Positions 1 to 64,000 of a stretch of 64,000 nucleotides of DNA are shown here, piece after piece (position 1 is the stretch's first letter; the number at the start of each line of letters is the position of its first letter). The stretch comes from Candidatus Gastranaerophilales bacterium. GTDB lineage: Bacteria; Cyanobacteriota; Vampirovibrionia; Gastranaerophilales; Gastranaerophilaceae. The stretch lies in contig CALVEL010000008.1 of NCBI GenBank assembly GCA_944326565.1, forward strand, positions 2,003 through 66,002. The letters are read 5' to 3'. Position numbers and translations under genes: made by a program. The notes under the pieces were generated by a model. That model was not told the origin of the DNA. It saw nothing but the letters and a program-made list of their open reading frames with translations, and searched no databases.

Positions 1-23
1 GAAAATTTCTTTTTACATTTAAA

Positions 24-974
24 ATGTATGGCTACAATAGCATTAATAGTACTTATGATGCTCGACATAATGATGCAACGATTCAAAAGTTTAGAAAGTA
101 TATGGAAGTACTAGAATTTACTCAAAAGTTATATAATGATGGAGATGATGATTTTAGGGAAGTTTTAGATAAGTTTTATTCTATAAATCCTTTTAAGCAA
201 ATAGATAAACCAAAAAAACAAATAAATAAACGTTCTGTAATTGATAATAAAAAAAATATAGAAGAATTTGTTGCAAAAAATTTTAAAGATTGGGATTTTA
301 GTGATTGTATACAAAAATATGTTTCAATTAATAAAAATTTTCCATTACATTATTATGTTGAATTTAGAATTCCTGATACAAGTTTTTTGAATTGTAGAAA
401 ACAAATATTCGACCCAGATAAATACCTATGTAAAGATGGAAAGATAAAAGAATTTAAAAGTTTAAATGACGCAGCTGAAGATATATTATTTATAACATCT
501 CGTCAAAATTGCAAAGAAATATGCGAATTTTGCGAGAGTAAATTAAAAGCTATATTTGATTGCGTAGATTTAGATATTGGTTATGGAGTATTTTTTCATA
601 AAGAGCTTATAAGAAATCCACAAGTATCCCCGAGCCATTTATTTAATAAAGCTGAAATAATGGAGCTGATGAAAAATGCAGATGATAGGCATTATAATAC
701 TTTAGTTATAGATGAAAATGGTTTTTTAAAAATTATACAAGATGATACTGAGGATGCATTTTTATTTCCAGTAAGATATTCACAATGGGTTGCAGGTAAT
801 AATTATGTAGGTAGACATGCTCTTCTTGACGAAAATTATATAAATGATATTTATATGTATTGCTTAACTGCTTGGTTAAGGTATCTTGAAACTGGAAAAG
901 CTCAATATTCAAGTGAATGTTGGATTAATGAAGATGAAAAGTCATTATTAAAATCAATTAAAAATTTTTATTAA
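24..974 (+). CDS. hypothetical protein (316 aa)
   Basis: Long uninterrupted ORF starting 23 nt into the window. I recognise no motif. It is followed by 350 nt of non-coding DNA. Confidence 0.5.
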   Translation: MYGYNSINSTYDARHNDATIQKFRKYMEVLEFTQKLYNDGDDDFREVLDKFYSINPFKQIDKPKKQINKRSVIDNKKNIEEFVAKNFKDWDFSDCIQKYVSINKNFPLHYYVEFRIPDTSFLNCRKQIFDPDKYLCKDGKIKEFKSLNDAAEDILFITSRQNCKEICEFCESKLKAIFDCVDLDIGYGVFFHKELIRNPQVSPSHLFNKAEIMELMKNADDRHYNTLVIDENGFLKIIQDDTEDAFLFPVRYSQWVAGNNYVGRHALLDENYINDIYMYCLTAWLRYLETGKAQYSSECWINEDEKSLLKSIKNFY

Positions 975-1325
975 AACTTGACTGAAATAGATAGATTTTT
1001 GATTAAAATTTGTTATTTTATGATACAGTTTATTAGTTTATAGTACTAAAATTCACATATTTAAAAGACTTCCGACTTTGTTCCGACTTAAATTTGGACT
1101 TTTTAAATGGGACATTTTTGTCCTTTATTTAAAATCGCTATAACCTTATCAGTGCTTAATTTTTAGGTAGTTTGTTTAATTTTGGGTTAGATTTTGAGAG
1201 ACAAAAAGAGTAGCAAAAGACCAATTTGAGTAATTACAGTCAATTTGAAAAATATCGCTAATATTCAAACACACTGGCTAATTGAGGCTATTATTCTACA
1301 ACTCAAATGTCTCATTAAACCTTAA

Positions 1326-2027
1326 ATGAAAAAAGTTTATAGGATATGTTTGGTATTATTTTTTTCTATTGTTTTTGCTAATTTCGTTTGGGCAAATGAT
1401 GAGGTTTTAATAGAAGAACAAAGCATACAGACTAAAATAAATAATTGTGGTTTAAAAATTTTAAATGCTAATAAAATTCAAAAAAGGGTTGTATTTGTAT
1501 ATGAAAACAAAGACAAAGAGTCTATTTTAAAAAGTAATGATACGTTATTAAACAGAGAAGTCATATTATACGATACCAAATATAAAAATATAGAAAATGA
1601 AGATGAATTAGCGGCATTTTTATCAAGAGAAATAGTAACAGCTGTAAGAAGTTATGATGGTATTGCAAATGGATTTTTAAGAAGTATGCAAATGAAAGCT
1701 GCTCCAAAAAAATTTGAAGTAGTTGCAGATAAAAGAGCGGTAGATTATATGGTTACGTCAGGTTATAACCCGATTGGGCTGATAACATATATTCAAAAGA
1801 CGTCACCCCAAAAAAAACAAGATCTCGTTTCATTTCATAATCTTACTTCTAAAAGACTTGCTATAATTTACGAATATATTTATACAAAATATCCTTATTA
1901 TTTAAAAGAAAATCCCTATTTGTATTCAGAAAGTTATCAAAATTTTCTTTTAACATCTATAAACAACAGAAAAAAATTAGAAGAAAAAATAAAAACAAAT
2001 TCAAAGGATAAAGTAAAATATGAATAG
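1326..2027 (+). CDS. secreted M48-peptidase-like protein with degenerate metal site
   Basis: Signal-peptide-like N-terminus MKKVYRICLVLFFSIVFANFVWA. The block ELAAFLSREIVTAVRSY...VADKRAVDYMVTSGYNPIGLITYIQK resembles the M48 HExxH...EADxxG..GYdP region, but REIVT stands where HEIGH is expected. Confidence 0.55.
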   Translation: MKKVYRICLVLFFSIVFANFVWANDEVLIEEQSIQTKINNCGLKILNANKIQKRVVFVYENKDKESILKSNDTLLNREVILYDTKYKNIENEDELAAFLSREIVTAVRSYDGIANGFLRSMQMKAAPKKFEVVADKRAVDYMVTSGYNPIGLITYIQKTSPQKKQDLVSFHNLTSKRLAIIYEYIYTKYPYYLKENPYLYSESYQNFLLTSINNRKKLEEKIKTNSKDKVKYE

Positions 2028-2580
2028 GTTTTTAAGTATAATCTTTATTTTATTTAGTATAAGTCTTCCTGCAATTAGTTATGAAGAAGATTTTATAGTA
2101 GAAAAGTTTTTATCTGAAAAAGATTTGGAAAAACCTTTTGTTAACGATAATTATAACTATCAAGACACAAATATTATACCAATAAGACTTAAAATAATTG
2201 ATTCTATCAAGTCAGAGCAAGATATTTATGAAGGTCAAGTTTTAAAATTTAAATTAATAGAAGATATATGGGATCAAGAAATACTATTATTGAAACGAGG
2301 TACAATTTGTACAGCGAATGTAGAAACAATAATAAACAACGGAATGAATGGCATACCTGCAAGTATAATTTTAGGGAACTTTCAAATTCCAAATATTGAT
2401 TCTAATAAACTCCAATCAGATTATGAAAAATATGGTATGGATTTAAGTCTTATAGTTTTTCCTTTAAAATGGGCACTTACGATATTACCGCCGACTGGAT
2501 CTTTAACAAATTTCATAAAGGGCGGGCATGCAAAAATTAAAAATAAAGATATTATTACTATAAAATATTTTTCAAATTAA
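2020..2580 (+). CDS. secreted hypothetical protein (186 aa)
   Basis: Start overlaps the stop of the previous ORF by 8 nt (ATGAATAG). Hydrophobic signal-like N-terminus MNRFLSIIFILFSISLPAISY. Confidence 0.55.
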   Translation: MNRFLSIIFILFSISLPAISYEEDFIVEKFLSEKDLEKPFVNDNYNYQDTNIIPIRLKIIDSIKSEQDIYEGQVLKFKLIEDIWDQEILLLKRGTICTANVETIINNGMNGIPASIILGNFQIPNIDSNKLQSDYEKYGMDLSLIVFPLKWALTILPPTGSLTNFIKGGHAKIKNKDIITIKYFSN

Positions 2581-2613
2581 AAATTATTTATTAAATAGTA
2601 ATTTACTTAAATG

Positions 2614-3108
2614 TTATAAATTTATGGCATTATACCAGATATCATACAGGTTTTCAATACGAAATCTTGCATTTGCAGGACTTGTAGAAGGTAATACAAA
2701 ATGATTATAATTAAGTAAAAATTCTGGAAAATATTTTTTAAATGCATTATAGGCTTTGTTTCCGTTAAAACATATTTTTTCAATATTTGGATATTTTTTT
2801 AACAACAAATCGAAATTATTAGGACTTTCATTTAAAATATCCGAATCCATGCTTCCTTCTCTTTCACAAGATTTTATTACATCCCAAAGAGCTAACTTAT
2901 TATTTAATAATATATTAAGTTTATTATCATATTCTAAGTCTGATAAATTATTATAATTGCATAACAGACCTATCAATTTCCAAAATCTGTTTTGAGGATG
3001 AGCATAATATTGTTGTTTTTCTAATGATTTCACACCTGGTATTGAACCTAAAATCAGTATTTTTGATTGAGGATTAATTATTGGAGAAAAACTTTTACAA
3101 ATAGTCAT
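2614..3108 (-). CDS. DNA-deoxyinosine (hypoxanthine) glycosylase, uracil-DNA glycosylase superfamily
   Basis: N-terminal ILILGSIPGVKSLEKQQYYAHPQNRFWKLIG matches the recalled consensus of the small UDG-superfamily hypoxanthine glycosylases (GSfPs..S....YYahp.N.FW). Size of 164 aa fits. Confidence 0.7.
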   Translation of the reverse strand: MTICKSFSPIINPQSKILILGSIPGVKSLEKQQYYAHPQNRFWKLIGLLCNYNNLSDLEYDNKLNILLNNKLALWDVIKSCEREGSMDSDILNESPNNFDLLLKKYPNIEKICFNGNKAYNAFKKYFPEFLLNYNHFVLPSTSPANARFRIENLYDIWYNAINL

Positions 3109-3200
3109 GTATAAATTTTATCATGTCATAAAATTTTTTAATATATTTGACAAAATAGAATGTCTATTTAATAATTAATCTAAAGAAATGGTCTAAGAGT

Positions 3201-4361
3201 ATGAAGATTTATAATAAGTATCCTGGTCTCAATTATAGGGTTTATTTTTCAGGAACGAATCCTACAATAGATAAAACAAAAACTGATAAATACGAAAAAG
3301 TGAATCAAAAAGCTTTAACAGCATCCTTGGCTGGTCTTAGTTGTGCTGCAATTGGTAGCATTTATCTTATTAGTCATAAATCACCTAAGAAACTGACAAA
3401 AGTAATTTCAGAAGAAATCAGATTTGTCGATTTTAAACTTCCTGATGAAGTTATCGCTAATTCATTACCAAAAGCCATAAAACAAAAACTATCTATAAAT
3501 AATAACTATCAAAAACTAAAATCAATGTTTAATTCTCCAAATAAGGAAAATTTAATTGGCATGGGAGCAAATTCAAAGGTATATGATATTCCATTTATGG
3601 ATGAGTATGTTTTAAAAATTATAAATCCGGGAAAGTTTGAAGATCCTAATAGTATTCCAGTAGGTCTTTTCCCTGATGATGTAAACTTAGGTCAGCCAGT
3701 ATGGGTAAATCCTGAAAATCGTTCAATATTAATTTTGAAAAAAATAAAAGGAGTTGTGCATTCAATCGAAAACTGGTCAGATTTTATATATGATAAAACA
3801 ACAAAACTACCAAGAATATTAGAAAGAGCACACGGAGAAAAATATTTTGAAAAAATATCTAAAATTTCTCAAATGCCTCAAAATACGTTTGATGATTTGG
3901 CAAAACAAATAGTAGTAGTAGATACCACAGCTAAAAAAGGACAAAGATATCACAAAGGTTTTAAAATTGATTCAATAAACCCTAATAATCTTTTGATAGA
4001 TTTTGAAAATAATAAAATAAATGTTATAGATTACTTTGCAAAAGATAATCATGCCCATGCTAATTCATATATGGATATGGTAGCAAGTATAGCTGATTTT
4101 ACTTTATTAAAAGAATATATTGACGTAATTGATTCAAATAAACAGAAAAAACTTATTAATATGTTGAAAATAATAGATAAAAAATGTTTTCAAGCTGCTG
4201 AAAATCAAGGTTTAAGTACGGATAAAAATATATTTTTAAATTACATAGATGAAGTGAATAAATATTTTAAAGTTTTGCCTGTAAAATATCCTGATGGTAA
4301 AGAATATATAAGAGATTATGATATTACGGCACGTGAACTAATAAAAATATTGGAAAATTAA
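3201..4361 (+). CDS. membrane-anchored protein-kinase-like protein carrying the shared N-terminal leader
   Basis: Leader MKIYNKYPGLNYRVYFSGT, then a TM segment LTASLAGLSCAAIGSIYLI. Gly-rich loop plus Lys: GMGANSKVYDIPFMDEYVLKI. Catalytic-loop-like FKIDSINPNNLLID (DxxxxN spacing as in HRDLKPEN). DFG-like NVIDYF. Confidence 0.55.
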   Translation: MKIYNKYPGLNYRVYFSGTNPTIDKTKTDKYEKVNQKALTASLAGLSCAAIGSIYLISHKSPKKLTKVISEEIRFVDFKLPDEVIANSLPKAIKQKLSINNNYQKLKSMFNSPNKENLIGMGANSKVYDIPFMDEYVLKIINPGKFEDPNSIPVGLFPDDVNLGQPVWVNPENRSILILKKIKGVVHSIENWSDFIYDKTTKLPRILERAHGEKYFEKISKISQMPQNTFDDLAKQIVVVDTTAKKGQRYHKGFKIDSINPNNLLIDFENNKINVIDYFAKDNHAHANSYMDMVASIADFTLLKEYIDVIDSNKQKKLINMLKIIDKKCFQAAENQGLSTDKNIFLNYIDEVNKYFKVLPVKYPDGKEYIRDYDITARELIKILEN

Positions 4362-4425
4362 AATGATTATTATGTATTTTTTTTAATTTAGAGCAGAAAT
4401 TAACTATTTATGATAATATTTATGT

Positions 4426-5154
4426 ATGTATGCAGAGAATATAATTGTAAAATATTCTGAAATGGATTACAAACTTGCATTAAAACCTTCTGCTTTGTTA
4501 AATTTTCTGCAAGATATGGCAAGTAAAAATGCGGAAAATTTGGGTTTTGGTTATTCATATATAATAAAAAAAAATCTTGCGTGGTTTCTGTTAAAGTATC
4601 ATATGGAGTTTGATGAATATCCTCAAAAAGAATATAATCTTACATTAAAAACAGAACCTAGAGGATATAACAAGTTATTTGCATACCGTGATTTTGAGAT
4701 ACATAATGAAGAAAAATGTATAGCAAAAATTGCAAGCATATGGTCTTTAGTTGATATCGAAAGTGGAAAACTTGCACCAATTGGTCAAGCCCTTGATTAT
4801 AATGAAGGTATGCCTCCTTATACGAAACGGGAAAATGATTTAGAATTTAATAAAATAAATATTCCAGATAGTATTGATATTGAAAAAACTTTTGAAATAC
4901 GATATGATGATATAGATGTAAATAGACATGTCAATAACAGTAATTATATTGTATGGGCATTAGAACCGTTAAGTTTTGAGTTTAGAAGCACTCATCATTT
5001 AAGTGTTATAGATATGATATTTAAAAAAGAGATAAAATACGGACATAAAGTATTATCACAAATTAAAAAAGAAAATGATAATAATACCTTGCATATACTA
5101 AAGAATGCTGATACAGGTGAAGATTTATGTCTAATTAGTGCAAAATGGAAATAG
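4426..5154 (+). CDS. acyl-ACP thioesterase
   Basis: Two hot-dog halves with VKYSEMDYKLALKPSALLNFLQD and RYDDIDVNRHVNNSNYIVWALE, as recalled for the FatA/B-type acyl-ACP thioesterase family. Confidence 0.75.
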   Translation: MYAENIIVKYSEMDYKLALKPSALLNFLQDMASKNAENLGFGYSYIIKKNLAWFLLKYHMEFDEYPQKEYNLTLKTEPRGYNKLFAYRDFEIHNEEKCIAKIASIWSLVDIESGKLAPIGQALDYNEGMPPYTKRENDLEFNKINIPDSIDIEKTFEIRYDDIDVNRHVNNSNYIVWALEPLSFEFRSTHHLSVIDMIFKKEIKYGHKVLSQIKKENDNNTLHILKNADTGEDLCLISAKWK

Positions 5155-5162
5155 AGGGTAAA

Positions 5163-5654
5163 ATGACAGAATTTATAAAAGTAGAAAAAGAAGATATAAA
5201 AGTTTTGGCTGCGTTAGCTAAAGACATATGGTTTGAATATTGGCATTCTATACTAACACTTGGACAAATCTATTATATGGTAAATAAATTTCAATCAGAA
5301 ATGGCTCTAAAAGAACAAATAGGTAATGAAAATTATACTTATTATTTTATAGTTGAAAATGGACAAAAAATTGGATATTTTGGTATTGTTCCCGAAAAAG
5401 ATCATTTATTGCTCTCAAAATTCTATATTTCGAAAGATTATCGCGGTAAAGGTTTTGGTAAAATAGCGTTTGAAAAAATTAAAGAAATCGCTAAAGAAAA
5501 CGATTTTAATAAAATTCAATTGACAGTAAATAAACAGAACTTTAAATCACATGCAATTTATGAAAAATGGGGTTTTAAAACACTTCATCCGCTAGTAACT
5601 AGAATTGGTAATGGATATGAAATGGATGATTATTTAATGGAATACACTTTGTAA
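5163..5654 (+). CDS. GNAT family N-acetyltransferase
   Basis: Acetyl-CoA-binding-like block YRGKGFGKIAFEKIKEIAKE and C-terminal YEKWGF. ATG at 5163 is preceded by GAGGG. The upstream ATG at 5145 overlaps the thioesterase. Confidence 0.7.
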   Translation: MTEFIKVEKEDIKVLAALAKDIWFEYWHSILTLGQIYYMVNKFQSEMALKEQIGNENYTYYFIVENGQKIGYFGIVPEKDHLLLSKFYISKDYRGKGFGKIAFEKIKEIAKENDFNKIQLTVNKQNFKSHAIYEKWGFKTLHPLVTRIGNGYEMDDYLMEYTL

Positions 5655-5671
5655 ATTTTCAGGAGATAAAT

Positions 5672-6244
5672 ATGAAAGTTGTTGCAATAAATGGAAGCCC
5701 TCGTGAGGGTGGTAATACAGAAATTATGTTAAATGCTGTATTAGAACCTTTGAAAAGTGCAGGCATAGAGACAAAACTAATACAAGTAGGTGGTAAAAAT
5801 ATTCATGGTTGCCGTGGTTGCTGGGCTTGTCAAAAATTACAAAATCGTAAATGTGCATATTCTGATGATATCCTAAATGATTTACTAGAAGATTTATTTG
5901 AAGCAGATGCAATTATATTTGGTACACCATCATATTTTTCGGACATGACAGCAGAATTAAAAGCCTTGATTGATAGAGCAGGAGTAATAGCACGCGCAAA
6001 CGGTAAATTATTCAAATATAAAATCGGAGCAGCAGTAATTGCCCAAAGACGCGGTGGCGGGACATCAATTCAAGCAAGTATAAACCATATGATGTTGATG
6101 TCAGAAATGATAATCCCTGGATCCACATATTGGAATTTAGGTTTTGGCAGAGATAAAGGTGAGGTTGTAAACGATACTGAAGCTATGGAAAATATGAAAA
6201 ATTTAGGTGAAAATATTTTATTCCTGCTTCAAAAACTTAAATAG
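5672..6244 (+). CDS. NADPH-dependent FMN reductase / iron-sulfur flavoprotein family
   Basis: MKVVAINGSPREGGNTE N-terminus and Cys cluster HGCRGCWACQK...C, preceded by AGGAG. Confidence 0.7.
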   Translation: MKVVAINGSPREGGNTEIMLNAVLEPLKSAGIETKLIQVGGKNIHGCRGCWACQKLQNRKCAYSDDILNDLLEDLFEADAIIFGTPSYFSDMTAELKALIDRAGVIARANGKLFKYKIGAAVIAQRRGGGTSIQASINHMMLMSEMIIPGSTYWNLGFGRDKGEVVNDTEAMENMKNLGENILFLLQKLK

Positions 6245-6252
6245 AATTATTT

Positions 6253-6897
6253 TTATTTAAGAATATCTAAAATCTCACTTGGATGATTAACAATTATATT
6301 TGCACCATGAGCTATTAAAAAATCAGTATTTTTATAACCCCAGCTTACGCTAATACATTTGAGGTTACAGTTTTTTGCTGTTTCAATATCTACTTCAGAA
6401 TCTCCGATATAATAAGTTAAATCAGGATTACAATTAAGAATTTTCATTGCTTTTAAAACACTGTCAGGAGCGGGTTTTTTCTTTACTCCTTCTGATTCTC
6501 CTATTGCTATTTCAATTTTTTTACCAAAATATTTTTCACATAATTCTTTTACTGCTTTATCAAATTTATTTGATACAACTCCGATTTTATAACCTCTTGA
6601 TTGGAGTGTTGTTAACATATTATCAACCCCATCAAATAATTTTGTTTTGTTATACATATTTTGAGCATAATGTTTTTTAAAACAATCAAGACATTCTTCA
6701 AAATTTGGATTTAAAGTACCTTGAGGAATTGACCTTTTAATAAGAAGTTTTACACCGTTCCCGACAAAATTTCTTATTTCATCAAGAGTTCTAGGCGGAT
6801 AATCATATTTTTCAAGCGCAAAATTTACACTGTCTTTCAAATCTTCTAATGTATATAAAAGTGTTCCGTCTAAATCAAATATTGCACCTTTTTCCAT
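6253..6897 (-). CDS. HAD-superfamily phosphatase (phosphoglycolate-phosphatase-like)
   Basis: Motif I FDLDGTL, motif II VVSNK, motif III/IV K...GDSEVD. ATG at 6897 has an AGGAAA RBS and avoids overlap with the upstream gene. Confidence 0.75.
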   Translation of the reverse strand: MEKGAIFDLDGTLLYTLEDLKDSVNFALEKYDYPPRTLDEIRNFVGNGVKLLIKRSIPQGTLNPNFEECLDCFKKHYAQNMYNKTKLFDGVDNMLTTLQSRGYKIGVVSNKFDKAVKELCEKYFGKKIEIAIGESEGVKKKPAPDSVLKAMKILNCNPDLTYYIGDSEVDIETAKNCNLKCISVSWGYKNTDFLIAHGANIIVNHPSEILDILK

Positions 6898-6907
6898 TTT
6901 ATGTTTC

Positions 6908-8227
6908 CTAAATAGTTTCTGTATCAAAACTAAATTCTTCGGTATTCATTTCTCTCAAAAATTCAACCCAGCTTATGTAATATTCAGCAATTGCATTTGT
7001 ATAACCTTCTAGTATGTCTTCATAAGATTGTTCCATTACAATTAGTGAAGTCAAATTTGCTTTACCTGTAGAATAATCTTTTTTAGAAATTTCAATCATA
7101 TTTTTAGATTCTTTTACCAATTTTTGATTATAAAAATTTAAATTTTCTTTAGATGTTAAAAATTGTTCGTAAGTTCTCTGTAAATCTTTCAAAGCTTTAT
7201 TTTCACAGGATTCATACTTTAATTTGGCTTGTTTTACTTCAAGCTCTGCATTTTTAATTTCAGGTGAATAATTATATAAAATAGGAAGATTGACTAAACT
7301 TGCGCCTACATAAGCTCCAGGCCTGAATGTACCATCATCTGATAAATGTTCAGGTTGATATCCATAGCCTGCTTTTATTAGTAAATCAGGTATTCTTTGT
7401 CCAGTTACAACAGACAATTTTTTCTCAGCAATGTCAATTTCTTGTCTTGCGATTTTTAAATCTAATCTGTTTTTTAAAGAGTTTTCTTTAATTAATTCAA
7501 AATCAGGAAGCTTTTTATCAGGACTTGGTGTCATCATTGCAAGAAAATCTTTTGAGTCAGGGAAAAAATCATCAATACTGTCATAGTCTTCCAATTTACT
7601 GTTAATTACTTTATTAAATTCTAATCCTTTTGCTTTTGCTGTCATTCTTGCTGAATTTACTCTTGTAATCATTTGATTTAGAGCAATTTTTGCTTGAATT
7701 AAATCTATTTCAGGCAATTCTCCTGTCTTTACTTTTGTTTCTGCTATTTCGACAAGCTCTTCAAATAATTTTTGCTGCCCTACAAGATTTTTTAAAATTG
7801 ATTTTGATGCGACAAGATTTATATAAGCTTCTCTTACATCCATTCCTAAATCAAATTCTTCAAAAGAAAAATTATTTTCGGTATTTAATAAATTACTTTT
7901 TGCAAGATTTTTTCTTGCACCTCTTTTTCCTAGTTCAACAGTCTGAGAAAGTCCTATTTGTTGAGGATTGCCTTTCCCAGCTTTTCCAAAGTTATAGAAC
8001 ACATCAATGTCAGGGTTTTGTAATCTATCTGCTTTTTTTATTTCATTTTTTGCAATATCAATATCGATTTTTGATGCTTTTATATCAAGGTTGTTAACTT
8101 TTGCAATTTCAATAGCTTCTTTTAAATCAATCTTTTTTATATCCCCAATTGCAAAAACTGTTTGTGATGTAAAAATAAGTGTTAATATAAACAAAAATAT
8201 TTTTTTCAAAATATAATATCCTCTCAT
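6908..8227 (-). CDS. TolC-family outer membrane efflux protein
   Basis: 439 aa with a signal peptide. Two long repeat halves rich in coiled-coil sequence (LKEAIEIAKVNNLDIKASKIDIDIAK...), typical of outer-membrane factor proteins. Confidence 0.7.
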   Translation of the reverse strand: MRGYYILKKIFLFILTLIFTSQTVFAIGDIKKIDLKEAIEIAKVNNLDIKASKIDIDIAKNEIKKADRLQNPDIDVFYNFGKAGKGNPQQIGLSQTVELGKRGARKNLAKSNLLNTENNFSFEEFDLGMDVREAYINLVASKSILKNLVGQQKLFEELVEIAETKVKTGELPEIDLIQAKIALNQMITRVNSARMTAKAKGLEFNKVINSKLEDYDSIDDFFPDSKDFLAMMTPSPDKKLPDFELIKENSLKNRLDLKIARQEIDIAEKKLSVVTGQRIPDLLIKAGYGYQPEHLSDDGTFRPGAYVGASLVNLPILYNYSPEIKNAELEVKQAKLKYESCENKALKDLQRTYEQFLTSKENLNFYNQKLVKESKNMIEISKKDYSTGKANLTSLIVMEQSYEDILEGYTNAIAEYYISWVEFLREMNTEEFSFDTETI

Positions 8228-8261
8228 AAAGAGCTACAAAAATATTATACATGAAAAAATG

Positions 8262-8447
8262 TTATTTTTTAAAAGTATCTTCATAAAGTTTATACAAATA
8301 AATAAAAATAAACATTGGAATACTTGTTAATCCGACAACAGCTGAAGCTTCAAAAAAATCTTTTGTTTTAGAAGAAAAAGACTTTTTAACAATCGAGTTT
8401 GAGCAAAAATTTTGTTGAGATTTAAAACTTATTGGTTGAACTTTCAT
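8262..8447 (-). CDS. small membrane protein consisting only of the shared leader plus one TM helix
   Basis: MKVQPISFKSQQNFCSN... followed by AVVGLTSIPMFIFIYLY. 61 aa, so coding status is less certain. Confidence 0.4.
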   Translation of the reverse strand: MKVQPISFKSQQNFCSNSIVKKSFSSKTKDFFEASAVVGLTSIPMFIFIYLYKLYEDTFKK

Positions 8448-8566
8448 TTTTCCCTCGCTTTATTATTTTTTATAAACCCTTTTTCAAATCACTACATTGC
8501 TAAATAGGATAAAGTAAAATATTTATATTATAATTTTTAGTAGTCGAAATATTTTAAGGTAATAAA

Positions 8567-10198
8567 ATGATAACAACGGAAAAATTAACAGTAAGATTTG
8601 GATCACAAACTTTATTTGAAAATGTAAATATAAAATTCACTCCCGGTAATTGTTACGGACTTATTGGTGCAAACGGTTCAGGAAAAAGTACTTTTTTGAA
8701 AGTGCTTTCAGGGGATATTGAGCCGACTTCAGGAGAAGTTCATATTTCAAAAGGACAAAGAATTGCCGTATTAAAACAAAACCATTTTGAATTTGATAAT
8801 TTCAAAGTTATTGATACCGTAATTATGGGGCATAAAAAGTTGTATGACATTATGCAAGAAAGGGATGCATTATATTCAAAACCGGACTTTAATGATGAAG
8901 ATGGTATAAAAGTTGCACATTTAGAAACAGAATTTGCCGAACTTGACGGCTGGCAGGCTGAGGCTATGGCTGCAAGTCTTTTGAGTGAATTAGGGATTTC
9001 CGATGAATTTCATTATTCTTTAATGAGTGAATTATCAGGAAGTGAAAAAGTTCGTGTATTATTAGCACAAGCACTTTTTGGCAATCCTGATATTTTACTG
9101 TTAGATGAGCCGACTAACCACCTTGATATAAATACGATAGCTTGGCTGGAAGAATTTTTAATTAACTTTCAAAATACTGTGATTGTCGTATCACACGATA
9201 GAAAATTTTTGGATAATGTATGTACACATATTGCAGATATTGATTACAAAAATATTCAACTATATACAGGTAATTACACATTTTGGTCACAAGCAAGTCA
9301 GTTAATCCAGAAGCAAAAAGAGGAACAAAACCGTAAAACTGAAGAAAAAATGGAAGAATTAAAAGCTTTTATTGCTCGATTCAGTGCAAATGCCTCTAAA
9401 GCAAAACAAGCAACTTCAAGAAAAAATATGCTTGATAAACTTTCATTAGAAGAAATAAAACCATCTTCAAGGCAGTATCCAAGAATTAGATTTACTTTTA
9501 CAAAACCCCCTGGACGTGATGTTTTGACCGTCAAAAATTTGAATAAATCTATTGACGGTGAACAGGTAATCAAAAGTTTATCATTTGAATTATATCAAGG
9601 AGAAAAAGTTGCATTTATTGCAAAAGATCCTCTAATTACGACAACATTATTTGAAATTTTGAATGGAAAAATTTCTCCTGATTCAGGTGAATACAAATGG
9701 GGAGTTACTGCTACTTGCTCATATTTCCCTTTAGATAACAATTATTTCTTCGAAAATGATTTGACAATTATGCAATGGCTCGCTCAATATTCACTTGATC
9801 AGCATGTAAATTATTTGAGAGGATATCTTGGCAGAATGTTATTTACAGGAGAAGATGCTGATAAAAAAGTTAAAGTACTTTCAGGCGGAGAAAAAGTGAG
9901 ATGTCTTTTTGCAAAAATGATGATAGAAGCATCAAATGTGATGATTTTTGATGAGCCGACAAATCATTTAGATTTAGAAGCAATTACTGCTTTGAATAAT
10001 GCTTTGATTGATTATCCCGGAACTGTCCTTTTCACATCTCAGGATTATAGGTTAATTCAGACTGTAGCAGACCGAATTATTGAAATCTCACCTTACGGTT
10101 ACATTAATATGCGAAATAAATATGACGAATATCTTGTAAATCCTACCGTTATAAAAAAACGTGAAGAATTGTATAAAAATTTTGCTCTTAAAAAATAA
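8567..10198 (+). CDS. ABC-F family ATPase (two ABC cassettes, no TM domain)
   Basis: Walker A GANGSGKST, signatures LSGSEKVR and LSGGEKVR, Walker B LLLDEPTNHLD and MIFDEPTNHLD, and a charged inter-domain linker. Confidence 0.9.
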   Translation: MITTEKLTVRFGSQTLFENVNIKFTPGNCYGLIGANGSGKSTFLKVLSGDIEPTSGEVHISKGQRIAVLKQNHFEFDNFKVIDTVIMGHKKLYDIMQERDALYSKPDFNDEDGIKVAHLETEFAELDGWQAEAMAASLLSELGISDEFHYSLMSELSGSEKVRVLLAQALFGNPDILLLDEPTNHLDINTIAWLEEFLINFQNTVIVVSHDRKFLDNVCTHIADIDYKNIQLYTGNYTFWSQASQLIQKQKEEQNRKTEEKMEELKAFIARFSANASKAKQATSRKNMLDKLSLEEIKPSSRQYPRIRFTFTKPPGRDVLTVKNLNKSIDGEQVIKSLSFELYQGEKVAFIAKDPLITTTLFEILNGKISPDSGEYKWGVTATCSYFPLDNNYFFENDLTIMQWLAQYSLDQHVNYLRGYLGRMLFTGEDADKKVKVLSGGEKVRCLFAKMMIEASNVMIFDEPTNHLDLEAITALNNALIDYPGTVLFTSQDYRLIQTVADRIIEISPYGYINMRNKYDEYLVNPTVIKKREELYKNFALKK

Positions 10199-10236
10199 TG
10201 TTGACAAATTTTAAAAGCATAATTATTATACTTTAC

Positions 10237-10767
10237 ATGAGATTTTTATTAATTTTATTTACTTTAGCAACAGTAATCTTACCTGTACAAGCTGGGATGC
10301 TTTTAACAGGAGAGGTTGAATATACGACAGATTCCGCTCGGTACGAGTTGATTAATTCAATACCGCAAAAGTCAGATGAAAAATTTGTTTCAATTTATTT
10401 AAAAGACGAAAATTACAAGGAAAATATTTCTGCTCTATTAAAAGGTTCTGTTGAACTAAAAGATAGAACTCTTGCTATGTTTTCGGATAATTCTTATGCA
10501 GTGATGTATCATAATGATAAATTGCATGTTTTTTATTATGCACCAAATGGCAGTTTAACTCATTATGAATTGAAAGATGGAATCGAATATCCATATAAAT
10601 CTTATAAATATGACATAAATGGTAATTTAGTTAATATGGGACTAAGAGTTTCGAAAGCTGAGACTTATATCTTTTCACCAAATGGTAAATTGATTGCTCA
10701 TTGGATAAAAGAAAATGGTTATGATGAAAATGGCAATGTTATAATGACAAGAAAATATCTTGATTAA
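10237..10767 (+). CDS. secreted protein with YD/YwqK-like repeats
   Basis: Signal peptide MRFLLILFTLATVILPVQAG from the ATG at 10237 (an alternative start at 10198 exists). Repeated YKYDINGNLV / YDENGNVI units. Confidence 0.5.
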   Translation: MRFLLILFTLATVILPVQAGMLLTGEVEYTTDSARYELINSIPQKSDEKFVSIYLKDENYKENISALLKGSVELKDRTLAMFSDNSYAVMYHNDKLHVFYYAPNGSLTHYELKDGIEYPYKSYKYDINGNLVNMGLRVSKAETYIFSPNGKLIAHWIKENGYDENGNVIMTRKYLD

Positions 10768-10853
10768 TTATTGAAAAATTTTAAATAAAGACTTGAAAAA
10801 AATTTTTATTTTATACAAAATATATATGCCCCAAATTAAAAGGATTTTTTACT

Positions 10854-11612
10854 ATGTCTTTTACAATAATTAATGCGCAGTTAGGTCGCAGTAAAAAAGT
10901 TTTGAAAAAAATTTTACCCCCAAAAATTGCTAGAGAAGAAATCAAACAAACAGCTTTAAAAAAAATTATTCCAACAACGATGATTGTTGCAGAATCTTTG
11001 ACTCCGCTTATATCACATGCCGAAGAAGCTAATAAAGTTTTAAAATTTGGTGCAAATTATTGGAATGCAGAAAATTTTGTTCATTTTATTCCAAAAATTT
11101 TTAAGCCAAAACAAGAAAGGCTTCTGCCTCCTTTAGGTAATTATAATTTTATCCCGAAAAATAATTTCAGTAAAAATTCTGAATTTTTACGCAAACCATA
11201 TAGTGGCACAATCGAAGAGCTTGAGTATTTTATAGAAGATTTAATTCCCAAAAGAAAAGGAAAAAAAGATTATAATCCCTTCTATAAAAAAGCTGAAAGT
11301 TTTGTGGAAATCGGTAAAAAATATAATGTAAATCCAACAGTTTTAATAGCTATAGGTATGCAGGAATCAGGCAGAGGTACCTCTTATGCAGCTTTGAAAA
11401 AAAATAATATCGGCGGTATTACATTAAAAACAGGACTTGCTAAATTCAATACCGTAGAAGATTGTATTGAAAAAATGGCTGAAATTATTGACAAAAGATT
11501 AAAAGAAAATTATAACAGCATTGAAAAAATTGGAAAATCAGGAAAATATTGCGCGAAATCCTCTGCTGATGAATGGATTAGAAATGTGGTATTTTATTTG
11601 AATAATATGTAA
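10854..11612 (+). CDS. glucosaminidase (FlgJ/LytD-type muramidase) domain protein
   Basis: C-terminal half has VLIAIGMQESGRGTSYAALKKNNIGGI, the recalled mannosyl-glycoprotein endo-beta-N-acetylglucosaminidase core (ES..G.S......NN.fGi). Confidence 0.65.
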   Translation: MSFTIINAQLGRSKKVLKKILPPKIAREEIKQTALKKIIPTTMIVAESLTPLISHAEEANKVLKFGANYWNAENFVHFIPKIFKPKQERLLPPLGNYNFIPKNNFSKNSEFLRKPYSGTIEELEYFIEDLIPKRKGKKDYNPFYKKAESFVEIGKKYNVNPTVLIAIGMQESGRGTSYAALKKNNIGGITLKTGLAKFNTVEDCIEKMAEIIDKRLKENYNSIEKIGKSGKYCAKSSADEWIRNVVFYLNNM

Positions 11613-12980
11613 TTAATTAAAAAGTTTATTTTTATGATTATCTCTTCCGCCAAGATTTAAAAGATTAAGACTTTCTGTTTTATCTTGAAAATATCTTATA
11701 TTTTCTTCTGTTATTCTTGAAGGATATGCTTGATGAAAACTTTCGCTTGCTTTTATAAGACCATTTGAAAGTTCTGTAAAATATTTTAATTCTTCATATG
11801 GATCGTTTACCCTTTCTGTCAAATATGCGGGATGTGCAAAAGCCATAAAAATATTTTTTTCATTTTTAAATCCCTCAATTACATCTTCAAAAGAATTTTC
11901 ACTTGTTGTTATAATTTTTTGATTTTCGATATGAGGTTCATATTTTTTTAAAATAGAATGCAGTTCATGATTTTCTTGTATATCATATGGGATCTTACCA
12001 TATTCATGAAGCTGACCCAAGGATACACCCTTATTATTTTGCATAATTTTTTCATATAAAATATTTGGATTTTCATTTATCCTTGCAGCATAATTTGTTA
12101 CAGCATGTTTTGTCTGCACATAATGATTAATTCTCCAGTGCAAATTCATCATATTGCCATATTTTTCAAAATCGTAAAATCGTGAAAATTCATTAAAAGA
12201 AAATTCTGTTAAAGGACATTTTTTTGACGCTTCATTGATAAAATTATTTACCATTTGAGTTCTTTTTTGTTTTGTATTATTTAAAAAATGATTTAATTTT
12301 TTTGAATATGGATTAATACCGTAAACTAATAATTCAGAAATCTCACAGGGATTATTTGATTTAGGTGTTTTATGTGAAAAACTAACTTCAATTGCCGGAA
12401 CAAATCTTAAATTTTTATATCTTTTAGGATTTGATGCAATAATTTCTAAGGCTTCTTTGACACCTTCCGTTGTGTCATGATCTGTTAATGCAAAAATAAA
12501 TTTTTGCTTTGTTTTTTTATACAAAATATCTGCATATTCTGCAGCGTCTTCTAATAAATTTTTTACAAATCCTTCACCGTCTGAGTAATTTGAATGACTA
12601 TGCAAATCTGCTACAAAAAAACCGTTTTTTATGTTTTGTGAGTTTGCTTCATAATTTTTTTTTGTCAGTTTAGGTAAAATTTTTAAAAGTTCATCTCCGC
12701 TCATAACACATGACAAATTTTCTGCTGGAATTTTTTTACCCGTTATTGTATTTAATGAATTGGATAATGTTTTTGCATAGGAAGAAATTTTCATGTTTTT
12801 TGCAAGATATATGACTCCTATCCCTGCTGCTATTATGCTTGCACTGTAGGCTGCTGTTTTTTTATAATCAAAATGATTTAAATATTCATTTTTATATTGG
12901 TTATTATTTCTTTTTTCTAAATTATTTCGAAAACAAAAACTATTGCTGTAATTATAATTTTTTACTGCAGAAACTTTCAT
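11613..12980 (-). CDS. membrane-anchored PHP-family metal-dependent phosphoesterase carrying the shared leader
   Basis: Leader MKVSAVKNYNYSNSFCF, TM segment AAYSASIIAAGIGVIYLA, PHP motifs ADLHSHSNYSDGEG and ALTDHDT. Confidence 0.7.
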   Translation of the reverse strand: MKVSAVKNYNYSNSFCFRNNLEKRNNNQYKNEYLNHFDYKKTAAYSASIIAAGIGVIYLAKNMKISSYAKTLSNSLNTITGKKIPAENLSCVMSGDELLKILPKLTKKNYEANSQNIKNGFFVADLHSHSNYSDGEGFVKNLLEDAAEYADILYKKTKQKFIFALTDHDTTEGVKEALEIIASNPKRYKNLRFVPAIEVSFSHKTPKSNNPCEISELLVYGINPYSKKLNHFLNNTKQKRTQMVNNFINEASKKCPLTEFSFNEFSRFYDFEKYGNMMNLHWRINHYVQTKHAVTNYAARINENPNILYEKIMQNNKGVSLGQLHEYGKIPYDIQENHELHSILKKYEPHIENQKIITTSENSFEDVIEGFKNEKNIFMAFAHPAYLTERVNDPYEELKYFTELSNGLIKASESFHQAYPSRITEENIRYFQDKTESLNLLNLGGRDNHKNKLFN

Positions 12981-13334
12981 AAATAAATGTCACCTTTTAT
13001 TAAATTTTAATTATATTCAGATATTTTCTCAATTCCCCGAGAAGAGACTTAAATTAATTTCTAAAACTTGAAAACGATAATCTAAATAGATTATATATAA
13101 AAAGTTTTAAATTATAAAATTGTTTACATAAATTTATAAAAAATTAAAAAAAAATATTAAATTTTTTTAATTTTTTTTCTTTTAAAAAAGATAATGCTAA
13201 ATTGAAAATATATAAAAAATAATTAAAAATTTTTTTTAAATTTTAATTAAAATAAAAAAACATTTAGATAGAGGATGTTAGATAAAAAAAGTTACTTTAT
13301 ATTTAAAATACTTACTTAACAAGGAGGCTTATTA

Positions 13335-13883
13335 ATGAAAAAAGATTATGAACAAATTCTTAGCAGCTATAATGGTGGAGACTTGGATCTTTCTGGCTGC
13401 ACAATCAAACATTTAGAACTGGGAAACATTGAAGGTAGTTTGAACCTTTCAAAATGTGTAATTGACAAATTAACTATCGGCTGGGTAAGCAATGAGTTAA
13501 ATATGTCAGGTGCAGAAATCAAAAATTTTGCAACACCTATTGATGCTGATCGCGTTAATATGGCTGGTACAAAAGTTAAAAAATTACCGGAACATATTTA
13601 TACTGGTTGGTTAAATATGGAAAAATCAAATGTTGAAAAATTAAATACAGATATCAGAACAAATGTATTTAATATTTCAGGAACAAAAATTGAACAATTA
13701 CCTAAAAATTTCCGAGTTCATACATTAGTTGTTGATTCAAAAGTTGCTAAAAACTTATCATTAACAACTTTAAATCAATGTGAAGAATTAATTATTGATG
13801 GCCGCAGATATTTTGAACAAAATGAATCAGGATACAATTTCTGCAGCATGGCATCAGATGTTAAAGAATGCGCTTGTGTGTAG
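13335..13883 (+). CDS. repeat protein (LRR-like ~22-aa units), Cys-rich C-terminus
   Basis: Strong RBS AAGGAGG. Repeated LxLSGCxIKxL / LNMSGAEIKNF / VNMAGTKVKKL / FNISGTKIEQL units. Ends in ECACV. Confidence 0.6.
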   Translation: MKKDYEQILSSYNGGDLDLSGCTIKHLELGNIEGSLNLSKCVIDKLTIGWVSNELNMSGAEIKNFATPIDADRVNMAGTKVKKLPEHIYTGWLNMEKSNVEKLNTDIRTNVFNISGTKIEQLPKNFRVHTLVVDSKVAKNLSLTTLNQCEELIIDGRRYFEQNESGYNFCSMASDVKECACV

Positions 13884-13914
13884 ATTTAAAACTCATTGAT
13901 ATTTATAAATTAGA

Positions 13915-13945
13915 AAAGGTTTTGTGATAAATTCACAAAACCTTT
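13915..13945. terminator. bidirectional rho-independent terminator between convergent genes
   Basis: Perfect 13-bp stem AAAGGTTTTGTGA / TCACAAAACCTTT with a 5-nt loop, flanked by A-rich and T-rich runs. Confidence 0.75.
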
Positions 13946-13955
13946 ATTTTATATT

Positions 13956-14822
13956 TTAATTCATAAAATTCCAAAAATATCTTTTAGTTTTTTCTAAAAT
14001 ATTTGAAGAAATTATCCCTTTTTTTACAGAAATCATTTGATATTTTTCAGGTTGAGTTGCTCTTTGGTATTTTACATCAGGCATACCGAAAAGCATTGCA
14101 TAACCGACTTTATAGCCTTGCGGAATTTCAAGTTTTTCACATAATTCAGGAAACATTTTTATAACTGCATCTGCAATTCCACACCAACATGTACCAATCC
14201 CAAGACTTTGGGCATATAATTCAAAGTAAGAAAGAGCTATTATAGGATCCACGTCAGCGCAAGGTGCATCGATAGGACTTGATACAACAATCATATGCGG
14301 TGCTCCGCGAAAAATAATATCTTCTCCTCTTAAAAATGCATTTTTATATCTTTCGAATTTTCCTGTAAGATGTTTTAAAATAGGATTTTTAAGTATATTA
14401 AGCATTTTTCCGTTTGTATAATTTCTAAATTCATTCATTACTTCAATATCATCAATAAAAGAGAAGAATAGCTTATGATTATTGACTCCTGTCGGGACCC
14501 AATTCAACATATTTTTTAATTTTTCAATCAATTCTTTATCAATATTTTCGTTTTTGTAATATCTTATGCTTCGTCTTGATTGAATTAAATTCAGCATTTG
14601 TAATGCATTTGGCAAATTGTTTGGTATTTCTGAATTTTCAGGGTTTTTCCCTAATATTGATAATGCTCCGACAGGACAAATTGCAAGACAATGACCACAT
14701 TTAATACATCTTTTCTCATCAAGTTCAGGAATTTTATTTTCATTGAATTTTAGGGCTTTGCCCATGCAATCTTTTATACATTTTCCACAGTGAATACATT
14801 TTTCGTCTATATTGAATTCCAT
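13956..14822 (-). CDS. ferredoxin-domain-fused nitroreductase family protein
   Basis: Two 4Fe-4S motifs CIHCGKCIKDC and CIKCGHCLAICP, followed by the nitroreductase N-motif RRSIRYYK. Confidence 0.75.
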   Translation of the reverse strand: MEFNIDEKCIHCGKCIKDCMGKALKFNENKIPELDEKRCIKCGHCLAICPVGALSILGKNPENSEIPNNLPNALQMLNLIQSRRSIRYYKNENIDKELIEKLKNMLNWVPTGVNNHKLFFSFIDDIEVMNEFRNYTNGKMLNILKNPILKHLTGKFERYKNAFLRGEDIIFRGAPHMIVVSSPIDAPCADVDPIIALSYFELYAQSLGIGTCWCGIADAVIKMFPELCEKLEIPQGYKVGYAMLFGMPDVKYQRATQPEKYQMISVKKGIISSNILEKTKRYFWNFMN

Positions 14823-14841
14823 ATAATCTCCTTTATAAAAA

Positions 14842-16056
14842 CTAAATTAAAAATTGGGTTCCGACTAAAATTCTATGTGAATCCGGTCCGATATTATTTT
14901 GACAGAAAATATAATTTAAAATCAACCTTGCTGCTTGACCTTTTATAAAATAATTTATACCAGTTGTATATTCTCTTTTTTTATTGTGAGCAATATCTGT
15001 ATTTGGATTAAATTCATCATATCTAAAAAGAACTTGTAATTTCTTTGTGATTTTGTATGCAATAGTAGAATAAAAACCGTTTGCTTTATTTGTTGTAAAA
15101 CTTGTAGCACCGTTGGAGCCGTCAGCATGTGCCCATTCAAAACGCGTTGAAAATCTTTTATATTCATAACCTACAAACGCTCCTGTTACAAAAAAATCTG
15201 AATCCCTTTTTCCTGTAGAAATTCCCCCTCCTGCTACAAGTTTACCGTATTTACCATCAGTTTTAGCCAAGGGTTTAAAATTTACCCAGCCGTCAAATTC
15301 CATTCCGGGGAAAAATGATGAAAAATATGTATCAGAACTCAAAATTCCTAAATCATAATCGATAAAATCATAATTTCCAACTGCTCTTAGACCAAATTTA
15401 CGTACTGTACCGAAGTTTCTTGAAATCTGAGAACGATTTATAAATGGCAATGTATATGGGCTTTGTGCACCTTCCATACCTATTGCAGGGCGTGTATTAC
15501 CAAAAATTATTCTATGATGAGGTATTCTGTTTGTTGCTATATATGCATCAAGGATAAAATTTTGCATAAAAGGTCTTTGATTTTGCGGGGTAGGATTTAG
15601 CATAATTCTGAAATCTTCTTTTCCGCTTTTTAAGACACCATCTAAATTTATATTAATTAAACCGATTTTATAAAAGAAATCATTATCCTCACCTTCATTA
15701 AAATCATATCTGCCATGAGTTTGCACTGCTACCCAAGGATGAAAACTTTTTAAAGGGCCATTTTCAAAGTGCATAGTAGTTAATTCATTGAATAAAGGAA
15801 CCGCAACATCAGTTCTTTCTATTTCCAGGTTATATACTTCTTTTAATCGTTCTGCTAAAGTTTGTTCTTCTTTTATTTCACCTTTTATTTTAGGCTCATC
15901 TTTTTCTTCTGATTGTTCAAACAAATTCAATTGAGTTTCAAGAAAAATTTCTTCTTCAGAATCTTCTACATTTTCAATTATTTCTTCTCCCTCTTGTGCA
16001 AATACGCAACAGGGAACTAAAAAAAATAAAACGAGTATTAAAATAATCTTTTTCAC
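14842..16056 (-). CDS. outer-membrane porin (porin O/P-like beta-barrel)
   Basis: Signal peptide MKKIILILVLFFLVPCCVFA, an acidic linker, then alternating beta-strand pattern to the C-terminus. The family assignment is from general resemblance only. Confidence 0.5.
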   Translation of the reverse strand: MKKIILILVLFFLVPCCVFAQEGEEIIENVEDSEEEIFLETQLNLFEQSEEKDEPKIKGEIKEEQTLAERLKEVYNLEIERTDVAVPLFNELTTMHFENGPLKSFHPWVAVQTHGRYDFNEGEDNDFFYKIGLININLDGVLKSGKEDFRIMLNPTPQNQRPFMQNFILDAYIATNRIPHHRIIFGNTRPAIGMEGAQSPYTLPFINRSQISRNFGTVRKFGLRAVGNYDFIDYDLGILSSDTYFSSFFPGMEFDGWVNFKPLAKTDGKYGKLVAGGGISTGKRDSDFFVTGAFVGYEYKRFSTRFEWAHADGSNGATSFTTNKANGFYSTIAYKITKKLQVLFRYDEFNPNTDIAHNKKREYTTGINYFIKGQAARLILNYIFCQNNIGPDSHRILVGTQFLI

Positions 16057-16174
16057 TTTAACAAATACTTTTTATTAATTACTTAATAAAAAAATATTAC
16101 TACAAATATAGGGTTTAAAAAATTACTATTGCAAAGGATTTTTTTTCTTTAGATAATTGAATACAGGTAAGAAG

Positions 16175-16864
16175 ATGGCAACTAATTTTGATTTTTTAAA
16201 AAGTACAGATAAAAATCTTTTTGATATTATATCCGAAGCAGAAAAGCTCTATCGTGACGAATATTTTGAGCAATGTATGGGACAGACAAGAAGATTTGGT
16301 GAAAATATTTGCAAAGATGTCTTAGGCAGCAGAAGAACGTCAGAAGAAACTTTTGATGATATGCTTGCGACATTAAAAGATAAATCTAAAGGTAACCCGC
16401 AGGAAAAAGAATTTTTAGATGATTTATATTTTCTTAAAAGGAACGGAAATAAATCTGTTCATAGCAATATTGTAGAAAAAGACGGTATGAAAGCTTTAGA
16501 ATGTCTTCAAAGAGCTTTTGAAGTTGCTATAAGTTATTCTGTTTTCAAAAACGGTCCTTCTGATAAACTTTTGCATTTACAATATGATACAGAGCTTCTT
16601 GTGACGGGAAAGAAAAATAAATCTCTTGCTGAAAGATACAATCAAGAAAAATTAAATCAACAAAAATTAAAAGTTAAAAATAAAAGTATAGAAAAAGTTC
16701 AAAAAAAATCAGAAAAAAGAAAAAAAATAAACAAAAAAAATGGTTATGATAAAAAAAGCTCTGTAAGCAAAAAAATATCTATATTTCCGATTATAATGCT
16801 TATATCATTAACAATATCTTTAACAATAATAGTATTCTTGCTTTTAACTTTTATTAAACCTTAG
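16175..16864 (+). CDS. DUF4145-like (HEPN-related) protein with Lys-rich linker and C-terminal TM helix
   Basis: FDFLK...LAEKLYRDEYFEQCMGQTRRFGENICKDVL...YFLKRNGNKSVHS fits the recalled DUF4145 pattern (R.xGN..xH). The tail is KKSEKRKKINKKNGYDKK plus IFPIIMLISLTISLTIIVFLLL. Confidence 0.55.
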   Translation: MATNFDFLKSTDKNLFDIISEAEKLYRDEYFEQCMGQTRRFGENICKDVLGSRRTSEETFDDMLATLKDKSKGNPQEKEFLDDLYFLKRNGNKSVHSNIVEKDGMKALECLQRAFEVAISYSVFKNGPSDKLLHLQYDTELLVTGKKNKSLAERYNQEKLNQQKLKVKNKSIEKVQKKSEKRKKINKKNGYDKKSSVSKKISIFPIIMLISLTISLTIIVFLLLTFIKP

Positions 16865-16867
16865 ATT

Positions 16868-18670
16868 TTATTTATTTTTTTCAAAGAATTCACTAATTGT
16901 TCTTTGGATTTGTATTAGGGTATTATTAAAAGTTTCCATATTATTTTCAGCAGTTCTCATTGCTGAAATTAATTGTCTTTTACAGTCTTTCATAATATTT
17001 TTATATTCATTTGTATCAGAAAGTTTAATTTTATTAATTTTTGGAGTTGGTGTAGATTTTATTTTAATAGTTTTTCTAATTTTATTTTGTTTTATTTCAG
17101 ATTTAATTCTGTTGGTTTCTATTGAATAATTTTCATAATAATTTTTAAAACTTTCTATCTCGTTAAAAGCTTTTTGCAAATATTTTTCTATATCTAATCC
17201 TTCTATTTCAATATCATCGTAATATTTTAAAACAGGTGGAAGAGATTGTAAGTATTTAGGATTGTAGTTTTTTACAACTTTATTTGCGTCAATCAAAAAA
17301 TATTTATTTTCTTTTTCACTTAAAAAACCAAGTCTCAAAAGAGGAGCATTGTTTTTATATGATAATTTTATAATAGATATTTTTTCACCATCATCTGTAT
17401 TAAAAACAAAACCTTTTTGTCCAGATTTTACTTCCCATTTAGGATATGATGTTTTCATCTTTGAGAGATTTGGACTTTTTATTATTTTAAATTTGGTATA
17501 TAAATAATCATAAATATTCTTAATGCTATTTAAATTATTAAGAGATTCATCTTTAATATTGCCTATAGCCGGGGTAATGGTTCTTTCATATAATTTTTTA
17601 TTCAAGTAGCTGTTAAAATTATTTAATTTATTTTTGTATAGCTCTAAATAATTTTCTAGCTTTGGCATAATATTGTGTATAGAATCTATGTCATAAAAAT
17701 TTAATTTAGGCGGTATTATGTCAAAATTTTGGACATTGAAATTAGAAACGACTTTATTCTCCTTATTAATTAAAAAGCCATCAGCAATCTTATTGTCAGG
17801 TGTATAAATCATTAGTCTTGTTAAAGTTCCGTGTAATGGATGCTCAAGTTTTTTATATACAATTTGATTTTGCAAATCTCCAATATTAGTTAATATATGT
17901 GAAGACTGTTTTGCTTGTAATTTGTAATCTCCGTAATTGGATCTTAAATTGTTTGAAAGTCTTGAGGGAATATTTTTTAAAAGGTCATCAGTTTGTTTGT
18001 ATAAATAATCTATACTTTTTAAATTTTCTAAATTTTTGTCCTCTAGTTTGAAAATTTCTGGTTTTAAAAATTCAGTACTTATTTTGTTTAAAAACTTTCT
18101 TAAATTAAGCATTGCAATATCTAAATCTGAAAGTGTATTTTCGAGATTTAGTTCAATATTTTTATTTTTTAACTCTTCTTGATTTAAATATTCGTTTTTG
18201 TTTGGAAAAGAATAAGCAATATTTGGGTTTTCATCTTTTAATATTTTGTTGAAATCTGAAATAGCATAAGAATGTAAAAAAATTCTGTTATTTGGATATT
18301 CTTTTCCTTTTTTGACAACTATTTTTATAAAATTTTTTGCCTGTTTGTTTTCAGGAATGTTTATTAAAATTGTATTTTTATCATGTCCGCAATTATGAAA
18401 AACCATAGAACGTTTAAATTCAAAGTCGCAATTCTTTTCTATAAATTCGATTCCTTTATCTGTTTTTTGAGAAAGGATATTAAGAATATCACCATAGGCT
18501 TTTCCTATACTGGCGATATTATCTGCTATTTTATAATTAAGAATACCTGTAGAACCTTTAAAATTTATATTTTTACTAAAATATAAATTTTTATTCTGAA
18601 AATTATAATTAGTATATTTTTTATTATTAAAATTATATGTATTGATAATCATATTTCTAATAAAATACAT
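16868..18670 (-). CDS. large orphan protein (600 aa) with shared leader box
   Basis: N-terminus ...NLYFSKNINFKGSTG, with the rest Asn/Lys-rich and without a recognisable domain. The true start may be the internal MIINTYNF (18652). Confidence 0.6.
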   Translation of the reverse strand: MYFIRNMIINTYNFNNKKYTNYNFQNKNLYFSKNINFKGSTGILNYKIADNIASIGKAYGDILNILSQKTDKGIEFIEKNCDFEFKRSMVFHNCGHDKNTILINIPENKQAKNFIKIVVKKGKEYPNNRIFLHSYAISDFNKILKDENPNIAYSFPNKNEYLNQEELKNKNIELNLENTLSDLDIAMLNLRKFLNKISTEFLKPEIFKLEDKNLENLKSIDYLYKQTDDLLKNIPSRLSNNLRSNYGDYKLQAKQSSHILTNIGDLQNQIVYKKLEHPLHGTLTRLMIYTPDNKIADGFLINKENKVVSNFNVQNFDIIPPKLNFYDIDSIHNIMPKLENYLELYKNKLNNFNSYLNKKLYERTITPAIGNIKDESLNNLNSIKNIYDYLYTKFKIIKSPNLSKMKTSYPKWEVKSGQKGFVFNTDDGEKISIIKLSYKNNAPLLRLGFLSEKENKYFLIDANKVVKNYNPKYLQSLPPVLKYYDDIEIEGLDIEKYLQKAFNEIESFKNYYENYSIETNRIKSEIKQNKIRKTIKIKSTPTPKINKIKLSDTNEYKNIMKDCKRQLISAMRTAENNMETFNNTLIQIQRTISEFFEKNK

Positions 18671-18724
18671 AAAAATTTTTTTTTGCGTATTTTATAAAAT
18701 GAAAATATATTTCTCAATAAAAAA

Positions 18725-19642
18725 TTAATATCTTAATGGAATTTTTGATCTGTTAATAGTTTTCTTATCATAGCCAAAATTGGAAAGCATTCTGCAAGTG
18801 CTTGTATAAAAGATATTTTCATCCAAAGTCGGTCCGATATTTATTGAGCTGACAGTACGTTTTAAGAATTTGTATTCAATATAGGGGATAAATAGTCCGT
18901 TTTTTTCAAATATTTTTGTCTGTTTGTATGTTCTTGGGCTGAAATTACTTATAAAAATAATTCTATATTCTTTTTCATCTTTAAAGTGCGGGTTTTTGAA
19001 AAATAAACTTATAATACTTAGAATATCAATAAGTTCAAAAAGGACATCCTGCTGTTTTTCTTGATTTTTTGGGGTGGGTTTGGAAGTAATCAATTTTTCA
19101 AATTGTTTGTTCCATTTTTCAAAAATAAGTTTTAGAATTGTAATTTGAGACTCCTGATTGTATATGATATTACCATATACTGAGTGAAAACCTTGTTTTT
19201 CCATATCTTCAATCAAATCTCTTTTACAAAATCCGATATTATATCCTGTATAAGTCTGTCCTTTTGAGTAGTTATTCCACAAAGTTAAGTTATCGCTGTC
19301 TGTTGAAAATGAAATGGTATAATATTCATATTTGTTTAAAAAATTGTCATTTCCATCAATTATATTTTTATATTTTTTGTAAAAATAATCTTTTATTTTG
19401 GAAAATAAGTCTGAATTGAGTTTTGGCATTTCATTTATAAGATTGACGATTAACTTATAAGAATATGTAACTTCTTCTTTGTCATTAAGATAAAGTGCAT
19501 TAGAAAACCTTATTGTACCCGATTCTAATATGCTCAAAAGCTTTTCAGGTTTTGTATAATGATAAAGATTAGTATTTGTACCATCGTCAAGAATTTTTTT
19601 AACCTTAGGAATTTTCTTTAACAAACTGTCATAATCAATCAT
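18725..19642 (-). CDS. DUF2971-like protein
   Basis: LYHYTKPEKLLSILESGTIRFSNALYLNDKEE matches the recalled DUF2971 N-terminal signature (lyHYT....l..Il....l.fs....lND..E). Confidence 0.6.
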   Translation of the reverse strand: MIDYDSLLKKIPKVKKILDDGTNTNLYHYTKPEKLLSILESGTIRFSNALYLNDKEEVTYSYKLIVNLINEMPKLNSDLFSKIKDYFYKKYKNIIDGNDNFLNKYEYYTISFSTDSDNLTLWNNYSKGQTYTGYNIGFCKRDLIEDMEKQGFHSVYGNIIYNQESQITILKLIFEKWNKQFEKLITSKPTPKNQEKQQDVLFELIDILSIISLFFKNPHFKDEKEYRIIFISNFSPRTYKQTKIFEKNGLFIPYIEYKFLKRTVSSINIGPTLDENIFYTSTCRMLSNFGYDKKTINRSKIPLRY

Positions 19643-19720
19643 ATTCTACAACTCCAAAAACCAATGTCAGACAATAAAAAACATAATTTATACTTATATT
19701 ATAACATATTTTTGAAAAAA

Positions 19721-19745
19721 GAAGCCTGATATAATATCAGACTTC
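19721..19745 (-). terminator. rho-independent terminator downstream of pgi
   Basis: On the minus strand, stem GAAGTCTGATA / TATCAGGCTTC (11 bp, one mismatch) is followed by TTTTTTC. Confidence 0.6.
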
Positions 19746-19774
19746 TTTAAATATAAATTTCCAAAAAGTTTAAA

Positions 19775-21085
19775 TTACTTTGAAACTCTTCCTGGGACTA
19801 CAACTCCGCCTTTCAGATTCTTTTTATAGAATTCTACATGGGGTTGCAATACACTGTCAAGAACTTCTGGGAATTCTATTCCTTTAGTAATTTTTTCAAC
19901 AATTTCCTGATATACAGTTGCATAAGCTCTTAGTTGAGTCATAGCACCCGCTGCTTGAGGAGTTAATCCCATACCTTGAGTATCAACTTTTTCACAGAAG
20001 AAAGCTCCTGATACTTCATAAGACTTGCAAAGAGCCCCGATATAACTTTCTGCATTTTCTTTGCATACGCCATTATCATTGGGAACTGTGAGTGCAAATA
20101 CAAGTTTATTTGCAGGGTTAAAGTGAGCTTCAGCACTGTGGTGCATTGCATCAGGTACTTTAGCGACTTGTTTAAGAGTATCTTTTACTGATTCATTTTG
20201 CATTTGTGCATGCCAGTAAACAGTATTTTCGAAGATTGAGCCCATATATTGATGAACTGAAGCTTCAATACCGTTTAGTTTTGCATCAGCCCAGAATATA
20301 CCTTCTTTTAGTGCAGTGTTGCATTCTAAATCAGCTGTCAAAGAAATTTTTGATACTTCTTGTGCAGATTCAAGCATTTTTACCATATCTTCTTTTTTCA
20401 TGCCTGCATAAGCAAGTGTGAACAATGCATGGTCATCAAATGCTGAAAATCTTCCGCCAACATCATCATGAATGTATAAATCACCTAACCAGCCATTTTC
20501 GTTAGAAGTTCTTCTCAATTCACTTTTTTCTTTATTAGCATCTGTTACTGCTATAAAGTGTTTTGCTGCTGATTTTTCTGCTTGTTCTTGTGGTTGACCT
20601 TGTGATTTGTATTCATCTATCAACATTTCTTGTATTCTTAAAAATCCGTCTTTAGTTTCAAAAGTTGAACCTGATTTTGAGGCAATCATATAGTTGGAAG
20701 ATGTGACTTTATTGCCCATTCTGTATAAAAATCTTTCAAAACTTGCAGAATCAACGTCTGAATAAAAAGCGATTTTATCTTGACAAATATTTAGACCATT
20801 AATGCTTAGCATATGTTCTACAGTATGTTTAGAACCCCCGATACCCATTACGCTAAGTCTTTCGCAGCCTGTTTGTGCTTTCAATTTTTCTGCTAATGAA
20901 TAAATTTCATCTACTCTTTTAATTTGTTCTTGAGGAAGATTTACCCAGTTTAGGAATTGCCCTTTTTGGTTTGCTCTTTTTGAAAATTCTTCTACAAATT
21001 TTGATACGTTACTTTCATATTTAGAAAAATCAAACCCGTAAAAATCACTTGATAATCCTAAATTACAAATACATGCTTGAGTCAT
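19775..21085 (-). CDS. pgi: glucose-6-phosphate isomerase
   Basis: SIS-domain motifs GIGGSKH and ASKSGSTFETKDGF, plus DDVGGRFSAF, as in bacterial PGI. 436 aa. Confidence 0.8.
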   Translation of the reverse strand: MTQACICNLGLSSDFYGFDFSKYESNVSKFVEEFSKRANQKGQFLNWVNLPQEQIKRVDEIYSLAEKLKAQTGCERLSVMGIGGSKHTVEHMLSINGLNICQDKIAFYSDVDSASFERFLYRMGNKVTSSNYMIASKSGSTFETKDGFLRIQEMLIDEYKSQGQPQEQAEKSAAKHFIAVTDANKEKSELRRTSNENGWLGDLYIHDDVGGRFSAFDDHALFTLAYAGMKKEDMVKMLESAQEVSKISLTADLECNTALKEGIFWADAKLNGIEASVHQYMGSIFENTVYWHAQMQNESVKDTLKQVAKVPDAMHHSAEAHFNPANKLVFALTVPNDNGVCKENAESYIGALCKSYEVSGAFFCEKVDTQGMGLTPQAAGAMTQLRAYATVYQEIVEKITKGIEFPEVLDSVLQPHVEFYKKNLKGGVVVPGRVSK

Positions 21086-21189
21086 TTTGTACTCTCCTTT
21101 ATTAGTTCAAATATCTCAATTATACTCTATCATGGAAAAAATTTTTTGAAAATTATATTTGTCATATTATTTTATTGGGAATTAATAAT

Positions 21190-21996
21190 ATGGAATACAA
21201 AATCATTAAATTAAATTCAGCAAGAAATTGTCTAAGATATATCATTAAAGCATTTGAAATAGATCAAATTCATATCCCTTACTATCTTTGCTCTTGTATC
21301 AGACATTCAATTTTGAAAGAAGGGTGTAAAATTCATTTTTACCATATTGATAAAAATTTTATGCCGGTTTATGAGTTTGATGAGGATGATTTTATTTTTT
21401 ATCCGAATTATTGGGGAATTTGTACAGATATTGCAAAGAATTTGGCTTTGAAATACAAAAATTTAATTGTTGATAATGCCCATTCTTTTTATTCAAAGCC
21501 TTTAGGTATAGCTTCTTTTAATTCAATTAGAAAATTTTTCCCAAAAATAAGAGATGGTGCAATTTTATATTCTTCAAAAATAATGGATTTTGATTTTCCG
21601 ATTGACGAATTTTATTATGAAATGAAAAAGTTGGATTATAACGAAATTATAAAAAACGAAAAGCGAATTGATGATTTTGATATCAAAATCATTTCAAATT
21701 GCACATCTGATTTATTTAGTAAAATTGATTTTGAAAGTGAGAAAAATAGAAGATTATTAAATTTTTATGATTGGAATGAAAAATTAAAAAATTCAAATTC
21801 TTTAGATATAAATTTGGAAAAAGGGGAAATTCCTTTTTGCTATCCTTATCTTACAAAATCTGAAAATTGTGCCGATACATTAGTAAAACAACTTGAAAAT
21901 CAAGGAATTACGATTTATCGATATTGGGAAAAACTTCCTGATAATTTTTCAGAAAGTATTTTCCAAAAACAACTGGTTGCAATTCCACTTTGCTAG
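21190..21996 (+). CDS. short DegT/DnrJ/EryC1-like aminotransferase-fold protein (tentative)
   Basis: LNSARNCLRYIIKAF..IHIPYYLCSCI...IVDNAHSF...SFNSIRKFFP..DGAILY resembles the N-terminal two-thirds of sugar aminotransferases. It is shorter than typical members. Confidence 0.4.
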   Translation: MEYKIIKLNSARNCLRYIIKAFEIDQIHIPYYLCSCIRHSILKEGCKIHFYHIDKNFMPVYEFDEDDFIFYPNYWGICTDIAKNLALKYKNLIVDNAHSFYSKPLGIASFNSIRKFFPKIRDGAILYSSKIMDFDFPIDEFYYEMKKLDYNEIIKNEKRIDDFDIKIISNCTSDLFSKIDFESEKNRRLLNFYDWNEKLKNSNSLDINLEKGEIPFCYPYLTKSENCADTLVKQLENQGITIYRYWEKLPDNFSESIFQKQLVAIPLC

Positions 21997-22475
21997 ACAA
22001 TATATTTTTGTAGAATTAATTTTTTCAAAGCTCTGGCATGTACGGCATCAGGCTCAATTTCAAGTAATTTTTCAAGATATTCAAGTGCTTTGTGATAATT
22101 CCCAAGTTTTTTCTGTGCAGCAGCCATAGCAAAAAGAGCATCAATAAATTTGTCATCCAGTTCAAGTGCTTTTTCAAGGTCTTTTATAGCATTTTCTATA
22201 TTAGGATTTTCGATATCTTTTCTGCTCAAAATTATTCTTGCACGATTATAATATGCATCAGTCATTTTATCATTTAATTGAATTGATTTTGTATAATCAA
22301 GCATTGCTTCATCAAAATTTTCCAATGCTTGATTTGCAACGGCTCTATAAAAATATGGTATATCCCAATCTTTTTTCAATTCTAAAGACTTATTGATATT
22401 ATCTATAGCTTCTTGAAATTTTCCACTGTTTATATTGAAAATCCCCTCATCTAAATAATCTTTATAGTTAGTCAT
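21993..22475 (-). CDS. TPR repeat protein
   Basis: Four successive 34-aa TPR-like units (FQEAIDNINKSLEL..., FDEAMLDYTKSIQL..., IENAIKDLEKALEL..., YHKALEYLEKLLEI...). Confidence 0.75.
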   Translation of the reverse strand: MTNYKDYLDEGIFNINSGKFQEAIDNINKSLELKKDWDIPYFYRAVANQALENFDEAMLDYTKSIQLNDKMTDAYYNRARIILSRKDIENPNIENAIKDLEKALELDDKFIDALFAMAAAQKKLGNYHKALEYLEKLLEIEPDAVHARALKKLILQKYIV

Positions 22476-22538
22476 ATTTTTATCCTTATATATTTTGATA
22501 AAATTATTATAGCTGATTTTATTTACTAAGACTATATA

Positions 22539-23384
22539 TTATTTTGATTTTTTTAGAATTTTCAATCCTTCAATTGCATTAGGAAAACCGACATAAGGCA
22601 TCACTTGAATTATTGCGGCTGCAATAGTTTCTTCAGAATTTCCAACTTTTATATTGCCTTTAATATGACTTTTTAAAGTGTCCATTTTGCCTATTGAAAG
22701 TAAAATACTGATTGTTAACAATTCTCTTGTTTTTATGTCAAGTCCTTTTCTTGTGTAAAAATCACCAAAACATACTTCTGTAAGTAATCTGGCAACTTCA
22801 TTCCCCATATTTTCCGGTAAATCTGAAAGCGCTTCTTTAATTTCCTCTCCATACACTGGATTTTGAATTGCAAAACCTTTTTCAAATCGGTTTTCTTCAT
22901 TTACTGTTTTAGTTTCTTCGAGTGGTAATTGGATATTGCGTTCTTTGAATACTTCATTCATAACATTTATTGCGTTTAATGTTTTAGGAAATCCGATAAA
23001 CGGAGCCTCCATATAAATGGCTTCTCTTAATTCTATCGAGCTTACACCTACGTTAAGTGCCGCATTTATATGGGCTTTTAGTTGTGGGAGCGTCTGTTGA
23101 GCTGCAAGTGATGTAACTGTTAACATTTCTCTTGTTTTGTTATCTAAATTCCCTATTGCAAAAACTTCTCCGAATATATATTTTTGAAGTATTGCCATAA
23201 ATTCAGCATCATTTCCCTCTTTTGGAAGAGCTTCTCCGCCAAAGAGTTCATGATAATTTTTTTTACAAATTTCTATTCTGTTCATATTTTTATCCTCATT
23301 CTGGGTATTTGCAAAAACACTGTTTTGAATAGAAAGCATAAATGTTAATACAAATACAAAAAATATTTTATTTATATTGCTCAT
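22539..23384 (-). CDS. tandem carboxymuconolactone decarboxylase (AhpD-like) family protein
   Basis: Two CMD-like halves (REMLTVTSLAAQQTLPQLKAHINAALNVGVS..ELREAIYMEAPFIGFP and RELLTISILLSIGKMDTLKSHIKGNIKVGNS..TIAAAIIQVMPYVGFP). Has a signal peptide. Confidence 0.7.
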   Translation of the reverse strand: MSNINKIFFVFVLTFMLSIQNSVFANTQNEDKNMNRIEICKKNYHELFGGEALPKEGNDAEFMAILQKYIFGEVFAIGNLDNKTREMLTVTSLAAQQTLPQLKAHINAALNVGVSSIELREAIYMEAPFIGFPKTLNAINVMNEVFKERNIQLPLEETKTVNEENRFEKGFAIQNPVYGEEIKEALSDLPENMGNEVARLLTEVCFGDFYTRKGLDIKTRELLTISILLSIGKMDTLKSHIKGNIKVGNSEETIAAAIIQVMPYVGFPNAIEGLKILKKSK

Positions 23385-23829
23385 TGCTTACCGCCTCAAG
23401 CCAAGTTGTTTCATTGTTCGGAATATTTGGCTCAATTGAAATATGAGCAAATTCAGAATTAGGAGATGCTCCATGCCAGTGTTCGACATTTGGTGGAATC
23501 TTTACAACATCACCTTTTTTTAAAATTTGAATATCCTTTCCTTTTTCTTTATATCTGCCTTCACCTGCGGTTACCAATAGAATTTGTCCGCCTGAATGTT
23601 TATGCCAGTTTGTTCTTGCACCTTTTTCAAAAGTTACATTACCAATTGAAGAATTAAATATATCATCTTTTTTAACTAACATATTCAAATGAGTTGTACC
23701 TGTGAAAAATTTGTTGTATGGATTAATATCACCTTTTTCAAACGGTTGGTCTAATTCTTTTGCCATGGTTGAATATCCTCCTGCTATAAAAATAATTGCT
23801 AAAAATATACTAAACAGAATTTTTTGCAT
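23368..23829 (-). CDS. cupin domain protein
   Basis: Cupin motifs TNWHKHSGGQILLVTAGEG and PPNVEHWHGA. Confidence 0.7.
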   Translation of the reverse strand: MQKILFSIFLAIIFIAGGYSTMAKELDQPFEKGDINPYNKFFTGTTHLNMLVKKDDIFNSSIGNVTFEKGARTNWHKHSGGQILLVTAGEGRYKEKGKDIQILKKGDVVKIPPNVEHWHGASPNSEFAHISIEPNIPNNETTWLEAVSNEQYK

Positions 23830-24866
23830 TATTTAATCTCCTTTAGGTAAGTAGTGAAAAATTGCGCTATTTTATCAAACGGAATTTTTTCCAAATTATC
23901 ATATAAATCAACATGATTTGTATTCTTGATAATTAACAGTTCTTTATTATTACCTTTTAATTTTTTGAAAGCATCTTCACTAAAATATCTGCTGTGGGCA
24001 TTTTCGCCGTGTACCATTAAAACTGCGCTTTTGATTTCGTTACTATATGCGAGAATAGGCAGATTAATTAATGAAAGTGACGATGTCATATTCCAGTTGC
24101 CGTTTGAGTTTATAGAGCGTTTGTGAAAACCTCTAGGGGTTTTGTAGTATCCGTAGTAATCTTTTACGAATTGCGGCTCATCTCCTTTTAATTTTTCAGG
24201 TAATCCTGAGGCTTTTGCATAATCTCCTTTTTTAAAATCTTCCGTACGTTGATTATTAAGTTGTTTTTTGAATTCATATCGAGCATTCTCGTCCATAGAA
24301 TCAAAGTAGCCTTTTGCAGTTACTCTTGTCATATCATACATTGTGATTGTTACAGTTGCTTTAATTCTTGTATCTATGGCAGCAGCATTCAGTCCAAAAC
24401 CGCCAAACCCGCAAATACCTATTATGCCTATTTTTTCCGGATTAACATTTTTCTGATTGCTTAAAAAATCCACAGCTGCACTAAAATCTTCAGTATTTAT
24501 ATCAGGCGATGCTACGTTTCTTGGTTCTCCTCCGCTTTCACCGGTATAAGATGGATCAAAAGCTAATGTTATAAAACCTTTTTCCGCCAATGTTTGTGCA
24601 TATAACCCGGAGGATTGCTCTTTAACGGCACCGAATGGCCCGCTTACAGCAATTGCCGGTAATTTTTCAGAAGTTAAATTTTTTGGAATATAAAGGTCTC
24701 CAACTAACTTTATTCCATACCTGTTTTTAAAATTTACCTTTTTAATAACAACTTTATCACTTTTGGGGAATGTTTTGTCCCAATCATTATTTTTTGCCAT
24801 TGTCATAGATGTACCTCCGAATATTAGTAATAATACAGTTATTACTATTAATAAATTTTTTATCAT
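23829..24866 (-). CDS. alpha/beta hydrolase, dienelactone-hydrolase-like (Cys nucleophile elbow)
   Basis: Nucleophile elbow GIIGICGFGG (GxCxGG) instead of GxSxG, with a late His in NHVDLYD. Confidence 0.6.
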   Translation of the reverse strand: MIKNLLIVITVLLLIFGGTSMTMAKNNDWDKTFPKSDKVVIKKVNFKNRYGIKLVGDLYIPKNLTSEKLPAIAVSGPFGAVKEQSSGLYAQTLAEKGFITLAFDPSYTGESGGEPRNVASPDINTEDFSAAVDFLSNQKNVNPEKIGIIGICGFGGFGLNAAAIDTRIKATVTITMYDMTRVTAKGYFDSMDENARYEFKKQLNNQRTEDFKKGDYAKASGLPEKLKGDEPQFVKDYYGYYKTPRGFHKRSINSNGNWNMTSSLSLINLPILAYSNEIKSAVLMVHGENAHSRYFSEDAFKKLKGNNKELLIIKNTNHVDLYDNLEKIPFDKIAQFFTTYLKEIK

Positions 24867-24868
24867 TT

Positions 24869-25408
24869 TTATACTCCTAGTCCCATTTCATAAGCTTTTT
24901 CCAATGCAGGATTGTTTTGAATATCACCTAATGCTTCGGCTCCGGCACCTAGCAGTGTTCCTTTAAGTTGTGCTTTTGCAAAACATGCAATCCAGCCTTG
25001 AATACCGTTTATGGCAATATCTGCGGCATGTGAGCTTGTATCTGCTGCTGTTGCAAGAAAATAGATATCTGTGAATTTATAATCTGATGTAAATAAAGGA
25101 TTTCCTCTATCTAAGAGAGTTTTTAGCTGTCCTGACATTTCGTAATAATAAATTGGGCTTGCAAATGCAATTACATCGGCATTCTTCATTTTTTCAACAA
25201 TTTCATTTGAATCATCTTTTATAACACAAGTTTGGAGTTTTTGGCAGACAAGACAACCTTTGCAAAATTTAATTTCCTTTTCCTGCAAAGTAATAAATTC
25301 TACATTATTACCATTTTGTGCTGCACCTTTTGCAAATTCTTTTGCTAAAACTTCAGAATTGCCGTTTTTTCTTAATGTTGATGATATTACCAATACATTT
25401 TTACCCAT
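24869..25408 (-). CDS. flavodoxin-like NAD(P)H-dependent FMN reductase / iron-sulfur flavoprotein
   Basis: VLVISSTLRKNGNSE N-terminus and Cys cluster CKGCLVCQKLQTC. Confidence 0.65.
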   Translation of the reverse strand: MGKNVLVISSTLRKNGNSEVLAKEFAKGAAQNGNNVEFITLQEKEIKFCKGCLVCQKLQTCVIKDDSNEIVEKMKNADVIAFASPIYYYEMSGQLKTLLDRGNPLFTSDYKFTDIYFLATAADTSSHAADIAINGIQGWIACFAKAQLKGTLLGAGAEALGDIQNNPALEKAYEMGLGV

Positions 25409-25439
25409 ATTACTCTCCTTTTATATAAGTTGTTTAATA

Positions 25440-25658
25440 TTACGTATTTTTTTGTTTTAGTGAAAAAATTAAAAAATCAAGACAATCTATTTGTTTTTGT
25501 GCTTCGTGCAGATTGTTTAAAAGTTCTTTTTTATGATTGTTTAAAATCTTTAAAATCTCTTTATAATTGTTAGTATCGTAAAATTTAAAAAATTCTTCTA
25601 TTATAAGTGCATTACATCCTGCATCTTCTAAATTTTCAAAAATAATATTTTTATTCAT
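25440..25658 (-). CDS. small hypothetical protein (72 aa), first gene of the redox operon
   Basis: ORF divergent from the LysR gene. No motif recognised. Confidence 0.4.
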   Translation of the reverse strand: MNKNIIFENLEDAGCNALIIEEFFKFYDTNNYKEILKILNNHKKELLNNLHEAQKQIDCLDFLIFSLKQKNT

Positions 25659-25754
25659 GTATTTATTATTTACTATGTTTGTTGAAATAGCAAATACTTA
25701 TATAGTATTGTTAGCAATGCTTGACAAGCATAACAAAAAATGTATTATAAGAAT

Positions 25755-26645
25755 ATGGAAATAAGAGTGTTAAGATATTTTTTAACGGTTGCAAGAGAAG
25801 GTTCAATTACCGGAGCTGCGAATTATTTGCACTTGACACAGCCTACGCTTTCAAGACAGTTACAAGATTTGGAAAAAGAATTGGGGCAAAAACTTCTAAT
25901 ACGTACAAATCATAATGTTACGCTTACTCCTGAGGGTATGATTTTAAGAAAACGTGCTGAGGAAATTCTTGATATGGTTGAAAAAACCGAAAAAGAATTC
26001 AACTCAATAAGTGAGAATATTTCGGGTGAAATCCATATAGGCAGTGGTGAAACTTATATTTTTAAATGTATTGCGGATGTTATTAATGAAATGCGAAAAG
26101 ATTTTCCTCAAATAATTTTCCATATATACAGTGGTAATTTTGAGGATGTTACAGAAAAATTAGATAAGGGGCTTTTAGATTTTGGTATAACTATACAACC
26201 TAGCAATTTATCGAAATACAACAGAATATCTTTACCTGAAAAGGATATTTGGGGGGTTGTTATGAGAAAAGACTGCTTGCTTGCTCACAAAGATTTTATA
26301 TCTTTTGAAGATTTGGAAAAAATTCCACTGATTTTGTCTAAAAAAGCTTTTCGAGAACCGATTTCAGATAATGAATTTTACAAATGGTTCAATGAAAAAA
26401 AAGAAAAATTAAATATCGCGGCAACTCACAATTTGTTTTTTAATGCTTCTGTCATGGTAGAGGAGGGTGTTGGTTATTTATTGACTTTGAATAATCTTGC
26501 TAATACTTCGAAAAACAGCAGTTTATGTTTTCGTCCCTTGAGTCCGAAAATTGAAGCAGGGTGGGACTTTGTCTGGAAAAAATACCAAGTCTTTTCTCCA
26601 GCTGCAAAATTGTTTCTTCAAAAAATAGAAGAAAAATTTAATTAA
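25755..26645 (+). CDS. LysR family transcriptional regulator
   Basis: MEIRVLRYFLTVAREGSITGAANYLHLTQPTLSRQLQDLE is a canonical LysR HTH. It is divergent from the 25658-22539 operon. Confidence 0.9.
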   Translation: MEIRVLRYFLTVAREGSITGAANYLHLTQPTLSRQLQDLEKELGQKLLIRTNHNVTLTPEGMILRKRAEEILDMVEKTEKEFNSISENISGEIHIGSGETYIFKCIADVINEMRKDFPQIIFHIYSGNFEDVTEKLDKGLLDFGITIQPSNLSKYNRISLPEKDIWGVVMRKDCLLAHKDFISFEDLEKIPLILSKKAFREPISDNEFYKWFNEKKEKLNIAATHNLFFNASVMVEEGVGYLLTLNNLANTSKNSSLCFRPLSPKIEAGWDFVWKKYQVFSPAAKLFLQKIEEKFN

Positions 26646-26684
26646 TTTAAAAATTTTAGAAGATTTTTAAAAATAAAAACTCAA

Positions 26685-28019
26685 TTACTCTTCATAAGTT
26701 CGGAGCTCTTCAAGATAATCTTTTTCAAAATCATTTAAATTGCCTGTTTTTTCTTTTTCAGTTAATGAAACAAGGTCATTTTTTCTTTTTATTTTTAGTT
26801 CATCTAACAAAAGTTGTTCTTTATTGGTAATTATTCCTAATTCTTCTTTACCGCACAAAATTTGGAACATATTTTGTTTGTTGTTGACTAAGTTTGATAT
26901 TTTGTTTTGTCTGATAATCATTTTTGGAGTAAAAGATCTTGGTGTATGTATAAGCTCATAATACAAAACTTCTTTACCTGATATTGAGTTTTTAGGATTT
27001 ATAGATTTTAGGCAGCTTGTTAAAGCTATTTTATACAAGTCATCATAGTTGAAAGCACCTAGTTGTTCATCTGTTTTGCAAATTTTATTTATTTCATTGT
27101 AATCATTATCCGTAAAGTTTTTTTTATTTAAATCTTCTAAAATATTTAATTTTCGAGCCAAACAATCGGGATAATCTTTAATATTTATTAGACTGTCTTT
27201 GCATCTGGTGATATTTTCAATTAATATATTTGCATTTTCATTATCTTGCGGGCGGGGAATTTCGAATTTATCAATTTTACCTTTGCGAAAATCAGGATGT
27301 ATTAAATGTGGGAAGTTTGAAGTAAACAGAAAAGTTGAGCCATATCCACCTGAATTTGGTGGAGAGGCACAATTATCCAATAAACTTTTAAAATATTCTA
27401 TATTATTTACATTATTGGAACTTTTTAAAAATTCAATATCTTTTACACTATAATTAAAATCTGTCAGTCTTTTGGCTTGATTGTAGGTCATACCTAAAAA
27501 ATTTTCTATATTATTTAAGTAAATGATAGACTTTTTGCCGGTTTCATTATAGTAATTTTTTGCTTGTTCTAAAATATCTCTTACCTTTAAAATAAAATTT
27601 TCATTGGTTTCATTAGAAAGATCAAATATTTTATTTCCCGCTGTTTGGTATGCAATTTCACGTGTTGTATTTGCAAAACATTCCACGAGCCTGTTTTCAG
27701 GGCCAAAAAGCATTACACCATTTGGAATGTAAATTGATGTATTTTTAAATGATTCTATAAACGGTTCTGTAAAATGTTTTGCCAGATTATCCTTTTCTTT
27801 TGAAAAGCCTACAATTTTTTTATCAAAATATTGTATTACTTTGTTATATGTTTCTGAGCCTGTAAAATTTATTTGAGGTAAATATTGATTTAAGAGGACA
27901 AATTCATTGTTTTGTGTTAAATGAGACTTAACGTTGCGGTTTTTATTTTCAGAGTTATATGTATATGAAATATTTTTACCTTTTTGTGGATTTTGAAAGT
28001 AAATTGGAGATATTTTCAT
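26685..28019 (-). CDS. leader-bearing AAA+-like protein with degenerate Walker motifs (pseudo-ATPase paralogue of 30484..32475)
   Basis: Aligns by eye with the neighbouring AAA+. IPNGVMLFGPENRLVE aligns with LPNAVVLYGATGVGKTE, IIYLNNIENF with LLIDEAEKY, and FLFTSNFPHLIHPDF with LFITTNYPHLIDQDL. Leader MKISPIYFQN...INFTGS. Confidence 0.65.
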   Translation of the reverse strand: MKISPIYFQNPQKGKNISYTYNSENKNRNVKSHLTQNNEFVLLNQYLPQINFTGSETYNKVIQYFDKKIVGFSKEKDNLAKHFTEPFIESFKNTSIYIPNGVMLFGPENRLVECFANTTREIAYQTAGNKIFDLSNETNENFILKVRDILEQAKNYYNETGKKSIIYLNNIENFLGMTYNQAKRLTDFNYSVKDIEFLKSSNNVNNIEYFKSLLDNCASPPNSGGYGSTFLFTSNFPHLIHPDFRKGKIDKFEIPRPQDNENANILIENITRCKDSLINIKDYPDCLARKLNILEDLNKKNFTDNDYNEINKICKTDEQLGAFNYDDLYKIALTSCLKSINPKNSISGKEVLYYELIHTPRSFTPKMIIRQNKISNLVNNKQNMFQILCGKEELGIITNKEQLLLDELKIKRKNDLVSLTEKEKTGNLNDFEKDYLEELRTYEE

Positions 28020-28042
28020 ATTATCTTTTACCTTGTAGAGAT

Positions 28043-29038
28043 TTAGTTGCTATGAAAAGAATTTTTTAGATTATTTGCATTTAACTTACAAACATCAAAG
28101 AGTTCTTGCACCTTAGGATTTTGAGCGAAAGGTGCATCTTTTTTTCTAATGAGTTCATATTCAAGAGCGCTTATAGAATCAACATCCCATAAGAAATTTT
28201 TACCTTTTTCAAAAGCAATTTTAATCATATTTTCAGAATTAAGCACCCCAGGTTTTTGCAGGATATCAATGAAAGAGAGTCCGTCCCCAGTATCATCAGG
28301 GGTATAAACTGCCAATTTTTCGAATAAATCAAAAACTTTTAAAGAGGTTTTATTATCAGGATAATCAGGGAAAGCTATAGCCAACGAAGAAAGGGTATTC
28401 ATCCCTGTATCATGAGAGAAATCTCTTTTGCCGAATTTCTCAAAAATATTAAGAGCATCATCAAAAGAGGCTTTGTTAAAAGCAGCTCTTTCGAAAAGAG
28501 TATTCCAAAATATTTCTTTATCTTGAGCAGAGGCATTATTAGGGAAAATCATACCATCAACTGCAGAAATATTATTATTCTTAATTTTTTCTAAAATAGG
28601 GTGATAAACATTTTTGAACCAATTATGGTATTGATTTTTTTCTTTTTCCGACATGAGGTTATAGTCTTTGAAAGCATTTAATTGTATTTGACAATCATCA
28701 AATTGTTTTTTTAAAGGGTTGATATTAGAGTTATTATCTTTTACGATATCAGGTTTTATTGGTTTTTCTATAATTGTCTCTATTCCTGTATCTTTCGGGA
28801 TATCAGGTTTTATTGATGATTTTTTGGGTAATCGTCTATTTATTAAAAAGTAAATAATAGTTAATAAAACTGTACTCAGTCCAATACCTATGCCTATTTT
28901 AGCTTTGTTAGAAATGGTGTTTTCTTTTTCAAATTTATCAGATACTGGTTGTTCGGTTTTTGTAGACTGAATCTTTAGGCTTGGCTTAATAGGTTCTGAT
29001 AATTGTATATTTGATATATTATTAATTCCTAAAATCAT
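28043..29038 (-). CDS. TM-anchored orphan protein sharing a ~230-aa C-terminal module with the next gene
   Basis: TM segment IGIGIGLSTVLLTIIYFLI. The C-terminal part is nearly identical to that of 29100..30467. Confidence 0.65.
   Translation of the reverse strand: MILGINNISNIQLSEPIKPSLKIQSTKTEQPVSDKFEKENTISNKAKIGIGIGLSTVLLTIIYFLINRRLPKKSSIKPDIPKDTGIETIIEKPIKPDIVKDNNSNINPLKKQFDDCQIQLNAFKDYNLMSEKEKNQYHNWFKNVYHPILEKIKNNNISAVDGMIFPNNASAQDKEIFWNTLFERAAFNKASFDDALNIFEKFGKRDFSHDTGMNTLSSLAIAFPDYPDNKTSLKVFDLFEKLAVYTPDDTGDGLSFIDILQKPGVLNSENMIKIAFEKGKNFLWDVDSISALEYELIRKKDAPFAQNPKVQELFDVCKLNANNLKNSFHSN
28077..28767. repeat. copy 1 of a ~691-bp near-identical tandem duplication
   Basis: Matches 29134..29824 at a constant offset of 1057 nt. 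I spotted two mismatches while reading parts of both copies, at 28092 (a vs g) and 28132 (t vs c). Confidence 0.9.
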
Positions 29039-29099
29039 TATTATTTAACCTTTATCTTTGTAAAACATATGAATATAAAAAATTGCTATAATGTAAAGA

Positions 29100-37519: not shown

Positions 37520-38647
37520 TTATCTAAAAGATATGAATTTAGGGATTTCACTGCACATACAATGAATACCACCAAGTCTATCAGAGAGGATATTCATTAT
37601 TCCATTACATGGTTTAAATCCACGAATTTCGCTTAAAAAATTAAACAGTTCATTGTTTTTAACGTTTTTGTATTTTCCTCCTGAAACAAAGTGTATATTA
37701 CTAATGTTTGGAAATTTTTTTATTAAATCTTCCCTAAAAAGTTTTTCTAAATATTCTAATGCTGGAGAGGAATATTTTGTTGAATTTGTTATATAGGAAA
37801 TTTTTCCGTCCTGTTTTTTAAAAGCAATAGCGTTTATAAAGTTAATATCATCAAAATATTTTCCACCAATTTTGATAGGTTTAAAGCCATAATTTTTGAG
37901 TTTTTTTATTATAGTTTCGGTTGATTCAGCCATCGGATTTGATTTTTCAAAATTCAGATTTCTTAATATATTAGTCTTTAATCTGTTGTAAATTTTATCA
38001 TTATTTGGAAATTCTTTTTTCATATTTTCAATATTTTTTAATGATTTTGAATAATCATTCACAAGTATGTATGGATAACCAATCGGTCTTACAATTTCAT
38101 CAAGATCGCAAGAAAATTCATCAATAGTAAAAATATTTTCAGGACTTACATCAAATAAATTGGATAAATGTTTTATAGTAGGTTTATCTCCAAATTTTAT
38201 AAAAGAATCATCTTCATATATTTCAAGACTGTTAATTAACATCCATTTTTTATCATTATCAAAACCTAAGAAATAATTTCCTCCCCTTGGCATATATTTT
38301 TTACTGTTAATTTTATATTCATTAAAAGGAAATATATTTGTTAAAACAGATTCTTTTGCATTCCATAAAATATTTTTACCATCTTTATTTTTTACAAAAG
38401 CTTTATTATCCTGAGCCCAAATGGAAAGTCTGTCATCAATATAAGAATCATCAATAATATTTTTTTCTATTTTTTTATTGTTCTGGTTTAAAAATAAATC
38501 AAGTCCTTCTTCCTTTGTAATAATTTTCATTTCTTTGAAAATTTTTTGCTCTTGAGCATTTGTAAGTCCTTGCATATAAATTCCTTGTAAAGGAATTGCA
38601 TCATATCCTGAAAAGTTTATTTGATTTTTTCTTAAAGTGATGTGCAT
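37520..38647 (-). CDS. leader-bearing guanidino-group-modifying enzyme fold (agmatine/peptidyl-arginine deiminase-like)
   Basis: SIWAQDNKAFV (W.xD..pxfv), PRGGNYFLG (GGN), CDLDEIVRP, and C-terminal LGGIHCMCSEIP (GGxHC catalytic Cys motif). Leader MHITLRKNQINFSGY. Confidence 0.6.
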   Translation of the reverse strand: MHITLRKNQINFSGYDAIPLQGIYMQGLTNAQEQKIFKEMKIITKEEGLDLFLNQNNKKIEKNIIDDSYIDDRLSIWAQDNKAFVKNKDGKNILWNAKESVLTNIFPFNEYKINSKKYMPRGGNYFLGFDNDKKWMLINSLEIYEDDSFIKFGDKPTIKHLSNLFDVSPENIFTIDEFSCDLDEIVRPIGYPYILVNDYSKSLKNIENMKKEFPNNDKIYNRLKTNILRNLNFEKSNPMAESTETIIKKLKNYGFKPIKIGGKYFDDINFINAIAFKKQDGKISYITNSTKYSSPALEYLEKLFREDLIKKFPNISNIHFVSGGKYKNVKNNELFNFLSEIRGFKPCNGIMNILSDRLGGIHCMCSEIPKFISFR

Positions 38648-38758
38648 ATTACTTTATAAAATAATAAAGAAAAATTTTTGCTATAAAATCTATAAATAAA
38701 TAAAAATTCTACGAATATTAACAAATATATTTTTATAATATGCAAAACATCTAATGAA

Positions 38759-39070
38759 CTAACTATGAGTATGTTTTGGGCGTAATAGTAACATTTTAGT
38801 ATCTTGTACTGCTTTGAGACCGTGAAGAGTTTTTGCAGGCATTACAATCATTTCACCGGCTTGCAATCTGTAAATTCTATCACCTACTGTAATATCTGCC
38901 AATCCCTCAATAATTTGAGCGACTTCATCTTTTTCATCACAATGCAAAGATCTTTCTGCTCCGGCTTTAAAAGAGAGCAGAGTCAAAGAACTCTGCTCGT
39001 TGTCAAATACAAGCTTTTTATTAATTTTATCTGTATATTCAATATCTTTTAAATTAATTATTTCGCTCAT
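38759..39070 (-). CDS. cupin domain protein
   Basis: 103 aa with SLHCDEKDEVAQIIEG...GEMIVMPAKTLHGL. Overlaps the hcp stop by 4 nt (ATGA), implying translational coupling. Confidence 0.65.
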   Translation of the reverse strand: MSEIINLKDIEYTDKINKKLVFDNEQSSLTLLSFKAGAERSLHCDEKDEVAQIIEGLADITVGDRIYRLQAGEMIVMPAKTLHGLKAVQDTKMLLLRPKHTHS

Positions 39071-40602
39071 TTGTTCAAAATTTCTTTAATATCTTCTTCA
39101 GGTGTTCTAACTGGTTTTATTTTATACTTTTCAATTAATATATTCAAGACATTAGATGATACAAATGCAGGTAAAGTAGGTCCGAGTTTTATATTTTCAA
39201 TACCTAAATATAGAAGTGTTAATAAAATACAAACTGCCTTTTGCTCATACCAAGAAAGAACCAATGATAATGGCAACTCATTTACCGAACAATTGAACGC
39301 TTTGGACAATTCAACAGCTACTTTTATAGCAGAATATGCATCATTGCATTGCCCCATATCCAATAATCTTGGAATACCTTTTATTTCCCCTAAATCTAAA
39401 TCATTAAATCTATATTTCCCGCAAGCTAAGGTCAGTATAATAGAATCTTTGGGGGTTTGTTTTACAAAGTCGGTATAATAATTTCTTCCCGGTTTTGCAC
39501 CATCACATCCGCCTACCAGGAAAATATGTTTTATATCACCTGATTTTACGGCTTCTATAACTTTATCAGCAACAGATAGAACTGTTCCATGACCAAATCC
39601 AACAGTTAAAGTATCACCGCCGTTTATACCAGTCATTTTTTTATCTTCTCTATACCCGCCAAGCTCAATCGCTTTTTCAATTACGGGTGTGAAATCTTTA
39701 TTTTCTCCAATATGTATAATATCAGGATATTCAACTACTGATGTTGTAAAGACTCTATCTTTGTAGCTTTCTTTTACAGGCATTATACAATTTGTTGTAA
39801 ACAAAATTGCGGCAGGAACATTATCGAATTCTTTTTGTTGATTTTGCCAAGCCGTTCCAAAATTACCTTTCAAATGAGTGTATTTATTTAACTCAGGATA
39901 AGCGTGGCAAGGTAACATTTCACCATGAGTATAAATATTTACACCTTTATCTTTTGTCTGTTCTAAAAGTAAGCTTAAATCTCTTAAATCATGACCTGTT
40001 ACAATAATAAAAGGTCCTTTTTCTATATTTGTTGTAACTTTTCTGGGTGCAGGAGTTCCGTAAGTTTCAGTGTTTGCCTTATCTAAAAGCTCCATACATT
40101 TTAAATTTATCTCACCTGTTTTCAAAACTAAATTTAACAATTCATCCACAGATAAATCTTTTGAAATTCCTCGTAATGATTCATAAAAGAAATTGTCAAC
40201 ATCAGCATTTTTATACCCTAAAACTCTTGCATGATGAGCATAAGCAGCTATACCTTTTAAGCCAAACAATATTAAAGATTTCAAACTTCTGATATCTTCA
40301 TTACAATCCCAAATAGTTTTTATATCAAATTTAGAACCACAACTGATATTTTTTTGAACTTTGTCAATATATTCTTGGATGGATTTATTATCAAAACTAA
40401 CATTTGTAATTGTTGTAAACAATCCATCAATTAAAAGTTCTGTATTTACATCATTTTTTTCTCCACAATTTGCAAGCTCAATTAATTTGCTTATCAATTC
40501 ATCTTGCAAATTTGATGTATCTGCTTTTTTACCGCATACACCCTGTATAGTACAAGCTTTCCCTTGAGCGGTTTGCTCACATTGAAAACAAAACATATTC
40601 AT
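39067..40602 (-). CDS. hcp: hydroxylamine reductase (hybrid-cluster protein)
   Basis: N-terminal MFCFQCEQTAQGKACT..GVCGK cysteine motif and a conserved central/C-terminal hybrid-cluster region (GHDL, LVGGCDG, LDMGQCNDAYS). Confidence 0.9.
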   Translation of the reverse strand: MNMFCFQCEQTAQGKACTIQGVCGKKADTSNLQDELISKLIELANCGEKNDVNTELLIDGLFTTITNVSFDNKSIQEYIDKVQKNISCGSKFDIKTIWDCNEDIRSLKSLILFGLKGIAAYAHHARVLGYKNADVDNFFYESLRGISKDLSVDELLNLVLKTGEINLKCMELLDKANTETYGTPAPRKVTTNIEKGPFIIVTGHDLRDLSLLLEQTKDKGVNIYTHGEMLPCHAYPELNKYTHLKGNFGTAWQNQQKEFDNVPAAILFTTNCIMPVKESYKDRVFTTSVVEYPDIIHIGENKDFTPVIEKAIELGGYREDKKMTGINGGDTLTVGFGHGTVLSVADKVIEAVKSGDIKHIFLVGGCDGAKPGRNYYTDFVKQTPKDSIILTLACGKYRFNDLDLGEIKGIPRLLDMGQCNDAYSAIKVAVELSKAFNCSVNELPLSLVLSWYEQKAVCILLTLLYLGIENIKLGPTLPAFVSSNVLNILIEKYKIKPVRTPEEDIKEILNK

Positions 40603-40709
40603 AATTTTCTCCTACAATTTTAAATTACTAATACTGTTATTTTTCATAAATTCTTCAAACGTATTATTGATTGAAGAAATAAGCGGTTTCATAATACAGC
40701 AACAAGAAG

Positions 40710-41105
40710 TTATATGTCGTGATGAGAATAGGCAATCTTTACGTATATATTTACCTTCAATGGCTTCATAAATATCCAGTAAACTTTGAAATTTTCAATT
40801 TCTTCAAGAGTTTTGTGATAATCCCCCTTGAAACATATCGTTCTATCATCAATGTAAAGATAAGACGGCAATTTTACATTAGTAACATCTTTAAAAAATT
40901 TATCTAAATTGTTATTAATTAGCCATTTAGTTGCAAGCATTAAATTTCTTGATGTAAAAAGATACAATTCAGCACTTTGAGATAATGTTTCTAAAAACTC
41001 ATAAGCCCCAACTTTAATTTTAGGAATGTAATTTTCATTAAATTTTTCTTTCCCGTACTCATTTAGTACGCCGTCTAAATCTATAAGTATCTTTTTAGTG
41101 AACAT
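40710..41105 (-). CDS. small HAD-superfamily hydrolase (nucleotidase-like)
   Basis: ILIDLDGVLNEY motif I and YIDDR motif near the C-terminus. The start chosen is MFTKKI. Confidence 0.55.
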   Translation of the reverse strand: MFTKKILIDLDGVLNEYGKEKFNENYIPKIKVGAYEFLETLSQSAELYLFTSRNLMLATKWLINNNLDKFFKDVTNVKLPSYLYIDDRTICFKGDYHKTLEEIENFKVYWIFMKPLKVNIYVKIAYSHHDI

Positions 41106-41164
41106 AAGCCATTTTGTCCGCCTCACAGTTTGTCTATATTGTCATTATAGCGGACAATTTAATT

Positions 41165-41377
41165 ATGGACAAGGTATTATTACAAAAATTAGCAAATCGT
41201 ATAAAAGAGTTAAGGAAATTACATAAGTACACTCAAGATGATTTAGCGGATTTAGCCCAAATTGCACGCTCTACTTTAGGGAATATTGAAACTGCTCAAA
41301 ATGATGTAACCTTTTCCAAATTAAATAAAATAGCCAAAGCTTTTAATCTAACATTAGCTGAATTTTTAAATTTTTAG
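41165..41377 (+). CDS. XRE-family helix-turn-helix regulator (70 aa)
   Basis: LANRIKELRKLHKYTQDDLADLAQIARSTLGNIETAQNDVTFSKLNKIAKAFNLTLAEFL is a canonical Cro/C1-type HTH. An 8-bp inverted repeat TTGTCCGC/GCGGACAA (41114-41121, 41150-41157) lies just upstream. Confidence 0.8.
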   Translation: MDKVLLQKLANRIKELRKLHKYTQDDLADLAQIARSTLGNIETAQNDVTFSKLNKIAKAFNLTLAEFLNF

Positions 41378-41435
41378 TTAGTATCAAAATCTCATTGATA
41401 ATTTGGTATATCTCAATTTACAAGTAAAAATAAAA

Positions 41436-41462
41436 TTGCACTATTTTGCACTTTCTTGCACT
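41436..41462 (+). repeat. three direct TTGCACT boxes at exact 10-bp phasing
   Basis: TTGCACT at 41436, 41446 and 41456. Confidence 0.85.
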
Positions 41463-41524
41463 GGGCTTATCTTTAAACACCAAGGCAATTTGAGCCTAAT
41501 GTGGTTTTAAAAATTTGCAAATGG

Positions 41525-41562
41525 AGTGCAAAAGAGTGCAAGAAATGAGTACTTAAGTGCAA
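41525..41562 (+). repeat. three inverted copies (AGTGCAA) of the same box at 10-bp phasing, plus one degenerate copy
   Basis: AGTGCAA at 41525, 41535 and 41556, with degenerate AGTACTT at 41548. The whole unit is flanked by GGTATATCTCAAT (41405-41417) and GGTACATCTCAAT (41572-41584). Confidence 0.85.
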
Positions 41563-41720
41563 GAAAAGACCGGTACATCTCAATACTAAAAAACAGCCTC
41601 AATCGTGCTGTCTGTTTGATTTTTTATTAAAATTTCCTCGTCTCAATGTCCCAGAAACCTATTAATTAACCTGCTTTAAAGAAGCTTCTATTTAAAGATT
41701 AAATAGACAAAAAGATGAGA

Positions 41721-42827
41721 TTAATTGAATAATTTTGAACATTTTTCTTGAATATCTAACGCAATATCTTTTGCAAATTTTTCCTTGAGTCCTATATTTT
41801 TTGCCACAGCTAAAATATCCTCTAAAGTCGGATTTTTACCCTCGCCATTAATTGTTGTTGCGTGTTCTCCATTAAATGAAAAACTATAAGTCAAATCATA
41901 CGCAGGAGACAAGTGCCATTCTTTTTTTGTATCATCAAAAAGAAAAGAAAAATTCTTTGAATGGTCATCTCGATTGTGTGCAAACACATTAAAGCACATC
42001 AGCCTGAATAGTTGTTCAATATCCTGATAATTTCTTGTTAACTCAAGCGTAAGTTTCATCAATGTATTGTAATCAAGGTTAGGAAACCTGTGACTTGTTT
42101 CTAACAGCCCGCTTGCGGATACCATATGAACTTTTTTACCATTTTTGCGGTCAAACCTTTTTATCCCAAAATATCCTGAACATATTTTTGATGGGAAAAG
42201 TCTTGTCTCTGTCATATATATTCCGCAACTTTTTGCACATAGGGAATATTGATATTCTTTTTCTCCTATATTTTTAGGATCAGATGATGACGGGAACTTA
42301 ATAATCCAATCCTCGTTGTCAATAGACGTTAAAATTTTGGGTCTTGCACCACCAGATGAGCCTCCTAAGATAAAAAGTTCATCCAAATTATCTGAATTTT
42401 GCGATTCTAATATCTTTGAACACTCCTGAGCAAGAATATCATAATCCGCAATGTTATTTTTAGATTCAAACCTATGTTCAGGTTTATAAGTTAAAGCCCC
42501 CATACCACTTTCTTGAACAACAGCAAGTCTATTGAGGTTATCTATTTCATTAGGGTTAATTTTATTTTTCAAAAATAACCTGTCAACAAGTAATCTCCCC
42601 CAACCGTCAGGCAAACTGTCGTTAAAAACTCCAAATAAACCGCCAAATGGGTCATATTTCGGAATAAAAACTTTCTTGATAAGCGGCAAACTAAAAGGTG
42701 AAATGCTAAATCCGTTATTCAACCAATCTGAATCGTATTCAAAAGCAACAACTCTATCAGGAGTTTTAGCTAAAGTGCCAACTAAAATATCATTATAAAA
42801 AACTTTTAAATATTTATAGTTATCCAT
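41721..42827 (-). CDS. hipA: HipA-family serine/threonine kinase toxin
   Basis: HipA N-domain (LKVFYNDILVGTL...FEYDSDWL..GFSISPFSLPL), LGGSSGGARPK loop, and DDHSKNFSFL catalytic region. Confidence 0.85.
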   Translation of the reverse strand: MDNYKYLKVFYNDILVGTLAKTPDRVVAFEYDSDWLNNGFSISPFSLPLIKKVFIPKYDPFGGLFGVFNDSLPDGWGRLLVDRLFLKNKINPNEIDNLNRLAVVQESGMGALTYKPEHRFESKNNIADYDILAQECSKILESQNSDNLDELFILGGSSGGARPKILTSIDNEDWIIKFPSSSDPKNIGEKEYQYSLCAKSCGIYMTETRLFPSKICSGYFGIKRFDRKNGKKVHMVSASGLLETSHRFPNLDYNTLMKLTLELTRNYQDIEQLFRLMCFNVFAHNRDDHSKNFSFLFDDTKKEWHLSPAYDLTYSFSFNGEHATTINGEGKNPTLEDILAVAKNIGLKEKFAKDIALDIQEKCSKLFN

Positions 42828-43098
42828 TTATAACCTCATCAATGGAGTTGTAGTCTTTTTGTGTGAATAAATTTTCCAAATCCTGCTCTAAATTAAGAGC
42901 AATTAGGATTTTTATAAAAGAATTCAAAGAAATTTCATACTTGGACTCAAACCTTTTAATGGAGCCAAGACTAACACCTGATTTAGAAGCAAGTTGAGCC
43001 TGAGAAATTTTAAGCTTTTTTCGGCGTTGCTTAATTTTTTCAACCAAGTCATGCGCTATATCATTAGGGGTTTTGGGATTAAAGAAAAAATTATCCAT
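42820..43098 (-). CDS. hipB: HipB-like XRE-family antitoxin
   Basis: HTH ISQAQLASKSGVSLGSIKRFE. Its stop overlaps the hipA start by 8 nt. Confidence 0.75.
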   Translation of the reverse strand: MDNFFFNPKTPNDIAHDLVEKIKQRRKKLKISQAQLASKSGVSLGSIKRFESKYEISLNSFIKILIALNLEQDLENLFTQKDYNSIDEVING

Positions 43099-43155
43099 AG
43101 ATAATATATTATACTATTTTATTAAAATGTCAATATTTAGATAATATATTATCTA
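43098..43155. promoter_or_regulatory. two palindromic operator-like boxes at the hipBA promoter
   Basis: Perfect 18-bp palindrome TAGATAATATATTATCTA at 43138-43155. A second copy, TAGATAATATATTATA, at 43098-43113 overlaps the hipB start codon. Spacing is 40 bp. Confidence 0.5.
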
Positions 43156-43272
43156 ATATTTTAAAAGCAAAAAATACAACATAATGAAGTTGTGTTGTAT
43201 TTTGAGGGTAAATATATGTGGGTAAGGGTGAATGAATTTTTGCAGGCGGAAGTATATTCTGAACATTGCTGA

Positions 43273-43330
43273 AATTTTTGAACATTTTTTGAACGCTGTT
43301 TAAATGTCGTTTAAACGGTGTTTAAATTTT
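43273..43330. repeat. left arm of the imperfect inverted repeat bracketing the recombinase-BREX segment
   Basis: 2x TTTTTGAAC followed by 3x TTTAAA at 11-12 bp phasing. 43273-43305 matches the reverse complement of 59325-59357 at 29 of 33 positions without gaps. Confidence 0.8.
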
Positions 43331-43396
43331 GTGTCATTCGACTTTACTTTTTATAGGGAAGAAGCAATCATTGTCTGTGATTAAGCGAGTTTAAAA

Positions 43397-43936
43397 ATGA
43401 ATGTAGTACAACCTATAAAAAAGCTGGAAGATATTCAAAAGATTAAAAAATATTTGGTAAAAAAGACAAGAGATGCACTGCTTTTTAGTTTCGGTATAAA
43501 TACGGGACTCAGAATATCTGATATATTATCGCTTGATATTGGGGATGTAAAAGGCAGAGATTATATTGAAATTAGAGAGAAAAAGACAAATAAGTATAAG
43601 AAATTTCCGCTTAATAGGTTTTTAAAAGAGGAGATTAATTTATTTGTAGAGGGTTTGGCGAGTGAGCAACCGCTTTTTTATACACAAAAACATTGCAGGC
43701 TTGATAGAGCACAGGCGTATAGAATTTTGAATAAGGCAGCACAAGCTGTTGGGGTGAAGGAAAGAATCGGAACACATACACTGAGAAAGACATTCGGGTA
43801 TCATCATTATAAAAAATATAATGATATAGTACTCCTGCAAAAAATCTTTAACCACTCCTCACCATCAGTAACGCTTCGCTACATCGGCATCGAACAAGAC
43901 ACAATCGATGAAAGCTACATGAATTTTTATCTGTAG
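43397..43936 (+). CDS. small tyrosine recombinase (catalytic domain only, 179 aa)
   Basis: All catalytic residues are readable: GLRISD (Arg), KTNKYKKF (Lys), GTHTLRKT (HxxR), NHSSP (His), LRYIG (Tyr). The size resembles FimB/FimE-type invertases rather than phage integrases. Confidence 0.85.
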   Translation: MNVVQPIKKLEDIQKIKKYLVKKTRDALLFSFGINTGLRISDILSLDIGDVKGRDYIEIREKKTNKYKKFPLNRFLKEEINLFVEGLASEQPLFYTQKHCRLDRAQAYRILNKAAQAVGVKERIGTHTLRKTFGYHHYKKYNDIVLLQKIFNHSSPSVTLRYIGIEQDTIDESYMNFYL

Positions 43937-43969
43937 AAATGTTATAGTGGATAATAGACGTAAAAATAA

Positions 43970-44380
43970 TTATTTATAGCTTCCGATTTTTCTGCCGTAT
44001 TTGTCGTATTCGGTAATTCTACCAGATGAGTCTTTTTTGAATGAACCTACTTTTTGACCGTATTTATTGTATTTTGTAGTTACCCCATTAGAATTTGTTT
44101 TGTAACTACCAGTTTTCTGTCCATACTTATCATAGGAATTATATCCAGAGGAAGTCTTTTTATAACTTCCAGTTTTTTGACCGTACTTGTCATATTTATT
44201 ATAGCCAGAGGAAGTTTCCTTGTATGTGCCAGTTTTAGAACCATATCTGTCATAAGAATTGTAGCCTGAAGTTGTTTGCCTGTAAGAACCTGTCTTTTGA
44301 CCATACCTATCATAGGAAGTAACTGCAAAAGCAACATTTGCAAAGAATAACATCAACAATAAAACTAAAAATTTCTTCAT
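43970..44380 (-). CDS. secreted tandem-repeat protein (six ~20-aa YDKYGQKTGSYK units)
   Basis: Start at MKKFLVLLLMLFFANVAFA (44380) with an AAAGGAG RBS. Repeats are SYDRYGQKTGSYRQTTSGYN / SYDRYGSKTGTYKETSSGYN / KYDKYGQKTGSYKKTSSGYN, and so on. Confidence 0.7.
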   Translation of the reverse strand: MKKFLVLLLMLFFANVAFAVTSYDRYGQKTGSYRQTTSGYNSYDRYGSKTGTYKETSSGYNKYDKYGQKTGSYKKTSSGYNSYDKYGQKTGSYKTNSNGVTTKYNKYGQKVGSFKKDSSGRITEYDKYGRKIGSYK

Positions 44381-44431
44381 ACACAACTCCTTTATAATCA
44401 TAACGAAATAAGGCTGAAAATTGTTCAAATA

Positions 44432-44629
44432 TTAATATTTTTCATCTTCATCATCATATTCATAGTTAGACCATTTTTCTCTTTCTAAAGCTTTTCTGTC
44501 ATATTTAGAATCTTCCATTTCATCCCATCCAGATTCGTACATATTCGCCATTTCTTGGTCTCTAGCCTTATTTCTGTACTTTCTATTTTGATTACCAGAA
44601 TCCCCAAATAAAAACTCAAATAATCCCAT
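44432..44629 (-). CDS. small acidic hypothetical protein (65 aa)
   Basis: ATG at 44629 preceded by GAGGTG. Sequence MGLFEFLFGDSGNQ...YEYDDEDEKY. No motif recognised. Confidence 0.45.
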   Translation of the reverse strand: MGLFEFLFGDSGNQNRKYRNKARDQEMANMYESGWDEMEDSKYDRKALEREKWSNYEYDDEDEKY

Positions 44630-44760
44630 AAACACCTCAAATTATAATTTGTTACTTTTGTAGTATAGCACAAAACTTTGAACAATTTACTTGTTATTTG
44701 ATTTATTAAGTAATACGCTAAAAATGTTAAAAACAGGCATGTTTGTAGTAAGATTATACT

Positions 44761-45381
44761 ATGGTTAAACGAGATGTTTGTAATTCTGTTTCTAAAGAAT
44801 ATAGTGCTAGGATGACTGGAAATCAATTTCTTTATCCAGAGTTTAAGGTTGCAGTTAAATTACTACAAGAAGGCTTAAGCAAAAAAGAAGCAACCGATAA
44901 AATTATTAATGAGAATTTATTTGAATATCGTTCTTTTAAGGCTATAAACAAACATATTGGTGCTGTATGGGAAAGAGCAAACTATTTAGATGACTATTTG
45001 ATTGAAGTGCTATTAACTGAACCTAATGAAATAGGAAGACTTATTAATTTTTATGCAATTTTAAAATATGACAGATTATTTCTTGAATTTATGGAAGAAG
45101 TCTTAATAGATAAAGTGTTTTCAAGACAAATGGAAGTTTCTAAATCTGATATATCCAACTATTTTTCGATTAAAGCAGAACAGAGTGAAACTGTGGCTAA
45201 CTTTAAAGAAACAACATTAAAAAGGCTTAGATTAGCGTATTTTGAGATTCTAAGTGGAGCTGGATATATAGGAACAAATAGAGATAATGCAGAATTAACA
45301 ATCCCTCTTGGTATATACCAGATTACTAATCATTTAGAAGAAATTGGTGATAAAAGGTATGCAAAAGCAATGTTAGGATAA
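44761..45381 (+). CDS. brxA: BREX protein BrxA (DUF1819)
   Basis: YSARMTGNQFLYPEFKVAVKLLQEGLSKKEATDKIINENLFEYRS fits the recalled DUF1819 pattern. It is the first gene of the six-gene BREX order. Confidence 0.85.
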   Translation: MVKRDVCNSVSKEYSARMTGNQFLYPEFKVAVKLLQEGLSKKEATDKIINENLFEYRSFKAINKHIGAVWERANYLDDYLIEVLLTEPNEIGRLINFYAILKYDRLFLEFMEEVLIDKVFSRQMEVSKSDISNYFSIKAEQSETVANFKETTLKRLRLAYFEILSGAGYIGTNRDNAELTIPLGIYQITNHLEEIGDKRYAKAMLG

Positions 45382-45384
45382 GTA

Positions 45385-45984
45385 ATGGAACTTAGAGCAA
45401 GACTGGATAAAATTAAAGCAATAATTGAACAGGATTCTTTTTTCAATCAACAATCGTTGGGTGGAGAGTTAAATTTTCATATCTTTGATTATGAACCTTC
45501 AGATGAACTAATTGTAAGAAGATATATCAAGGATTTTGTAAGCAGTTATTCTTATGCCAATTCAAAGATTAAACCTATAGAATTTGATTTATTTGAGATG
45601 TTATTAAAAATCCTAACTGATAAAACTGCTGGTAGTAAAACTTATCTTGATTTAGCAATAGAAACTGAAGAAAGACAAGGAACAGAAAGTCTTATTAATA
45701 CTCTTAGAGGGGTTATTAATATAGAAGAATTTGTAAATATGATAAAAAAAGAGCTAGGAGATAGTAATCTTGTTATTTTATCTGGTGTAGGAAAGGTGTA
45801 TCCTTTGGTAAGGTCGCATAATGTCTTAAATAATCTTCATGCAGTTTTAGATAAGATTCCAGTTATTATGTTCTATCCTGGTACATACGACCAAAAAGAA
45901 TTAAGGCTATTTAAAGGTTCAAACTTTGATGGCTTAAAAGATGATAATTATTACAGAGCATTTAGGCTTGTTGCAAATGAGTAA
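45385..45984 (+). CDS. brxB: BREX protein BrxB (DUF1788)
   Basis: 199 aa with FHIFDYEPSDELIVRRYI, as recalled for DUF1788. Lies between brxA and brxC with a 3-nt gap. Confidence 0.85.
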   Translation: MELRARLDKIKAIIEQDSFFNQQSLGGELNFHIFDYEPSDELIVRRYIKDFVSSYSYANSKIKPIEFDLFEMLLKILTDKTAGSKTYLDLAIETEERQGTESLINTLRGVINIEEFVNMIKKELGDSNLVILSGVGKVYPLVRSHNVLNNLHAVLDKIPVIMFYPGTYDQKELRLFKGSNFDGLKDDNYYRAFRLVANE

Positions 45985-45994
45985 AGGTGTAGTT

Positions 45995-48900
45995 ATGAAG
46001 CTAAGAGAATTATTTGAGAAAGATATTAATAGGAACATTAATGGTGTTGTTAAAGTTGAGCAAGTTGATGACGAAGCTATTATTTATCAAGAATTGGACG
46101 AATTTGTCGTTACAAAAGAACTTTCTAAGCATTTTAGCACTTTTTATAGTAATTATAAAAACTCATTTGAAGAAAGAACTGATAAAATCGGAGTATGGAT
46201 TTCTGGTTTCTTTGGTTCTGGTAAATCTCATTTTTTAAAGATGCTATCATATCTACTTGCCAACAAAGAAGTAAAAGGTAAAAAAACAATAGAATTCTTT
46301 GAAGGGAAATCTAATATAGATGATTGGACTTTTGCTGATATGAAATTAGCTACATCTGTTCCTACAGAAACTATTTTGTTCAACATTGATTCTAAAAGTT
46401 CAAAAGATACAAAACAAAGAAAAGATGGCATTGTTGAAGTCTTTTTAAAGGTCTTTAACGAATCTCAGGGTTACTCTGCAAACTACCCTAAACTTGCAGA
46501 TATTGAAAGATATCTTGATAAAAATGGAAAATACGAAGAATTTAAACAAATTATAACCTCAGAAAGTGGTGTATCTTGGGAAGAAGCATCTAATGCAGTT
46601 GGTTTCTTTAAAGACTTCTTTATAAAGGCTTATGTTCAAGTTACAGGGACAACAGAACAAAGTACACAAGACTTATTTAAAGATGTTGTTGAAGATTCAG
46701 GGATTACACCAGAAGGGTTTGCAAAGCTAATAAAAGAATATCTTGAAAGTAAAGGTAGTAAGAATCGAATTATTTTCTTGGTCGATGAAATTGGGCAATT
46801 TATAAGCGATAATACAAACCTTATGCTTAGTTTACAGACAGTTGTTGAAAACTTGGGTACTACGTGTAATGGAAGAGCTTGGGTAATGGTAACATCTCAA
46901 GAAGCAATAGATTCTATAACAAAAGAACGTTTCAGGGACCAAGATTTCTCAAAAATCCAAGGCAGATTTGATACAAAATTAAGTTTATCTGGTTCAAACA
47001 CTGATGAAGTTATCAAACGAAGATTATTAGAAAAGAAACCAGATGCAAGAACTCTTCTTTCTAATTATTACAACGAACAAGAAAAGATTTTGGCAAATCT
47101 AATCACCTTTTCCAGTCAAACTTCCGGCATGAAAATGTATGAAAATTCGGGCGATTTTGTTGATTGTTATCCATTTGTCCCATATCAATTCAAGTTGTTA
47201 CAAAGTGTGTTTACAGAGTTAAGAAACTTTTCTCATGCCGGGGCTCACTTAGCTTCAGGGGAGCGTTCTATGCTTAATGCATTCCACACAGCGTTAAAAG
47301 AGTATGGGGACAAAGAGATTACAGAATTAGTTCCATTCAATGTTTTTTATTCTACGATTCAAACCTTTATAGATACAGATATTGTCAGAATAATTGCACA
47401 AGCAAAAGAGGGTAATCCAGATATAGAAGATTTTGATATTGAAGTCTTAACTGTTTTATTCTTGATTAAATACATTAAAGAAGTTCCTTGTGATGTAGAA
47501 AATATTGCAACATTAATGATATCAAATATTAATGAAAGCAAAAATGCACTAAAATCCAAAATAGAAGGAGCTTTAACAAGATTAAAACAAGCTACATTAA
47601 TACAACAAAATGGAGAAGAATATTCATTCTTAACAAACGAAGAACAAGATGTTACAAGAGGTATAAAAAACACTCAGATTGATTCTAGCGATGTGTTAAA
47701 TGAAGTCTATAGAAATATATATGAAGAAATTTATACTAAAAAGTCAATAACTCCATATCCTCAAGGACAGTCTTATTATTTTGTAAGAAAAGTTGATGAT
47801 GTAGTAAGAGGAAGCCAAGCAGAAGATATAGAAGTTAAATTTATCACTTCTATGAACTCTGATTATAAATTCAGCGAATCTGAGCTAAAAATGAAGTTTC
47901 TTGCAGGAAATACATTATTTATCAAATTGAATGAAAACGGTTACCTACAAGAACTTGAAACTATCTTAAAAACAGATAAGTATATCAAGCAAAAAAGCAG
48001 TGTAAAACAGTCTGAAATGCAGGATATGATATTAAAAAACAGAGGTGCTGAATTAATAGAACGCAAGAAAAGGGTGAAAACTTTATTAGAACAAGCTATT
48101 CTTGAATCTACTTTCTACACAAACGGTCAGATTATGGAAGTTAGTGCAACAAGTGCTGCTGCAAAGATTGAAAATGCTTTGAAACAAATTGTAGAAAATA
48201 CATATACGAACCTTCATTTTATCCAAGAAAGAGTTAGGGATGAAAAAGAAATCCATGCAAAACTCATTGCTCCTCAAGGTAAATTGGATGAAAGAAACAA
48301 AAAAGCTCTTGATGATGTTTTAGCATTTATTCAACTAAATAACTCGATGAGTTGCACTGTTACAATGCAGGGATTAAAACAACAATATACAAGAAAACCT
48401 TTTGGTTGGTCTATAAATGATATTGCAGGTGTTGTAGCAGATTTAGCTGTTAAAGGAGACATTTCTATTCTCTATAATGGTGTTCAATGCAATTATCAGG
48501 ATTATAATACAGTAAAATATTTGACAAATGACAGAGAAATTCAAAGCACTGTAATCAAATTGAAAGAAAAAATAGATAGTGCAAAAATCCAGCAAGTAAT
48601 AGCAATAGCACAAGAACTATTTGAAAAACAAGACTTTGTAGATGATGGAGAAAAACTTGCAAATTCAATAAGAGAAAATCTTCAAAATATGATTGGAGAT
48701 TTACAAGAGCTTAATGGAAGACATAATAACCCCAAATATCCTAAAAAGACTGTTATTGAACTTGGTCTTTCTACATTAAAAGAGCTTAAGAATGAGCCAG
48801 ATGTAAACGGATTATTTGATTTATTGATAAAGCAAAAGGATAATTTATTAACTTGGAAACAAGAATATAAACTCCTAAAATCATTCTTTAATACTCAAGT

Positions 48901-49561
48901 TGGTATTTTTGATGAATCATTGAAAATATATGACAGAGTAAAAAGAAATGAAGTTTATTTAACAACTTTTGAATCAGAAGAGGTTGCTAAATTAAATGAA
49001 CTAATTTCTAAACTTGAATCGATAATAGATTCTCCTGAACCATATTCTATGATTAAAGCTCTTCCTGTCTTAAATTCGGATATAACTTCTATTGTTAATA
49101 ATGTATTAGAAGATTATAAACAGGCATTAGGAGAAGTTATAAGTGATTTAGCTCATTATTTAGCAGAAGAAGCATCCAAACAGGGGCTTGAATGTGAAAG
49201 ATATAGCAACTTATTCAAGATTAATGTTACTGATTTGTATGAAAGAGCAACTGATTTTGGAGTGTTAAAGGCTATTGAAGAAAAAGCAAAATTATATTAT
49301 GAAAAACTTTTGAAACAAATTTCAGAAGATAGCATTGCGAAAAAGAATTTAGAATTACAACAACTAACAGGTACAGAAGAACATCCAGACTCTGAACCAA
49401 TGATTCAGAAAGAATTAGTATTCGTAAATCCTACAAATGTTGTTCAGAGTATGCAAATTCTTGAAACGGAAGAAGATGTTGATAACTATATCAACAAACT
49501 ATCAGAAGAGTTGAAAAACAGAATCAGGAACAATAAACGTATTAAACTCCAAGGGGGCTAG
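45995..49561 (+). CDS. brxC: BREX P-loop ATPase BrxC
   Basis: N-terminus MKLRELFEKDINRNINGVVKVEQVDD...ELDEFVVTKEL and P-loop GFFGSGKSHFLKML. About 1190 aa. ATG at 45995 has an AAAGGTG RBS. Confidence 0.9.
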   Translation: MKLRELFEKDINRNINGVVKVEQVDDEAIIYQELDEFVVTKELSKHFSTFYSNYKNSFEERTDKIGVWISGFFGSGKSHFLKMLSYLLANKEVKGKKTIEFFEGKSNIDDWTFADMKLATSVPTETILFNIDSKSSKDTKQRKDGIVEVFLKVFNESQGYSANYPKLADIERYLDKNGKYEEFKQIITSESGVSWEEASNAVGFFKDFFIKAYVQVTGTTEQSTQDLFKDVVEDSGITPEGFAKLIKEYLESKGSKNRIIFLVDEIGQFISDNTNLMLSLQTVVENLGTTCNGRAWVMVTSQEAIDSITKERFRDQDFSKIQGRFDTKLSLSGSNTDEVIKRRLLEKKPDARTLLSNYYNEQEKILANLITFSSQTSGMKMYENSGDFVDCYPFVPYQFKLLQSVFTELRNFSHAGAHLASGERSMLNAFHTALKEYGDKEITELVPFNVFYSTIQTFIDTDIVRIIAQAKEGNPDIEDFDIEVLTVLFLIKYIKEVPCDVENIATLMISNINESKNALKSKIEGALTRLKQATLIQQNGEEYSFLTNEEQDVTRGIKNTQIDSSDVLNEVYRNIYEEIYTKKSITPYPQGQSYYFVRKVDDVVRGSQAEDIEVKFITSMNSDYKFSESELKMKFLAGNTLFIKLNENGYLQELETILKTDKYIKQKSSVKQSEMQDMILKNRGAELIERKKRVKTLLEQAILESTFYTNGQIMEVSATSAAAKIENALKQIVENTYTNLHFIQERVRDEKEIHAKLIAPQGKLDERNKKALDDVLAFIQLNNSMSCTVTMQGLKQQYTRKPFGWSINDIAGVVADLAVKGDISILYNGVQCNYQDYNTVKYLTNDREIQSTVIKLKEKIDSAKIQQVIAIAQELFEKQDFVDDGEKLANSIRENLQNMIGDLQELNGRHNNPKYPKKTVIELGLSTLKELKNEPDVNGLFDLLIKQKDNLLTWKQEYKLLKSFFNTQVGIFDESLKIYDRVKRNEVYLTTFESEEVAKLNELISKLESIIDSPEPYSMIKALPVLNSDITSIVNNVLEDYKQALGEVISDLAHYLAEEASKQGLECERYSNLFKINVTDLYERATDFGVLKAIEEKAKLYYEKLLKQISEDSIAKKNLELQQLTGTEEHPDSEPMIQKELVFVNPTNVVQSMQILETEEDVDNYINKLSEELKNRIRNNKRIKLQGG

Positions 49562-49649
49562 GGGTAAATGGTGTAAATAGGAGTAACCATTATAGAATAA
49601 ACTTAATCCCTAAAATATTGGAACTTTTCAAACTATAAAGGAAGTATTG

Positions 49650-52600
49650 ATGACAGAACTATTAGAAAAAGAAATAACATTGGATAAATCAGCACTAAAA
49701 GACTTTGCAATAAAAGCAAGAAGAAAACTTAAAGAAAGAGTTGAGCTTCAAGCAAAACTGATGGGATTTTATGAAGATAATAGAGCTGTCAATTATGAGT
49801 TTGAAGACGACAGACAAGTGAAAATAAATGGAGAGTTCTTTAGCAAAAAACAAGTTGAGACCTTACAAAGAGAAATTAAGTCAAAAGGTTATGAAAACTT
49901 GATTGATGAAGTTGCATATACTTGGTTCAACAGATTCATCGCTCTATATTATATGGAAGTCAATGGATATAGCGAAAATAATTTTAATATTATTTCAAAT
50001 ATCGATAACCTTAACCAATTTGCAGTATCTGTTTCATCACAATTGAATGATGAAGAAAAACAAACTGTTATATCAGCTGTTCAAAATAATAATCAGGATG
50101 TAATTTTTAAGACATTGCTAATTCATCAATGTAATGTGATGAACAAAAAACTTCCATTCTTGTTTGAGCAAATCCAAGACTATACAGAATTATTATTCCC
50201 TCAAGGGATGAATAGTGCTGATTCTGTAATAAAAGAAATGCTATCTCTTGATAAATCCAACTGGCAAGTTGTAGAAATTATCGGCTGGCTTTATCAGTAT
50301 TATATTTCAGAAGCAAAAGAAATACTTGATTATGAATTAAAAAATAAAAAAAATCGTAAAGTGCAAAAAGATGATATGCCAGCTAAAACTCAAATATTTA
50401 CTCCTAAATGGATAGTAAAATATATGGTTGAAAACTCAGTTGGTAAAATGTGGCTTGAAGCTCGTCCTAATAAAGAATTACAGTCTAAATTTAAGTACTA
50501 TTTGGAATCAGCTGATCAAGAAGATGATGTTAAAGAAAAACTAAAAGAAATTATAAATAAAAACATCTCTCCAGAGGATATAAAAGTTCTTGACCCTGCT
50601 TGTGGTTCTGGGCATATTTTGGTAACAGCTTTTGAAGTTTTATACCAAATATACAAATCTGCTGGATATATGAAAGATGAGATTGCTAAATTGATTCTGA
50701 CAAAAAATTTATATGGACTTGATATTTGTAATAGAGCTTCTCAATTAGCTCAACTTGCTTTAATTATGAAAGCTAGAGAATATGACAAAGATATTTCATC
50801 TAAGGTAGTTGAATTAAATATAACTTCTATTCAAGATACCAATTGGTTTGATTCAAGAGTAAAAGAATGCCTAATGAATGGTGTAACTAACCAATTACTT
50901 GCACAATCACAAATAGATTTATTGCAAAAAACATTCAAAGACGCTAAAGAATACGGTTCAATTCTTGATGTAAAAGATTTTGATTTCAATTTTTGGGAAG
51001 AAAGATTATATGCTGTGCAAACTCTAAATATGGGACTTTTATATTCTGATATTACAGAACAATTAAGAGACAAATTACCTCAATTAATCAAACAAGCTCG
51101 TATCATGCAACAAAAATATGAATGCGTTATTACAAATCCTCCGTATTTAGGTAGTAAATTCTTTGATGCAAAATTAACAGAATTCATGACAAAAAAATAT
51201 CCTAATTCAAAATCGGATACGTGTGTAGCATTTATAGAAAAGGCTTTGCAAATGACAGCTAAAAATTCATATTGTGCTCTAGTTGTTATGCAATCATGGA
51301 TGTTTTTATCATCATTTGAAAAGTTTAGAGAACACTTATTAAATAATTCGACAATTCAAACAATGACACATATGGGTAATAACGTCATGAAAATAGCTTT
51401 TGGCACATGTGCAACAGTATGGCAAAAAGCTGTAATGCCAAAATATAAAGCTGTATATTCATGGGTAGAAAACGATGATATTACTGAAAAAGATATTCCA
51501 TATACATTCCCTATTAAAGATAATGGGCGATATAACATAGTTGCTCAAAATGGATTCCACTCAATACCTGGGTCGCCGATTGCATACTGGGCTAGCGATA
51601 GAGTTAGAGAGATATTTAGAAATAACAAGCCTTTAAATGAATTTGTTGAAGCTTTTCAAGGAATTATAACAGGTGATAATAATTATTTTTTAAGATTATG
51701 GTATGAACTTGAAAATAATAAGATTTCATTTAATAAACAAAAAATGGAAGAAGTTAATATATCTGAACAATATTGGATTCCTTATAACAAAGGAGGCGAA
51801 TTTAGGAAATATTATGGTAATCAAGATTATGTCATAAATTGGAAAGATGAAGGTGATGGACTTGTTAGAAGCCGAAACAAATCTTCTGAATATTATTTGC
51901 AAGAATATGTTTCTTGGACATATATTACATCTACAACTCCCACAACAAGATATTATCCCAAAGGTTTTTTATGGGATGTAGCTGGTTCTGGTTTCTTTGA
52001 TAAAAATAAAAATAACAAGAATTTGTATTATTTACAAAGCTTATTGGGTTCAAACGTAGGAAGATATATTATTTATTTAATTAATCCAACAATAAATTTT
52101 CAAGTCGAAAATATATTATTATTTCCAACGAAATTTCCGAATAAAGAAATTCAAGATAAAATTAATTCATTAGTTGCAGAAAACATTCAAATATCAAAAG
52201 ACGATTGGGATAGTTTTGAAACATCTTGGGATTTTGAACAACATCCTTTGTTGAGATTCTCTAATAGAAATAAAGGTCTTGTTGACTACAAAAATATTCA
52301 TAAAGTTGAACCTATTACAGCAGGAGATAAAGTTCAAGATTGTTTCAATAAATGGAAGGAATACAAACAAGAACAATTCAACAAACTAAAAGCTAATGAA
52401 GAAGAATTGAACAGATTGTTTATTGAAATTTATGGACTTCAAGATGAAATGACTCCAGAGGTCGATGATAAAGATATTACAGTCGCTTTAGCAGATGAAT
52501 TAAGGGATATAAAATCACTTCTATCTTATGCTATTGGCTGTATGTTTGGCAGATATTCTCTTGATGAAAAAGGTTTAATATTTGCTGGTGGAGAGTTTGA

Positions 52601-53207
52601 CAAAAGTAAATATCAAACCTTAGAAGTTGATGAAGATGGTATTTTACCAATTCTTTCTGATACTTGGTTTGATGATGATATTATAGAAGAGTTCAAAAGG
52701 TTCTTGAAAAAAGCATTTGGCGAATTATATTTCAATGAGAATATGCAATATATAGCAGATGTTTTAGGTCGCAAAGGTTCTGAGAGTGCAGAAGATAGAA
52801 TTAGAACATATTTCTTGAAAGATTTCTACAAAGACCATTTGCAAATCTACAAAAAACGTCCTATTTATTGGATGTTTACAAGCGGCAAAGAAAAAGGGTT
52901 CAACGCTCTAATATATCTGCACAGGTATGACAAAACAACATTATCAAGAATAAGAAAAGATTATTTGCACGAGTTCCAAAACAAATTGGATAATGCAATA
53001 CAAAGAGCAGAAAACGAAGGAAATGTTAAATTAACATCACTATATTCAAAATATCAAACAGAATGCCTTGAATTTGATAGAAAGATTAAGGATTTAGCTG
53101 ATGAGCAGATAGAGCTAGACCTTGATGACGGTGTAAAAGTTAATTATGCAAAATTCAAAGGACTGCTCGAATCAGAAAAAGATGTAATAGGAAAGGATAA
53201 AGGCTAA
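49650..53207 (+). CDS. pglX: BREX N6-adenine DNA methyltransferase PglX
   Basis: SAM-binding motif I VLDPACGSGHIL and catalytic motif IV VITNPPYLGSK. About 1185 aa, in the correct position after brxC. Confidence 0.9.
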   Translation: MTELLEKEITLDKSALKDFAIKARRKLKERVELQAKLMGFYEDNRAVNYEFEDDRQVKINGEFFSKKQVETLQREIKSKGYENLIDEVAYTWFNRFIALYYMEVNGYSENNFNIISNIDNLNQFAVSVSSQLNDEEKQTVISAVQNNNQDVIFKTLLIHQCNVMNKKLPFLFEQIQDYTELLFPQGMNSADSVIKEMLSLDKSNWQVVEIIGWLYQYYISEAKEILDYELKNKKNRKVQKDDMPAKTQIFTPKWIVKYMVENSVGKMWLEARPNKELQSKFKYYLESADQEDDVKEKLKEIINKNISPEDIKVLDPACGSGHILVTAFEVLYQIYKSAGYMKDEIAKLILTKNLYGLDICNRASQLAQLALIMKAREYDKDISSKVVELNITSIQDTNWFDSRVKECLMNGVTNQLLAQSQIDLLQKTFKDAKEYGSILDVKDFDFNFWEERLYAVQTLNMGLLYSDITEQLRDKLPQLIKQARIMQQKYECVITNPPYLGSKFFDAKLTEFMTKKYPNSKSDTCVAFIEKALQMTAKNSYCALVVMQSWMFLSSFEKFREHLLNNSTIQTMTHMGNNVMKIAFGTCATVWQKAVMPKYKAVYSWVENDDITEKDIPYTFPIKDNGRYNIVAQNGFHSIPGSPIAYWASDRVREIFRNNKPLNEFVEAFQGIITGDNNYFLRLWYELENNKISFNKQKMEEVNISEQYWIPYNKGGEFRKYYGNQDYVINWKDEGDGLVRSRNKSSEYYLQEYVSWTYITSTTPTTRYYPKGFLWDVAGSGFFDKNKNNKNLYYLQSLLGSNVGRYIIYLINPTINFQVENILLFPTKFPNKEIQDKINSLVAENIQISKDDWDSFETSWDFEQHPLLRFSNRNKGLVDYKNIHKVEPITAGDKVQDCFNKWKEYKQEQFNKLKANEEELNRLFIEIYGLQDEMTPEVDDKDITVALADELRDIKSLLSYAIGCMFGRYSLDEKGLIFAGGEFDKSKYQTLEVDEDGILPILSDTWFDDDIIEEFKRFLKKAFGELYFNENMQYIADVLGRKGSESAEDRIRTYFLKDFYKDHLQIYKKRPIYWMFTSGKEKGFNALIYLHRYDKTTLSRIRKDYLHEFQNKLDNAIQRAENEGNVKLTSLYSKYQTECLEFDRKIKDLADEQIELDLDDGVKVNYAKFKGLLESEKDVIGKDKG

Positions 53208-53213
53208 AGATTT

Positions 53214-53714
53214 ATGCCAAATTCAGAACGAGAAACTATAGAAAATTTAATAAGAGTGCTAAATTGTAATGAAACCGTTACGGTCTTTAAGAGAAAACGT
53301 TCATTTATATTTAATTTTGCTATGATTTGGAATCTTTTTGAAGATAGATGTATGGATAATTTTGCCCAAATTTCTAAGGTTGATGATTTTGTTAATACTT
53401 TGCCTTCCGATTTAAATCTGGATGTAAATATAATTTTTGATTATTTCAAAGATAGGTATAAAGTAGTTAATAATATATACAATATAGAAAACTTATTATG
53501 GAGACGTAATGAAAATACTTACAGAAATTTTGTAATAGAAAAATTCAGAGATACTCAATGCTCTCATCAAGATAAAATAAAAGCTGTTTTATATATTATT
53601 TTTAGACTAAGAAATAATCTTTTTCATGGGGAAAAAGATATTGCAATAATAAATGAACAAAAACGAACTTTTGTTCTTGTGAACAAATTTTTGATGGATT
53701 TAATTACTTTATAG
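53214..53714 (+). CDS. HEPN-type (Rx4H) small protein inserted between pglX and pglZ
   Basis: 166 aa, starting 6 nt after the pglX stop and ending 11 nt before pglZ. C-terminal helix LYIIFRLRNNLFHGEKD contains R133-x4-H138 in the RNxxxHG context typical of HEPN RNase/Abi families. Confidence 0.6.
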   Translation: MPNSERETIENLIRVLNCNETVTVFKRKRSFIFNFAMIWNLFEDRCMDNFAQISKVDDFVNTLPSDLNLDVNIIFDYFKDRYKVVNNIYNIENLLWRRNENTYRNFVIEKFRDTQCSHQDKIKAVLYIIFRLRNNLFHGEKDIAIINEQKRTFVLVNKFLMDLITL

Positions 53715-53725
53715 GTAAATAGATA

Positions 53726-56236
53726 ATGGAACAAGATAAATTACAAGAATTAATATTGAAACATTTTAACAAGCAAGAAAGACAAATTGTATTCTGGTAT
53801 GATGAAACTGGAGAAAATGAAGAAAAACTGGATTCATTATCTCTTCCTAATATTAAAATACACAAGCTCACAAAGAATAATAATCTTTTGACAAAAAAGT
53901 TGCTTGAAAAAGATGATACGACATCAAATTATCTTATTTATGCACCTTTTGAGATGCCTCCTATTGAAGATAACTGGTTTATTGATACACAACTATATTC
54001 ACAAGTTCTATCTGTTGATGAGGTGGATAGTTTATGCTCCGAATTTGAAGTCTATGATATAGCAATTAAAAACCTGTTCAAAAACCATATCAAATTCTTT
54101 AATAACAAAAAAAGAATAAATAATTTCAAAACTCTGTTGCCATCTAATAAATCAGTAGAAAATTTCTACTTAGCAATGTTTGGAACGCTTGTCGAGTGTA
54201 AAATATTTGATAAATACAAAATTATTCAAACATTTATTATAAAAGAAATTATTGATAAAAATACTCCATCAAAGGAATTTGCAAAGTATGGATTGGAAGA
54301 TAAGTTTTGGGAATTAATAGAAAAAGAATTTGGCTACTTGGGAGAACGAGAAGCAAAATATCTATTAGCAGGAATTGTCTTTAAAAAACTGCAACAACAA
54401 CTCAGAGGTTCAAGTTTCCCTGATACTTATAAAAAATATATTAGTAAGAATATGAAAGAAGCTGAATGCAATTCATTCTTAGAAAGTTGGTTTCGTGATA
54501 CAGAGCTTATGCCTTATTATAAAGAATTGATAGAAGAGTTTGAAAGAGATGATTTTAAAATAGATGAGAATATTACAGACTGGTCTGATATATTACAAAG
54601 CGAACCTGAATTCCAAACTCTTAGAGCATATGATAGATTCCTTGTTAATTATTTGATTGCTCAATTTGATTCGTTAAAAGATGAAGATAAAATACTTATT
54701 GAAAAAAGAAAAAGAACACTATTCTATAATGAGTATGAAAATGTTTATAATGCTCTTTTCTGGGCTTTGGAATTAAGTTTGTTAGTGAAAAACACTCAGA
54801 TTCCAGAACAGAAAATTGAAACATTTATTAAGAGCTATGCTCAAAGTTATTACAAAATAGATAAAGCATATAGAAAATTCTATTACTATTGTGGATTATT
54901 AAACGATAGAAAACTTGACTCTGTTAAAGATAAAGTTGAGAAATTGTATGTAAACAAATATCTTGATGATATTAATTTGAAATTCTCTAACCAAGTAAAA
55001 GAAATTGCCCCTAACTGGACTTTTTCAAATCTTCCTATGCAAAAAGATTTCTATTACAATGAAGTACGTTCTTCTAAAAACAAACTTGTTGTTATAATTT
55101 CTGATGCATTACGATATGAAATTGCAGAAGAATTAAGCGAGGCAATTAGAAGTAACTACTCAATTAAAGCCGATGTAAAACTGGATTGTATGGTCGCTTC
55201 AATCCCTTCTTATACAAGATTAGGGATGGCTTCATTGCTTCCTCATAAAGAAGTTTCTATGAATAATAAAGCTGAAATTGTTGTAGATGGAGTAGTTGCA
55301 AAGGATTCTGCATCAAGAGAAAAAATATTGCAAGCACATAATCCAAACTCAAAAGTTCTGATTTTAAGTGATTTAGAAGATATGTCAAGAGATGATTTAA
55401 GAGCTCTATTTAGTGGATTAGAGATTGCTTATATTTATCATGATGACATTGATAAAGCTGGAGAACATAATGAAAAAGATGTGTTTAATGCTGCTGAAAA
55501 AACTGTAAAAATACTTTCAGAAAAAATTAAGTTTTTGTTCAATAATTCTTTGTGTAGCAATGTAATTATTACCGCAGACCACGGTTTCTTATATCAATAT
55601 AGCGATTTAGAAGAGCATCAAAAGATTACAATAGGCACTATTGATTCTATTGAGTGTAAAAAAAGGTATATTATTGGAACTTCTCCAGTAGAAAAGCAGG
55701 GTATCGTTGATTTTGATATGAATTATATATTCAAAAATTCAGCTTTAAAATTGTCGTTGCCATGCAATATCAATAGATTTAAAACTTCTGGAGCTGGCAT
55801 AAATTACGTTCATGGAGGAGCTAGTCCTCAAGAAATAGTATTACCTCTTTTGAGAGTTAAGCAAAACCGTAAACAAGAAATTAAGAAAGTAAAACTTTCA
55901 CTAGAAAACTCTTCTCGAAAGATTACTAATAATAAGTTTACATTATCATTCTTGCAAAAAGAAAGCATATCTGAGCTTGTTAAACCAAGAGTATTCAGCG
56001 TTTCTTTATGGGATGAAGAAAATAATATGCAAGTATCTAATAAACTTATTATAGATGCAAATATTAGTTCTGATAAAATGGAAGATAGAATATTCAAAAA
56101 AGTATTAGAACTAAAAAGTTTTGATGCAGATAAAAACAAAGATTATTACTTGATTATAAAAGATGTAGATGAGGTTGGTGAACCATATGCAAAAATCCCA
56201 TTTACAATAAATTTAATGTTCCAGTCAGATTTTTAA
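53726..56236 (+). CDS. pglZ: BREX alkaline-phosphatase-superfamily protein PglZ
   Basis: VVIISDALRYEIAEEL and VIITADHGFLY motifs of the PglZ domain. 836 aa. Confidence 0.9.
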   Translation: MEQDKLQELILKHFNKQERQIVFWYDETGENEEKLDSLSLPNIKIHKLTKNNNLLTKKLLEKDDTTSNYLIYAPFEMPPIEDNWFIDTQLYSQVLSVDEVDSLCSEFEVYDIAIKNLFKNHIKFFNNKKRINNFKTLLPSNKSVENFYLAMFGTLVECKIFDKYKIIQTFIIKEIIDKNTPSKEFAKYGLEDKFWELIEKEFGYLGEREAKYLLAGIVFKKLQQQLRGSSFPDTYKKYISKNMKEAECNSFLESWFRDTELMPYYKELIEEFERDDFKIDENITDWSDILQSEPEFQTLRAYDRFLVNYLIAQFDSLKDEDKILIEKRKRTLFYNEYENVYNALFWALELSLLVKNTQIPEQKIETFIKSYAQSYYKIDKAYRKFYYYCGLLNDRKLDSVKDKVEKLYVNKYLDDINLKFSNQVKEIAPNWTFSNLPMQKDFYYNEVRSSKNKLVVIISDALRYEIAEELSEAIRSNYSIKADVKLDCMVASIPSYTRLGMASLLPHKEVSMNNKAEIVVDGVVAKDSASREKILQAHNPNSKVLILSDLEDMSRDDLRALFSGLEIAYIYHDDIDKAGEHNEKDVFNAAEKTVKILSEKIKFLFNNSLCSNVIITADHGFLYQYSDLEEHQKITIGTIDSIECKKRYIIGTSPVEKQGIVDFDMNYIFKNSALKLSLPCNINRFKTSGAGINYVHGGASPQEIVLPLLRVKQNRKQEIKKVKLSLENSSRKITNNKFTLSFLQKESISELVKPRVFSVSLWDEENNMQVSNKLIIDANISSDKMEDRIFKKVLELKSFDADKNKDYYLIIKDVDEVGEPYAKIPFTINLMFQSDF

Positions 56237-56248
56237 GGCAGGTGAAAA

Positions 56249-58297
56249 ATGAACAATTTAGATAAGAAAATTACAGAAACATTTGAAGGTTGTGTTGTAA
56301 GGAAAGACTTAGTAAAAGAAGTTAAAGGGAATGCTATTGTTCCTTCATACGTCTTAGAATATTTACTTGGACAATATTGTGCATCAAGTGATGAAGATGT
56401 AATTAAATCAGGAATTGAATCAGTAAAAGAAATTCTAGCAAAACACTATGTTAATAGAAACGAAGCAGAATATATTAAATCTACTATTAAAGAAAAAGGA
56501 CGCTACAAAGTAATTGATAAGGTAAGTGTTCAATTTAATGAAAAAACAGATTCTTATATTGCTACATTTTCAAATCTAGGAATAACAGGGATTAATGTCC
56601 CATCTGAAATAGCTTATAAAAAGTATCCAAGATTATTGGTTTCAGGAATTTGGTGTCTAGCAGACCTTGAATATCAATATACTGAAGATAAAAAGGCTTG
56701 CCCTTGGTTGTTGCAGAACATCAAGCCTATTCAGCTTGCACAGTTTGATTTTGAAGATTTTAAAGCTAAAAGAGCAATGTTTTCTACTGATGAATGGATT
56801 GATTTACTTATGCAAAGCATAGGTTTTAATCCAGAAATGCTAAGCAGAAGAAAGAAATTATTACAGCTTGTTAGACTTATTCCATACTGTGAAAGAAATT
56901 ATAATTTTATAGAACTTGGACCTAAAGGAACTGGTAAGAGTCACATATACACAGAATTTTCACCTCATGGAACTTTGATTTCTGGGGGCGAAGTTTCTGC
57001 TGCAAAATTATTTGTGAATAATTCAAGAAAACATGATATTGGTTTAGTTGGGTACTGGGATAATATTGCATTTGATGAGTTTGCAGGTAGCTCAAAGAAA
57101 GTTGATAAAGCTCTTGTTGATATAATGAAAGGTTATATGGCTAACAAGTCATTCTCTAGAGGCGTTGAAACACTAACGGCAGAAGCATCAATGACATTTA
57201 TTGGTAATACAAAGCACAATGTTCCTTATATGTTAAAACATTCTAATTTGTTTGAAGAATTACCTCCTCAATATTTAGATTCAGCATTTCTTGATAGAAT
57301 TCATTTCTATTTACCGGGATGGGAAGTTGATGTTACAAGACCAGAATTATTTACTACAAACTACGGTTTTGTTGTGGATTATTATTCAGAAGCTTTAAAA
57401 TGTCTAAGAAATTATGATTTTTCTAATGAATACAAGAAAGAATTTACTCTAGGAAATATTTCAGAACGTGATAGAACAGGTGTTATGAAGACATTCTCAG
57501 GGCTTATGAAGATTATTTATCCTGATAAAAAAGCTTCAACTGAAGAATTAGAAGAATTACTTAAATTTGCAATGGAAGGAAGAAAAAGGGTTAAAGACCA
57601 GATTTTAAGAATAGACTCGACTCTTCCACAAGTAGATTTTTCATATACAAGTAATTCTGGAGTCGAAGTTAAAGTAAAAACAACTGAAGAAATTCAATAT
57701 AAAGGATTATATAATGGAGAAATGGAAGACTCCGAAGACGAAGTTATGATAAGTTCTCCAGAAGTTGTTGAAGTAATAAATGATAGTTCTAAAGAAACTG
57801 CAACTAATGAAGAAGAAATTAAAGAACATCATTTTGTAATTGAAGAAAATCAAATTGGGGTTACGTTTGAAAAGCTGTTTGGAAGATTATTTAAAGGGGT
57901 AAAAAATATTGTTATTACTGACCCTTATATAAGAAATTTCTACCAAACTGTAAACTTAATGGAATTATTAGAAGTTGTAGATAAAGCGAAATCTGAAACA
58001 GATATTGTTACTGTTGAATTAATAACTTCTGCTGATGAATTTAATGAACAAATACAGCGTGAAAACTTAAATACCATAAGAGAATCTTGCTTACAAATGG
58101 GTATTGAATTTAGTTATCAATTCGATTCAAGTATTCATGCAAGAAGTATTGTTACTGATACTGGATGGAAAGTTTTATTAGATAGAGGACTTGATATATT
58201 CCAAAATTGTGAAAGAAAAGATGCATTTCAATTCACAACAAGATTACAAAAGTACAGACCTTGTAAAAAATTTGAGATAACATATTTGAGAACATAA
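56249..58297 (+). CDS. brxL: BrxL-type ATPase with a non-canonical C-terminal MIT_C/PLD-like domain
   Basis: The N-terminus FEGCVVRKDLVKEVKGNAIVPSYVLEYLLGQYCASSDEDVIKSG and P-loop LGPKGTGKSHIY match recalled BrxL. After an acidic linker, residues ~531-682 resemble the MITD1 C-terminal domain. I see no Lon S16-type GPSAG region. Confidence 0.8.
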   Translation: MNNLDKKITETFEGCVVRKDLVKEVKGNAIVPSYVLEYLLGQYCASSDEDVIKSGIESVKEILAKHYVNRNEAEYIKSTIKEKGRYKVIDKVSVQFNEKTDSYIATFSNLGITGINVPSEIAYKKYPRLLVSGIWCLADLEYQYTEDKKACPWLLQNIKPIQLAQFDFEDFKAKRAMFSTDEWIDLLMQSIGFNPEMLSRRKKLLQLVRLIPYCERNYNFIELGPKGTGKSHIYTEFSPHGTLISGGEVSAAKLFVNNSRKHDIGLVGYWDNIAFDEFAGSSKKVDKALVDIMKGYMANKSFSRGVETLTAEASMTFIGNTKHNVPYMLKHSNLFEELPPQYLDSAFLDRIHFYLPGWEVDVTRPELFTTNYGFVVDYYSEALKCLRNYDFSNEYKKEFTLGNISERDRTGVMKTFSGLMKIIYPDKKASTEELEELLKFAMEGRKRVKDQILRIDSTLPQVDFSYTSNSGVEVKVKTTEEIQYKGLYNGEMEDSEDEVMISSPEVVEVINDSSKETATNEEEIKEHHFVIEENQIGVTFEKLFGRLFKGVKNIVITDPYIRNFYQTVNLMELLEVVDKAKSETDIVTVELITSADEFNEQIQRENLNTIRESCLQMGIEFSYQFDSSIHARSIVTDTGWKVLLDRGLDIFQNCERKDAFQFTTRLQKYRPCKKFEITYLRT

Positions 58298-58303
58298 ATA
58301 TTT

Positions 58304-58984
58304 ATGGATACAAAAGAAGCATCAAAAAAATTTCAGAATGGGAATTGGCAAGATAACGCTATTTTGTCTAATGGATATTATAGTTGGGATATGATGGCGG
58401 ACGGTTATTTTAATGCTGCTAATATCTTAGTGGGAAGTACAATTTGCCCTGAGTTTATCAATGAGAAATATTTGTGTTGTAAAAATAAAGAAATTGGAGA
58501 ACCTTTATTTTCAACATGTAAAAACACCTTTATTTTTCCCATATTTTTCTTATATAGACATTATATTGAATTATCAATAAAAAAAGCTTACATAAGAATC
58601 AAGAAATGTAAGCTTGAAAATTCTAAAATTAAAGCTGAACATTCTCTAAGAATTTTGTTTAAAAATTTAAAAGACAATTATATGAATATGTATAATAGCA
58701 ATACGTATCAAATGTATAAAAATTTAGAATTTAAACAATTACGACGTAAGTTTCAGGAAATAGAACAGATTATACTTGAGTTCGATGCTATAGATAGTAC
58801 ATCTTTTAATTTTAGATATCCTATAGATAATAATGGTTGTCTTATCTTTAACAACAATGAAATAATTAATATAGAGAATCTAGCCGAAAAGATGCAGAAA
58901 ATTAGAGTTTTCTTTCAATACCTAGATATTGCTTTAGATGAAATTGAAGAAGTAAAAAATATTATACTAGATTATATTGAATAA
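58304..58984 (+). CDS. HEPN-like helical protein coupled to the end of the BREX operon
   Basis: Starts 6 nt after the brxL stop. FFLYRHYIELSIKKAYI...AEHSLRILFKNL...SFNFRYPID follows the classical HEPN layout (xxxxE..lK ... H.L..L ... RYP) as I recall it. There is no His 4-6 residues after the Arg. Confidence 0.45.
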   Translation: MDTKEASKKFQNGNWQDNAILSNGYYSWDMMADGYFNAANILVGSTICPEFINEKYLCCKNKEIGEPLFSTCKNTFIFPIFFLYRHYIELSIKKAYIRIKKCKLENSKIKAEHSLRILFKNLKDNYMNMYNSNTYQMYKNLEFKQLRRKFQEIEQIILEFDAIDSTSFNFRYPIDNNGCLIFNNNEIINIENLAEKMQKIRVFFQYLDIALDEIEEVKNIILDYIE

Positions 58985-59083
58985 ACAGATAAATTATTTA
59001 AATATAGTTAATAATATATTATATCTAAACTTGATGTTATCTAACTTTTGAGTGATGAATACGACACCTTAAAAGGAGGTCGT

Positions 59084-59308
59084 ATGAGTAACAGCAAGAA
59101 ATACAAGATTAAACAAAAAGATTTTAGGAAGTTAGAAAAATTAGCTGAGCGGATTTATAATATTGTCACTGTAATTGATTATTTTTGCAGGACACAACAA
59201 GAAATTGAAGAGCTGTATAATCTTACCCCAATTGTTGAATATTTAAGGAGAGATACTGATACGGTCAACGCATATTTTATAAATTATCCTGACAGTAAGA
59301 ATTTTTAA
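59084..59308 (+). CDS. small hypothetical protein (74 aa)
   Basis: ATG at 59084 has a strong RBS AAGGAGG. No motif recognised. Its last codons overlap the right inverted-repeat arm. Confidence 0.5.
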   Translation: MSNSKKYKIKQKDFRKLEKLAERIYNIVTVIDYFCRTQQEIEELYNLTPIVEYLRRDTDTVNAYFINYPDSKNF

Positions 59309-59357
59309 ATGGTATTTAATTCCTGTTTAAATACCGTTCAAAAAGTGTTCAAAAATT
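59301..59357. repeat. right arm of the imperfect inverted repeat bracketing the recombinase-BREX segment
   Basis: In reverse complement it reads AATTTTTGAACACTTTTTGAACGGTATTTAAACAGGAATTAAATACCATTTAAAAAT. Box order and phasing are the same as in the left arm, while the spacers between the TTAAA boxes have diverged. Confidence 0.8.
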
Positions 59358-59455
59358 GATTGTGTCTGAATGATACGTTTTGAAAGAGTTTGCTTGATAT
59401 TTTACTCATTAAGAGTAATGAATGTCATTGCTATAAATGAATATAAGGGGTAGCA

Positions 59456-59671
59456 ATGATTGAATTAGGCAAAAAATACAAACTTAAAAAGATTAAAGGC
59501 TTTGAAAACTCTGATAATGAGTATTACAAAGTAATTGGATTCTACACCTTCGACACCGTAATTTGCGAAAACGCTTGCAGAGAAAGATTTGTATTTATGA
59601 AAGAGTTTTTAATAGACCCACAAAAGCCTGATGATATCTATTCAGATTTAATACTTGAAAGGAATAAATAA
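59456..59671 (+). CDS. small hypothetical protein (71 aa)
   Basis: RBS AAGGGG. Its stop overlaps the next start (TAATG). Confidence 0.45.
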   Translation: MIELGKKYKLKKIKGFENSDNEYYKVIGFYTFDTVICENACRERFVFMKEFLIDPQKPDDIYSDLILERNK

Positions 59672-59880
59672 TGACAGAAAAAGATTATCACTTATACGGA
59701 ACAAAGGTTTTAAACTTAAAGACTCAAGAAATCGGCTTACTGATTTGTATTTGGAAAAATAAGTTTGCCGATGCTGAGGTAGATTACGCTACTTGCGTAG
59801 ATAAACAAGGCAAAAGGTACAATATAGAGCTTGATAGTATAAGAGGGTTTGAAGATGATTTTTTCAAAGCCAATAGTTGA
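59671..59880 (+). CDS. small hypothetical protein (69 aa)
   Basis: Translationally coupled to the previous ORF. No motif recognised. Confidence 0.45.
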   Translation: MTEKDYHLYGTKVLNLKTQEIGLLICIWKNKFADAEVDYATCVDKQGKRYNIELDSIRGFEDDFFKANS

Positions 59881-59965
59881 ACATATGGTAAAACTTGTGA
59901 GCCTGTAACTGAAATGGAACATAGCGAAATAAGTGTGAAAAATAAACTGGTTTAAAGACTACTAT

Positions 59966-62548
59966 TTAGTATAGTATATTATCTATTGTTTTTATTAAAA
60001 TTTCTTTCTCGTTGCTACCATTGGTTTTAAATCTTAACAAAGGAATTCCATATTTTTTAAGAATTTCATTTTTTAAAATGTCTCTTTGGGCTTGTTTGGT
60101 TCCTTCAGAATGGTATTTATAGCCATCTACTTCTATTGCTAAAAATGGAGAATTATCAATATTTTTATAAATAAGAAAGTCAATATGAGTTAAGTCATTA
60201 AGTACATACTGTAGTTCTCTGTTAGTAGTTAATAAAGACTTATCTTTTAAAATAGTTTTTAACATTACATGTGGAGTTACACTAAATTGATTTGGATAAT
60301 ACTTATTAATAATTTTATTGATAAAAATATACATTAAGTTTTCACTATCGTATTGCGATATTTTTTTATGTTTTTTTAAAATTTCTTGTTTTCTCTGTTC
60401 ATAACATTTATAAAGATAATCAAATACTGAATATAATTTACTGTCATAAATTTCTAAATTATTATATTTGATGTAATTTACAAGATCATTTATATTTTTA
60501 TCCTTACTCATTTCATTAGGATTAATGACTAGGATTAATTGTTCAATAGCTCTTGATATTGCAACATTAAGACGATTAGGATTATCTGTAAAATCACTTA
60601 TTTCATTATCTACGGTAGAAATAATTATAACCTTATTTTCTTGCCCTTGAAACTTATCTACAGTATCAGCCTTAACGGTAGTGTTTTTAAAAGTTTTCTG
60701 TAATGCCTCAGTTTGATTCCGATATGGTGTTACAATACCCAAGGAATTATCATCAAGGCATATATTATATTTAGGAATAATTTCATTTACAATCATGTCT
60801 ATTTGTCTTTGGTTATAATGATTACGAGCATGATTACCTTCAGTTGTATAACACAAAACTAAAGGCATTCTGCTACTTTTTATATCACTTAAAATAATTA
60901 ATTCATTGTTATAAAATTTCTTATTACAAAATTCAATAATTTTAGGATGACAACGATAATGCTCTTTTAATAGTGTTTTAGGTGCATTTTTAAATAATTC
61001 TGTAATAGAGGATAACAAACAGTGATTTTTATATCGATATGCTTCATTTAATTGATATTGTTTAAAAATGTTCTCTGTTATTTCTGCCGTTTTATTATTA
61101 ACGACATTAGGTAGTTGTTTTAAATCCCCTACAATAATAGCTTTTCTTGCACAAGCTAATGCTAATGCGCCAGTACATAAGTCAACTTGAGATGCCTCAT
61201 CAATAATAATGTAATCATATATAACATCGTTTGATAGACAATTTTTTAAAGAGTAGGTTGTACTTAATATTACAGGATAATCATCTATAAATGAATCAGA
61301 TTTTTGCTTTAAATCTTCTAATTTATACTTCTCTCTAATAAGATTGCAGTATTTTTCATTTAAATAATGTTTAAACATTTTTGCCGAAAGTTCTGAATAA
61401 GCCTTCATTTTTGACGCAAAATCATAGTTTAATAAATTATCATTAAGTTTTTTAATCTCAGAATTTAATTCTTGTGTCTTTAATTCATAAAATTTTCGTT
61501 GAAATTGAGCTTTTAAAAAATCTAAAGTGTATTTCTTTTTCCTAATTAAGTTATGTAATGTTAGTCGTTTTCTATTCCAAAACTTTAAATATTCTAAAAT
61601 AATTAAAAGAATTTTTATTACAATATTATCGTGAGAAATCTCTTCATAATTTTCACATGCAAAAATCATATCTAACATTTCTAATGATGATTTAGCATTT
61701 CTTATACATCTAGGCTCTTGTTTTACTTCAAGAGTTTTATAATACTCTATAAAATGTTTTTGCTCTAATTCTGCATTGGAAAATTCTTGCTTTAATAAGG
61801 CTAATTTGTTTTGTATATCTAATTTTTCTTGTAATTCTTTATAATCATATTTTAATTTATTGTTTAATTCAGTAATTTGTTCCGCGTTTATTTTCCAGTT
61901 TGAAATATTAGGTATTTCCGATTGCGATTTAATAAATTCTTGTTTATTTTCCAGATTTCCTAAAAATGCAGCAATAAAATCAACATCATATTTTTTTAGT
62001 TTATCTAGTACATTTTTAGTCGCAGAGTTATTACTTGAAACAACTGCAACACTTTGTCTTCGCATAACAATATTAGCAATAATATTCAAAATAGTTTGAG
62101 TTTTTCCAGTCCCTGGAGGGCCTTGGATTATGCTTAGTTCATTTGACAATGCTCTTTCAACAGCTAAAGCTTGACTATTATTGAATCCAAATGGATAAAT
62201 AATATTTTGTACATATTTGTCAACTTGATTTGTAAGCTTATTGCTTATATATTTGCCTAACATACTATTTATATCAATAAAATCTATTTTGTTATAGTTG
62301 GATAACAAAATATTCTCACCATTTTGAGTTAAACCAATAGCACTAGCAATGTCTTTTAAATATTCAAAACAGGATTTTGTTTTTTCATCTTTTAATGCAG
62401 ATTCTATTATTTTAACGTTGTAATCAGCATATGTATACTGTTTACCATTATTAAATATAACGTGATAACTTTTCCCAACTTTTTGGTATTTTATTACCTT
62501 ATTTGTACATTCTTCACCTTTTAAAAATATTCGAAAATTCTTTGTCAT
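59966..62548 (-). CDS. SF1 (Upf1/DNA2-like) helicase fused to a C-terminal Vsr/DUF559/DUF2726-type endonuclease domain
   Basis: Motif I IIQGPPGTGKTQT, motif II IIIDEASQV, and late motifs VDKFQGQENKVIIISTV. C-terminus IDFLIYKNIDNSPFLAIEVDGYKYH...RDILKNEILKKYGIPLLRF. Confidence 0.8.
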   Translation of the reverse strand: MTKNFRIFLKGEECTNKVIKYQKVGKSYHVIFNNGKQYTYADYNVKIIESALKDEKTKSCFEYLKDIASAIGLTQNGENILLSNYNKIDFIDINSMLGKYISNKLTNQVDKYVQNIIYPFGFNNSQALAVERALSNELSIIQGPPGTGKTQTILNIIANIVMRRQSVAVVSSNNSATKNVLDKLKKYDVDFIAAFLGNLENKQEFIKSQSEIPNISNWKINAEQITELNNKLKYDYKELQEKLDIQNKLALLKQEFSNAELEQKHFIEYYKTLEVKQEPRCIRNAKSSLEMLDMIFACENYEEISHDNIVIKILLIILEYLKFWNRKRLTLHNLIRKKKYTLDFLKAQFQRKFYELKTQELNSEIKKLNDNLLNYDFASKMKAYSELSAKMFKHYLNEKYCNLIREKYKLEDLKQKSDSFIDDYPVILSTTYSLKNCLSNDVIYDYIIIDEASQVDLCTGALALACARKAIIVGDLKQLPNVVNNKTAEITENIFKQYQLNEAYRYKNHCLLSSITELFKNAPKTLLKEHYRCHPKIIEFCNKKFYNNELIILSDIKSSRMPLVLCYTTEGNHARNHYNQRQIDMIVNEIIPKYNICLDDNSLGIVTPYRNQTEALQKTFKNTTVKADTVDKFQGQENKVIIISTVDNEISDFTDNPNRLNVAISRAIEQLILVINPNEMSKDKNINDLVNYIKYNNLEIYDSKLYSVFDYLYKCYEQRKQEILKKHKKISQYDSENLMYIFINKIINKYYPNQFSVTPHVMLKTILKDKSLLTTNRELQYVLNDLTHIDFLIYKNIDNSPFLAIEVDGYKYHSEGTKQAQRDILKNEILKKYGIPLLRFKTNGSNEKEILIKTIDNILY

Positions 62549-62615
62549 AGAAATTATATTAGCATAAAATTTATATAAAACTTTTAGACTGAGGATTTTT
62601 AATAAACAATCATAT

Positions 62616-63863
62616 TTAATTACCTATTATACTTTTAAGTTTGCTAATTATTGAATTTTGTACCTCTTTGTCTTTCAAGTCATTGTTCTTTAAATTAACC
62701 GTACAAAAATCTATGTGATAATTATTTTCAGCACAGTTCAATTGGTAATCACATATATCCGGCGCTTTTTTATCATATTGAGGGTACAGCAATATTGCAC
62801 GTTTATAGTTATGTAATAGGCAATATGTTGTCACTTGATAAATATCCGCACTTGAAATATCGTCAAAATTCGTGAATTTTTTATATTTTGTATCTATTAT
62901 AATTTGTGGGTGTTGTATAAGAATATCAACTTTAGTATCTCGTTTTGTTTCTTGAGTTGAGCGTAAAAGACGTTTTGTCTTTTGAGCAATTGGTGAACAC
63001 TCAGGAATTTTTCTTTTTATTAATTCAAAAATAAATTCTTCAAATAATTTGTTCATATCCCAAACAAGTGTAATATTTTCAAATTTATTTTTAGATAAAT
63101 CAACACTTGTCTGTTCTACAAACATTTTTGCAAGTTTGAATGGCTTTTTGAAAAGTTCTTGATTTCTTGTCGGTTTAATTTTCCTGACTTTAAATTTATC
63201 AAATCTGACAAAGGAAATGTCAGAATAATAATTAATAATAAATTTTAGAGTTTTTTTATTGTAGCTGTTGTTAGAAATATTATACAAGCAGGTTGAAACA
63301 AATAAAAATAGTTGATTTAGAAGATTGTTTTCAGAAAATTCATCATACTCACAATAAAATTTTGCTTGGTTTGTACAGTTATAACGTATGTTTTCGCTAA
63401 ATTTTATCTTACCTTTTAAGTAATTCAAATTTTCTTCTTCTCTAACATATCTTTTAGGAGTTAAGCGTTTCAAAGATTCAAATAAAGAGTTTGCAAATTC
63501 TCTAATCAAAATTTCTATGAATGGATTTTTTTCAGTTGCTAATTTCGCGTTATCATTTGTCTTGATATCAAGATTTTTTGTGTAAGAAAGCATATAACTT
63601 AGATTTTTTAGAATTATGCTTCGTTCAGCTTCTGAAATTTCACCATCATTATTTGCATCTGCAGAAATAAGTTTTGGCAGAATTTCTAAATGTAAGTTTT
63701 TATATTTAATAACGCCTACCCAAGATTTGGTTTTTATACCATGTCTTGTAACTTTTAGAGCTGAATCTAAGTTCTGGCATTTCAAATAAGCCTGCAATTT
63801 ATCTAAATAGCGGTCTTCAATTTTAAATTCCGAGTATTCTTTGATAACAATAGATTCTCGCAT
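62616..63863 (-). CDS. McrC-like PD-(D/E)xK nuclease subunit of a McrBC-type restriction system
   Basis: C-terminal region LFEEFIFELIKRK...KVDILIQHPQIIIDTKYKKF...SADIYQVTTYC...AILLYPQ matches the recalled McrC core (pDi.i....iiDtKYK....D.yQ...Y....LiYP). Confidence 0.75.
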   Translation of the reverse strand: MRESIVIKEYSEFKIEDRYLDKLQAYLKCQNLDSALKVTRHGIKTKSWVGVIKYKNLHLEILPKLISADANNDGEISEAERSIILKNLSYMLSYTKNLDIKTNDNAKLATEKNPFIEILIREFANSLFESLKRLTPKRYVREEENLNYLKGKIKFSENIRYNCTNQAKFYCEYDEFSENNLLNQLFLFVSTCLYNISNNSYNKKTLKFIINYYSDISFVRFDKFKVRKIKPTRNQELFKKPFKLAKMFVEQTSVDLSKNKFENITLVWDMNKLFEEFIFELIKRKIPECSPIAQKTKRLLRSTQETKRDTKVDILIQHPQIIIDTKYKKFTNFDDISSADIYQVTTYCLLHNYKRAILLYPQYDKKAPDICDYQLNCAENNYHIDFCTVNLKNNDLKDKEVQNSIISKLKSIIGN

Positions 63864-64000
63864 TAATTTTCCTGCTTAAATTTATCCTGATTTAATGCTT
63901 CAAGAAAATCTTGGACTTCATCAGGTGTTTTAAATTCATAAATAGATTCTTCACAGTCATTTTTTAACTCTTCTGGAATATTAATTTCTTTTATAAAACC
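63863..64000 (-). CDS. 3' end of an ORF continuing beyond the window (McrB-like partner inferred from position only)
   Basis: The open frame reads ...GFIKEINIPEELKNDCEESIYEFKTPDEVQDFLEALNQDKFKQEN*. Its stop overlaps the McrC-like start (TAATG). The 45 visible residues carry no diagnostic motif. Confidence 0.45.
   Translation of the reverse strand, partial: GFIKEINIPEELKNDCEESIYEFKTPDEVQDFLEALNQDKFKQEN

Follow-up and report, generated by a model that had tools for sequence, protein, structure and literature searches.

Inverted phased-box arrays around a type 1 BREX operon in gut Candidatus Gastranaerophilales: evidence for a defence-island slot

Does a pair of inverted repeats that brackets a complete defence operon next to a short tyrosine recombinase gene mark an invertible segment, a mobile element, or something else? 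The question arises from a contig of Candidatus Gastranaerophilales, of which a stretch of 64,000 nucleotides (the window) was analysed and in which type 1 BREX is complete in one operon with BrxA, BrxB, BrxC, PglX, PglZ and BrxL. PglX and BrxL were recognised by PADLOC with 1320 and 1046 bits, BrxA and BrxB by Pfam, and BrxC, PglX and PglZ by their domains (Table 1). An earlier note on the same DNA had proposed that BREX is either the cargo of a transposon-like element or is inverted as an entire operon by the recombinase. We favour a different reading, to which we assign a probability of roughly 55%: the locus is a defence-island hotspot slot framed by conserved modules, and its phased-array cis-elements do not flip or move a 16-kb unit.

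Table 1 Features of the locus, with positions in the window
Feature	Position	Strand	Remarks
hipA, hipB	41721-42827, 42820-43098 (together 41721-43098)	-	Toxin-antitoxin pair; Pfam Couple_hipA, HipA_C, HTH_3
Palindromic operator-like TAGATAATATATTAT sites	43098, 43138		
Hairpin AATACAACATAATGAAGTTGTGTTGTATTT	43173-43202		Left edge of conserved recombinase module
Left arm	43273-43330	+	Five 11-bp phased boxes, abutting -35 of putative recombinase promoter
Left-arm TTTGAAC boxes	starts 43277, 43288		
Left-arm TTTAAA-type boxes	starts 43299, 43310, 43321		TTTAAAT, TTTAAAC, TTTAAAT
Putative recombinase promoter	43329-43357	+	TTGTGT, 17 nt, TATAGG; read from sequence
Tyrosine recombinase gene	43397-43936	+	179 aa, catalytic domain only; PF00589
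Genes for 152-aa tandem-repeat protein and 67-aa protein	43970-44635	-	Between recombinase and brxA; function unassigned
Type 1 BREX cargo	44761-58984	+	Pfam, PADLOC
brxA, brxB, brxC	44761-45381, 45385-45984, 45941-49561	+	
pglX, 166-aa gene, pglZ	49647-53207, 53214-53714, 53726-56236	+	
brxL, 226-aa gene	56249-58297, 58304-58984	+	
Right cargo boundary and p74 promoter region	59030-59060	+	TTGA, ~17-nt cargo-specific spacer, then GAGTGATGAAT
p74 gene	59084-59308	+	Lineage-specific 74-aa protein
Right arm	59300-59357	-	Same five-box array, inverted
Right-arm boxes mirroring the left	59347-53, 59336-42, 59325-31, 59314-20, 59303-09		Box 59314-20 is ATTAAAT
Conserved junction module	59456-59945	+	71-aa gene 59456-59671, 69-aa gene 59671-59880, start of cut-off 77-aa gene
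Next cargo	59966-63863	-	860-aa SF1 helicase-like protein (MkoA/MkoC-like matches) and 415-aa McrC-like protein; NCBIfam, PADLOC

The arms and the recombinase

Each arm comprises, as the earlier note had described, two TTTGAAC boxes and three TTTAAA-type boxes, and their spacing proved to be exactly 11 bp in both arms. All boxes of an arm run head-to-tail with no inverted pair inside either arm, and the element is polar, with TTTTTGAAC-type boxes at one end and TTTAAA-type boxes at the other. The ungapped match of 43273-43305 to the reverse complement of 59325-59357 was confirmed with 29 of 33 positions identical; a repeat search on the two arms returned 32 nt at 91%, comparison in register gave identity at 43 of 62 positions, and the outer 23 bp of the two arms differ by a single base. 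By itself the 29/33 match is weak, as at least 29/33 was reached somewhere in 3 of 60 first-order Markov shuffles of 17 kb, and in a window of 28% G+C two AT-rich intergenic stretches might be alike by chance. However, at least four of five TTTRAAY boxes at 11-bp phase occur in the 64 kb at just these two arms and in none of 30 shuffles, and the phased-box design is therefore not due to chance. Position and design of the arms are moreover kept in dozens of genomes from several species-level lineages, and these comparative data refute a chance origin, to which we attach practically no weight.

Both arms are found at the same positions in many independent genomes, and a comparison of sequence variants (11 of the left arm, 7 of the right) showed boxes that are retained and better conserved than the drifting spacers. 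In this respect the arms do resemble protein-binding arrays, as had been suggested. The outer flanks of both arms are conserved across species. The left arm is conserved in two versions in the clade of at least 88% identity and with up to eight TTTAAAC boxes in the 69-71% clade; there is no left array in the 73-75% clade, a further one with linkage to hipBA. The right arm is identical or nearly so in contigs with BREX, PLD-helicase/IIG or Dcm/Vsr cargo, and a scan of metagenomes yielded 11 further copies. The arms do not form an obligate pair, since a left arm alone (L051) and right arms alone (L043, L057, L188) occur and arrays are present at other junctions. A third array of the same design follows the junction module in L007-L012, and arrays lie upstream of the recombinase gene, GmrSD, tniA and ogt. 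No recombinase gene adjoins this third array or the arrays at tniA and ogt, so that the binding protein could be something else. In many genomes a ~165-bp insert splits the left array, an intact copy of which is thus not essential there. Intrinsic curvature is reportedly a property of phased A(n)T(n) tracts and not of phased T(n)A(n) tracts (a finding ascribed to Hagerman in 1986), which favours protein binding over static bending. Judged from these comparisons, the arms are two copies of a ~55-bp lineage-specific cis-element, found repeatedly where modules of defence islands meet in gut Candidatus Gastranaerophilales, and its arrays are probably sites for the binding of a protein.

The start codon of the recombinase gene lies 67 bp past the left arm. 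PF00589 covers residues 12-163 of the protein (E = 3e-24, 86 bits against a gathering threshold of 27.1), and R39, K63/K66, H127, R130, H153 and Y162, whose catalytic roles are assigned by motif position and not from a structure, are invariant in an alignment of 16 sequences with homologues of 62-91% identity. The complete R-K-HxxR-H-Y set at this distance from the arm is as the earlier note had it. Its placement in the size class of FimB stood, as the enzyme is short and consists of a catalytic domain only, but the scores for the FimB/FimE family are far below the cut-offs (NF007371, a model of tyrosine-type DNA invertases, 44 bits versus 222, E = 1.8e-11; NF007370, 24 versus 221). The best NCBIfam matches are to the C-terminal halves of Xer proteins, all of them also under the cut-offs (XerA 88 bits versus 220; XerC, XerD and XerS likewise). 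The recombinase aligns to positions 101-263 of the 263 positions of the XerA model, the whole N-terminal core-binding domain being absent, and the PDB matches (XerC-like, XerH, XerA) cover C-terminal domains alone. The integron-integrase models TIGR02249 (41 bits versus 265) and NF011946 (19 versus 435) were not reached either; the match to phrog_216 has an E value of 2e-57.

The putative recombinase promoter is conserved in all clade-A left arms and was unlisted by a consensus promoter scan. No dif-like site (28-30 bp with two inverted ~11-bp arms around 6-8 bp) was found in the window. Three other loci (L081, L085, L086) have one 11-6-11 palindrome, TTTTTGAACnn-N6-nnGTTCAAAAA, ~30 bp before the start codon of a paralogous recombinase gene. 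Since TTTTTGAAC is also the half-site of this dif-like palindrome, the array boxes are possibly bound by the recombinase family. When the 300 bp before the start of each of 78 recombinase genes are compared, TTTTGAAC is enriched five times, and it is present in just 14 of these 78 loci.

A conserved frame with changing cargo

In related Candidatus Gastranaerophilales contigs the arms, the recombinase gene and p74 are in place and the DNA between them differs, which bears out the earlier view of this DNA as a unit of variation. At least eight cargo types were found between the recombinase gene and the p74/71-aa module, as in a defence-island hotspot; the alternatives include BREX, Hachiman, type I R-M, SIR2-helicase, Dcm/Vsr and PLD-helicase with a type IIG enzyme. 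The right arm and the 71-aa gene stand downstream of BREX in L004, L006, L008 and L009, of type I R-M plus other genes in L005, of PLD-helicase and an MmeI-like enzyme in L007 and L010-12, and of Dcm/Vsr with DUF6339 in L013. Seen from the other end, the recombinase gene is followed by SIR2-helicase and type I R-M in L014-23 and by Hachiman, type I R-M, a type II methyltransferase or a QatA-like protein in other loci. Both ends are present with cargos of differing length in L013, L025, L033, L034, L035 and L041. The 152-aa gene is also located 3' of the recombinase gene in loci with other cargo.

The replaced DNA extends from the stop codon of the recombinase gene (43937) to ~59030, and its ends are 0.6 kb (left) and 0.3 kb (right) inward of the arms. 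The first base after this stop codon is the start of more than 10 different cargos, a junction sharper than homologous recombination alone predicts, which hints at a site-specific step. The right junction has no single fixed base: homology among loci with differing cargo starts at 59030-59060, except that in L037 and L041 it sets in at the ribosome-binding site. The left junctions of the cargo and the right ones showed no similarity beyond background (Fisher p = 0.34, 6 loci), the cargo ends share no motif and have no attC-like palindrome or core, and no empty site was found among the contigs compared. The same BREX operon with another specificity part of PglX is present in L004, L006, L008, L009, L049 and L095. 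In L095 it has 89% DNA identity to that of the window (98% protein identity for BrxC), the left array is absent and the neighbouring recombinase is a different paralogue of just 63% identity; an operon this similar beside so diverged a recombinase indicates that cargo moves between frames.

The usual left neighbour of the recombinase module is hipBA, which adjoins it in most loci of the clade of at least 73% identity; in L024, L025 and L037, which are without hipBA, homology to the window begins at the hairpin. On the right, the stop codon of p74 overlaps the innermost box of the arm. The p74 protein, represented by 195 homologue clusters, has no match in Pfam, NCBIfam or PHROG, and AlphaFold2 models it as a single extended helix (pLDDT 83). 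Its co-occurrence with the recombinase extends down to 51-67% identity, and the two genes are on the same strand in 14 of the 15 loci with both. The 71-aa and 69-aa proteins of the junction module are likewise without a family match in these three collections; the 77-aa protein matches phrog_34337. Other genomes have variable cargo on either side of this module, and the position of the helicase-like and McrC-like genes is taken by different genes in other contigs. The stop codon of the housekeeping gene bcp is where the left array starts in the 69-71% clade, so that array and island share this edge. Array edges can also be points of rearrangement, as the junction module is inverted in L158 with homology breaking within ~4 bp of the array edge, and in L052 the unit of array and p74 is flipped.

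Possible functions of the arrays

The left array copy is the upstream region of the gene for the short, catalytic-domain-only, Xer-like recombinase, and the right copy is placed, inverted, between p74 and a block of small conserved genes. We propose that cargo is replaced mainly via homologous recombination in the conserved genes of the frame after DNA transfer, a process in which the recombinase possibly helps. The boxes would bind a protein, most likely the recombinase family itself, and would serve the adjoining promoters as an operator or accessory array and not as crossover sites at which the 16-kb segment is inverted or moved.

For the recombinase to recombine the inverted arms and thereby flip the 16-kb block of recombinase gene and BREX, in the manner of fim although far larger, appears highly improbable. 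The inverted arms near a FimB-sized tyrosine recombinase with all catalytic residues, their nearly identical outer 23 bp, the weak NF007371 match and the flipped neighbouring modules in L052 and L158 would suit such a switch. However, none of 58 arms (32 left, 26 right) from independent assemblies, samples and species is chimeric: all have the parental outer and inner flanks, as counted in consensus assemblies, where rare inversion or excision could go unseen. The opposite orientation that the earlier note had envisaged for related genomes is thus absent among these arms, as is the coexistence of both orientations typical of FimB/FimE systems, and hipB and the recombinase gene are never parted by a flip. 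Tyrosine recombinases normally need an inverted pair around a spacer, whereas the boxes of the arms are head-to-tail and do not provide half-sites around a crossover spacer that flank a promoter-bearing segment. Left arms of the second version have only TTTAAA boxes in common with their own right arm (L013, L034), and arms are found unpaired. The BREX promoter region lies within the segment, so that a flip would presumably leave expression unswitched.

That the arms are the ends of a mobile cargo element which integrates or transposes as one unit with its own recombinase, or that the locus is an integron-type platform on which the recombinase swaps defence cassettes site-specifically, we consider quite unlikely, although several observations point this way. 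The slot in which defence cargo is swapped adjoins a tyrosine recombinase gene, and its left junction does not shift by even one base. At bcp in the 69-71% clade the array and the island share an edge, and in L158 homology breaks at an array edge. Related islands border on a tRNA gene and contain partial copies of tRNAs, and the same BREX operon accompanies another recombinase paralogue in L095. Against a transposon-like carrier of BREX, the ends do not travel with the cargo; arms, recombinase gene and p74 stay while the interior alone is replaced, within limits that lie inside the arms. The hexamer TCTGAA is indeed present outside both arms (43258-63 and 59365-70), but the left copy reads TTTTGAA, GTTTGAA or TTTTTGAAT in other genomes and is replaced in L013, L025, L026 and L034, and the right copy is invariant within a conserved block. 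The left copy being unconserved, the hexamer is not a target-site duplication, as had been considered. A repeat or core common to the left and right junctions, a fixed base at the right junction, an empty frame, a circular junction and a cassette-end motif were all missing from the loci compared, and the outer flanks of the arms are conserved across species, which is unexpected from independent insertions. The more specific idea that the recombinase loads, at each end of the slot, on phased TTTTTGAAC/TTTAAAC units and captures or exchanges whole defence systems at its own stop codon is improbable on our estimate. Whatever the arrays do, the comparison of loci argues that BREX is here neither phase-switched nor carried by its own transposon.

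The arrays might also be promoter-associated and read by another DNA-binding protein without relation to recombination, a portable module of array and promoter driving the first gene in each of several island modules. We regard this as unlikely, albeit with several points in its favour. The last box abuts a -35-like TTG in the left arm (TTTAAAT/TTTGTGT, the slash marking the end of the box) and in the third array (TTTAAAA/TTTTGCAA), arrays are found singly and lie ahead of the recombinase gene, GmrSD, tniA and ogt, and inward of the right arm the sequence can be read as TTCTTA, 16 nt, TAAAAT. On the other hand, no candidate regulator was found (the p74 model is a single helix and the 71-aa and 69-aa proteins match no family), anywhere from 0 to 147 bp separate an array from the start codon that follows, the right arm is turned towards the 3' end of p74 and not towards a gene start, and TTTTTGAAC is shared with the dif-like palindrome beside paralogous recombinase genes.

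Relation to known systems

The slot favoured here resembles the integration hotspots of the Escherichia coli pan-genome and the core defence hotspots of Pseudomonas aeruginosa, in which a fixed frame harbours alternative defence systems in different strains: the chromosomal frame is fixed, a recombinase gene stands at one edge, and variable regions flank small conserved blocks. In contrast to those hotspots, the frame consists of the 179-aa recombinase gene, a 74-aa gene and small phage-like genes instead of housekeeping genes, and the host belongs to an uncultured lineage of Melainabacteria. We know of no description of inverted arrays of 11-bp phased boxes for these hotspots. Switches of the fim type and gut invertons flip a few hundred bp between inverted repeats of ~9-30 bp and occur in both orientations in populations; they have in common with our locus a short tyrosine recombinase without arm-binding domain near inverted repeats, yet here the repeats are 16 kb apart, consist of head-to-tail boxes and show one orientation in 58 arms. 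TnpI of Tn4430 and Tn5401 binds several short motifs upstream of its own gene, some of them direct repeats, in an accessory and autoregulatory function, and the Tn5401 recombinase also binds both inverted transposon ends. The arrangement of a tyrosine recombinase gene with directly repeated short motifs just upstream is similar here; these transposons move by a DDE transposase and their IRS has an inverted core pair, whereas there is no transposase between the arms and no core pair in them.

XerS and XerH genes have dif sites beside them. The recombinase of the window best matches Xer catalytic domains and has paralogues with an 11-6-11 palindrome by the gene, but it is without the N-terminal core-binding domain and its arms are without such a core. 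In the pdif modules of Acinetobacter plasmids, blocks of accessory genes are bracketed by inverted Xer sites (PMC6863613). As in integrons, a tyrosine recombinase gene stands at the edge of a slot for alternative cargo; unlike in integrons, there are no attC-like cassette ends and no repeat common to the junctions, and the cargo consists of whole multi-gene systems 3' of the recombinase gene and not at an attI site upstream. The phrog_216 recombinases of Firmicutes phages (phi105, phIS3501, BtCS33, Listeria, Streptococcus) are equally long and ~50% identical from end to end, but their genes are located after an ArpU-type late activator and before the packaging genes. Box arrays were not found in these temperate phages, nor did the literature searched contain a description of the role of their short recombinases.

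Defence hotspots are known, yet the entry and exit of their cargo are mostly unexplained. If the arrays are not sites of the recombinase, the locus would be a hotspot of the ordinary kind whose regulatory element is unexplained. If they are, they would offer a compact and testable model for the site-specific exchange of whole defence systems and a first function for the large family of 179-aa recombinases, which gut Gastranaerophilales and temperate Firmicutes phages commonly have. Such a platform would be a previously undescribed, integron-like one for multi-gene defence cargo in Melainabacteria, and the short recombinases of Firmicutes phages, which are its relatives, might have a similar role.

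Phased inverted arrays at the ends of the BREX segment

A complete type 1 BREX operon lies between the two arms, as the earlier note had proposed, and comprises brxA, brxB, brxC, pglX, a 166-aa gene, pglZ, brxL and a 226-aa gene; two small genes without assigned function and the 74-aa gene p74 share the segment with it. The arms themselves also exist as claimed. The window has 28% G+C and matches a 347-kb contig from a human-gut metagenome. Of the 33 nucleotides at 43273-43305, 29 agree with the reverse complement of 59325-59357, and the arms compared in register agree at 43 of 62 positions. The bare 29/33 match is marginal, since among 60 first-order Markov shuffles of the 17-kb region three reach it somewhere. 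Each arm consists of five 7-bp boxes spaced by exactly 11 bp, and Tandem Repeats Finder calls a period-11 array at the left arm. At least four of five TTTRAAY boxes at 11-bp phase occur in the 64 kb at the two arms only and in none of 30 shuffles, and both arms are conserved at matching places in many independent assemblies. The phased design, and above all this conservation, place the arms beyond chance, which is hardly conceivable as the source of their likeness; they appear to be conserved, functional elements. No known RNA was found in or near them.

Left arms occur in two versions, the second of which (TTTGAAT followed by four TTTAAA-type boxes) has nothing but the box pattern in common with its right arm. 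Among the related loci, L051 has the left array and lacks the right-end one, so that p74 is directly followed by ogt; L043, L057 and L188 have only the right array, which is decayed in L005 and L162. Further arrays of the same design follow the junction module (71-aa, 69-aa and 77-aa genes right of the right arm) in L007-L012, including L008 and L009, and precede tniA in L158 and ogt in L050. The arms are thus not an obligate pair. In 14 of the fetched loci the left array is split by a structured insert of ~165 bp (recorded in L014-L023, L029, L030, L033, L035, L036, L182), seen only between its third and last boxes. The fold of this insert comprises three strong hairpins (MFE -57 kcal/mol versus -35 +/- 3.8 for shuffles, z = -5.8), and Rfam has no match to it.

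Coordinates of features in the window and, where a handle (L) precedes them, in related loci or phage and viral contigs
Feature	Position	Remark
Left arm	43273-43330	TTTGAAC 43277, 43288; TTTAAAT 43299; TTTAAAC 43310; TTTAAAT 43321
Right arm	59300-59357	mirror image of left: 59353, 59342, 59331, 59320, 59309
Recombinase gene	43397-43936	179 aa
ATTTTTGCAGG / CCTGCAAAAAAT	43236-46 / 43834-45	second copy inside recombinase gene
152-aa gene	43970-44428	- strand
Divergent part of pglX	51347-52330	middle to C-terminal
Conserved right block	59030-59945	p74, right arm, 71-aa and 69-aa genes
p74 leader	59062-59083	L051:7975-8005 in L051
p74 gene	59084..59308	74 aa
Next cargo	59966-63863	- strand
~165-bp insert	L014:9770-9935	
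11-6-11 palindrome	L081:5274; L085:9941; L086:9940	
Phage homologue of recombinase	L187:3501-4043	Bacillus phage phIS3501
tniA-tniB genes	L010:13343-16691; L052:12640-16905; L158:7644-12174; L161	
Mu-like prophage	L154:12591-16949	
Partial tRNA 3' end copies	L006:10935-10965, 13695-13780; L008:10995-11075; L007:14865-14945	
Viral TTTAAAC arrays	L132:9352-9390; L133:8663-8701	

A conserved frame and its changing cargo

The closest genomes are MAGs of Candidatus Gastranaerophilales (Melainabacteria lineage). Twenty-two contigs were found to carry the 71-aa gene that follows the right arm, and across them the block from p74 to the 69-aa gene is nearly identical. To its left stand BREX, a type I R-M system with other genes, a PLD-helicase with an MmeI-like enzyme, or Dcm/Vsr with DUF6339, and the DNA to its right is variable too. 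A second conserved block, hipA-hipB-array-recombinase, is followed by a SIR2-helicase and type I R-M in L014-L023 and, in species-level genomes, by Hachiman, type I R-M, a type II methyltransferase or a QatA-like protein. Both ends are held by L013, L025, L033, L034, L035 and L041, with a cargo of ~6 to 10 kb. In more than ten different cargos the left limit is the first base past the recombinase stop codon; the right limit lies at ~59030-59060, just upstream of or within the p74 promoter, and at the ribosome-binding site in L037 and L041. Conserved blocks with changing DNA between them, and cargo limits inside the arms, divide the locus into a frame of arms, recombinase and p74, of which BREX is, judged by these alignments, one interchangeable cargo.

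The BREX operon of the related locus L095 is 89% identical in DNA (BrxC 98% in protein) and stands behind a recombinase of only 63% identity; the DNA upstream of that recombinase gene showed no array. Among the BREX operons compared (L004, L006, L008, L009, L049, L095), the middle-to-C-terminal part of pglX is the sole strongly divergent stretch, the rest being 90-97% identical, as would be expected from swapping of the target-recognition region. Some BREX loci carry extra small ORFs after pglX. The DNA right of the conserved block encodes an 860-aa SF1 helicase-like protein (MkoA/MkoC, ProA-like matches) and a 415-aa McrC-like protein, which may form another defence system; it stands in place of the 77-aa gene and third array of related contigs. 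Next after the recombinase gene, often and regardless of cargo, comes a 152-aa gene whose product has a signal-peptide-like start and 60-bp tandem repeats with the motif SYDRYGQKTGSY.

No family matches were obtained for p74 or the 71-aa and 69-aa proteins. The p74 stop codon overlaps the innermost box of the right arm, and a Xis/Cox-like role for p74 as array binder was considered and dropped, as the predicted structure is one long helix without a DNA-binding fold. Its leader could fold into a hairpin, ACGACACC-TTAAAA-GGAGGTCGT, with the Shine-Dalgarno sequence hidden inside; together with a compensatory change in L051 (ACAACC...GGTTGT) this suggests translational control of p74.

The recombinase as candidate reader of the boxes

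The recombinase gene starts 67 bp past the left arm, and the complete R-K-H-R-H-Y set that the earlier note had read in it is invariant among homologues. The protein consists of a catalytic domain only (PF00589, residues 12-163) and is, by these signatures, a member of the tyrosine recombinase superfamily that misses every curated subfamily cut-off: it scores 88 bits against XerA (cut-off 220), 44 against the tyrosine-type invertase (222) and 41 against the integron integrase (265), remains under the cut-offs of XerC, XerD and XerS, and aligns to Xer proteins in their C-terminal half only. A total of 186 Firmicutes temperate phages and satellites carry full-length homologues of ~50% identity (phrog_216), placed directly downstream of an ArpU-type late activator and upstream of HNH and terminase (packaging) genes. 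Searchable papers describe no role for these short phage recombinases, and no literature was found on a frame-type locus or on what its short recombinase does.

In XerS and XerH systems the dif-type site adjoins the recombinase gene. A single 11-6-11 palindrome, TTTTTGAACnn-N6-nnGTTCAAAAA, which lies ~30 bp before the recombinase start codon in the paralogue loci L081, L085 and L086, matches this architecture and this placement. Moreover, TTTTGAAC is fivefold enriched upstream of 78 recombinase genes and present in only 14 loci. The palindrome and this enrichment, together with the fixed left junction, rearrangements near array edges and an array at the edge of bcp, mark out the recombinase family as the best candidate, short of proof, for reading the TTTTTGAAC/TTTAAAC boxes; that an unrelated regulator reads them is unlikely. 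A -35-like TTG directly follows the last box of both the left arm and the third array. According to Hagerman's A4T4 versus T4A4 rule, phased T3A3 tracts are reportedly not expected to be intrinsically curved, and protein binding is therefore favoured over static bending. A smaller invertible segment between ATTTTTGCAGG and CCTGCAAAAAAT was rejected as chance, since the copy inside the gene is lost in the L014 clade although the upstream copy is kept.

Inversion, transposition and exchange of cargo

A recombinase-driven inversion of the BREX operon, one of two readings offered by the earlier note, finds no support. Arms were classified one by one by their outer and inner flanks, and all were parental, both in fetched loci (28 left, 15 right) and in a scan of public metagenome contigs (4 left, 11 right), so that 0 of 58 are chimeric; p74 and recombinase lie on one strand in 14 of the 15 loci that hold both. 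Inversion does occur nearby: the junction module of L158 is inverted, with homology stopping ~4 bp or less from the expected array start, and the array-plus-p74 unit of L052 is flipped. For the arm-bracketed segment itself we regard it as very improbable. The other reading, a transposon carrying BREX, fares no better, as the cargo limits lie inside the arms, the flanks outside the two arms are themselves conserved between species, as independent insertions would not leave them, and TCTGAA is not a duplicated target. The left copy of this hexamer is replaced in four relatives (L013, L025, L026, L034), the right one belongs to an invariant stretch, and the hexamer can just as well be taken for a gapped continuation of the inverted repeat on its outer side (GTAT.ATTC.GA.CA). 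In the sister clade (bcp | island | ogt) a search for an empty site found none, as all contigs with a looked-up Bcp protein carry the recombinase.

A site-specific cassette platform, or mobility of the whole unit, appears unlikely, and yet some step of this kind is hinted at: the left junction is identical in all cargos and thus sharper than homologous exchange alone would be expected to give, in the 69-71% clade the stop codon of bcp, a housekeeping gene, is where the left array begins, and the L158 break falls near an array edge. Against a platform, the left and right cargo junctions have no direct repeat or core in common above background (Fisher p = 0.34).

Genes of other mobile elements lie in the same slot. 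Tn7/Tn5053-like tniA-tniB genes occur in L010, L052, L158 and L161; their third gene encodes an integrase SAM-like (core-binding) domain only, the converse of the catalytic-domain-only recombinase, and in L158 a four-box array lies ~150 bp upstream of tniA. The arrays were rejected as ends of such elements, since the window has no copy of their repeat ATGTCAAAnnnGCGATAC and the arms enclose no tni genes. One sister-clade contig (L154) holds a Mu-like transposable prophage (HTH_Tnp_Mu_2/DDE_2 transposase, AAA_22 ATPase, GemA) ~0.9 kb downstream of the recombinase gene, past two small ORFs. Beyond the part covered by the window, related islands end at a tRNA gene with a partial copy of the tRNA 3' end and hold repeats of the type TTCCGAC..ATGTCAAAnnnGCGATAC, signs of serial integration by other elements.

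Comparison among the relatives shows a conserved frame and, in fixed orientation and with its limits inside the arms, defence cargo that is interchangeable. We assume, with a probability of roughly 0.55, a frame with swapped cargo, whose arrays are protein-binding operator or accessory elements. DNA taken up by the cell would recombine within the conserved frame genes and so replace the cargo, possibly helped by the recombinase at the stop-codon junction, and the arrays, as putative protein-binding elements, would probably act beside the adjoining promoters.

In behaviour the locus comes closest to a defence-island hotspot. With fim-type switches it shares no more than recombinase size and inverted repeats, with integrons a recombinase that borders a cargo slot, and with pdif modules, inverted sites around accessory genes (PMC6863613), Xer-like chemistry and site arrangement; defining features of each of these three systems were looked for and not found here. 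Arrays of at least four TTTAAAC boxes at 11-bp phase are present in 48 IMG/VR viral contigs (L104-L151; 20-57% G+C); some arrays lie within or between tail-like genes, and several prophages have two that differ. These arrays are real but stand in unrelated contexts, with no near match in annotated phages and no link found to the recombinase, and were not accepted as counterparts. Defence hotspots as such are familiar, and the mechanism at this one is unproven. What is new is the frame of this uncultured gut lineage, in which a minimal recombinase and an unusual phased-box array mark a slot for multiple defence systems. With its fixed junction and its arrays, the locus allows a direct test of how defence cargo is exchanged.

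Follow-up and report, generated by a model that had tools for sequence, protein, structure and literature searches.

The stretch of DNA analysed here (the window, 64,000 nt in its entirety), whose closest genomic relatives are Candidatus Gastranaerophilales MAGs from the human gut, contains a complete type 1 BREX operon on one strand, recognised in the order brxA-brxB-brxC-pglX-pglZ-brxL by Pfam, PADLOC and NCBIfam models. On the + strand, brxA (44761..45381), brxB (45385..45984) and brxC (45941..49561) are each identified by Pfam and PADLOC, followed by pglX, the BREX methyltransferase/specificity subunit (49647..53207; PADLOC PglX, E=0; Pfam Eco57I, N6_Mtase and MmeI_Mtase). Further downstream are pglZ (53726..56236; Pfam PglZ 4e-44, PADLOC PglZ 3e-228) and brxL (56249..58297; Pfam BrxL_N, BrxL_ATPase and MIT_C 1.4e-40; NCBIfam TIGR02688), the latter a variant with a C-terminal MIT_C (PLD/HKD-like) domain. 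Across the six core proteins, E-values against Pfam/PADLOC models range from 1e-37 to 0. Between pglX and pglZ, on the same strand, lies an open reading frame of 166 aa with an ATG start (53214..53714; ORF166), separated from pglX by 6 nt and from pglZ by 11 nt. Coordinates and translation place this gene exactly where an earlier note on the same DNA had put it, and the canonical gene order claimed there is borne out by strong scores for all six genes. No terminator-like site was found within 52600..54200, promoter-like hexamers in that interval occur at chance frequency, and an Rfam scan around ORF166 gave no match. Given the shared strand, the short gaps, the lack of a terminator-like site and the chance-level promoter-like sites, the simplest reading is that ORF166 is co-transcribed with the type 1 BREX genes, as the earlier note had also held, and this is almost certainly the case.

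ORF166 is a member of a large family that had no annotation before, made up of stand-alone, all-alpha proteins of ~165 aa from the defence islands, prophages and plasmids of many phyla. A search of 5.8 billion proteins returned 41 homologues, none with a Pfam domain. Among 1.84 billion representatives at 50% identity, a profile recovered 1,371 clusters with E<=1e-3, of which 753 have E<=1e-10; almost all are stand-alone proteins of 155-180 aa. With a 141-sequence profile, a word-indexed search gave 1,600 clusters at 90% identity, every one labelled 'hypothetical protein' and devoid of Pfam domains. Relatives are encoded at 298 places in a species-representative genome collection, from Pseudomonadota, Bacteroidota, Desulfobacterota, Planctomycetota and other phyla, and are carried by 41 IMG/VR viral contigs and by 10 plasmids (where the RefSeq label is again hypothetical); tblastn against INPHARED phage genomes gave no match. 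No model in Pfam, NCBIfam or PADLOC, including the BREX, HEC and PDC models, matches ORF166, and its only match in PHROGs is phrog_27260 (E 2.4e-11), annotated as of unknown function. The label 'TrlF' on a plasmid neighbour traces back to the temperature-restriction locus of Photorhabdus (PHP-ATPase plus Schlafen), and that locus has no relation to the ORF166 family.

The invariant motif of the family is RxRNNxxHGxK, which in ORF166 reads R131-L-R133-N-N-L-F-H138-G-E-K141 (53604..53636, + strand), with R133 and H138 within the peptide ...IFRLRNNLFHGEKD... In an alignment of 141 diverse family sequences E43, R133 and H138 are invariant, at least 90% conservation is seen at F35, W39, F42, R81, Y82, I128, R131, N134 (92%), N135, G139, K141, Q149 and F153, and 146 of 148 representatives retain the wider pattern RxRx4H. 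The R133-NNLF-H138 signature singled out by the earlier note is thus present as described, and its R/H pair shows no variation throughout a very large family. E43 (codon 53340..53342, + strand) is the acidic residue of a WNxFE motif at the end of the helix spanning residues 30-46. Regional dN and dS together with conservation delimit a variable middle region, residues 47-117 (53352..53564, + strand), comprising four short helices and a hairpin and including the conserved pair R81-Y82.

Compared with sister loci, ORF166 has a dN/dS of 0.26-0.53, against 0.03-0.08 for pglZ. Between sister loci, divergence is strong at synonymous and non-synonymous sites alike in residues 1-29 and 47-117, whereas residues 30-46 and 118-166 are near-identical, synonymous sites included. 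Because dS is also low in the conserved segments, the pattern points to mosaic recombination and not to positive selection, which we considered for the variable region and rejected, dN/dS being similar (0.35-0.55) in all regions. That ORF166 is a chance reading frame or a decaying pseudogene in an AT-rich spacer might be suspected from base composition, as a genome of 28% GC (the value for the window) yields long spurious ORFs and ORF166, at 24.6% GC, falls below the BREX genes. This suspicion is refuted by conservation and retains next to no probability: the homologous clusters number 1,371 and span phyla, some residues never vary, dN/dS stays below 1 and the fold is predicted with confidence.

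Homologues with at least 75% identity to ORF166 were, without exception, found between pglX and pglZ of the same BREX clade, where the content of the slot varies among sister loci with PglZ proteins 95-99% identical. ORF166 occupies the slot alone in the window and in locus L016. In L012, L014, L015, L017 and L018 it is preceded directly, at a distance of 21 nt, by a gene for a 252-aa membrane protein (TM252), an arrangement that is truncated in L013. L019 encodes a 340-aa in-frame fusion of an unrelated 174-aa N-terminal domain to the ORF166 domain, L098-L101 contain only a TM252-like paralogue (36-37% identity), and L097 contains a different ORF of 108 aa; these last five loci (L097-L101) are without ORF166 and have PglZ 98-99% identical. 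The L019 fusion, whose N-terminal domain has no Pfam match, is an exception among longer family members: domain fusions were otherwise rejected, as extensions at the N-terminus seem to stem from wrongly assigned start codons and no fused domain recurs.

The recurrence of TM252 in five sister loci 21 nt upstream of ORF166, together with the in-frame fusion of a 174-aa domain in L019, could be taken to mean that ORF166 is the toxin of a two-gene pair with TM252, and that the copy in the window is an orphan remnant. We consider this very improbable. The window and L016 contain ORF166 alone with frame and motif intact, L098-L101 contain the TM252-like gene alone, and outside the Gastranaerophilales BREX clade TM252 is never the neighbour. 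TM252 is accordingly rejected as an obligate partner, the two genes assorting independently.

Taken together with the absence of ORF166 from L097-L101, the lack of any match to a BREX model argues that it is not part of core BREX; it is interchangeable accessory cargo of the pglX-pglZ slot. It has the attributes of an embedded accessory gene, namely same-strand nesting, variable presence, and non-embedded homologues in other defence islands. The slot lies next to the one BREX gene whose product is divergent in this clade: PglX proteins are 63-86% identical among sister loci while BrxA, BrxB, BrxC, PglZ and BrxL are mostly 95-100% identical, marking the region from pglX to the slot as a recombination hotspot. 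For those sister loci in which the remaining BREX proteins are 95-100% identical, the PglX range is 68-86%. Being dispensable for the BREX core, ORF166 has no bearing on how BREX itself restricts phage. The clade is, on the other hand, a natural experiment, with near-identical cores and at least five slot contents, that could test what the cargo adds.

More distant relatives occur in varied surroundings. We surveyed the context of 80 genomic loci, and searched 77 for defence genes with a deliberately limited set of seeds; even this limited search placed a recognisable defence gene within 10 kb of at least 35 of the 77. Homologues with 45-49% identity to ORF166 lie 43 nt upstream of a gene for a 494-aa AbiO/Nhi-like SF1 helicase (PADLOC AbiO 7e-155, Nhi 2e-151), at prophage ends and in defence islands, near type I RM systems with Abi_C, GmrSD and AAA_15/21 ATPases. 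In ~8 of the 80 loci the relative is nested in or beside type I RM genes, and 7-10 relatives begin 3 nt after a T5orf172/GIY-YIG gene, downstream of a Lit-like U49 peptidase. Others abut genes for OLD/SMC-type ABC ATPases, HamA, Schlafen, RhuM or radical-SAM proteins, and some have a resolvase as a further neighbour. PADLOC models matched by immediate neighbours include mad3 (6), PDC-S57 (6), LmuB (5), Ppl (4), AriA (4), PglX (3), HEC-05 (2) and type I RM subunits. Homologues are overwhelmingly found in defence contexts. No partner is conserved across these contexts, which argues that the domain acts on its own or together with partners that can be exchanged.

Five independent BREX or BREX-like lineages embed members of the family. 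Relatives sit between pglX and pglZ in two Flavobacterium loci (L026 and L046) and in Hydromonas, and directly after pglX on a short contig from an uncultured bacterium; in Desulfomicrobium the relative is flanked by homologues of BrxC and PglX. In both Flavobacterium loci a GmrSD/HEC-05 gene and the ORF166 relative share a single pglX-pglZ slot. This repeated embedding brings to mind a guard modelled on PrrC-EcoprrI, in which ORF166 would be held in check by contact with PglX/PglZ and released as an RNase by an anti-BREX factor, such as an Ocr-like DNA mimic or a SAM lyase that disables BREX. The placement of ORF166 on the BREX strand with gaps of 6 nt and 11 nt would suit such a guard, as would the recurrence of the family in RM-like operons (the five BREX or BREX-like lineages and the ~8 type I RM loci). 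The literature, moreover, discusses both the PrrC paradigm and embedded systems that sense anti-restriction, and HEPN back-up effectors have already been proposed for BREX. However, most members of the family lie outside RM-like systems, with very different partners or none, and ORF166 is absent or replaced in sister loci while PglZ, BrxL and BrxC remain 95-100% identical. Absence from sister loci and variety of partners make a general protein-protein dependence on BREX unlikely, and we regard a BREX-coupled guard as a rather improbable account of ORF166. The proposal of the earlier note that the gene is an arm of BREX or an effector under BREX control is weakened on the same grounds, as sister loci with PglZ 98-99% identical lack the gene or hold other cargo, and ~90% of the family loci examined lie outside BREX.

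The earlier note also took ORF166 to be an Rx4H HEPN protein. In HEPN domains the Rx4-6H motif spans the end of core helix 3 and the beginning of the loop that leads to helix 4; R is usually followed by N, D or H, and a conserved acidic residue, typically in helix 2 and often as Ex3[KR], lies upstream and close to the motif (Anantharaman et al. 2013, PMC3710099). ORF166 resembles this description in that its Rx4-6H motif has a polar residue (N134) directly after R133, and falls, in the AlphaFold model, where the penultimate helix gives way to the next loop. Profiles, on the other hand, gave no significant match to an established HEPN family in Pfam, NCBIfam or PADLOC, whether the query was ORF166, any of 141 relatives or one of three consensus sequences, which is the outcome of the HMM check that the note had proposed. 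Family members produced sub-threshold Pfam matches to RiboL-PSP (0.0043), SWT1_3rd (0.015) and Apea (0.15, twice), that is, three HEPN families among ~87 noise families, more than chance would give. These matches are probably driven by the motif alone, and did not grow in number when the scan was extended from 56 to 141 relatives. Sequence-profile searches of the PDB with shallow, deep and motif-only alignments yielded only noise. Abi_C (PF14355) was not matched in Pfam either, and hhalign of the family alignment against an Abi_C alignment gave a probability of 0.15%, a weak test inasmuch as the latter alignment, derived from a neighbour in L008, is shallow and holds only homologues of at least 54% identity.

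Two AlphaFold models of ORF166 were obtained, the first with pLDDT 86 and the second, built from 141 sequences, with pLDDT 94 and pTM 0.88. The second predicts nine helices (residues 3-15, 22-28, 30-46, 53-61, 71-81, 90-94, 98-112, 118-137 and 143-165), in which, by DSSP, R133-N134 close the penultimate helix 118-137 and H138 opens a loop (138-142) leading to helix 143-165. Foldseek searches of the PDB with both models gave best E-values of ~1-2 and TM ~0.2 and no HEPN structure, Csm6' appearing only at rank 32 (E 7.3), and the first model found nothing better than E ~1-2 and TM ~0.2 in BFVD. A four-helix up-down bundle recognisably similar to solved HEPN structures was not found for ORF166 in these comparisons. 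The note had named two outcomes that together would speak against HEPN, namely lack of a HEPN-clan hit and a fold of another kind, and the results reach halfway there, with no HEPN match by profile or by Foldseek. What stands of its identification is the invariant R/H pair where the penultimate helix ends, with N and then HG after it, as in HEPN; what does not stand is a significant HEPN profile or fold match. Such a HEPN label as ORF166 may bear comes from the conserved motif and not from a fold match.

Coevolution within the family provides a complementary view of the predicted fold. Mean-field DCA on 401 family sequences (Neff 294) recovers the antiparallel hairpin formed by helices 118-137 and 143-165, and places helix 30-46 antiparallel to the last helix, such that the E43/D44 end meets the motif loop, through the pairs D44-N134, N40-D142 and N49-E140; R81 is coupled with G139 and K141. 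E43, R81/Y82 and RxRNNxxHGxK are therefore predicted to converge at one end of the helical bundle. No Ex3[KR] pattern surrounds E43; the helix that it closes at the C-terminal side runs parallel to the motif helix and, in the order derived from DCA, is separated from it by ~70 residues. This topology would fit the canonical up-down-up-down HEPN core under only one specific assignment, in which helix 30-46 is helix 1, helix 98-112 is helix 2, and an insert lies between them. E43 is thus an uncertain counterpart of the acidic residue of HEPN helix 2.

These results give some room to a reading in which ORF166 is not HEPN and possibly not a nuclease, having instead a new all-alpha fold that serves as a sensor, regulator, adaptor or unrelated enzyme, with a conserved pocket of E, R and RxRNNxxHGxK residues that would have a nucleotide, the end of a nucleic acid or a signalling molecule as its ligand or substrate. 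A model of pLDDT 94 without a PDB neighbour and one of pLDDT 86 without a BFVD neighbour would be expected of such a protein, as would the lack of a profile match to any HEPN family, a helix topology that is not plainly canonical, and a conserved cluster (R81, Y82, R131, K141, Q149) more basic and polar than the HEPN minimum. Nor is there a conserved antitoxin: among the 25 commonest Pfam families of 87 immediate neighbours there is no nucleotidyltransferase family, and no antitoxin or neutralising partner conserved across contexts was seen in those examined. A minimal stand-alone HEPN domain without MNT or another antitoxin would be unusual, and this counts against a HEPN reading. It is important to note, however, that RN-x3-HG at the end of the penultimate helix in combination with an upstream acidic residue is the HEPN hallmark, and that HEPN families are notoriously undetectable without HHpred, where their probabilities are typically 75-98% (PMC3710099). 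Foldseek is furthermore weak on small helical bundles, and the sub-threshold Pfam matches are enriched for HEPN families. On balance we find it doubtful that ORF166 is something other than HEPN altogether.

Effectors of the HEPN type embedded in BREX are not without precedent. [quoted passage not shown] 2013, PMC3710099), and a 2026 survey in NAR found stand-alone HEPN, PIN and Schlafen RNases as well as BrxL-HKD variants in BREX loci, termed 'backup suicidal effectors' (PMC12839542). In the 2024 'guilt-by-embedding' study, genes located within BREX, DISARM, type I RM and Hma systems usually proved to be defences in their own right, and for one of them, the HEPN protein HEC-08, an H-to-A change in Rx4-6H abolishes defence (Payne et al. 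2024, bioRxiv 10.1101/2024.01.29.577857). In light of these descriptions from 2013, 2024 and 2026, ORF166 is an instance of a known phenomenon. Like the HEPN RNases embedded in Pgl/BREX operons it is small, stand-alone, sporadic, of the Rx4H type and on the same strand within BREX; unlike them, it matches no Pfam HEPN family, those named in that work included, and has no structural match. HEC-08, a DUF3644 HEPN protein with zinc ribbons, likewise lies within an RM-like defence system, but it has matches both to a HEPN family of Pfam and to the SO_3166 structure, whereas ORF166 has neither. The 2013 and 2026 surveys may already include the ORF166 family, although the supplement of the latter (PMC12839542) has no Gastranaerophilales entry.

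PrrC, in the EcoprrI type Ic RM operon, is a HEPN-type RNase nested in an RM operon and the model for a latent effector set free by anti-restriction; type I RM operons likewise house members of the ORF166 family. PrrC, however, has an ABC ATPase at its N-terminus and hardly ever occurs outside RM systems, whereas ORF166 is a single domain of 166 aa, most relatives of which are not embedded. The pglX-pglZ slot itself is used elsewhere: in StySA of Salmonella LT2 it is occupied, as by ORF166 here, by a pair consisting of an ATPase and a DUF4435 protein, and BrxU/GmrSD of pEFER is pglX-pglZ cargo that adds an independent defence function to BREX. Family and chemistry differ from those of ORF166 in both cases, BrxU being a DNA-modification-dependent HNH nuclease and the LT2 pair being of the OLD-ABC plus Toprim type. 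Finally, ORF166 shares with HEPN-MNT type II/VII modules the minimal HEPN size (~130-170 aa) and the RNxxxH motif, but differs in that no MNT or conserved antitoxin gene is adjacent in any context examined, and in the ~70-residue insertion and extra N-terminal helix of its family.

We hypothesize, at a probability of roughly 0.55, that ORF166 is an accessory, second-line abortive-infection effector whose predicted pocket is a metal-independent RNase site of the HEPN type or a HEPN-like one. In this scheme ORF166 would be expressed along with BREX and remain inactive in uninfected cells. Upon sensing of infection, with the fast-diverging N-terminus and middle region serving as the regulatory or sensing part, it would become toxic by cleaving RNA (tRNA, rRNA or mRNA), such that translation stops and phage growth is aborted. 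General base or acid catalysis would fall to H138, with R133 and N134 holding the scissile phosphate and E43 assisting. If ORF166 is indeed a functional nuclease effector, the family would be a compact, widely distributed and so far unannotated addition to the catalogue of anti-phage genes and, given that Pfam, NCBIfam and PADLOC have no model for it, would improve the annotation of defence islands.

The family itself appears to be new, having no model in Pfam (2025), NCBIfam (2026) or PADLOC 2.0 and no structural neighbour while being very widespread. It is tempting to go further and speculate that the family is a highly divergent, undescribed branch of HEPN, or else a convergent enzyme of non-HEPN origin, and that its pocket is that of a new stand-alone immune effector or sensor, a proposal that we hold only tentatively and think possible more than likely. 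Were it true, a new effector or sensor would plug into systems as different as BREX, type I RM, Nhi/AbiO, OLD-type ABC ATPases and GIY-YIG/Lit-like modules, and since it would have no cognate antitoxin, its mechanism of control would be new as well.

ORF166 is also not the only accessory gene of the operon. A second unannotated ORF of 226 aa (58304..58984, + strand) begins 6 nt after brxL, a position that is conserved in sister loci, and its sole family match in Pfam is a sub-threshold one to PF05168 HEPN (E 0.15).

In the sister BREX loci (L012-L019 and L097-L101), PglX shares only 63-86% identity with PglX of the window (49647-53207), whereas identities for BrxA, BrxB, BrxC, PglZ and BrxL are mostly 95-100%. 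Because PglX has diverged so much more than the other BREX proteins, the sequences suggest that this specificity/methyltransferase subunit is swapped as alleles, together with the adjoining pglX-pglZ cargo slot that in the window holds ORF166, the 166-aa Rx4H ORF. Alternative cargo in this slot includes a 252-aa protein that has TM helices at its N-terminus (L012:9221-9979), its 37% identical paralogue (L098:about 5260-5998), an unrelated 108-aa ORF (L097:about 5670-5996), and a 174-aa N-domain fused to an ORF166 domain (L019:9479-10000). Two of these cargo sequences were scanned: neither the 252-aa protein nor the 174-aa domain matches a Pfam family, and the 252-aa protein also matches no PADLOC model.

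A second unannotated gene is attached to BREX besides ORF166. ORF226, a 226-aa ORF (58304-58984), starts 6 nt past brxL and is kept at the same position, with 97-100% identity, in sister loci L012, L016, L017, L019 and L097-L101; its only family match was a sub-threshold one to PF05168 HEPN (E 0.15). BrxL itself (56249-58297) is ordered as BrxL N-terminal domain, ATPase and then, at the C-terminus, a MIT_C (PLD/HKD-like) domain (E 1.4e-40) that replaces the Lon-protease-like C-terminus. This BrxL-HKD variant has already been described (PMC12839542).

The arms of a 32-nt inverted repeat, 91% complementary, lie at 43273-43304 and 59326-59357, and between them is a whole unit of a 179-aa tyrosine recombinase (43397-43936), the BREX operon, ORF226 and an 86-aa ORF. 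A further inverted-repeat pair occurs at 43141-43166 and 58997-59022. The inverted repeats around the recombinase-BREX-ORF226 unit may mark where a mobile or invertible island ends. The stretch from the recombinase gene to brxA also holds a 152-aa ORF on the minus strand (43970-44428), with a hydrophobic N-terminus and tandem repeats of the 'YD(R/K)YGQKTGSYK' type.

More distant members of the ORF166 family occur in other settings. On gut metagenome contigs labelled Alphaproteobacteria (L001-L004, L008-L011 and L020), relatives with 45-49% identity precede an AbiO/Nhi-like helicase gene by 43 nt, some of them lying where a prophage structural module ends. Descriptions of Nhi and AbiO treat each as a system of one gene, so the ORF166 relative, conserved upstream of the helicase, may be an overlooked partner. 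Another family member belongs to a recurring proteobacterial cassette (L029, L033, L038, L041, L051, L052, L060, L063, L071 and L103, the last an Agrobacterium vitis plasmid), which may be a multi-gene defence system of its own. This cassette comprises either an uncharacterised protein of about 477 aa or an ATPase resembling TrlF, together with a Lit-like Peptidase_U49 (about 307 aa) and a T5orf172/GIY-YIG protein of 167 aa that contains a zinc finger; the ORF166 relative lies 3 nt downstream of the T5orf172/GIY-YIG gene.

Follow-up and report, generated by a model that had tools for sequence, protein, structure and literature searches.

The brxL gene of a Type-1 BREX operon in the genome of a gut Candidatus Gastranaerophilales bacterium encodes a protein whose C-terminus has been exchanged: at the natural hinge of the protein, a flexible acidic linker and then a MITD1-family domain of the PLD fold (MIT_C) take the place of the Lon-like domain. 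Based on the conservation and predicted fold of this domain and on a precedent in Druantia DruE, we consider it probable (about 0.6) that MIT_C has phosphodiesterase activity, most likely as a DNase, which would make BrxL a motor-coupled nuclease effector working alongside PglZ. The architecture itself is already known (2025–2026), also under the names 'HKD' or 'HRD' type, and the 64,000-nucleotide stretch analyzed here (the window) contributes another member together with supporting detail.

BrxL with a MITD1-type domain in place of the Lon-like domain

The brxL reading frame (56249..58297, + strand) encodes 682 amino acids and is covered over residues 1-682 by the PADLOC model PDLC02508 (1046 bits). 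It also passes the 449-position BrxL model TIGR02688 (586 bits against a cutoff of 329). An N-terminal BrxL domain was found at residues 10-142 (56276..56674, + strand; Pfam BrxL_N, E = 8.4e-49, 165 bits), followed by an AAA+ ATPase domain at residues 154-458 (56708..57622, + strand; Pfam BrxL_ATPase, E = 1e-121, 406 bits). The latter contains the Walker A motif GPKGTGKS (56918-56941, + strand) and the Walker B motif AFDE (57068-57079, + strand), the glutamate of which, E277, aligns to E280 of the solved Lon-type BrxL 8EMC. Residues 1-478 are thus an ordinary N-terminal DNA-binding region and AAA+ motor with both Walker motifs intact, in line with a sequence-only reading of this DNA that had placed the end of ordinary BrxL at about residue 480 and whose quoted protein strings are all present in the frame.

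Beyond this point the similarity to Lon-type BrxL is lost. The alignment with Acinetobacter 8EMC spans query residues 3-478 (E = 4.5e-136) and stops at 8EMC residue 482, and the 675-position model of Lon-type BrxL, TIGR02653, is matched only at its positions 3-474, with a score (573) below its cutoff (628). No Lon-family Pfam model matched the 682-residue protein at E ≤ 0.1, so the absence of a Lon-like segment, proposed earlier from the letters, holds up by all three measures. Public annotation nevertheless still names such proteins 'Lon protease-like' despite the missing domain. What follows the motor is a linker of 58 residues (residues 479-536; 57683..57856, + strand) with 18 D/E against 3 K/R. 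It is located at the hinge-linker position of Lon-type BrxL, the hinge of the Acinetobacter protein being residues 469-497 (PMC10164562). A linker of 48-84 residues with net acidic character was present in all 195 BrxL-MIT_C proteins measured.

The remainder of the protein, residues 537-681 (57857..58291, + strand), is a MIT_C domain (Pfam PF16565, E = 1.4e-40), with 138.9 bits against a cutoff of 25 and coverage of all model positions (1-142 of 142). Searched alone, residues 531-682 (57839..58297) gave MIT_C at E = 6.8e-42, the family expected by the sequence-only reading. Human MITD1 (PDB 2YMB and 4A5Z) was also matched directly by sequence at E ~3e-20 (phmmer E = 2.7e-20) with 33% identity, and E-values this low rule out a chance match. 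The MITD1 strings that the sequence-only reading had given as shared (IEEN, DPYIR, TS.DE, SSIH.R.I, GW, RGLD.F and RPC) were borne out by this alignment. Structure prediction agrees with the sequence matches in supporting a MITD1-type C-terminus. The AF2 model of the domain (pLDDT 95) superimposes on MITD1 4A5Z/2YMB (MITD1 residues about 90-245) with TM 0.85-0.91 and an rmsd of 1.9 Å (Foldseek), and has the predicted alpha/beta fold of the PLD family. Weaker Foldseek matches (E = 1e-5 to 1e-3) were returned for PLD1/2, PLD3, Streptomyces PLD, phosphatidylserine synthase, vaccinia F13 and TrmBL2; for the PLD enzymes, the synthase and F13, the probability was ~1.0 and TMq 0.4-0.5. Viral PLD proteins were among the fold matches in BFVD, where no close viral structure was found. 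When a profile of the domain (alignment A2) was run against all PDB sequences at E ≤ 10, it recovered MITD1 only and no HKD enzyme. The link to HKD enzymes therefore runs through the modelled fold alone (TM ~0.45), and it is fold, motif topology and the literature that identify H630 as the counterpart of the HKD histidine.

Operon context and distribution of the MIT_C type

The BREX operon is complete, with all six core genes assigned by Pfam, NCBIfam and PADLOC. Upstream of brxL, the sixth, and on the same (+) strand lie brxA (44761..45381; Pfam BrxA, E = 2.7e-43), brxB (45385..45984; Pfam BrxB, E = 1.4e-37), brxC, encoding a pglY-type ATPase (45941..49561; Pfam BREX_BrxC 4th, helical and wHTH domains), the methyltransferase gene pglX (49647..53207; Pfam Eco57I, N6_Mtase and MmeI_Mtase) and pglZ (53726..56236; Pfam PglZ, and TIGR02687 at 567 bits against a cutoff of 270). 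The pglZ gene belongs to a divergent sub-clade of BREX-1 type A; a pairing of MIT_C-type BrxL with PglZ type B was ruled out, as every PglZ tested was type A. Within pglX, loci that are otherwise near-identical show no DNA match to one another over a segment at about 51347-52330 (blastn gaps against L001, L005 and L008). A variable accessory reading frame of 166 amino acids lies between pglX and pglZ (53214..53714, + strand). It matches phrog_27260 (function unknown; E = 2.4e-11), returned nothing in a Pfam search, and is replaced by a 255-residue reading frame in L001 and L004. Scanning 43000-60500 for promoters and terminators yielded as many as shuffled controls did. Pfam annotation of the operon genes showed no evident signal-generating enzyme, no membrane segment and no lipid-related gene.

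Six nucleotides past the brxL stop begins an orphan gene, ORF226 (58304..58984, + strand), for which searches of Pfam, NCBIfam, PADLOC and phrog gave no family match. It has just five homologues, confined to near relatives within the Gastranaerophilales, and is an uncertain member of the BREX system. The idea that it encodes a HEPN-like partner is unsupported: its model is mediocre (pLDDT 68), no structural neighbor scored below E = 0.4, and HepT appeared only at E = 1.5.

MIT_C on BrxL is a common variant, one of the two standard C-terminal types of the protein. Our scans of species-representative genomes found at least 595 matching stretches, and the architecture occurs across many phyla. 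Among the loci kept, 79 of 80 were BrxL fusions, with PglZ upstream wherever the contig reached. These architecture counts come from the full-length search, the search of representatives and the genome loci; a word-indexed search with the 163-residue domain gave only matches of up to 285 residues. Two candidate alternative architectures were rejected. One locus without the BrxL N-terminus (L014) proved to be a 113-residue remnant beside a tyrosine integrase, and a 112-residue 'stand-alone' MIT_C (L085) had no other BREX gene within 10 kb. No match to MIT_C was found in 50,697 phage records. The type has also been described before: PADLOC (2023) already contains PDLC02508 as a whole-protein model, MIT_C was noted on numerous BrxL proteins by Li et al. 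2025 (PMC12065111), and a BREX survey of 2026 put its occurrence at 1030 of 2913 BrxL-bearing Type-1 taxa and named the HRD motif (PMC12839542). A nuclease-type reading of the domain is likewise in print (PMC12065111, PMC12839542). The rarity and novelty implied when the domain was first noticed in this lineage thus do not stand. Neither, in part, does the assumption that it departs from canonical BrxL: the C-terminus is a standard one, yet it does differ from that of Lon-type BrxL.

Outside BrxL, bacterial MIT_C was found fused to S1 repeats (P0124), to IF2_N (P0183) and to DUF7669 plus DUF6884 plus a GIY-YIG nuclease. These partners bear on a proposal that we regard as very improbable, namely that MIT_C binds membrane phospholipid and so localizes the BrxL motor to the inner membrane at the site of phage DNA entry, or that it hydrolyzes lipid. 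The attraction of this proposal is that the closest solved relative is the MITD1 domain, which Hadders et al. 2012 (cited in PMC12065111) describe in their title as membrane-binding. However, all bacterial fusion partners found are related to nucleic acids, the linker is strongly acidic, and the operon offers neither a membrane segment nor a lipid-related gene.

Conserved residues and candidate activity

Conservation was assessed over 161 distinct domains from many phyla. The HKD-like motif HARSIVTD (58136..58159, + strand) has the HxR(x)4D spacing that the sequence-only reading had likened to HxKxxxxD, with H630 as the putative nucleophile. H630 and R632 are present in all 159 ungapped rows, and D637 is D in 149 of the 161 domains (93%) and N in 7. 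The DPYIR motif (57920..57934, + strand) supplies further candidate pocket residues, D558 and Y560 being found in 161/161 domains and R562 in 160/161. A DRGLD loop (58181..58195, + strand) stands where the HKD motif has GSxN; its residues D645, R646, G647 and L648 are each kept at ≥ 98%, and position 649 holds D in 144 rows and E in 15. Besides H-x-R-(x)4-D, the conserved polar set comprises D558, Y560, R562, Q566, N569, E575 and D645-R646-G647. Counted beyond H, R and D, some 20 polar positions are near-invariant across phyla at just ~50% overall identity. The order of elements is H-x-R, a predicted four-residue beta strand (residues 633-636), D, a hairpin and the DRGLD loop. The canonical motif HxK(x)4D(x)6G(S/T)xN is not reproduced exactly: the window protein reads H630-A-R632-SIVT-D637-TGWKVLL-DRGLD, with R for K and with the DRGLD loop standing in for GSxN about three residues further along.

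Besides fold, motif topology and conservation, the nuclease reading draws on the nucleic-acid modules joined to MIT_C outside BrxL, on the placement of the domain on BrxL in 79 of 80 loci and on DruE as an experimental precedent. In the mechanism we propose, H630 would act as the nucleophile, with R632 taking the place of the HKD lysine. Each chain carries one domain and a single HKD-like motif, so that two MIT_C domains probably need to come together to form an active site, in the manner of single-HKD nucleases. Such pairing could also serve the architectural role that C-terminal domains play in Lon-type BrxL, where they pair one-to-one and hold two rings tail-to-tail on DNA (PMC10164562). 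The BrxL pore binds dsDNA (PMC10164562), and paired MIT_C domains would place nuclease sites beside DNA threaded through the ATP-driven ring. A more specific version, which we hold only tentatively and below even odds, is that the nuclease is gated by assembly, composite PLD sites forming only when the domains of two BrxL subunits or rings pair on unmodified DNA. MIT_C would then take over tail-to-tail pairing once rings load on such DNA, and the acidic linker could be an autoinhibitory DNA mimic until assembly. Against the nuclease reading, Type-1 BREX has been characterized as 'restriction without cleavage' (PMC12707154, PMC10164562), and in the Acinetobacter system restriction was lost only by ATPase mutations. 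If the assembly-gated nuclease is real, roughly a third of Type-1 BREX systems would cut DNA, contrary to that description.

Conservation of the motifs is not proof of catalysis. Human MITD1 keeps H-x-R, DPYIR and RGLD in the alignment, and the idea that MITD1 is itself enzymatic is only a hypothesis in the literature consulted (PMC12065111). The same observation lends some weight to an explanation we consider unlikely, in which MIT_C is a non-catalytic dimerization or scaffold module that pairs BrxL rings tail-to-tail or docks BREX proteins, its polar residues serving an interface or phosphate binding. [quoted passage not shown] That domain lacks catalytic residues, indicating that BrxL needs no enzyme there, and Type-4 BrxL does without any C-terminal domain at all (PMC12839542). 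However, near-invariance across phyla of H, R, D and the roughly 20 polar positions exceeds what is usual for interfaces, a long flexible acidic linker would be odd for a rigid ring-ring contact, and the Druantia protein DruE provides a precedent for catalysis in a MITD1-like domain.

A phosphodiesterase could also act on something other than bulk DNA, such as RNA, a Tdp1-like covalent protein-DNA or nucleotide adduct, or a nucleotide signal, and so regulate BREX instead of executing restriction. The PLD superfamily does include Tdp1 and the 5' exonucleases PLD3 and PLD4 (PMC12065111), MIT_C is fused elsewhere to S1 RNA-binding repeats and IF2_N, and the DruE assay used ssDNA. We nevertheless judge this quite improbable: the BrxL pore takes dsDNA, the operon has no evident enzyme to generate a signal, and nothing points to a specific alternative substrate.

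Comparison with known systems

The role of BrxL is still listed as open in BREX (PMC12707154). Structures of BrxL were worked out on the Acinetobacter protein, which is of the Lon type and has no catalytic C-terminal domain. A large minority of BrxL proteins bears the nuclease-like domain. If the domain is active, the mechanistic picture would change for those systems, and there would be a hint that human MITD1 may be an enzyme or descend from one; both the nuclease idea and the MITD1-enzyme idea are already in print (2025–2026). In comparison with the published BrxL-MIT_C or 'HKD-endoDNase' proteins (PMC12065111, PMC12839542, PDLC02508), which share the BrxL_N, AAA+ and MIT_C order, the HRD motif and the Type-1 BREX setting, nothing essential differs. 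The window is set apart by ORF226 downstream, by its divergent PglZ type-A allele and by its Gastranaerophilales host. Lon-type BrxL (Acinetobacter 8EMC/8EMH, TIGR02653) shares residues 3-478, the Walker A and B motifs and the operon position after pglZ, but ends in a Lon/RadA-like domain (8EMC residues 498-679), whereas the window protein has the linker and PLD-fold domain instead.

Human MITD1 works in cytokinesis and binds ESCRT-III through an N-terminal MIT domain. Its C-terminal domain shares DPYIR, H-x-R, GW and RGLD with BrxL and has N where BrxL has D637. The literature consulted reports no catalysis for MITD1. In bacteria, the domain is attached to a DNA motor that is encoded in a defense operon. 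Druantia DruE contains two MITD1-like PLD domains with a pocket that includes His1999-x-Arg2001 and Asp1917-Arg-Tyr1919, degrades ssDNA with ATP, and loses both cleavage and defense in the D1740A mutant (bioRxiv 10.64898/2026.05.13.724313). Like BrxL, it is an anti-phage protein that joins a MITD1-like PLD fold with an H-x-R and D-x-Y pocket to an ATP-driven nucleic-acid motor, and its nuclease depends on the motor ATPase. DruE differs in that its motor is an SF2 helicase and each chain carries two PLD-like domains in tandem, in contrast to the single domain and MCM-like ring of BrxL, and the two share no detectable sequence similarity (scanned against PADLOC, the domain matched BrxL only). 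Single-HKD nucleases and ATP-dependent PLD restriction enzymes (Nuc, BfiI and SauUSI) have the PLD fold with one HKD-like motif per domain and build their sites from dimers, and in some enzymes of this kind an ATPase or helicase motor is coupled to the nuclease for restriction. They carry the canonical HxK(x)4D(x)6GSxN, where BrxL MIT_C has R for K and DRGLD for GSxN.

The C-terminal domain of BrxL

The brxL reading frame (56249..58297, plus strand) encodes a protein of 682 residues whose N-terminal and ATPase regions are those of an ordinary BrxL. Pfam places BrxL_N at residues 10-142 (E = 8e-49) and BrxL_ATPase at residues 154-458 (E = 1e-121), the Walker A (GPKGTGKS) and Walker B (AFDE) motifs are intact, and E277 aligns with E280 of 8EMC, the solved Lon-type BrxL from Acinetobacter. 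The sequence-only reading held that the C-terminus is a phospholipase D (PLD)-like domain of the type found in human MITD1, and this observation proved to be real and far beyond chance. The Pfam family MIT_C (PF16565, 'Phospholipase D-like domain at C-terminus of MIT') was matched at residues 537-681 (E = 1.4e-40) over its entire 142-position model, and human MITD1 (2YMB, 4A5Z) was hit when PDB entries were compared directly by sequence (E ~3e-20). Every string quoted in that reading lies in the reading frame, including the HxRxxxxD-spaced HARSIVTD (58136..58159), and the MITD1 motifs it listed agree with the PDB alignment. When the PDB was searched with a sequence profile of the MIT_C domain, MITD1 was the only match.

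The accompanying claim, that the Lon-like domain is missing, also stood. The alignment with 8EMC covers residues 3-478 (E = 4.5e-136) and stops at 8EMC residue 482; the Lon/RadA-like domain of the Acinetobacter protein spans residues 498-679 (PMC10164562). The cutoff of the 449-position NCBIfam BrxL model TIGR02688 was passed, whereas the 675-position Lon-type model TIGR02653 was matched at positions 3-474 only, with a score below its cutoff, and no Lon-family Pfam model matched the protein. The natural hinge of Acinetobacter BrxL comprises residues 469-497 (PMC10164562), and it is at this hinge that the domains have been swapped. The segment that links the ATPase to MIT_C (57683..57856, residues 479-536) contains 18 D/E and 3 K/R residues. 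Among 195 BrxL-MIT_C proteins measured, all such linkers are net acidic, with lengths of 48-84 residues (median 60); their sequence is poorly conserved while the acidity is kept, which could possibly reflect a role in autoinhibition or DNA mimicry.

A published and widespread variant

The BrxL-MIT_C architecture, including the motif highlighted in the sequence-only reading, is already known, because a 2026 BREX survey reports both an 'HKD-endoDNase' in place of the Lon-like domain in 1030 of 2913 Type-1 BREX taxa with BrxL and the substitution of R for K that yields an HRD motif (PMC12839542). Li et al. (2025) had described MIT_C on many BrxL proteins (PMC12065111). A PADLOC-DB v2 (2023) BrxL model, PDLC02508, likewise covers the full length of the window protein (residues 1-682, 1046 bits), so the implied novelty falls away. 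So does the implied lineage specificity: the 80 loci kept from a peptide-pattern search for MIT_C span Pseudomonadota, Desulfobacterota, Cyanobacteria and Melainabacteria, Chlorobi, Planctomycetes, Spirochaetes and others. The window BrxL is thus a further member of this variant.

In species-representative genomes, at least 595 stretches matched the single peptide pattern used, and an exhaustive search of 1.84 billion cluster representatives detected the domain in 1030 of them (E ≤ 1e-3). In a full-length search yielding at least 8000 candidates with E ≤ 1e-10, the 120 best all had BrxL_N, BrxL_ATPase and MIT_C, down to 63% identity. The BrxL N-terminal/ATPase region directly precedes MIT_C in 79 of the 80 kept loci, and, on every contig that extends far enough, PglZ is found upstream. 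The sole exception is a remnant adjoining an integrase (locus L014). The domain was also present on 25 PLSDB plasmids, and none was found among 50,697 phage records. Ten of the 12 plasmid records listed annotate the gene as 'BREX system Lon protease-like protein BrxL' (for example NZ_AP019778.1, 11202..11690), and JGI labels MIT_C-type copies 'ATP-dependent Lon protease', although these proteins have no Lon-like domain.

MIT_C remnants were observed at L014 (10001..10462) and at another locus, L085 (10001..10339), as open reading frames of 112-114 residues starting at the invariant Met571. The first directly adjoins a tyrosine integrase and a small xis-like reading frame; no other BREX gene lies within 10 kb of the second. 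Several independent protein clusters consist of such fragments (P0008, P0010, P0011, P0015, P0038).

The BREX operon and its alleles

In the window, a complete Type-1 BREX operon lies on the plus strand with brxL as its final core gene, after brxA (44761-45381), brxB (45385-45984), brxC (45941-49561), pglX (49647-53207), a variable 166-codon reading frame (ORF166, 53214-53714) and a type A pglZ (53726-56236). The neighbourhood is a typical defence island, with HipA (41721-42827), its HTH partner (42820-43098) and a 179-residue integrase fragment (43397-43936) to the left, and an SF1 helicase-DUF2726 gene (59966-62548) and McrBC (62616-63863), both on the minus strand, to the right. In sister contigs the latter two are replaced by GmrSD and ParB-like genes. 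Twenty-two metagenome contigs encode an identical BrxL protein, and Candidatus Gastranaerophilales MAGs carry the MIT_C domain with 100% identity, so the window derives from a gut melainabacterium. The window's G+C content of 25-32% agrees with this origin.

Six nucleotides past the brxL stop begins an orphan of 226 codons (ORF226, 58304..58984, plus strand), without a match in Pfam, NCBIfam, PADLOC or PHROG and with only five homologues among 5.8 billion proteins. It is confined to close Gastranaerophilales loci (L001-L009), in each directly after brxL, and has the invariant motifs LYRHxxELSxK, His113 and SxxxRYPID. Its AlphaFold2 model is all-helical and mediocre (pLDDT 68), with no structural neighbour found.

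One of these loci, L009, is 93% identical to the window DNA from 56248, one nucleotide before the brxL ATG, through ORF226, and 82% identical at the 3' end of pglX. Between these flanks its pglZ (5906..8425, compared with 53214..56247 of the window) has no DNA similarity and 27% protein identity, and both proteins are NCBIfam type A of two deeply divergent sub-clades (567 versus 751-1049 bits). Since the flanks match while pglZ does not, pglZ alleles are exchanged as a cassette. An internal pglX segment (~51347..52330) has no DNA match in L001, L005 and L008, which are otherwise 94-97% identical, and is probably the target-recognition region. The ORF166 slot (53200..53723) is also variable, with a 255-codon reading frame there in L001 and L004; the sole match of ORF166 is phrog_27260, of unassigned function.

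Fold of the MIT_C domain and its near-invariant HxR(x)4D motif

AlphaFold2 modelled residues 520-682 from 55 homologues with a mean pLDDT of 95 and a pTM of 0.90. With Foldseek, the closest structure was the MITD1 C-terminal domain (TM 0.85-0.91, rmsd 1.9 Å, 33% identity), followed by genuine PLD-superfamily members, namely PLD1/2, PLD3, Streptomyces PLD, phosphatidylserine synthase, vaccinia F13 and the TrmBL2 PLD-like domain (TMq 0.4-0.5, E = 1e-5 to 1e-3). In the model, H630-A-R632 leads directly into a beta strand of four residues (SIVT); next come D637, a hairpin, another strand and the DRGLD loop. The predicted topology is that of the HKD motif, except that R stands in place of K, and DRGLD, lying about three residues later, in place of GSxN. 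Across 161 distinct BrxL-MIT_C domains from many phyla, H630 and R632 are present in 159 of 159 ungapped rows, D558, Y560, Q566, N569 and E575 in all 161 domains, and R562, T593, D645, R646, G647, L648 and R670 in at least 98%. At position 637, 149 rows have D and 2 have E; another 7 have N, the residue of human MITD1.

From the model and this conservation we infer that the domain is probably an active phosphodiesterase, most likely a DNase; an auxiliary restriction nuclease role has been proposed (PMC12839542). The main rival, a non-catalytic pairing or scaffold module, sits poorly with so nearly invariant a motif in a PLD fold. Against a DNase stand the noncanonical form of that motif, HxR(x)4D, the profile search of the PDB, which reached MITD1 alone, and descriptions of Type-1 BREX as restriction without cleavage (PMC10164562, PMC12707154). 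Conservation alone is also no proof of catalysis, because human MITD1 keeps the same motifs and its enzymatic activity is treated as a hypothesis only (PMC12065111). The literature has already asked whether MIT_C cuts DNA and how this would fit a non-degradative BREX.

Two lesser rivals are a phosphodiesterase acting on another substrate and an MITD1-like membrane or lipid binder. Bacterial MIT_C domains outside BrxL (proteins P0124, P0255, P0161, P0183, P0254, P0233, P0257) are joined to three S1 RNA-binding domains, to DUF7669 with DUF6884 and a GIY-YIG nuclease, to DUF7669 alone, to IF2_N or to DUF2196. The partners of known function (S1 repeats, GIY-YIG) are nucleic-acid rather than membrane modules, which argues against the membrane or lipid binder and lends further support to a DNase.

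A BrxL-MIT_C chain carries a single HKD-like motif. In single-HKD nucleases the active site is formed between the two subunits of a dimer. The C-terminal domains of Lon-type BrxL make one-to-one contacts across the equator, which hold two rings tail-to-tail on DNA (PMC10164562). Taken together, these features make it a reasonable model that MIT_C pairing would take the place of the Lon-like ring-ring contact, and that nuclease sites would thereby arise only in the assembled complex.

The strongest outside support for a DNase comes from DruE of Druantia, described in a May 2026 preprint (bioRxiv 10.64898/2026.05.13.724313). DruE degrades ssDNA with ATP, and its D1740A substitution abolishes both cleavage and defence. 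DruE has two MITD1-like PLD domains, and their shared pocket includes His1999-x-Arg2001 and Asp1917-Arg-Tyr1919, which by our own comparison, one of motif similarity only, resemble H630-x-R632 and D558-P-Y560 of BrxL.
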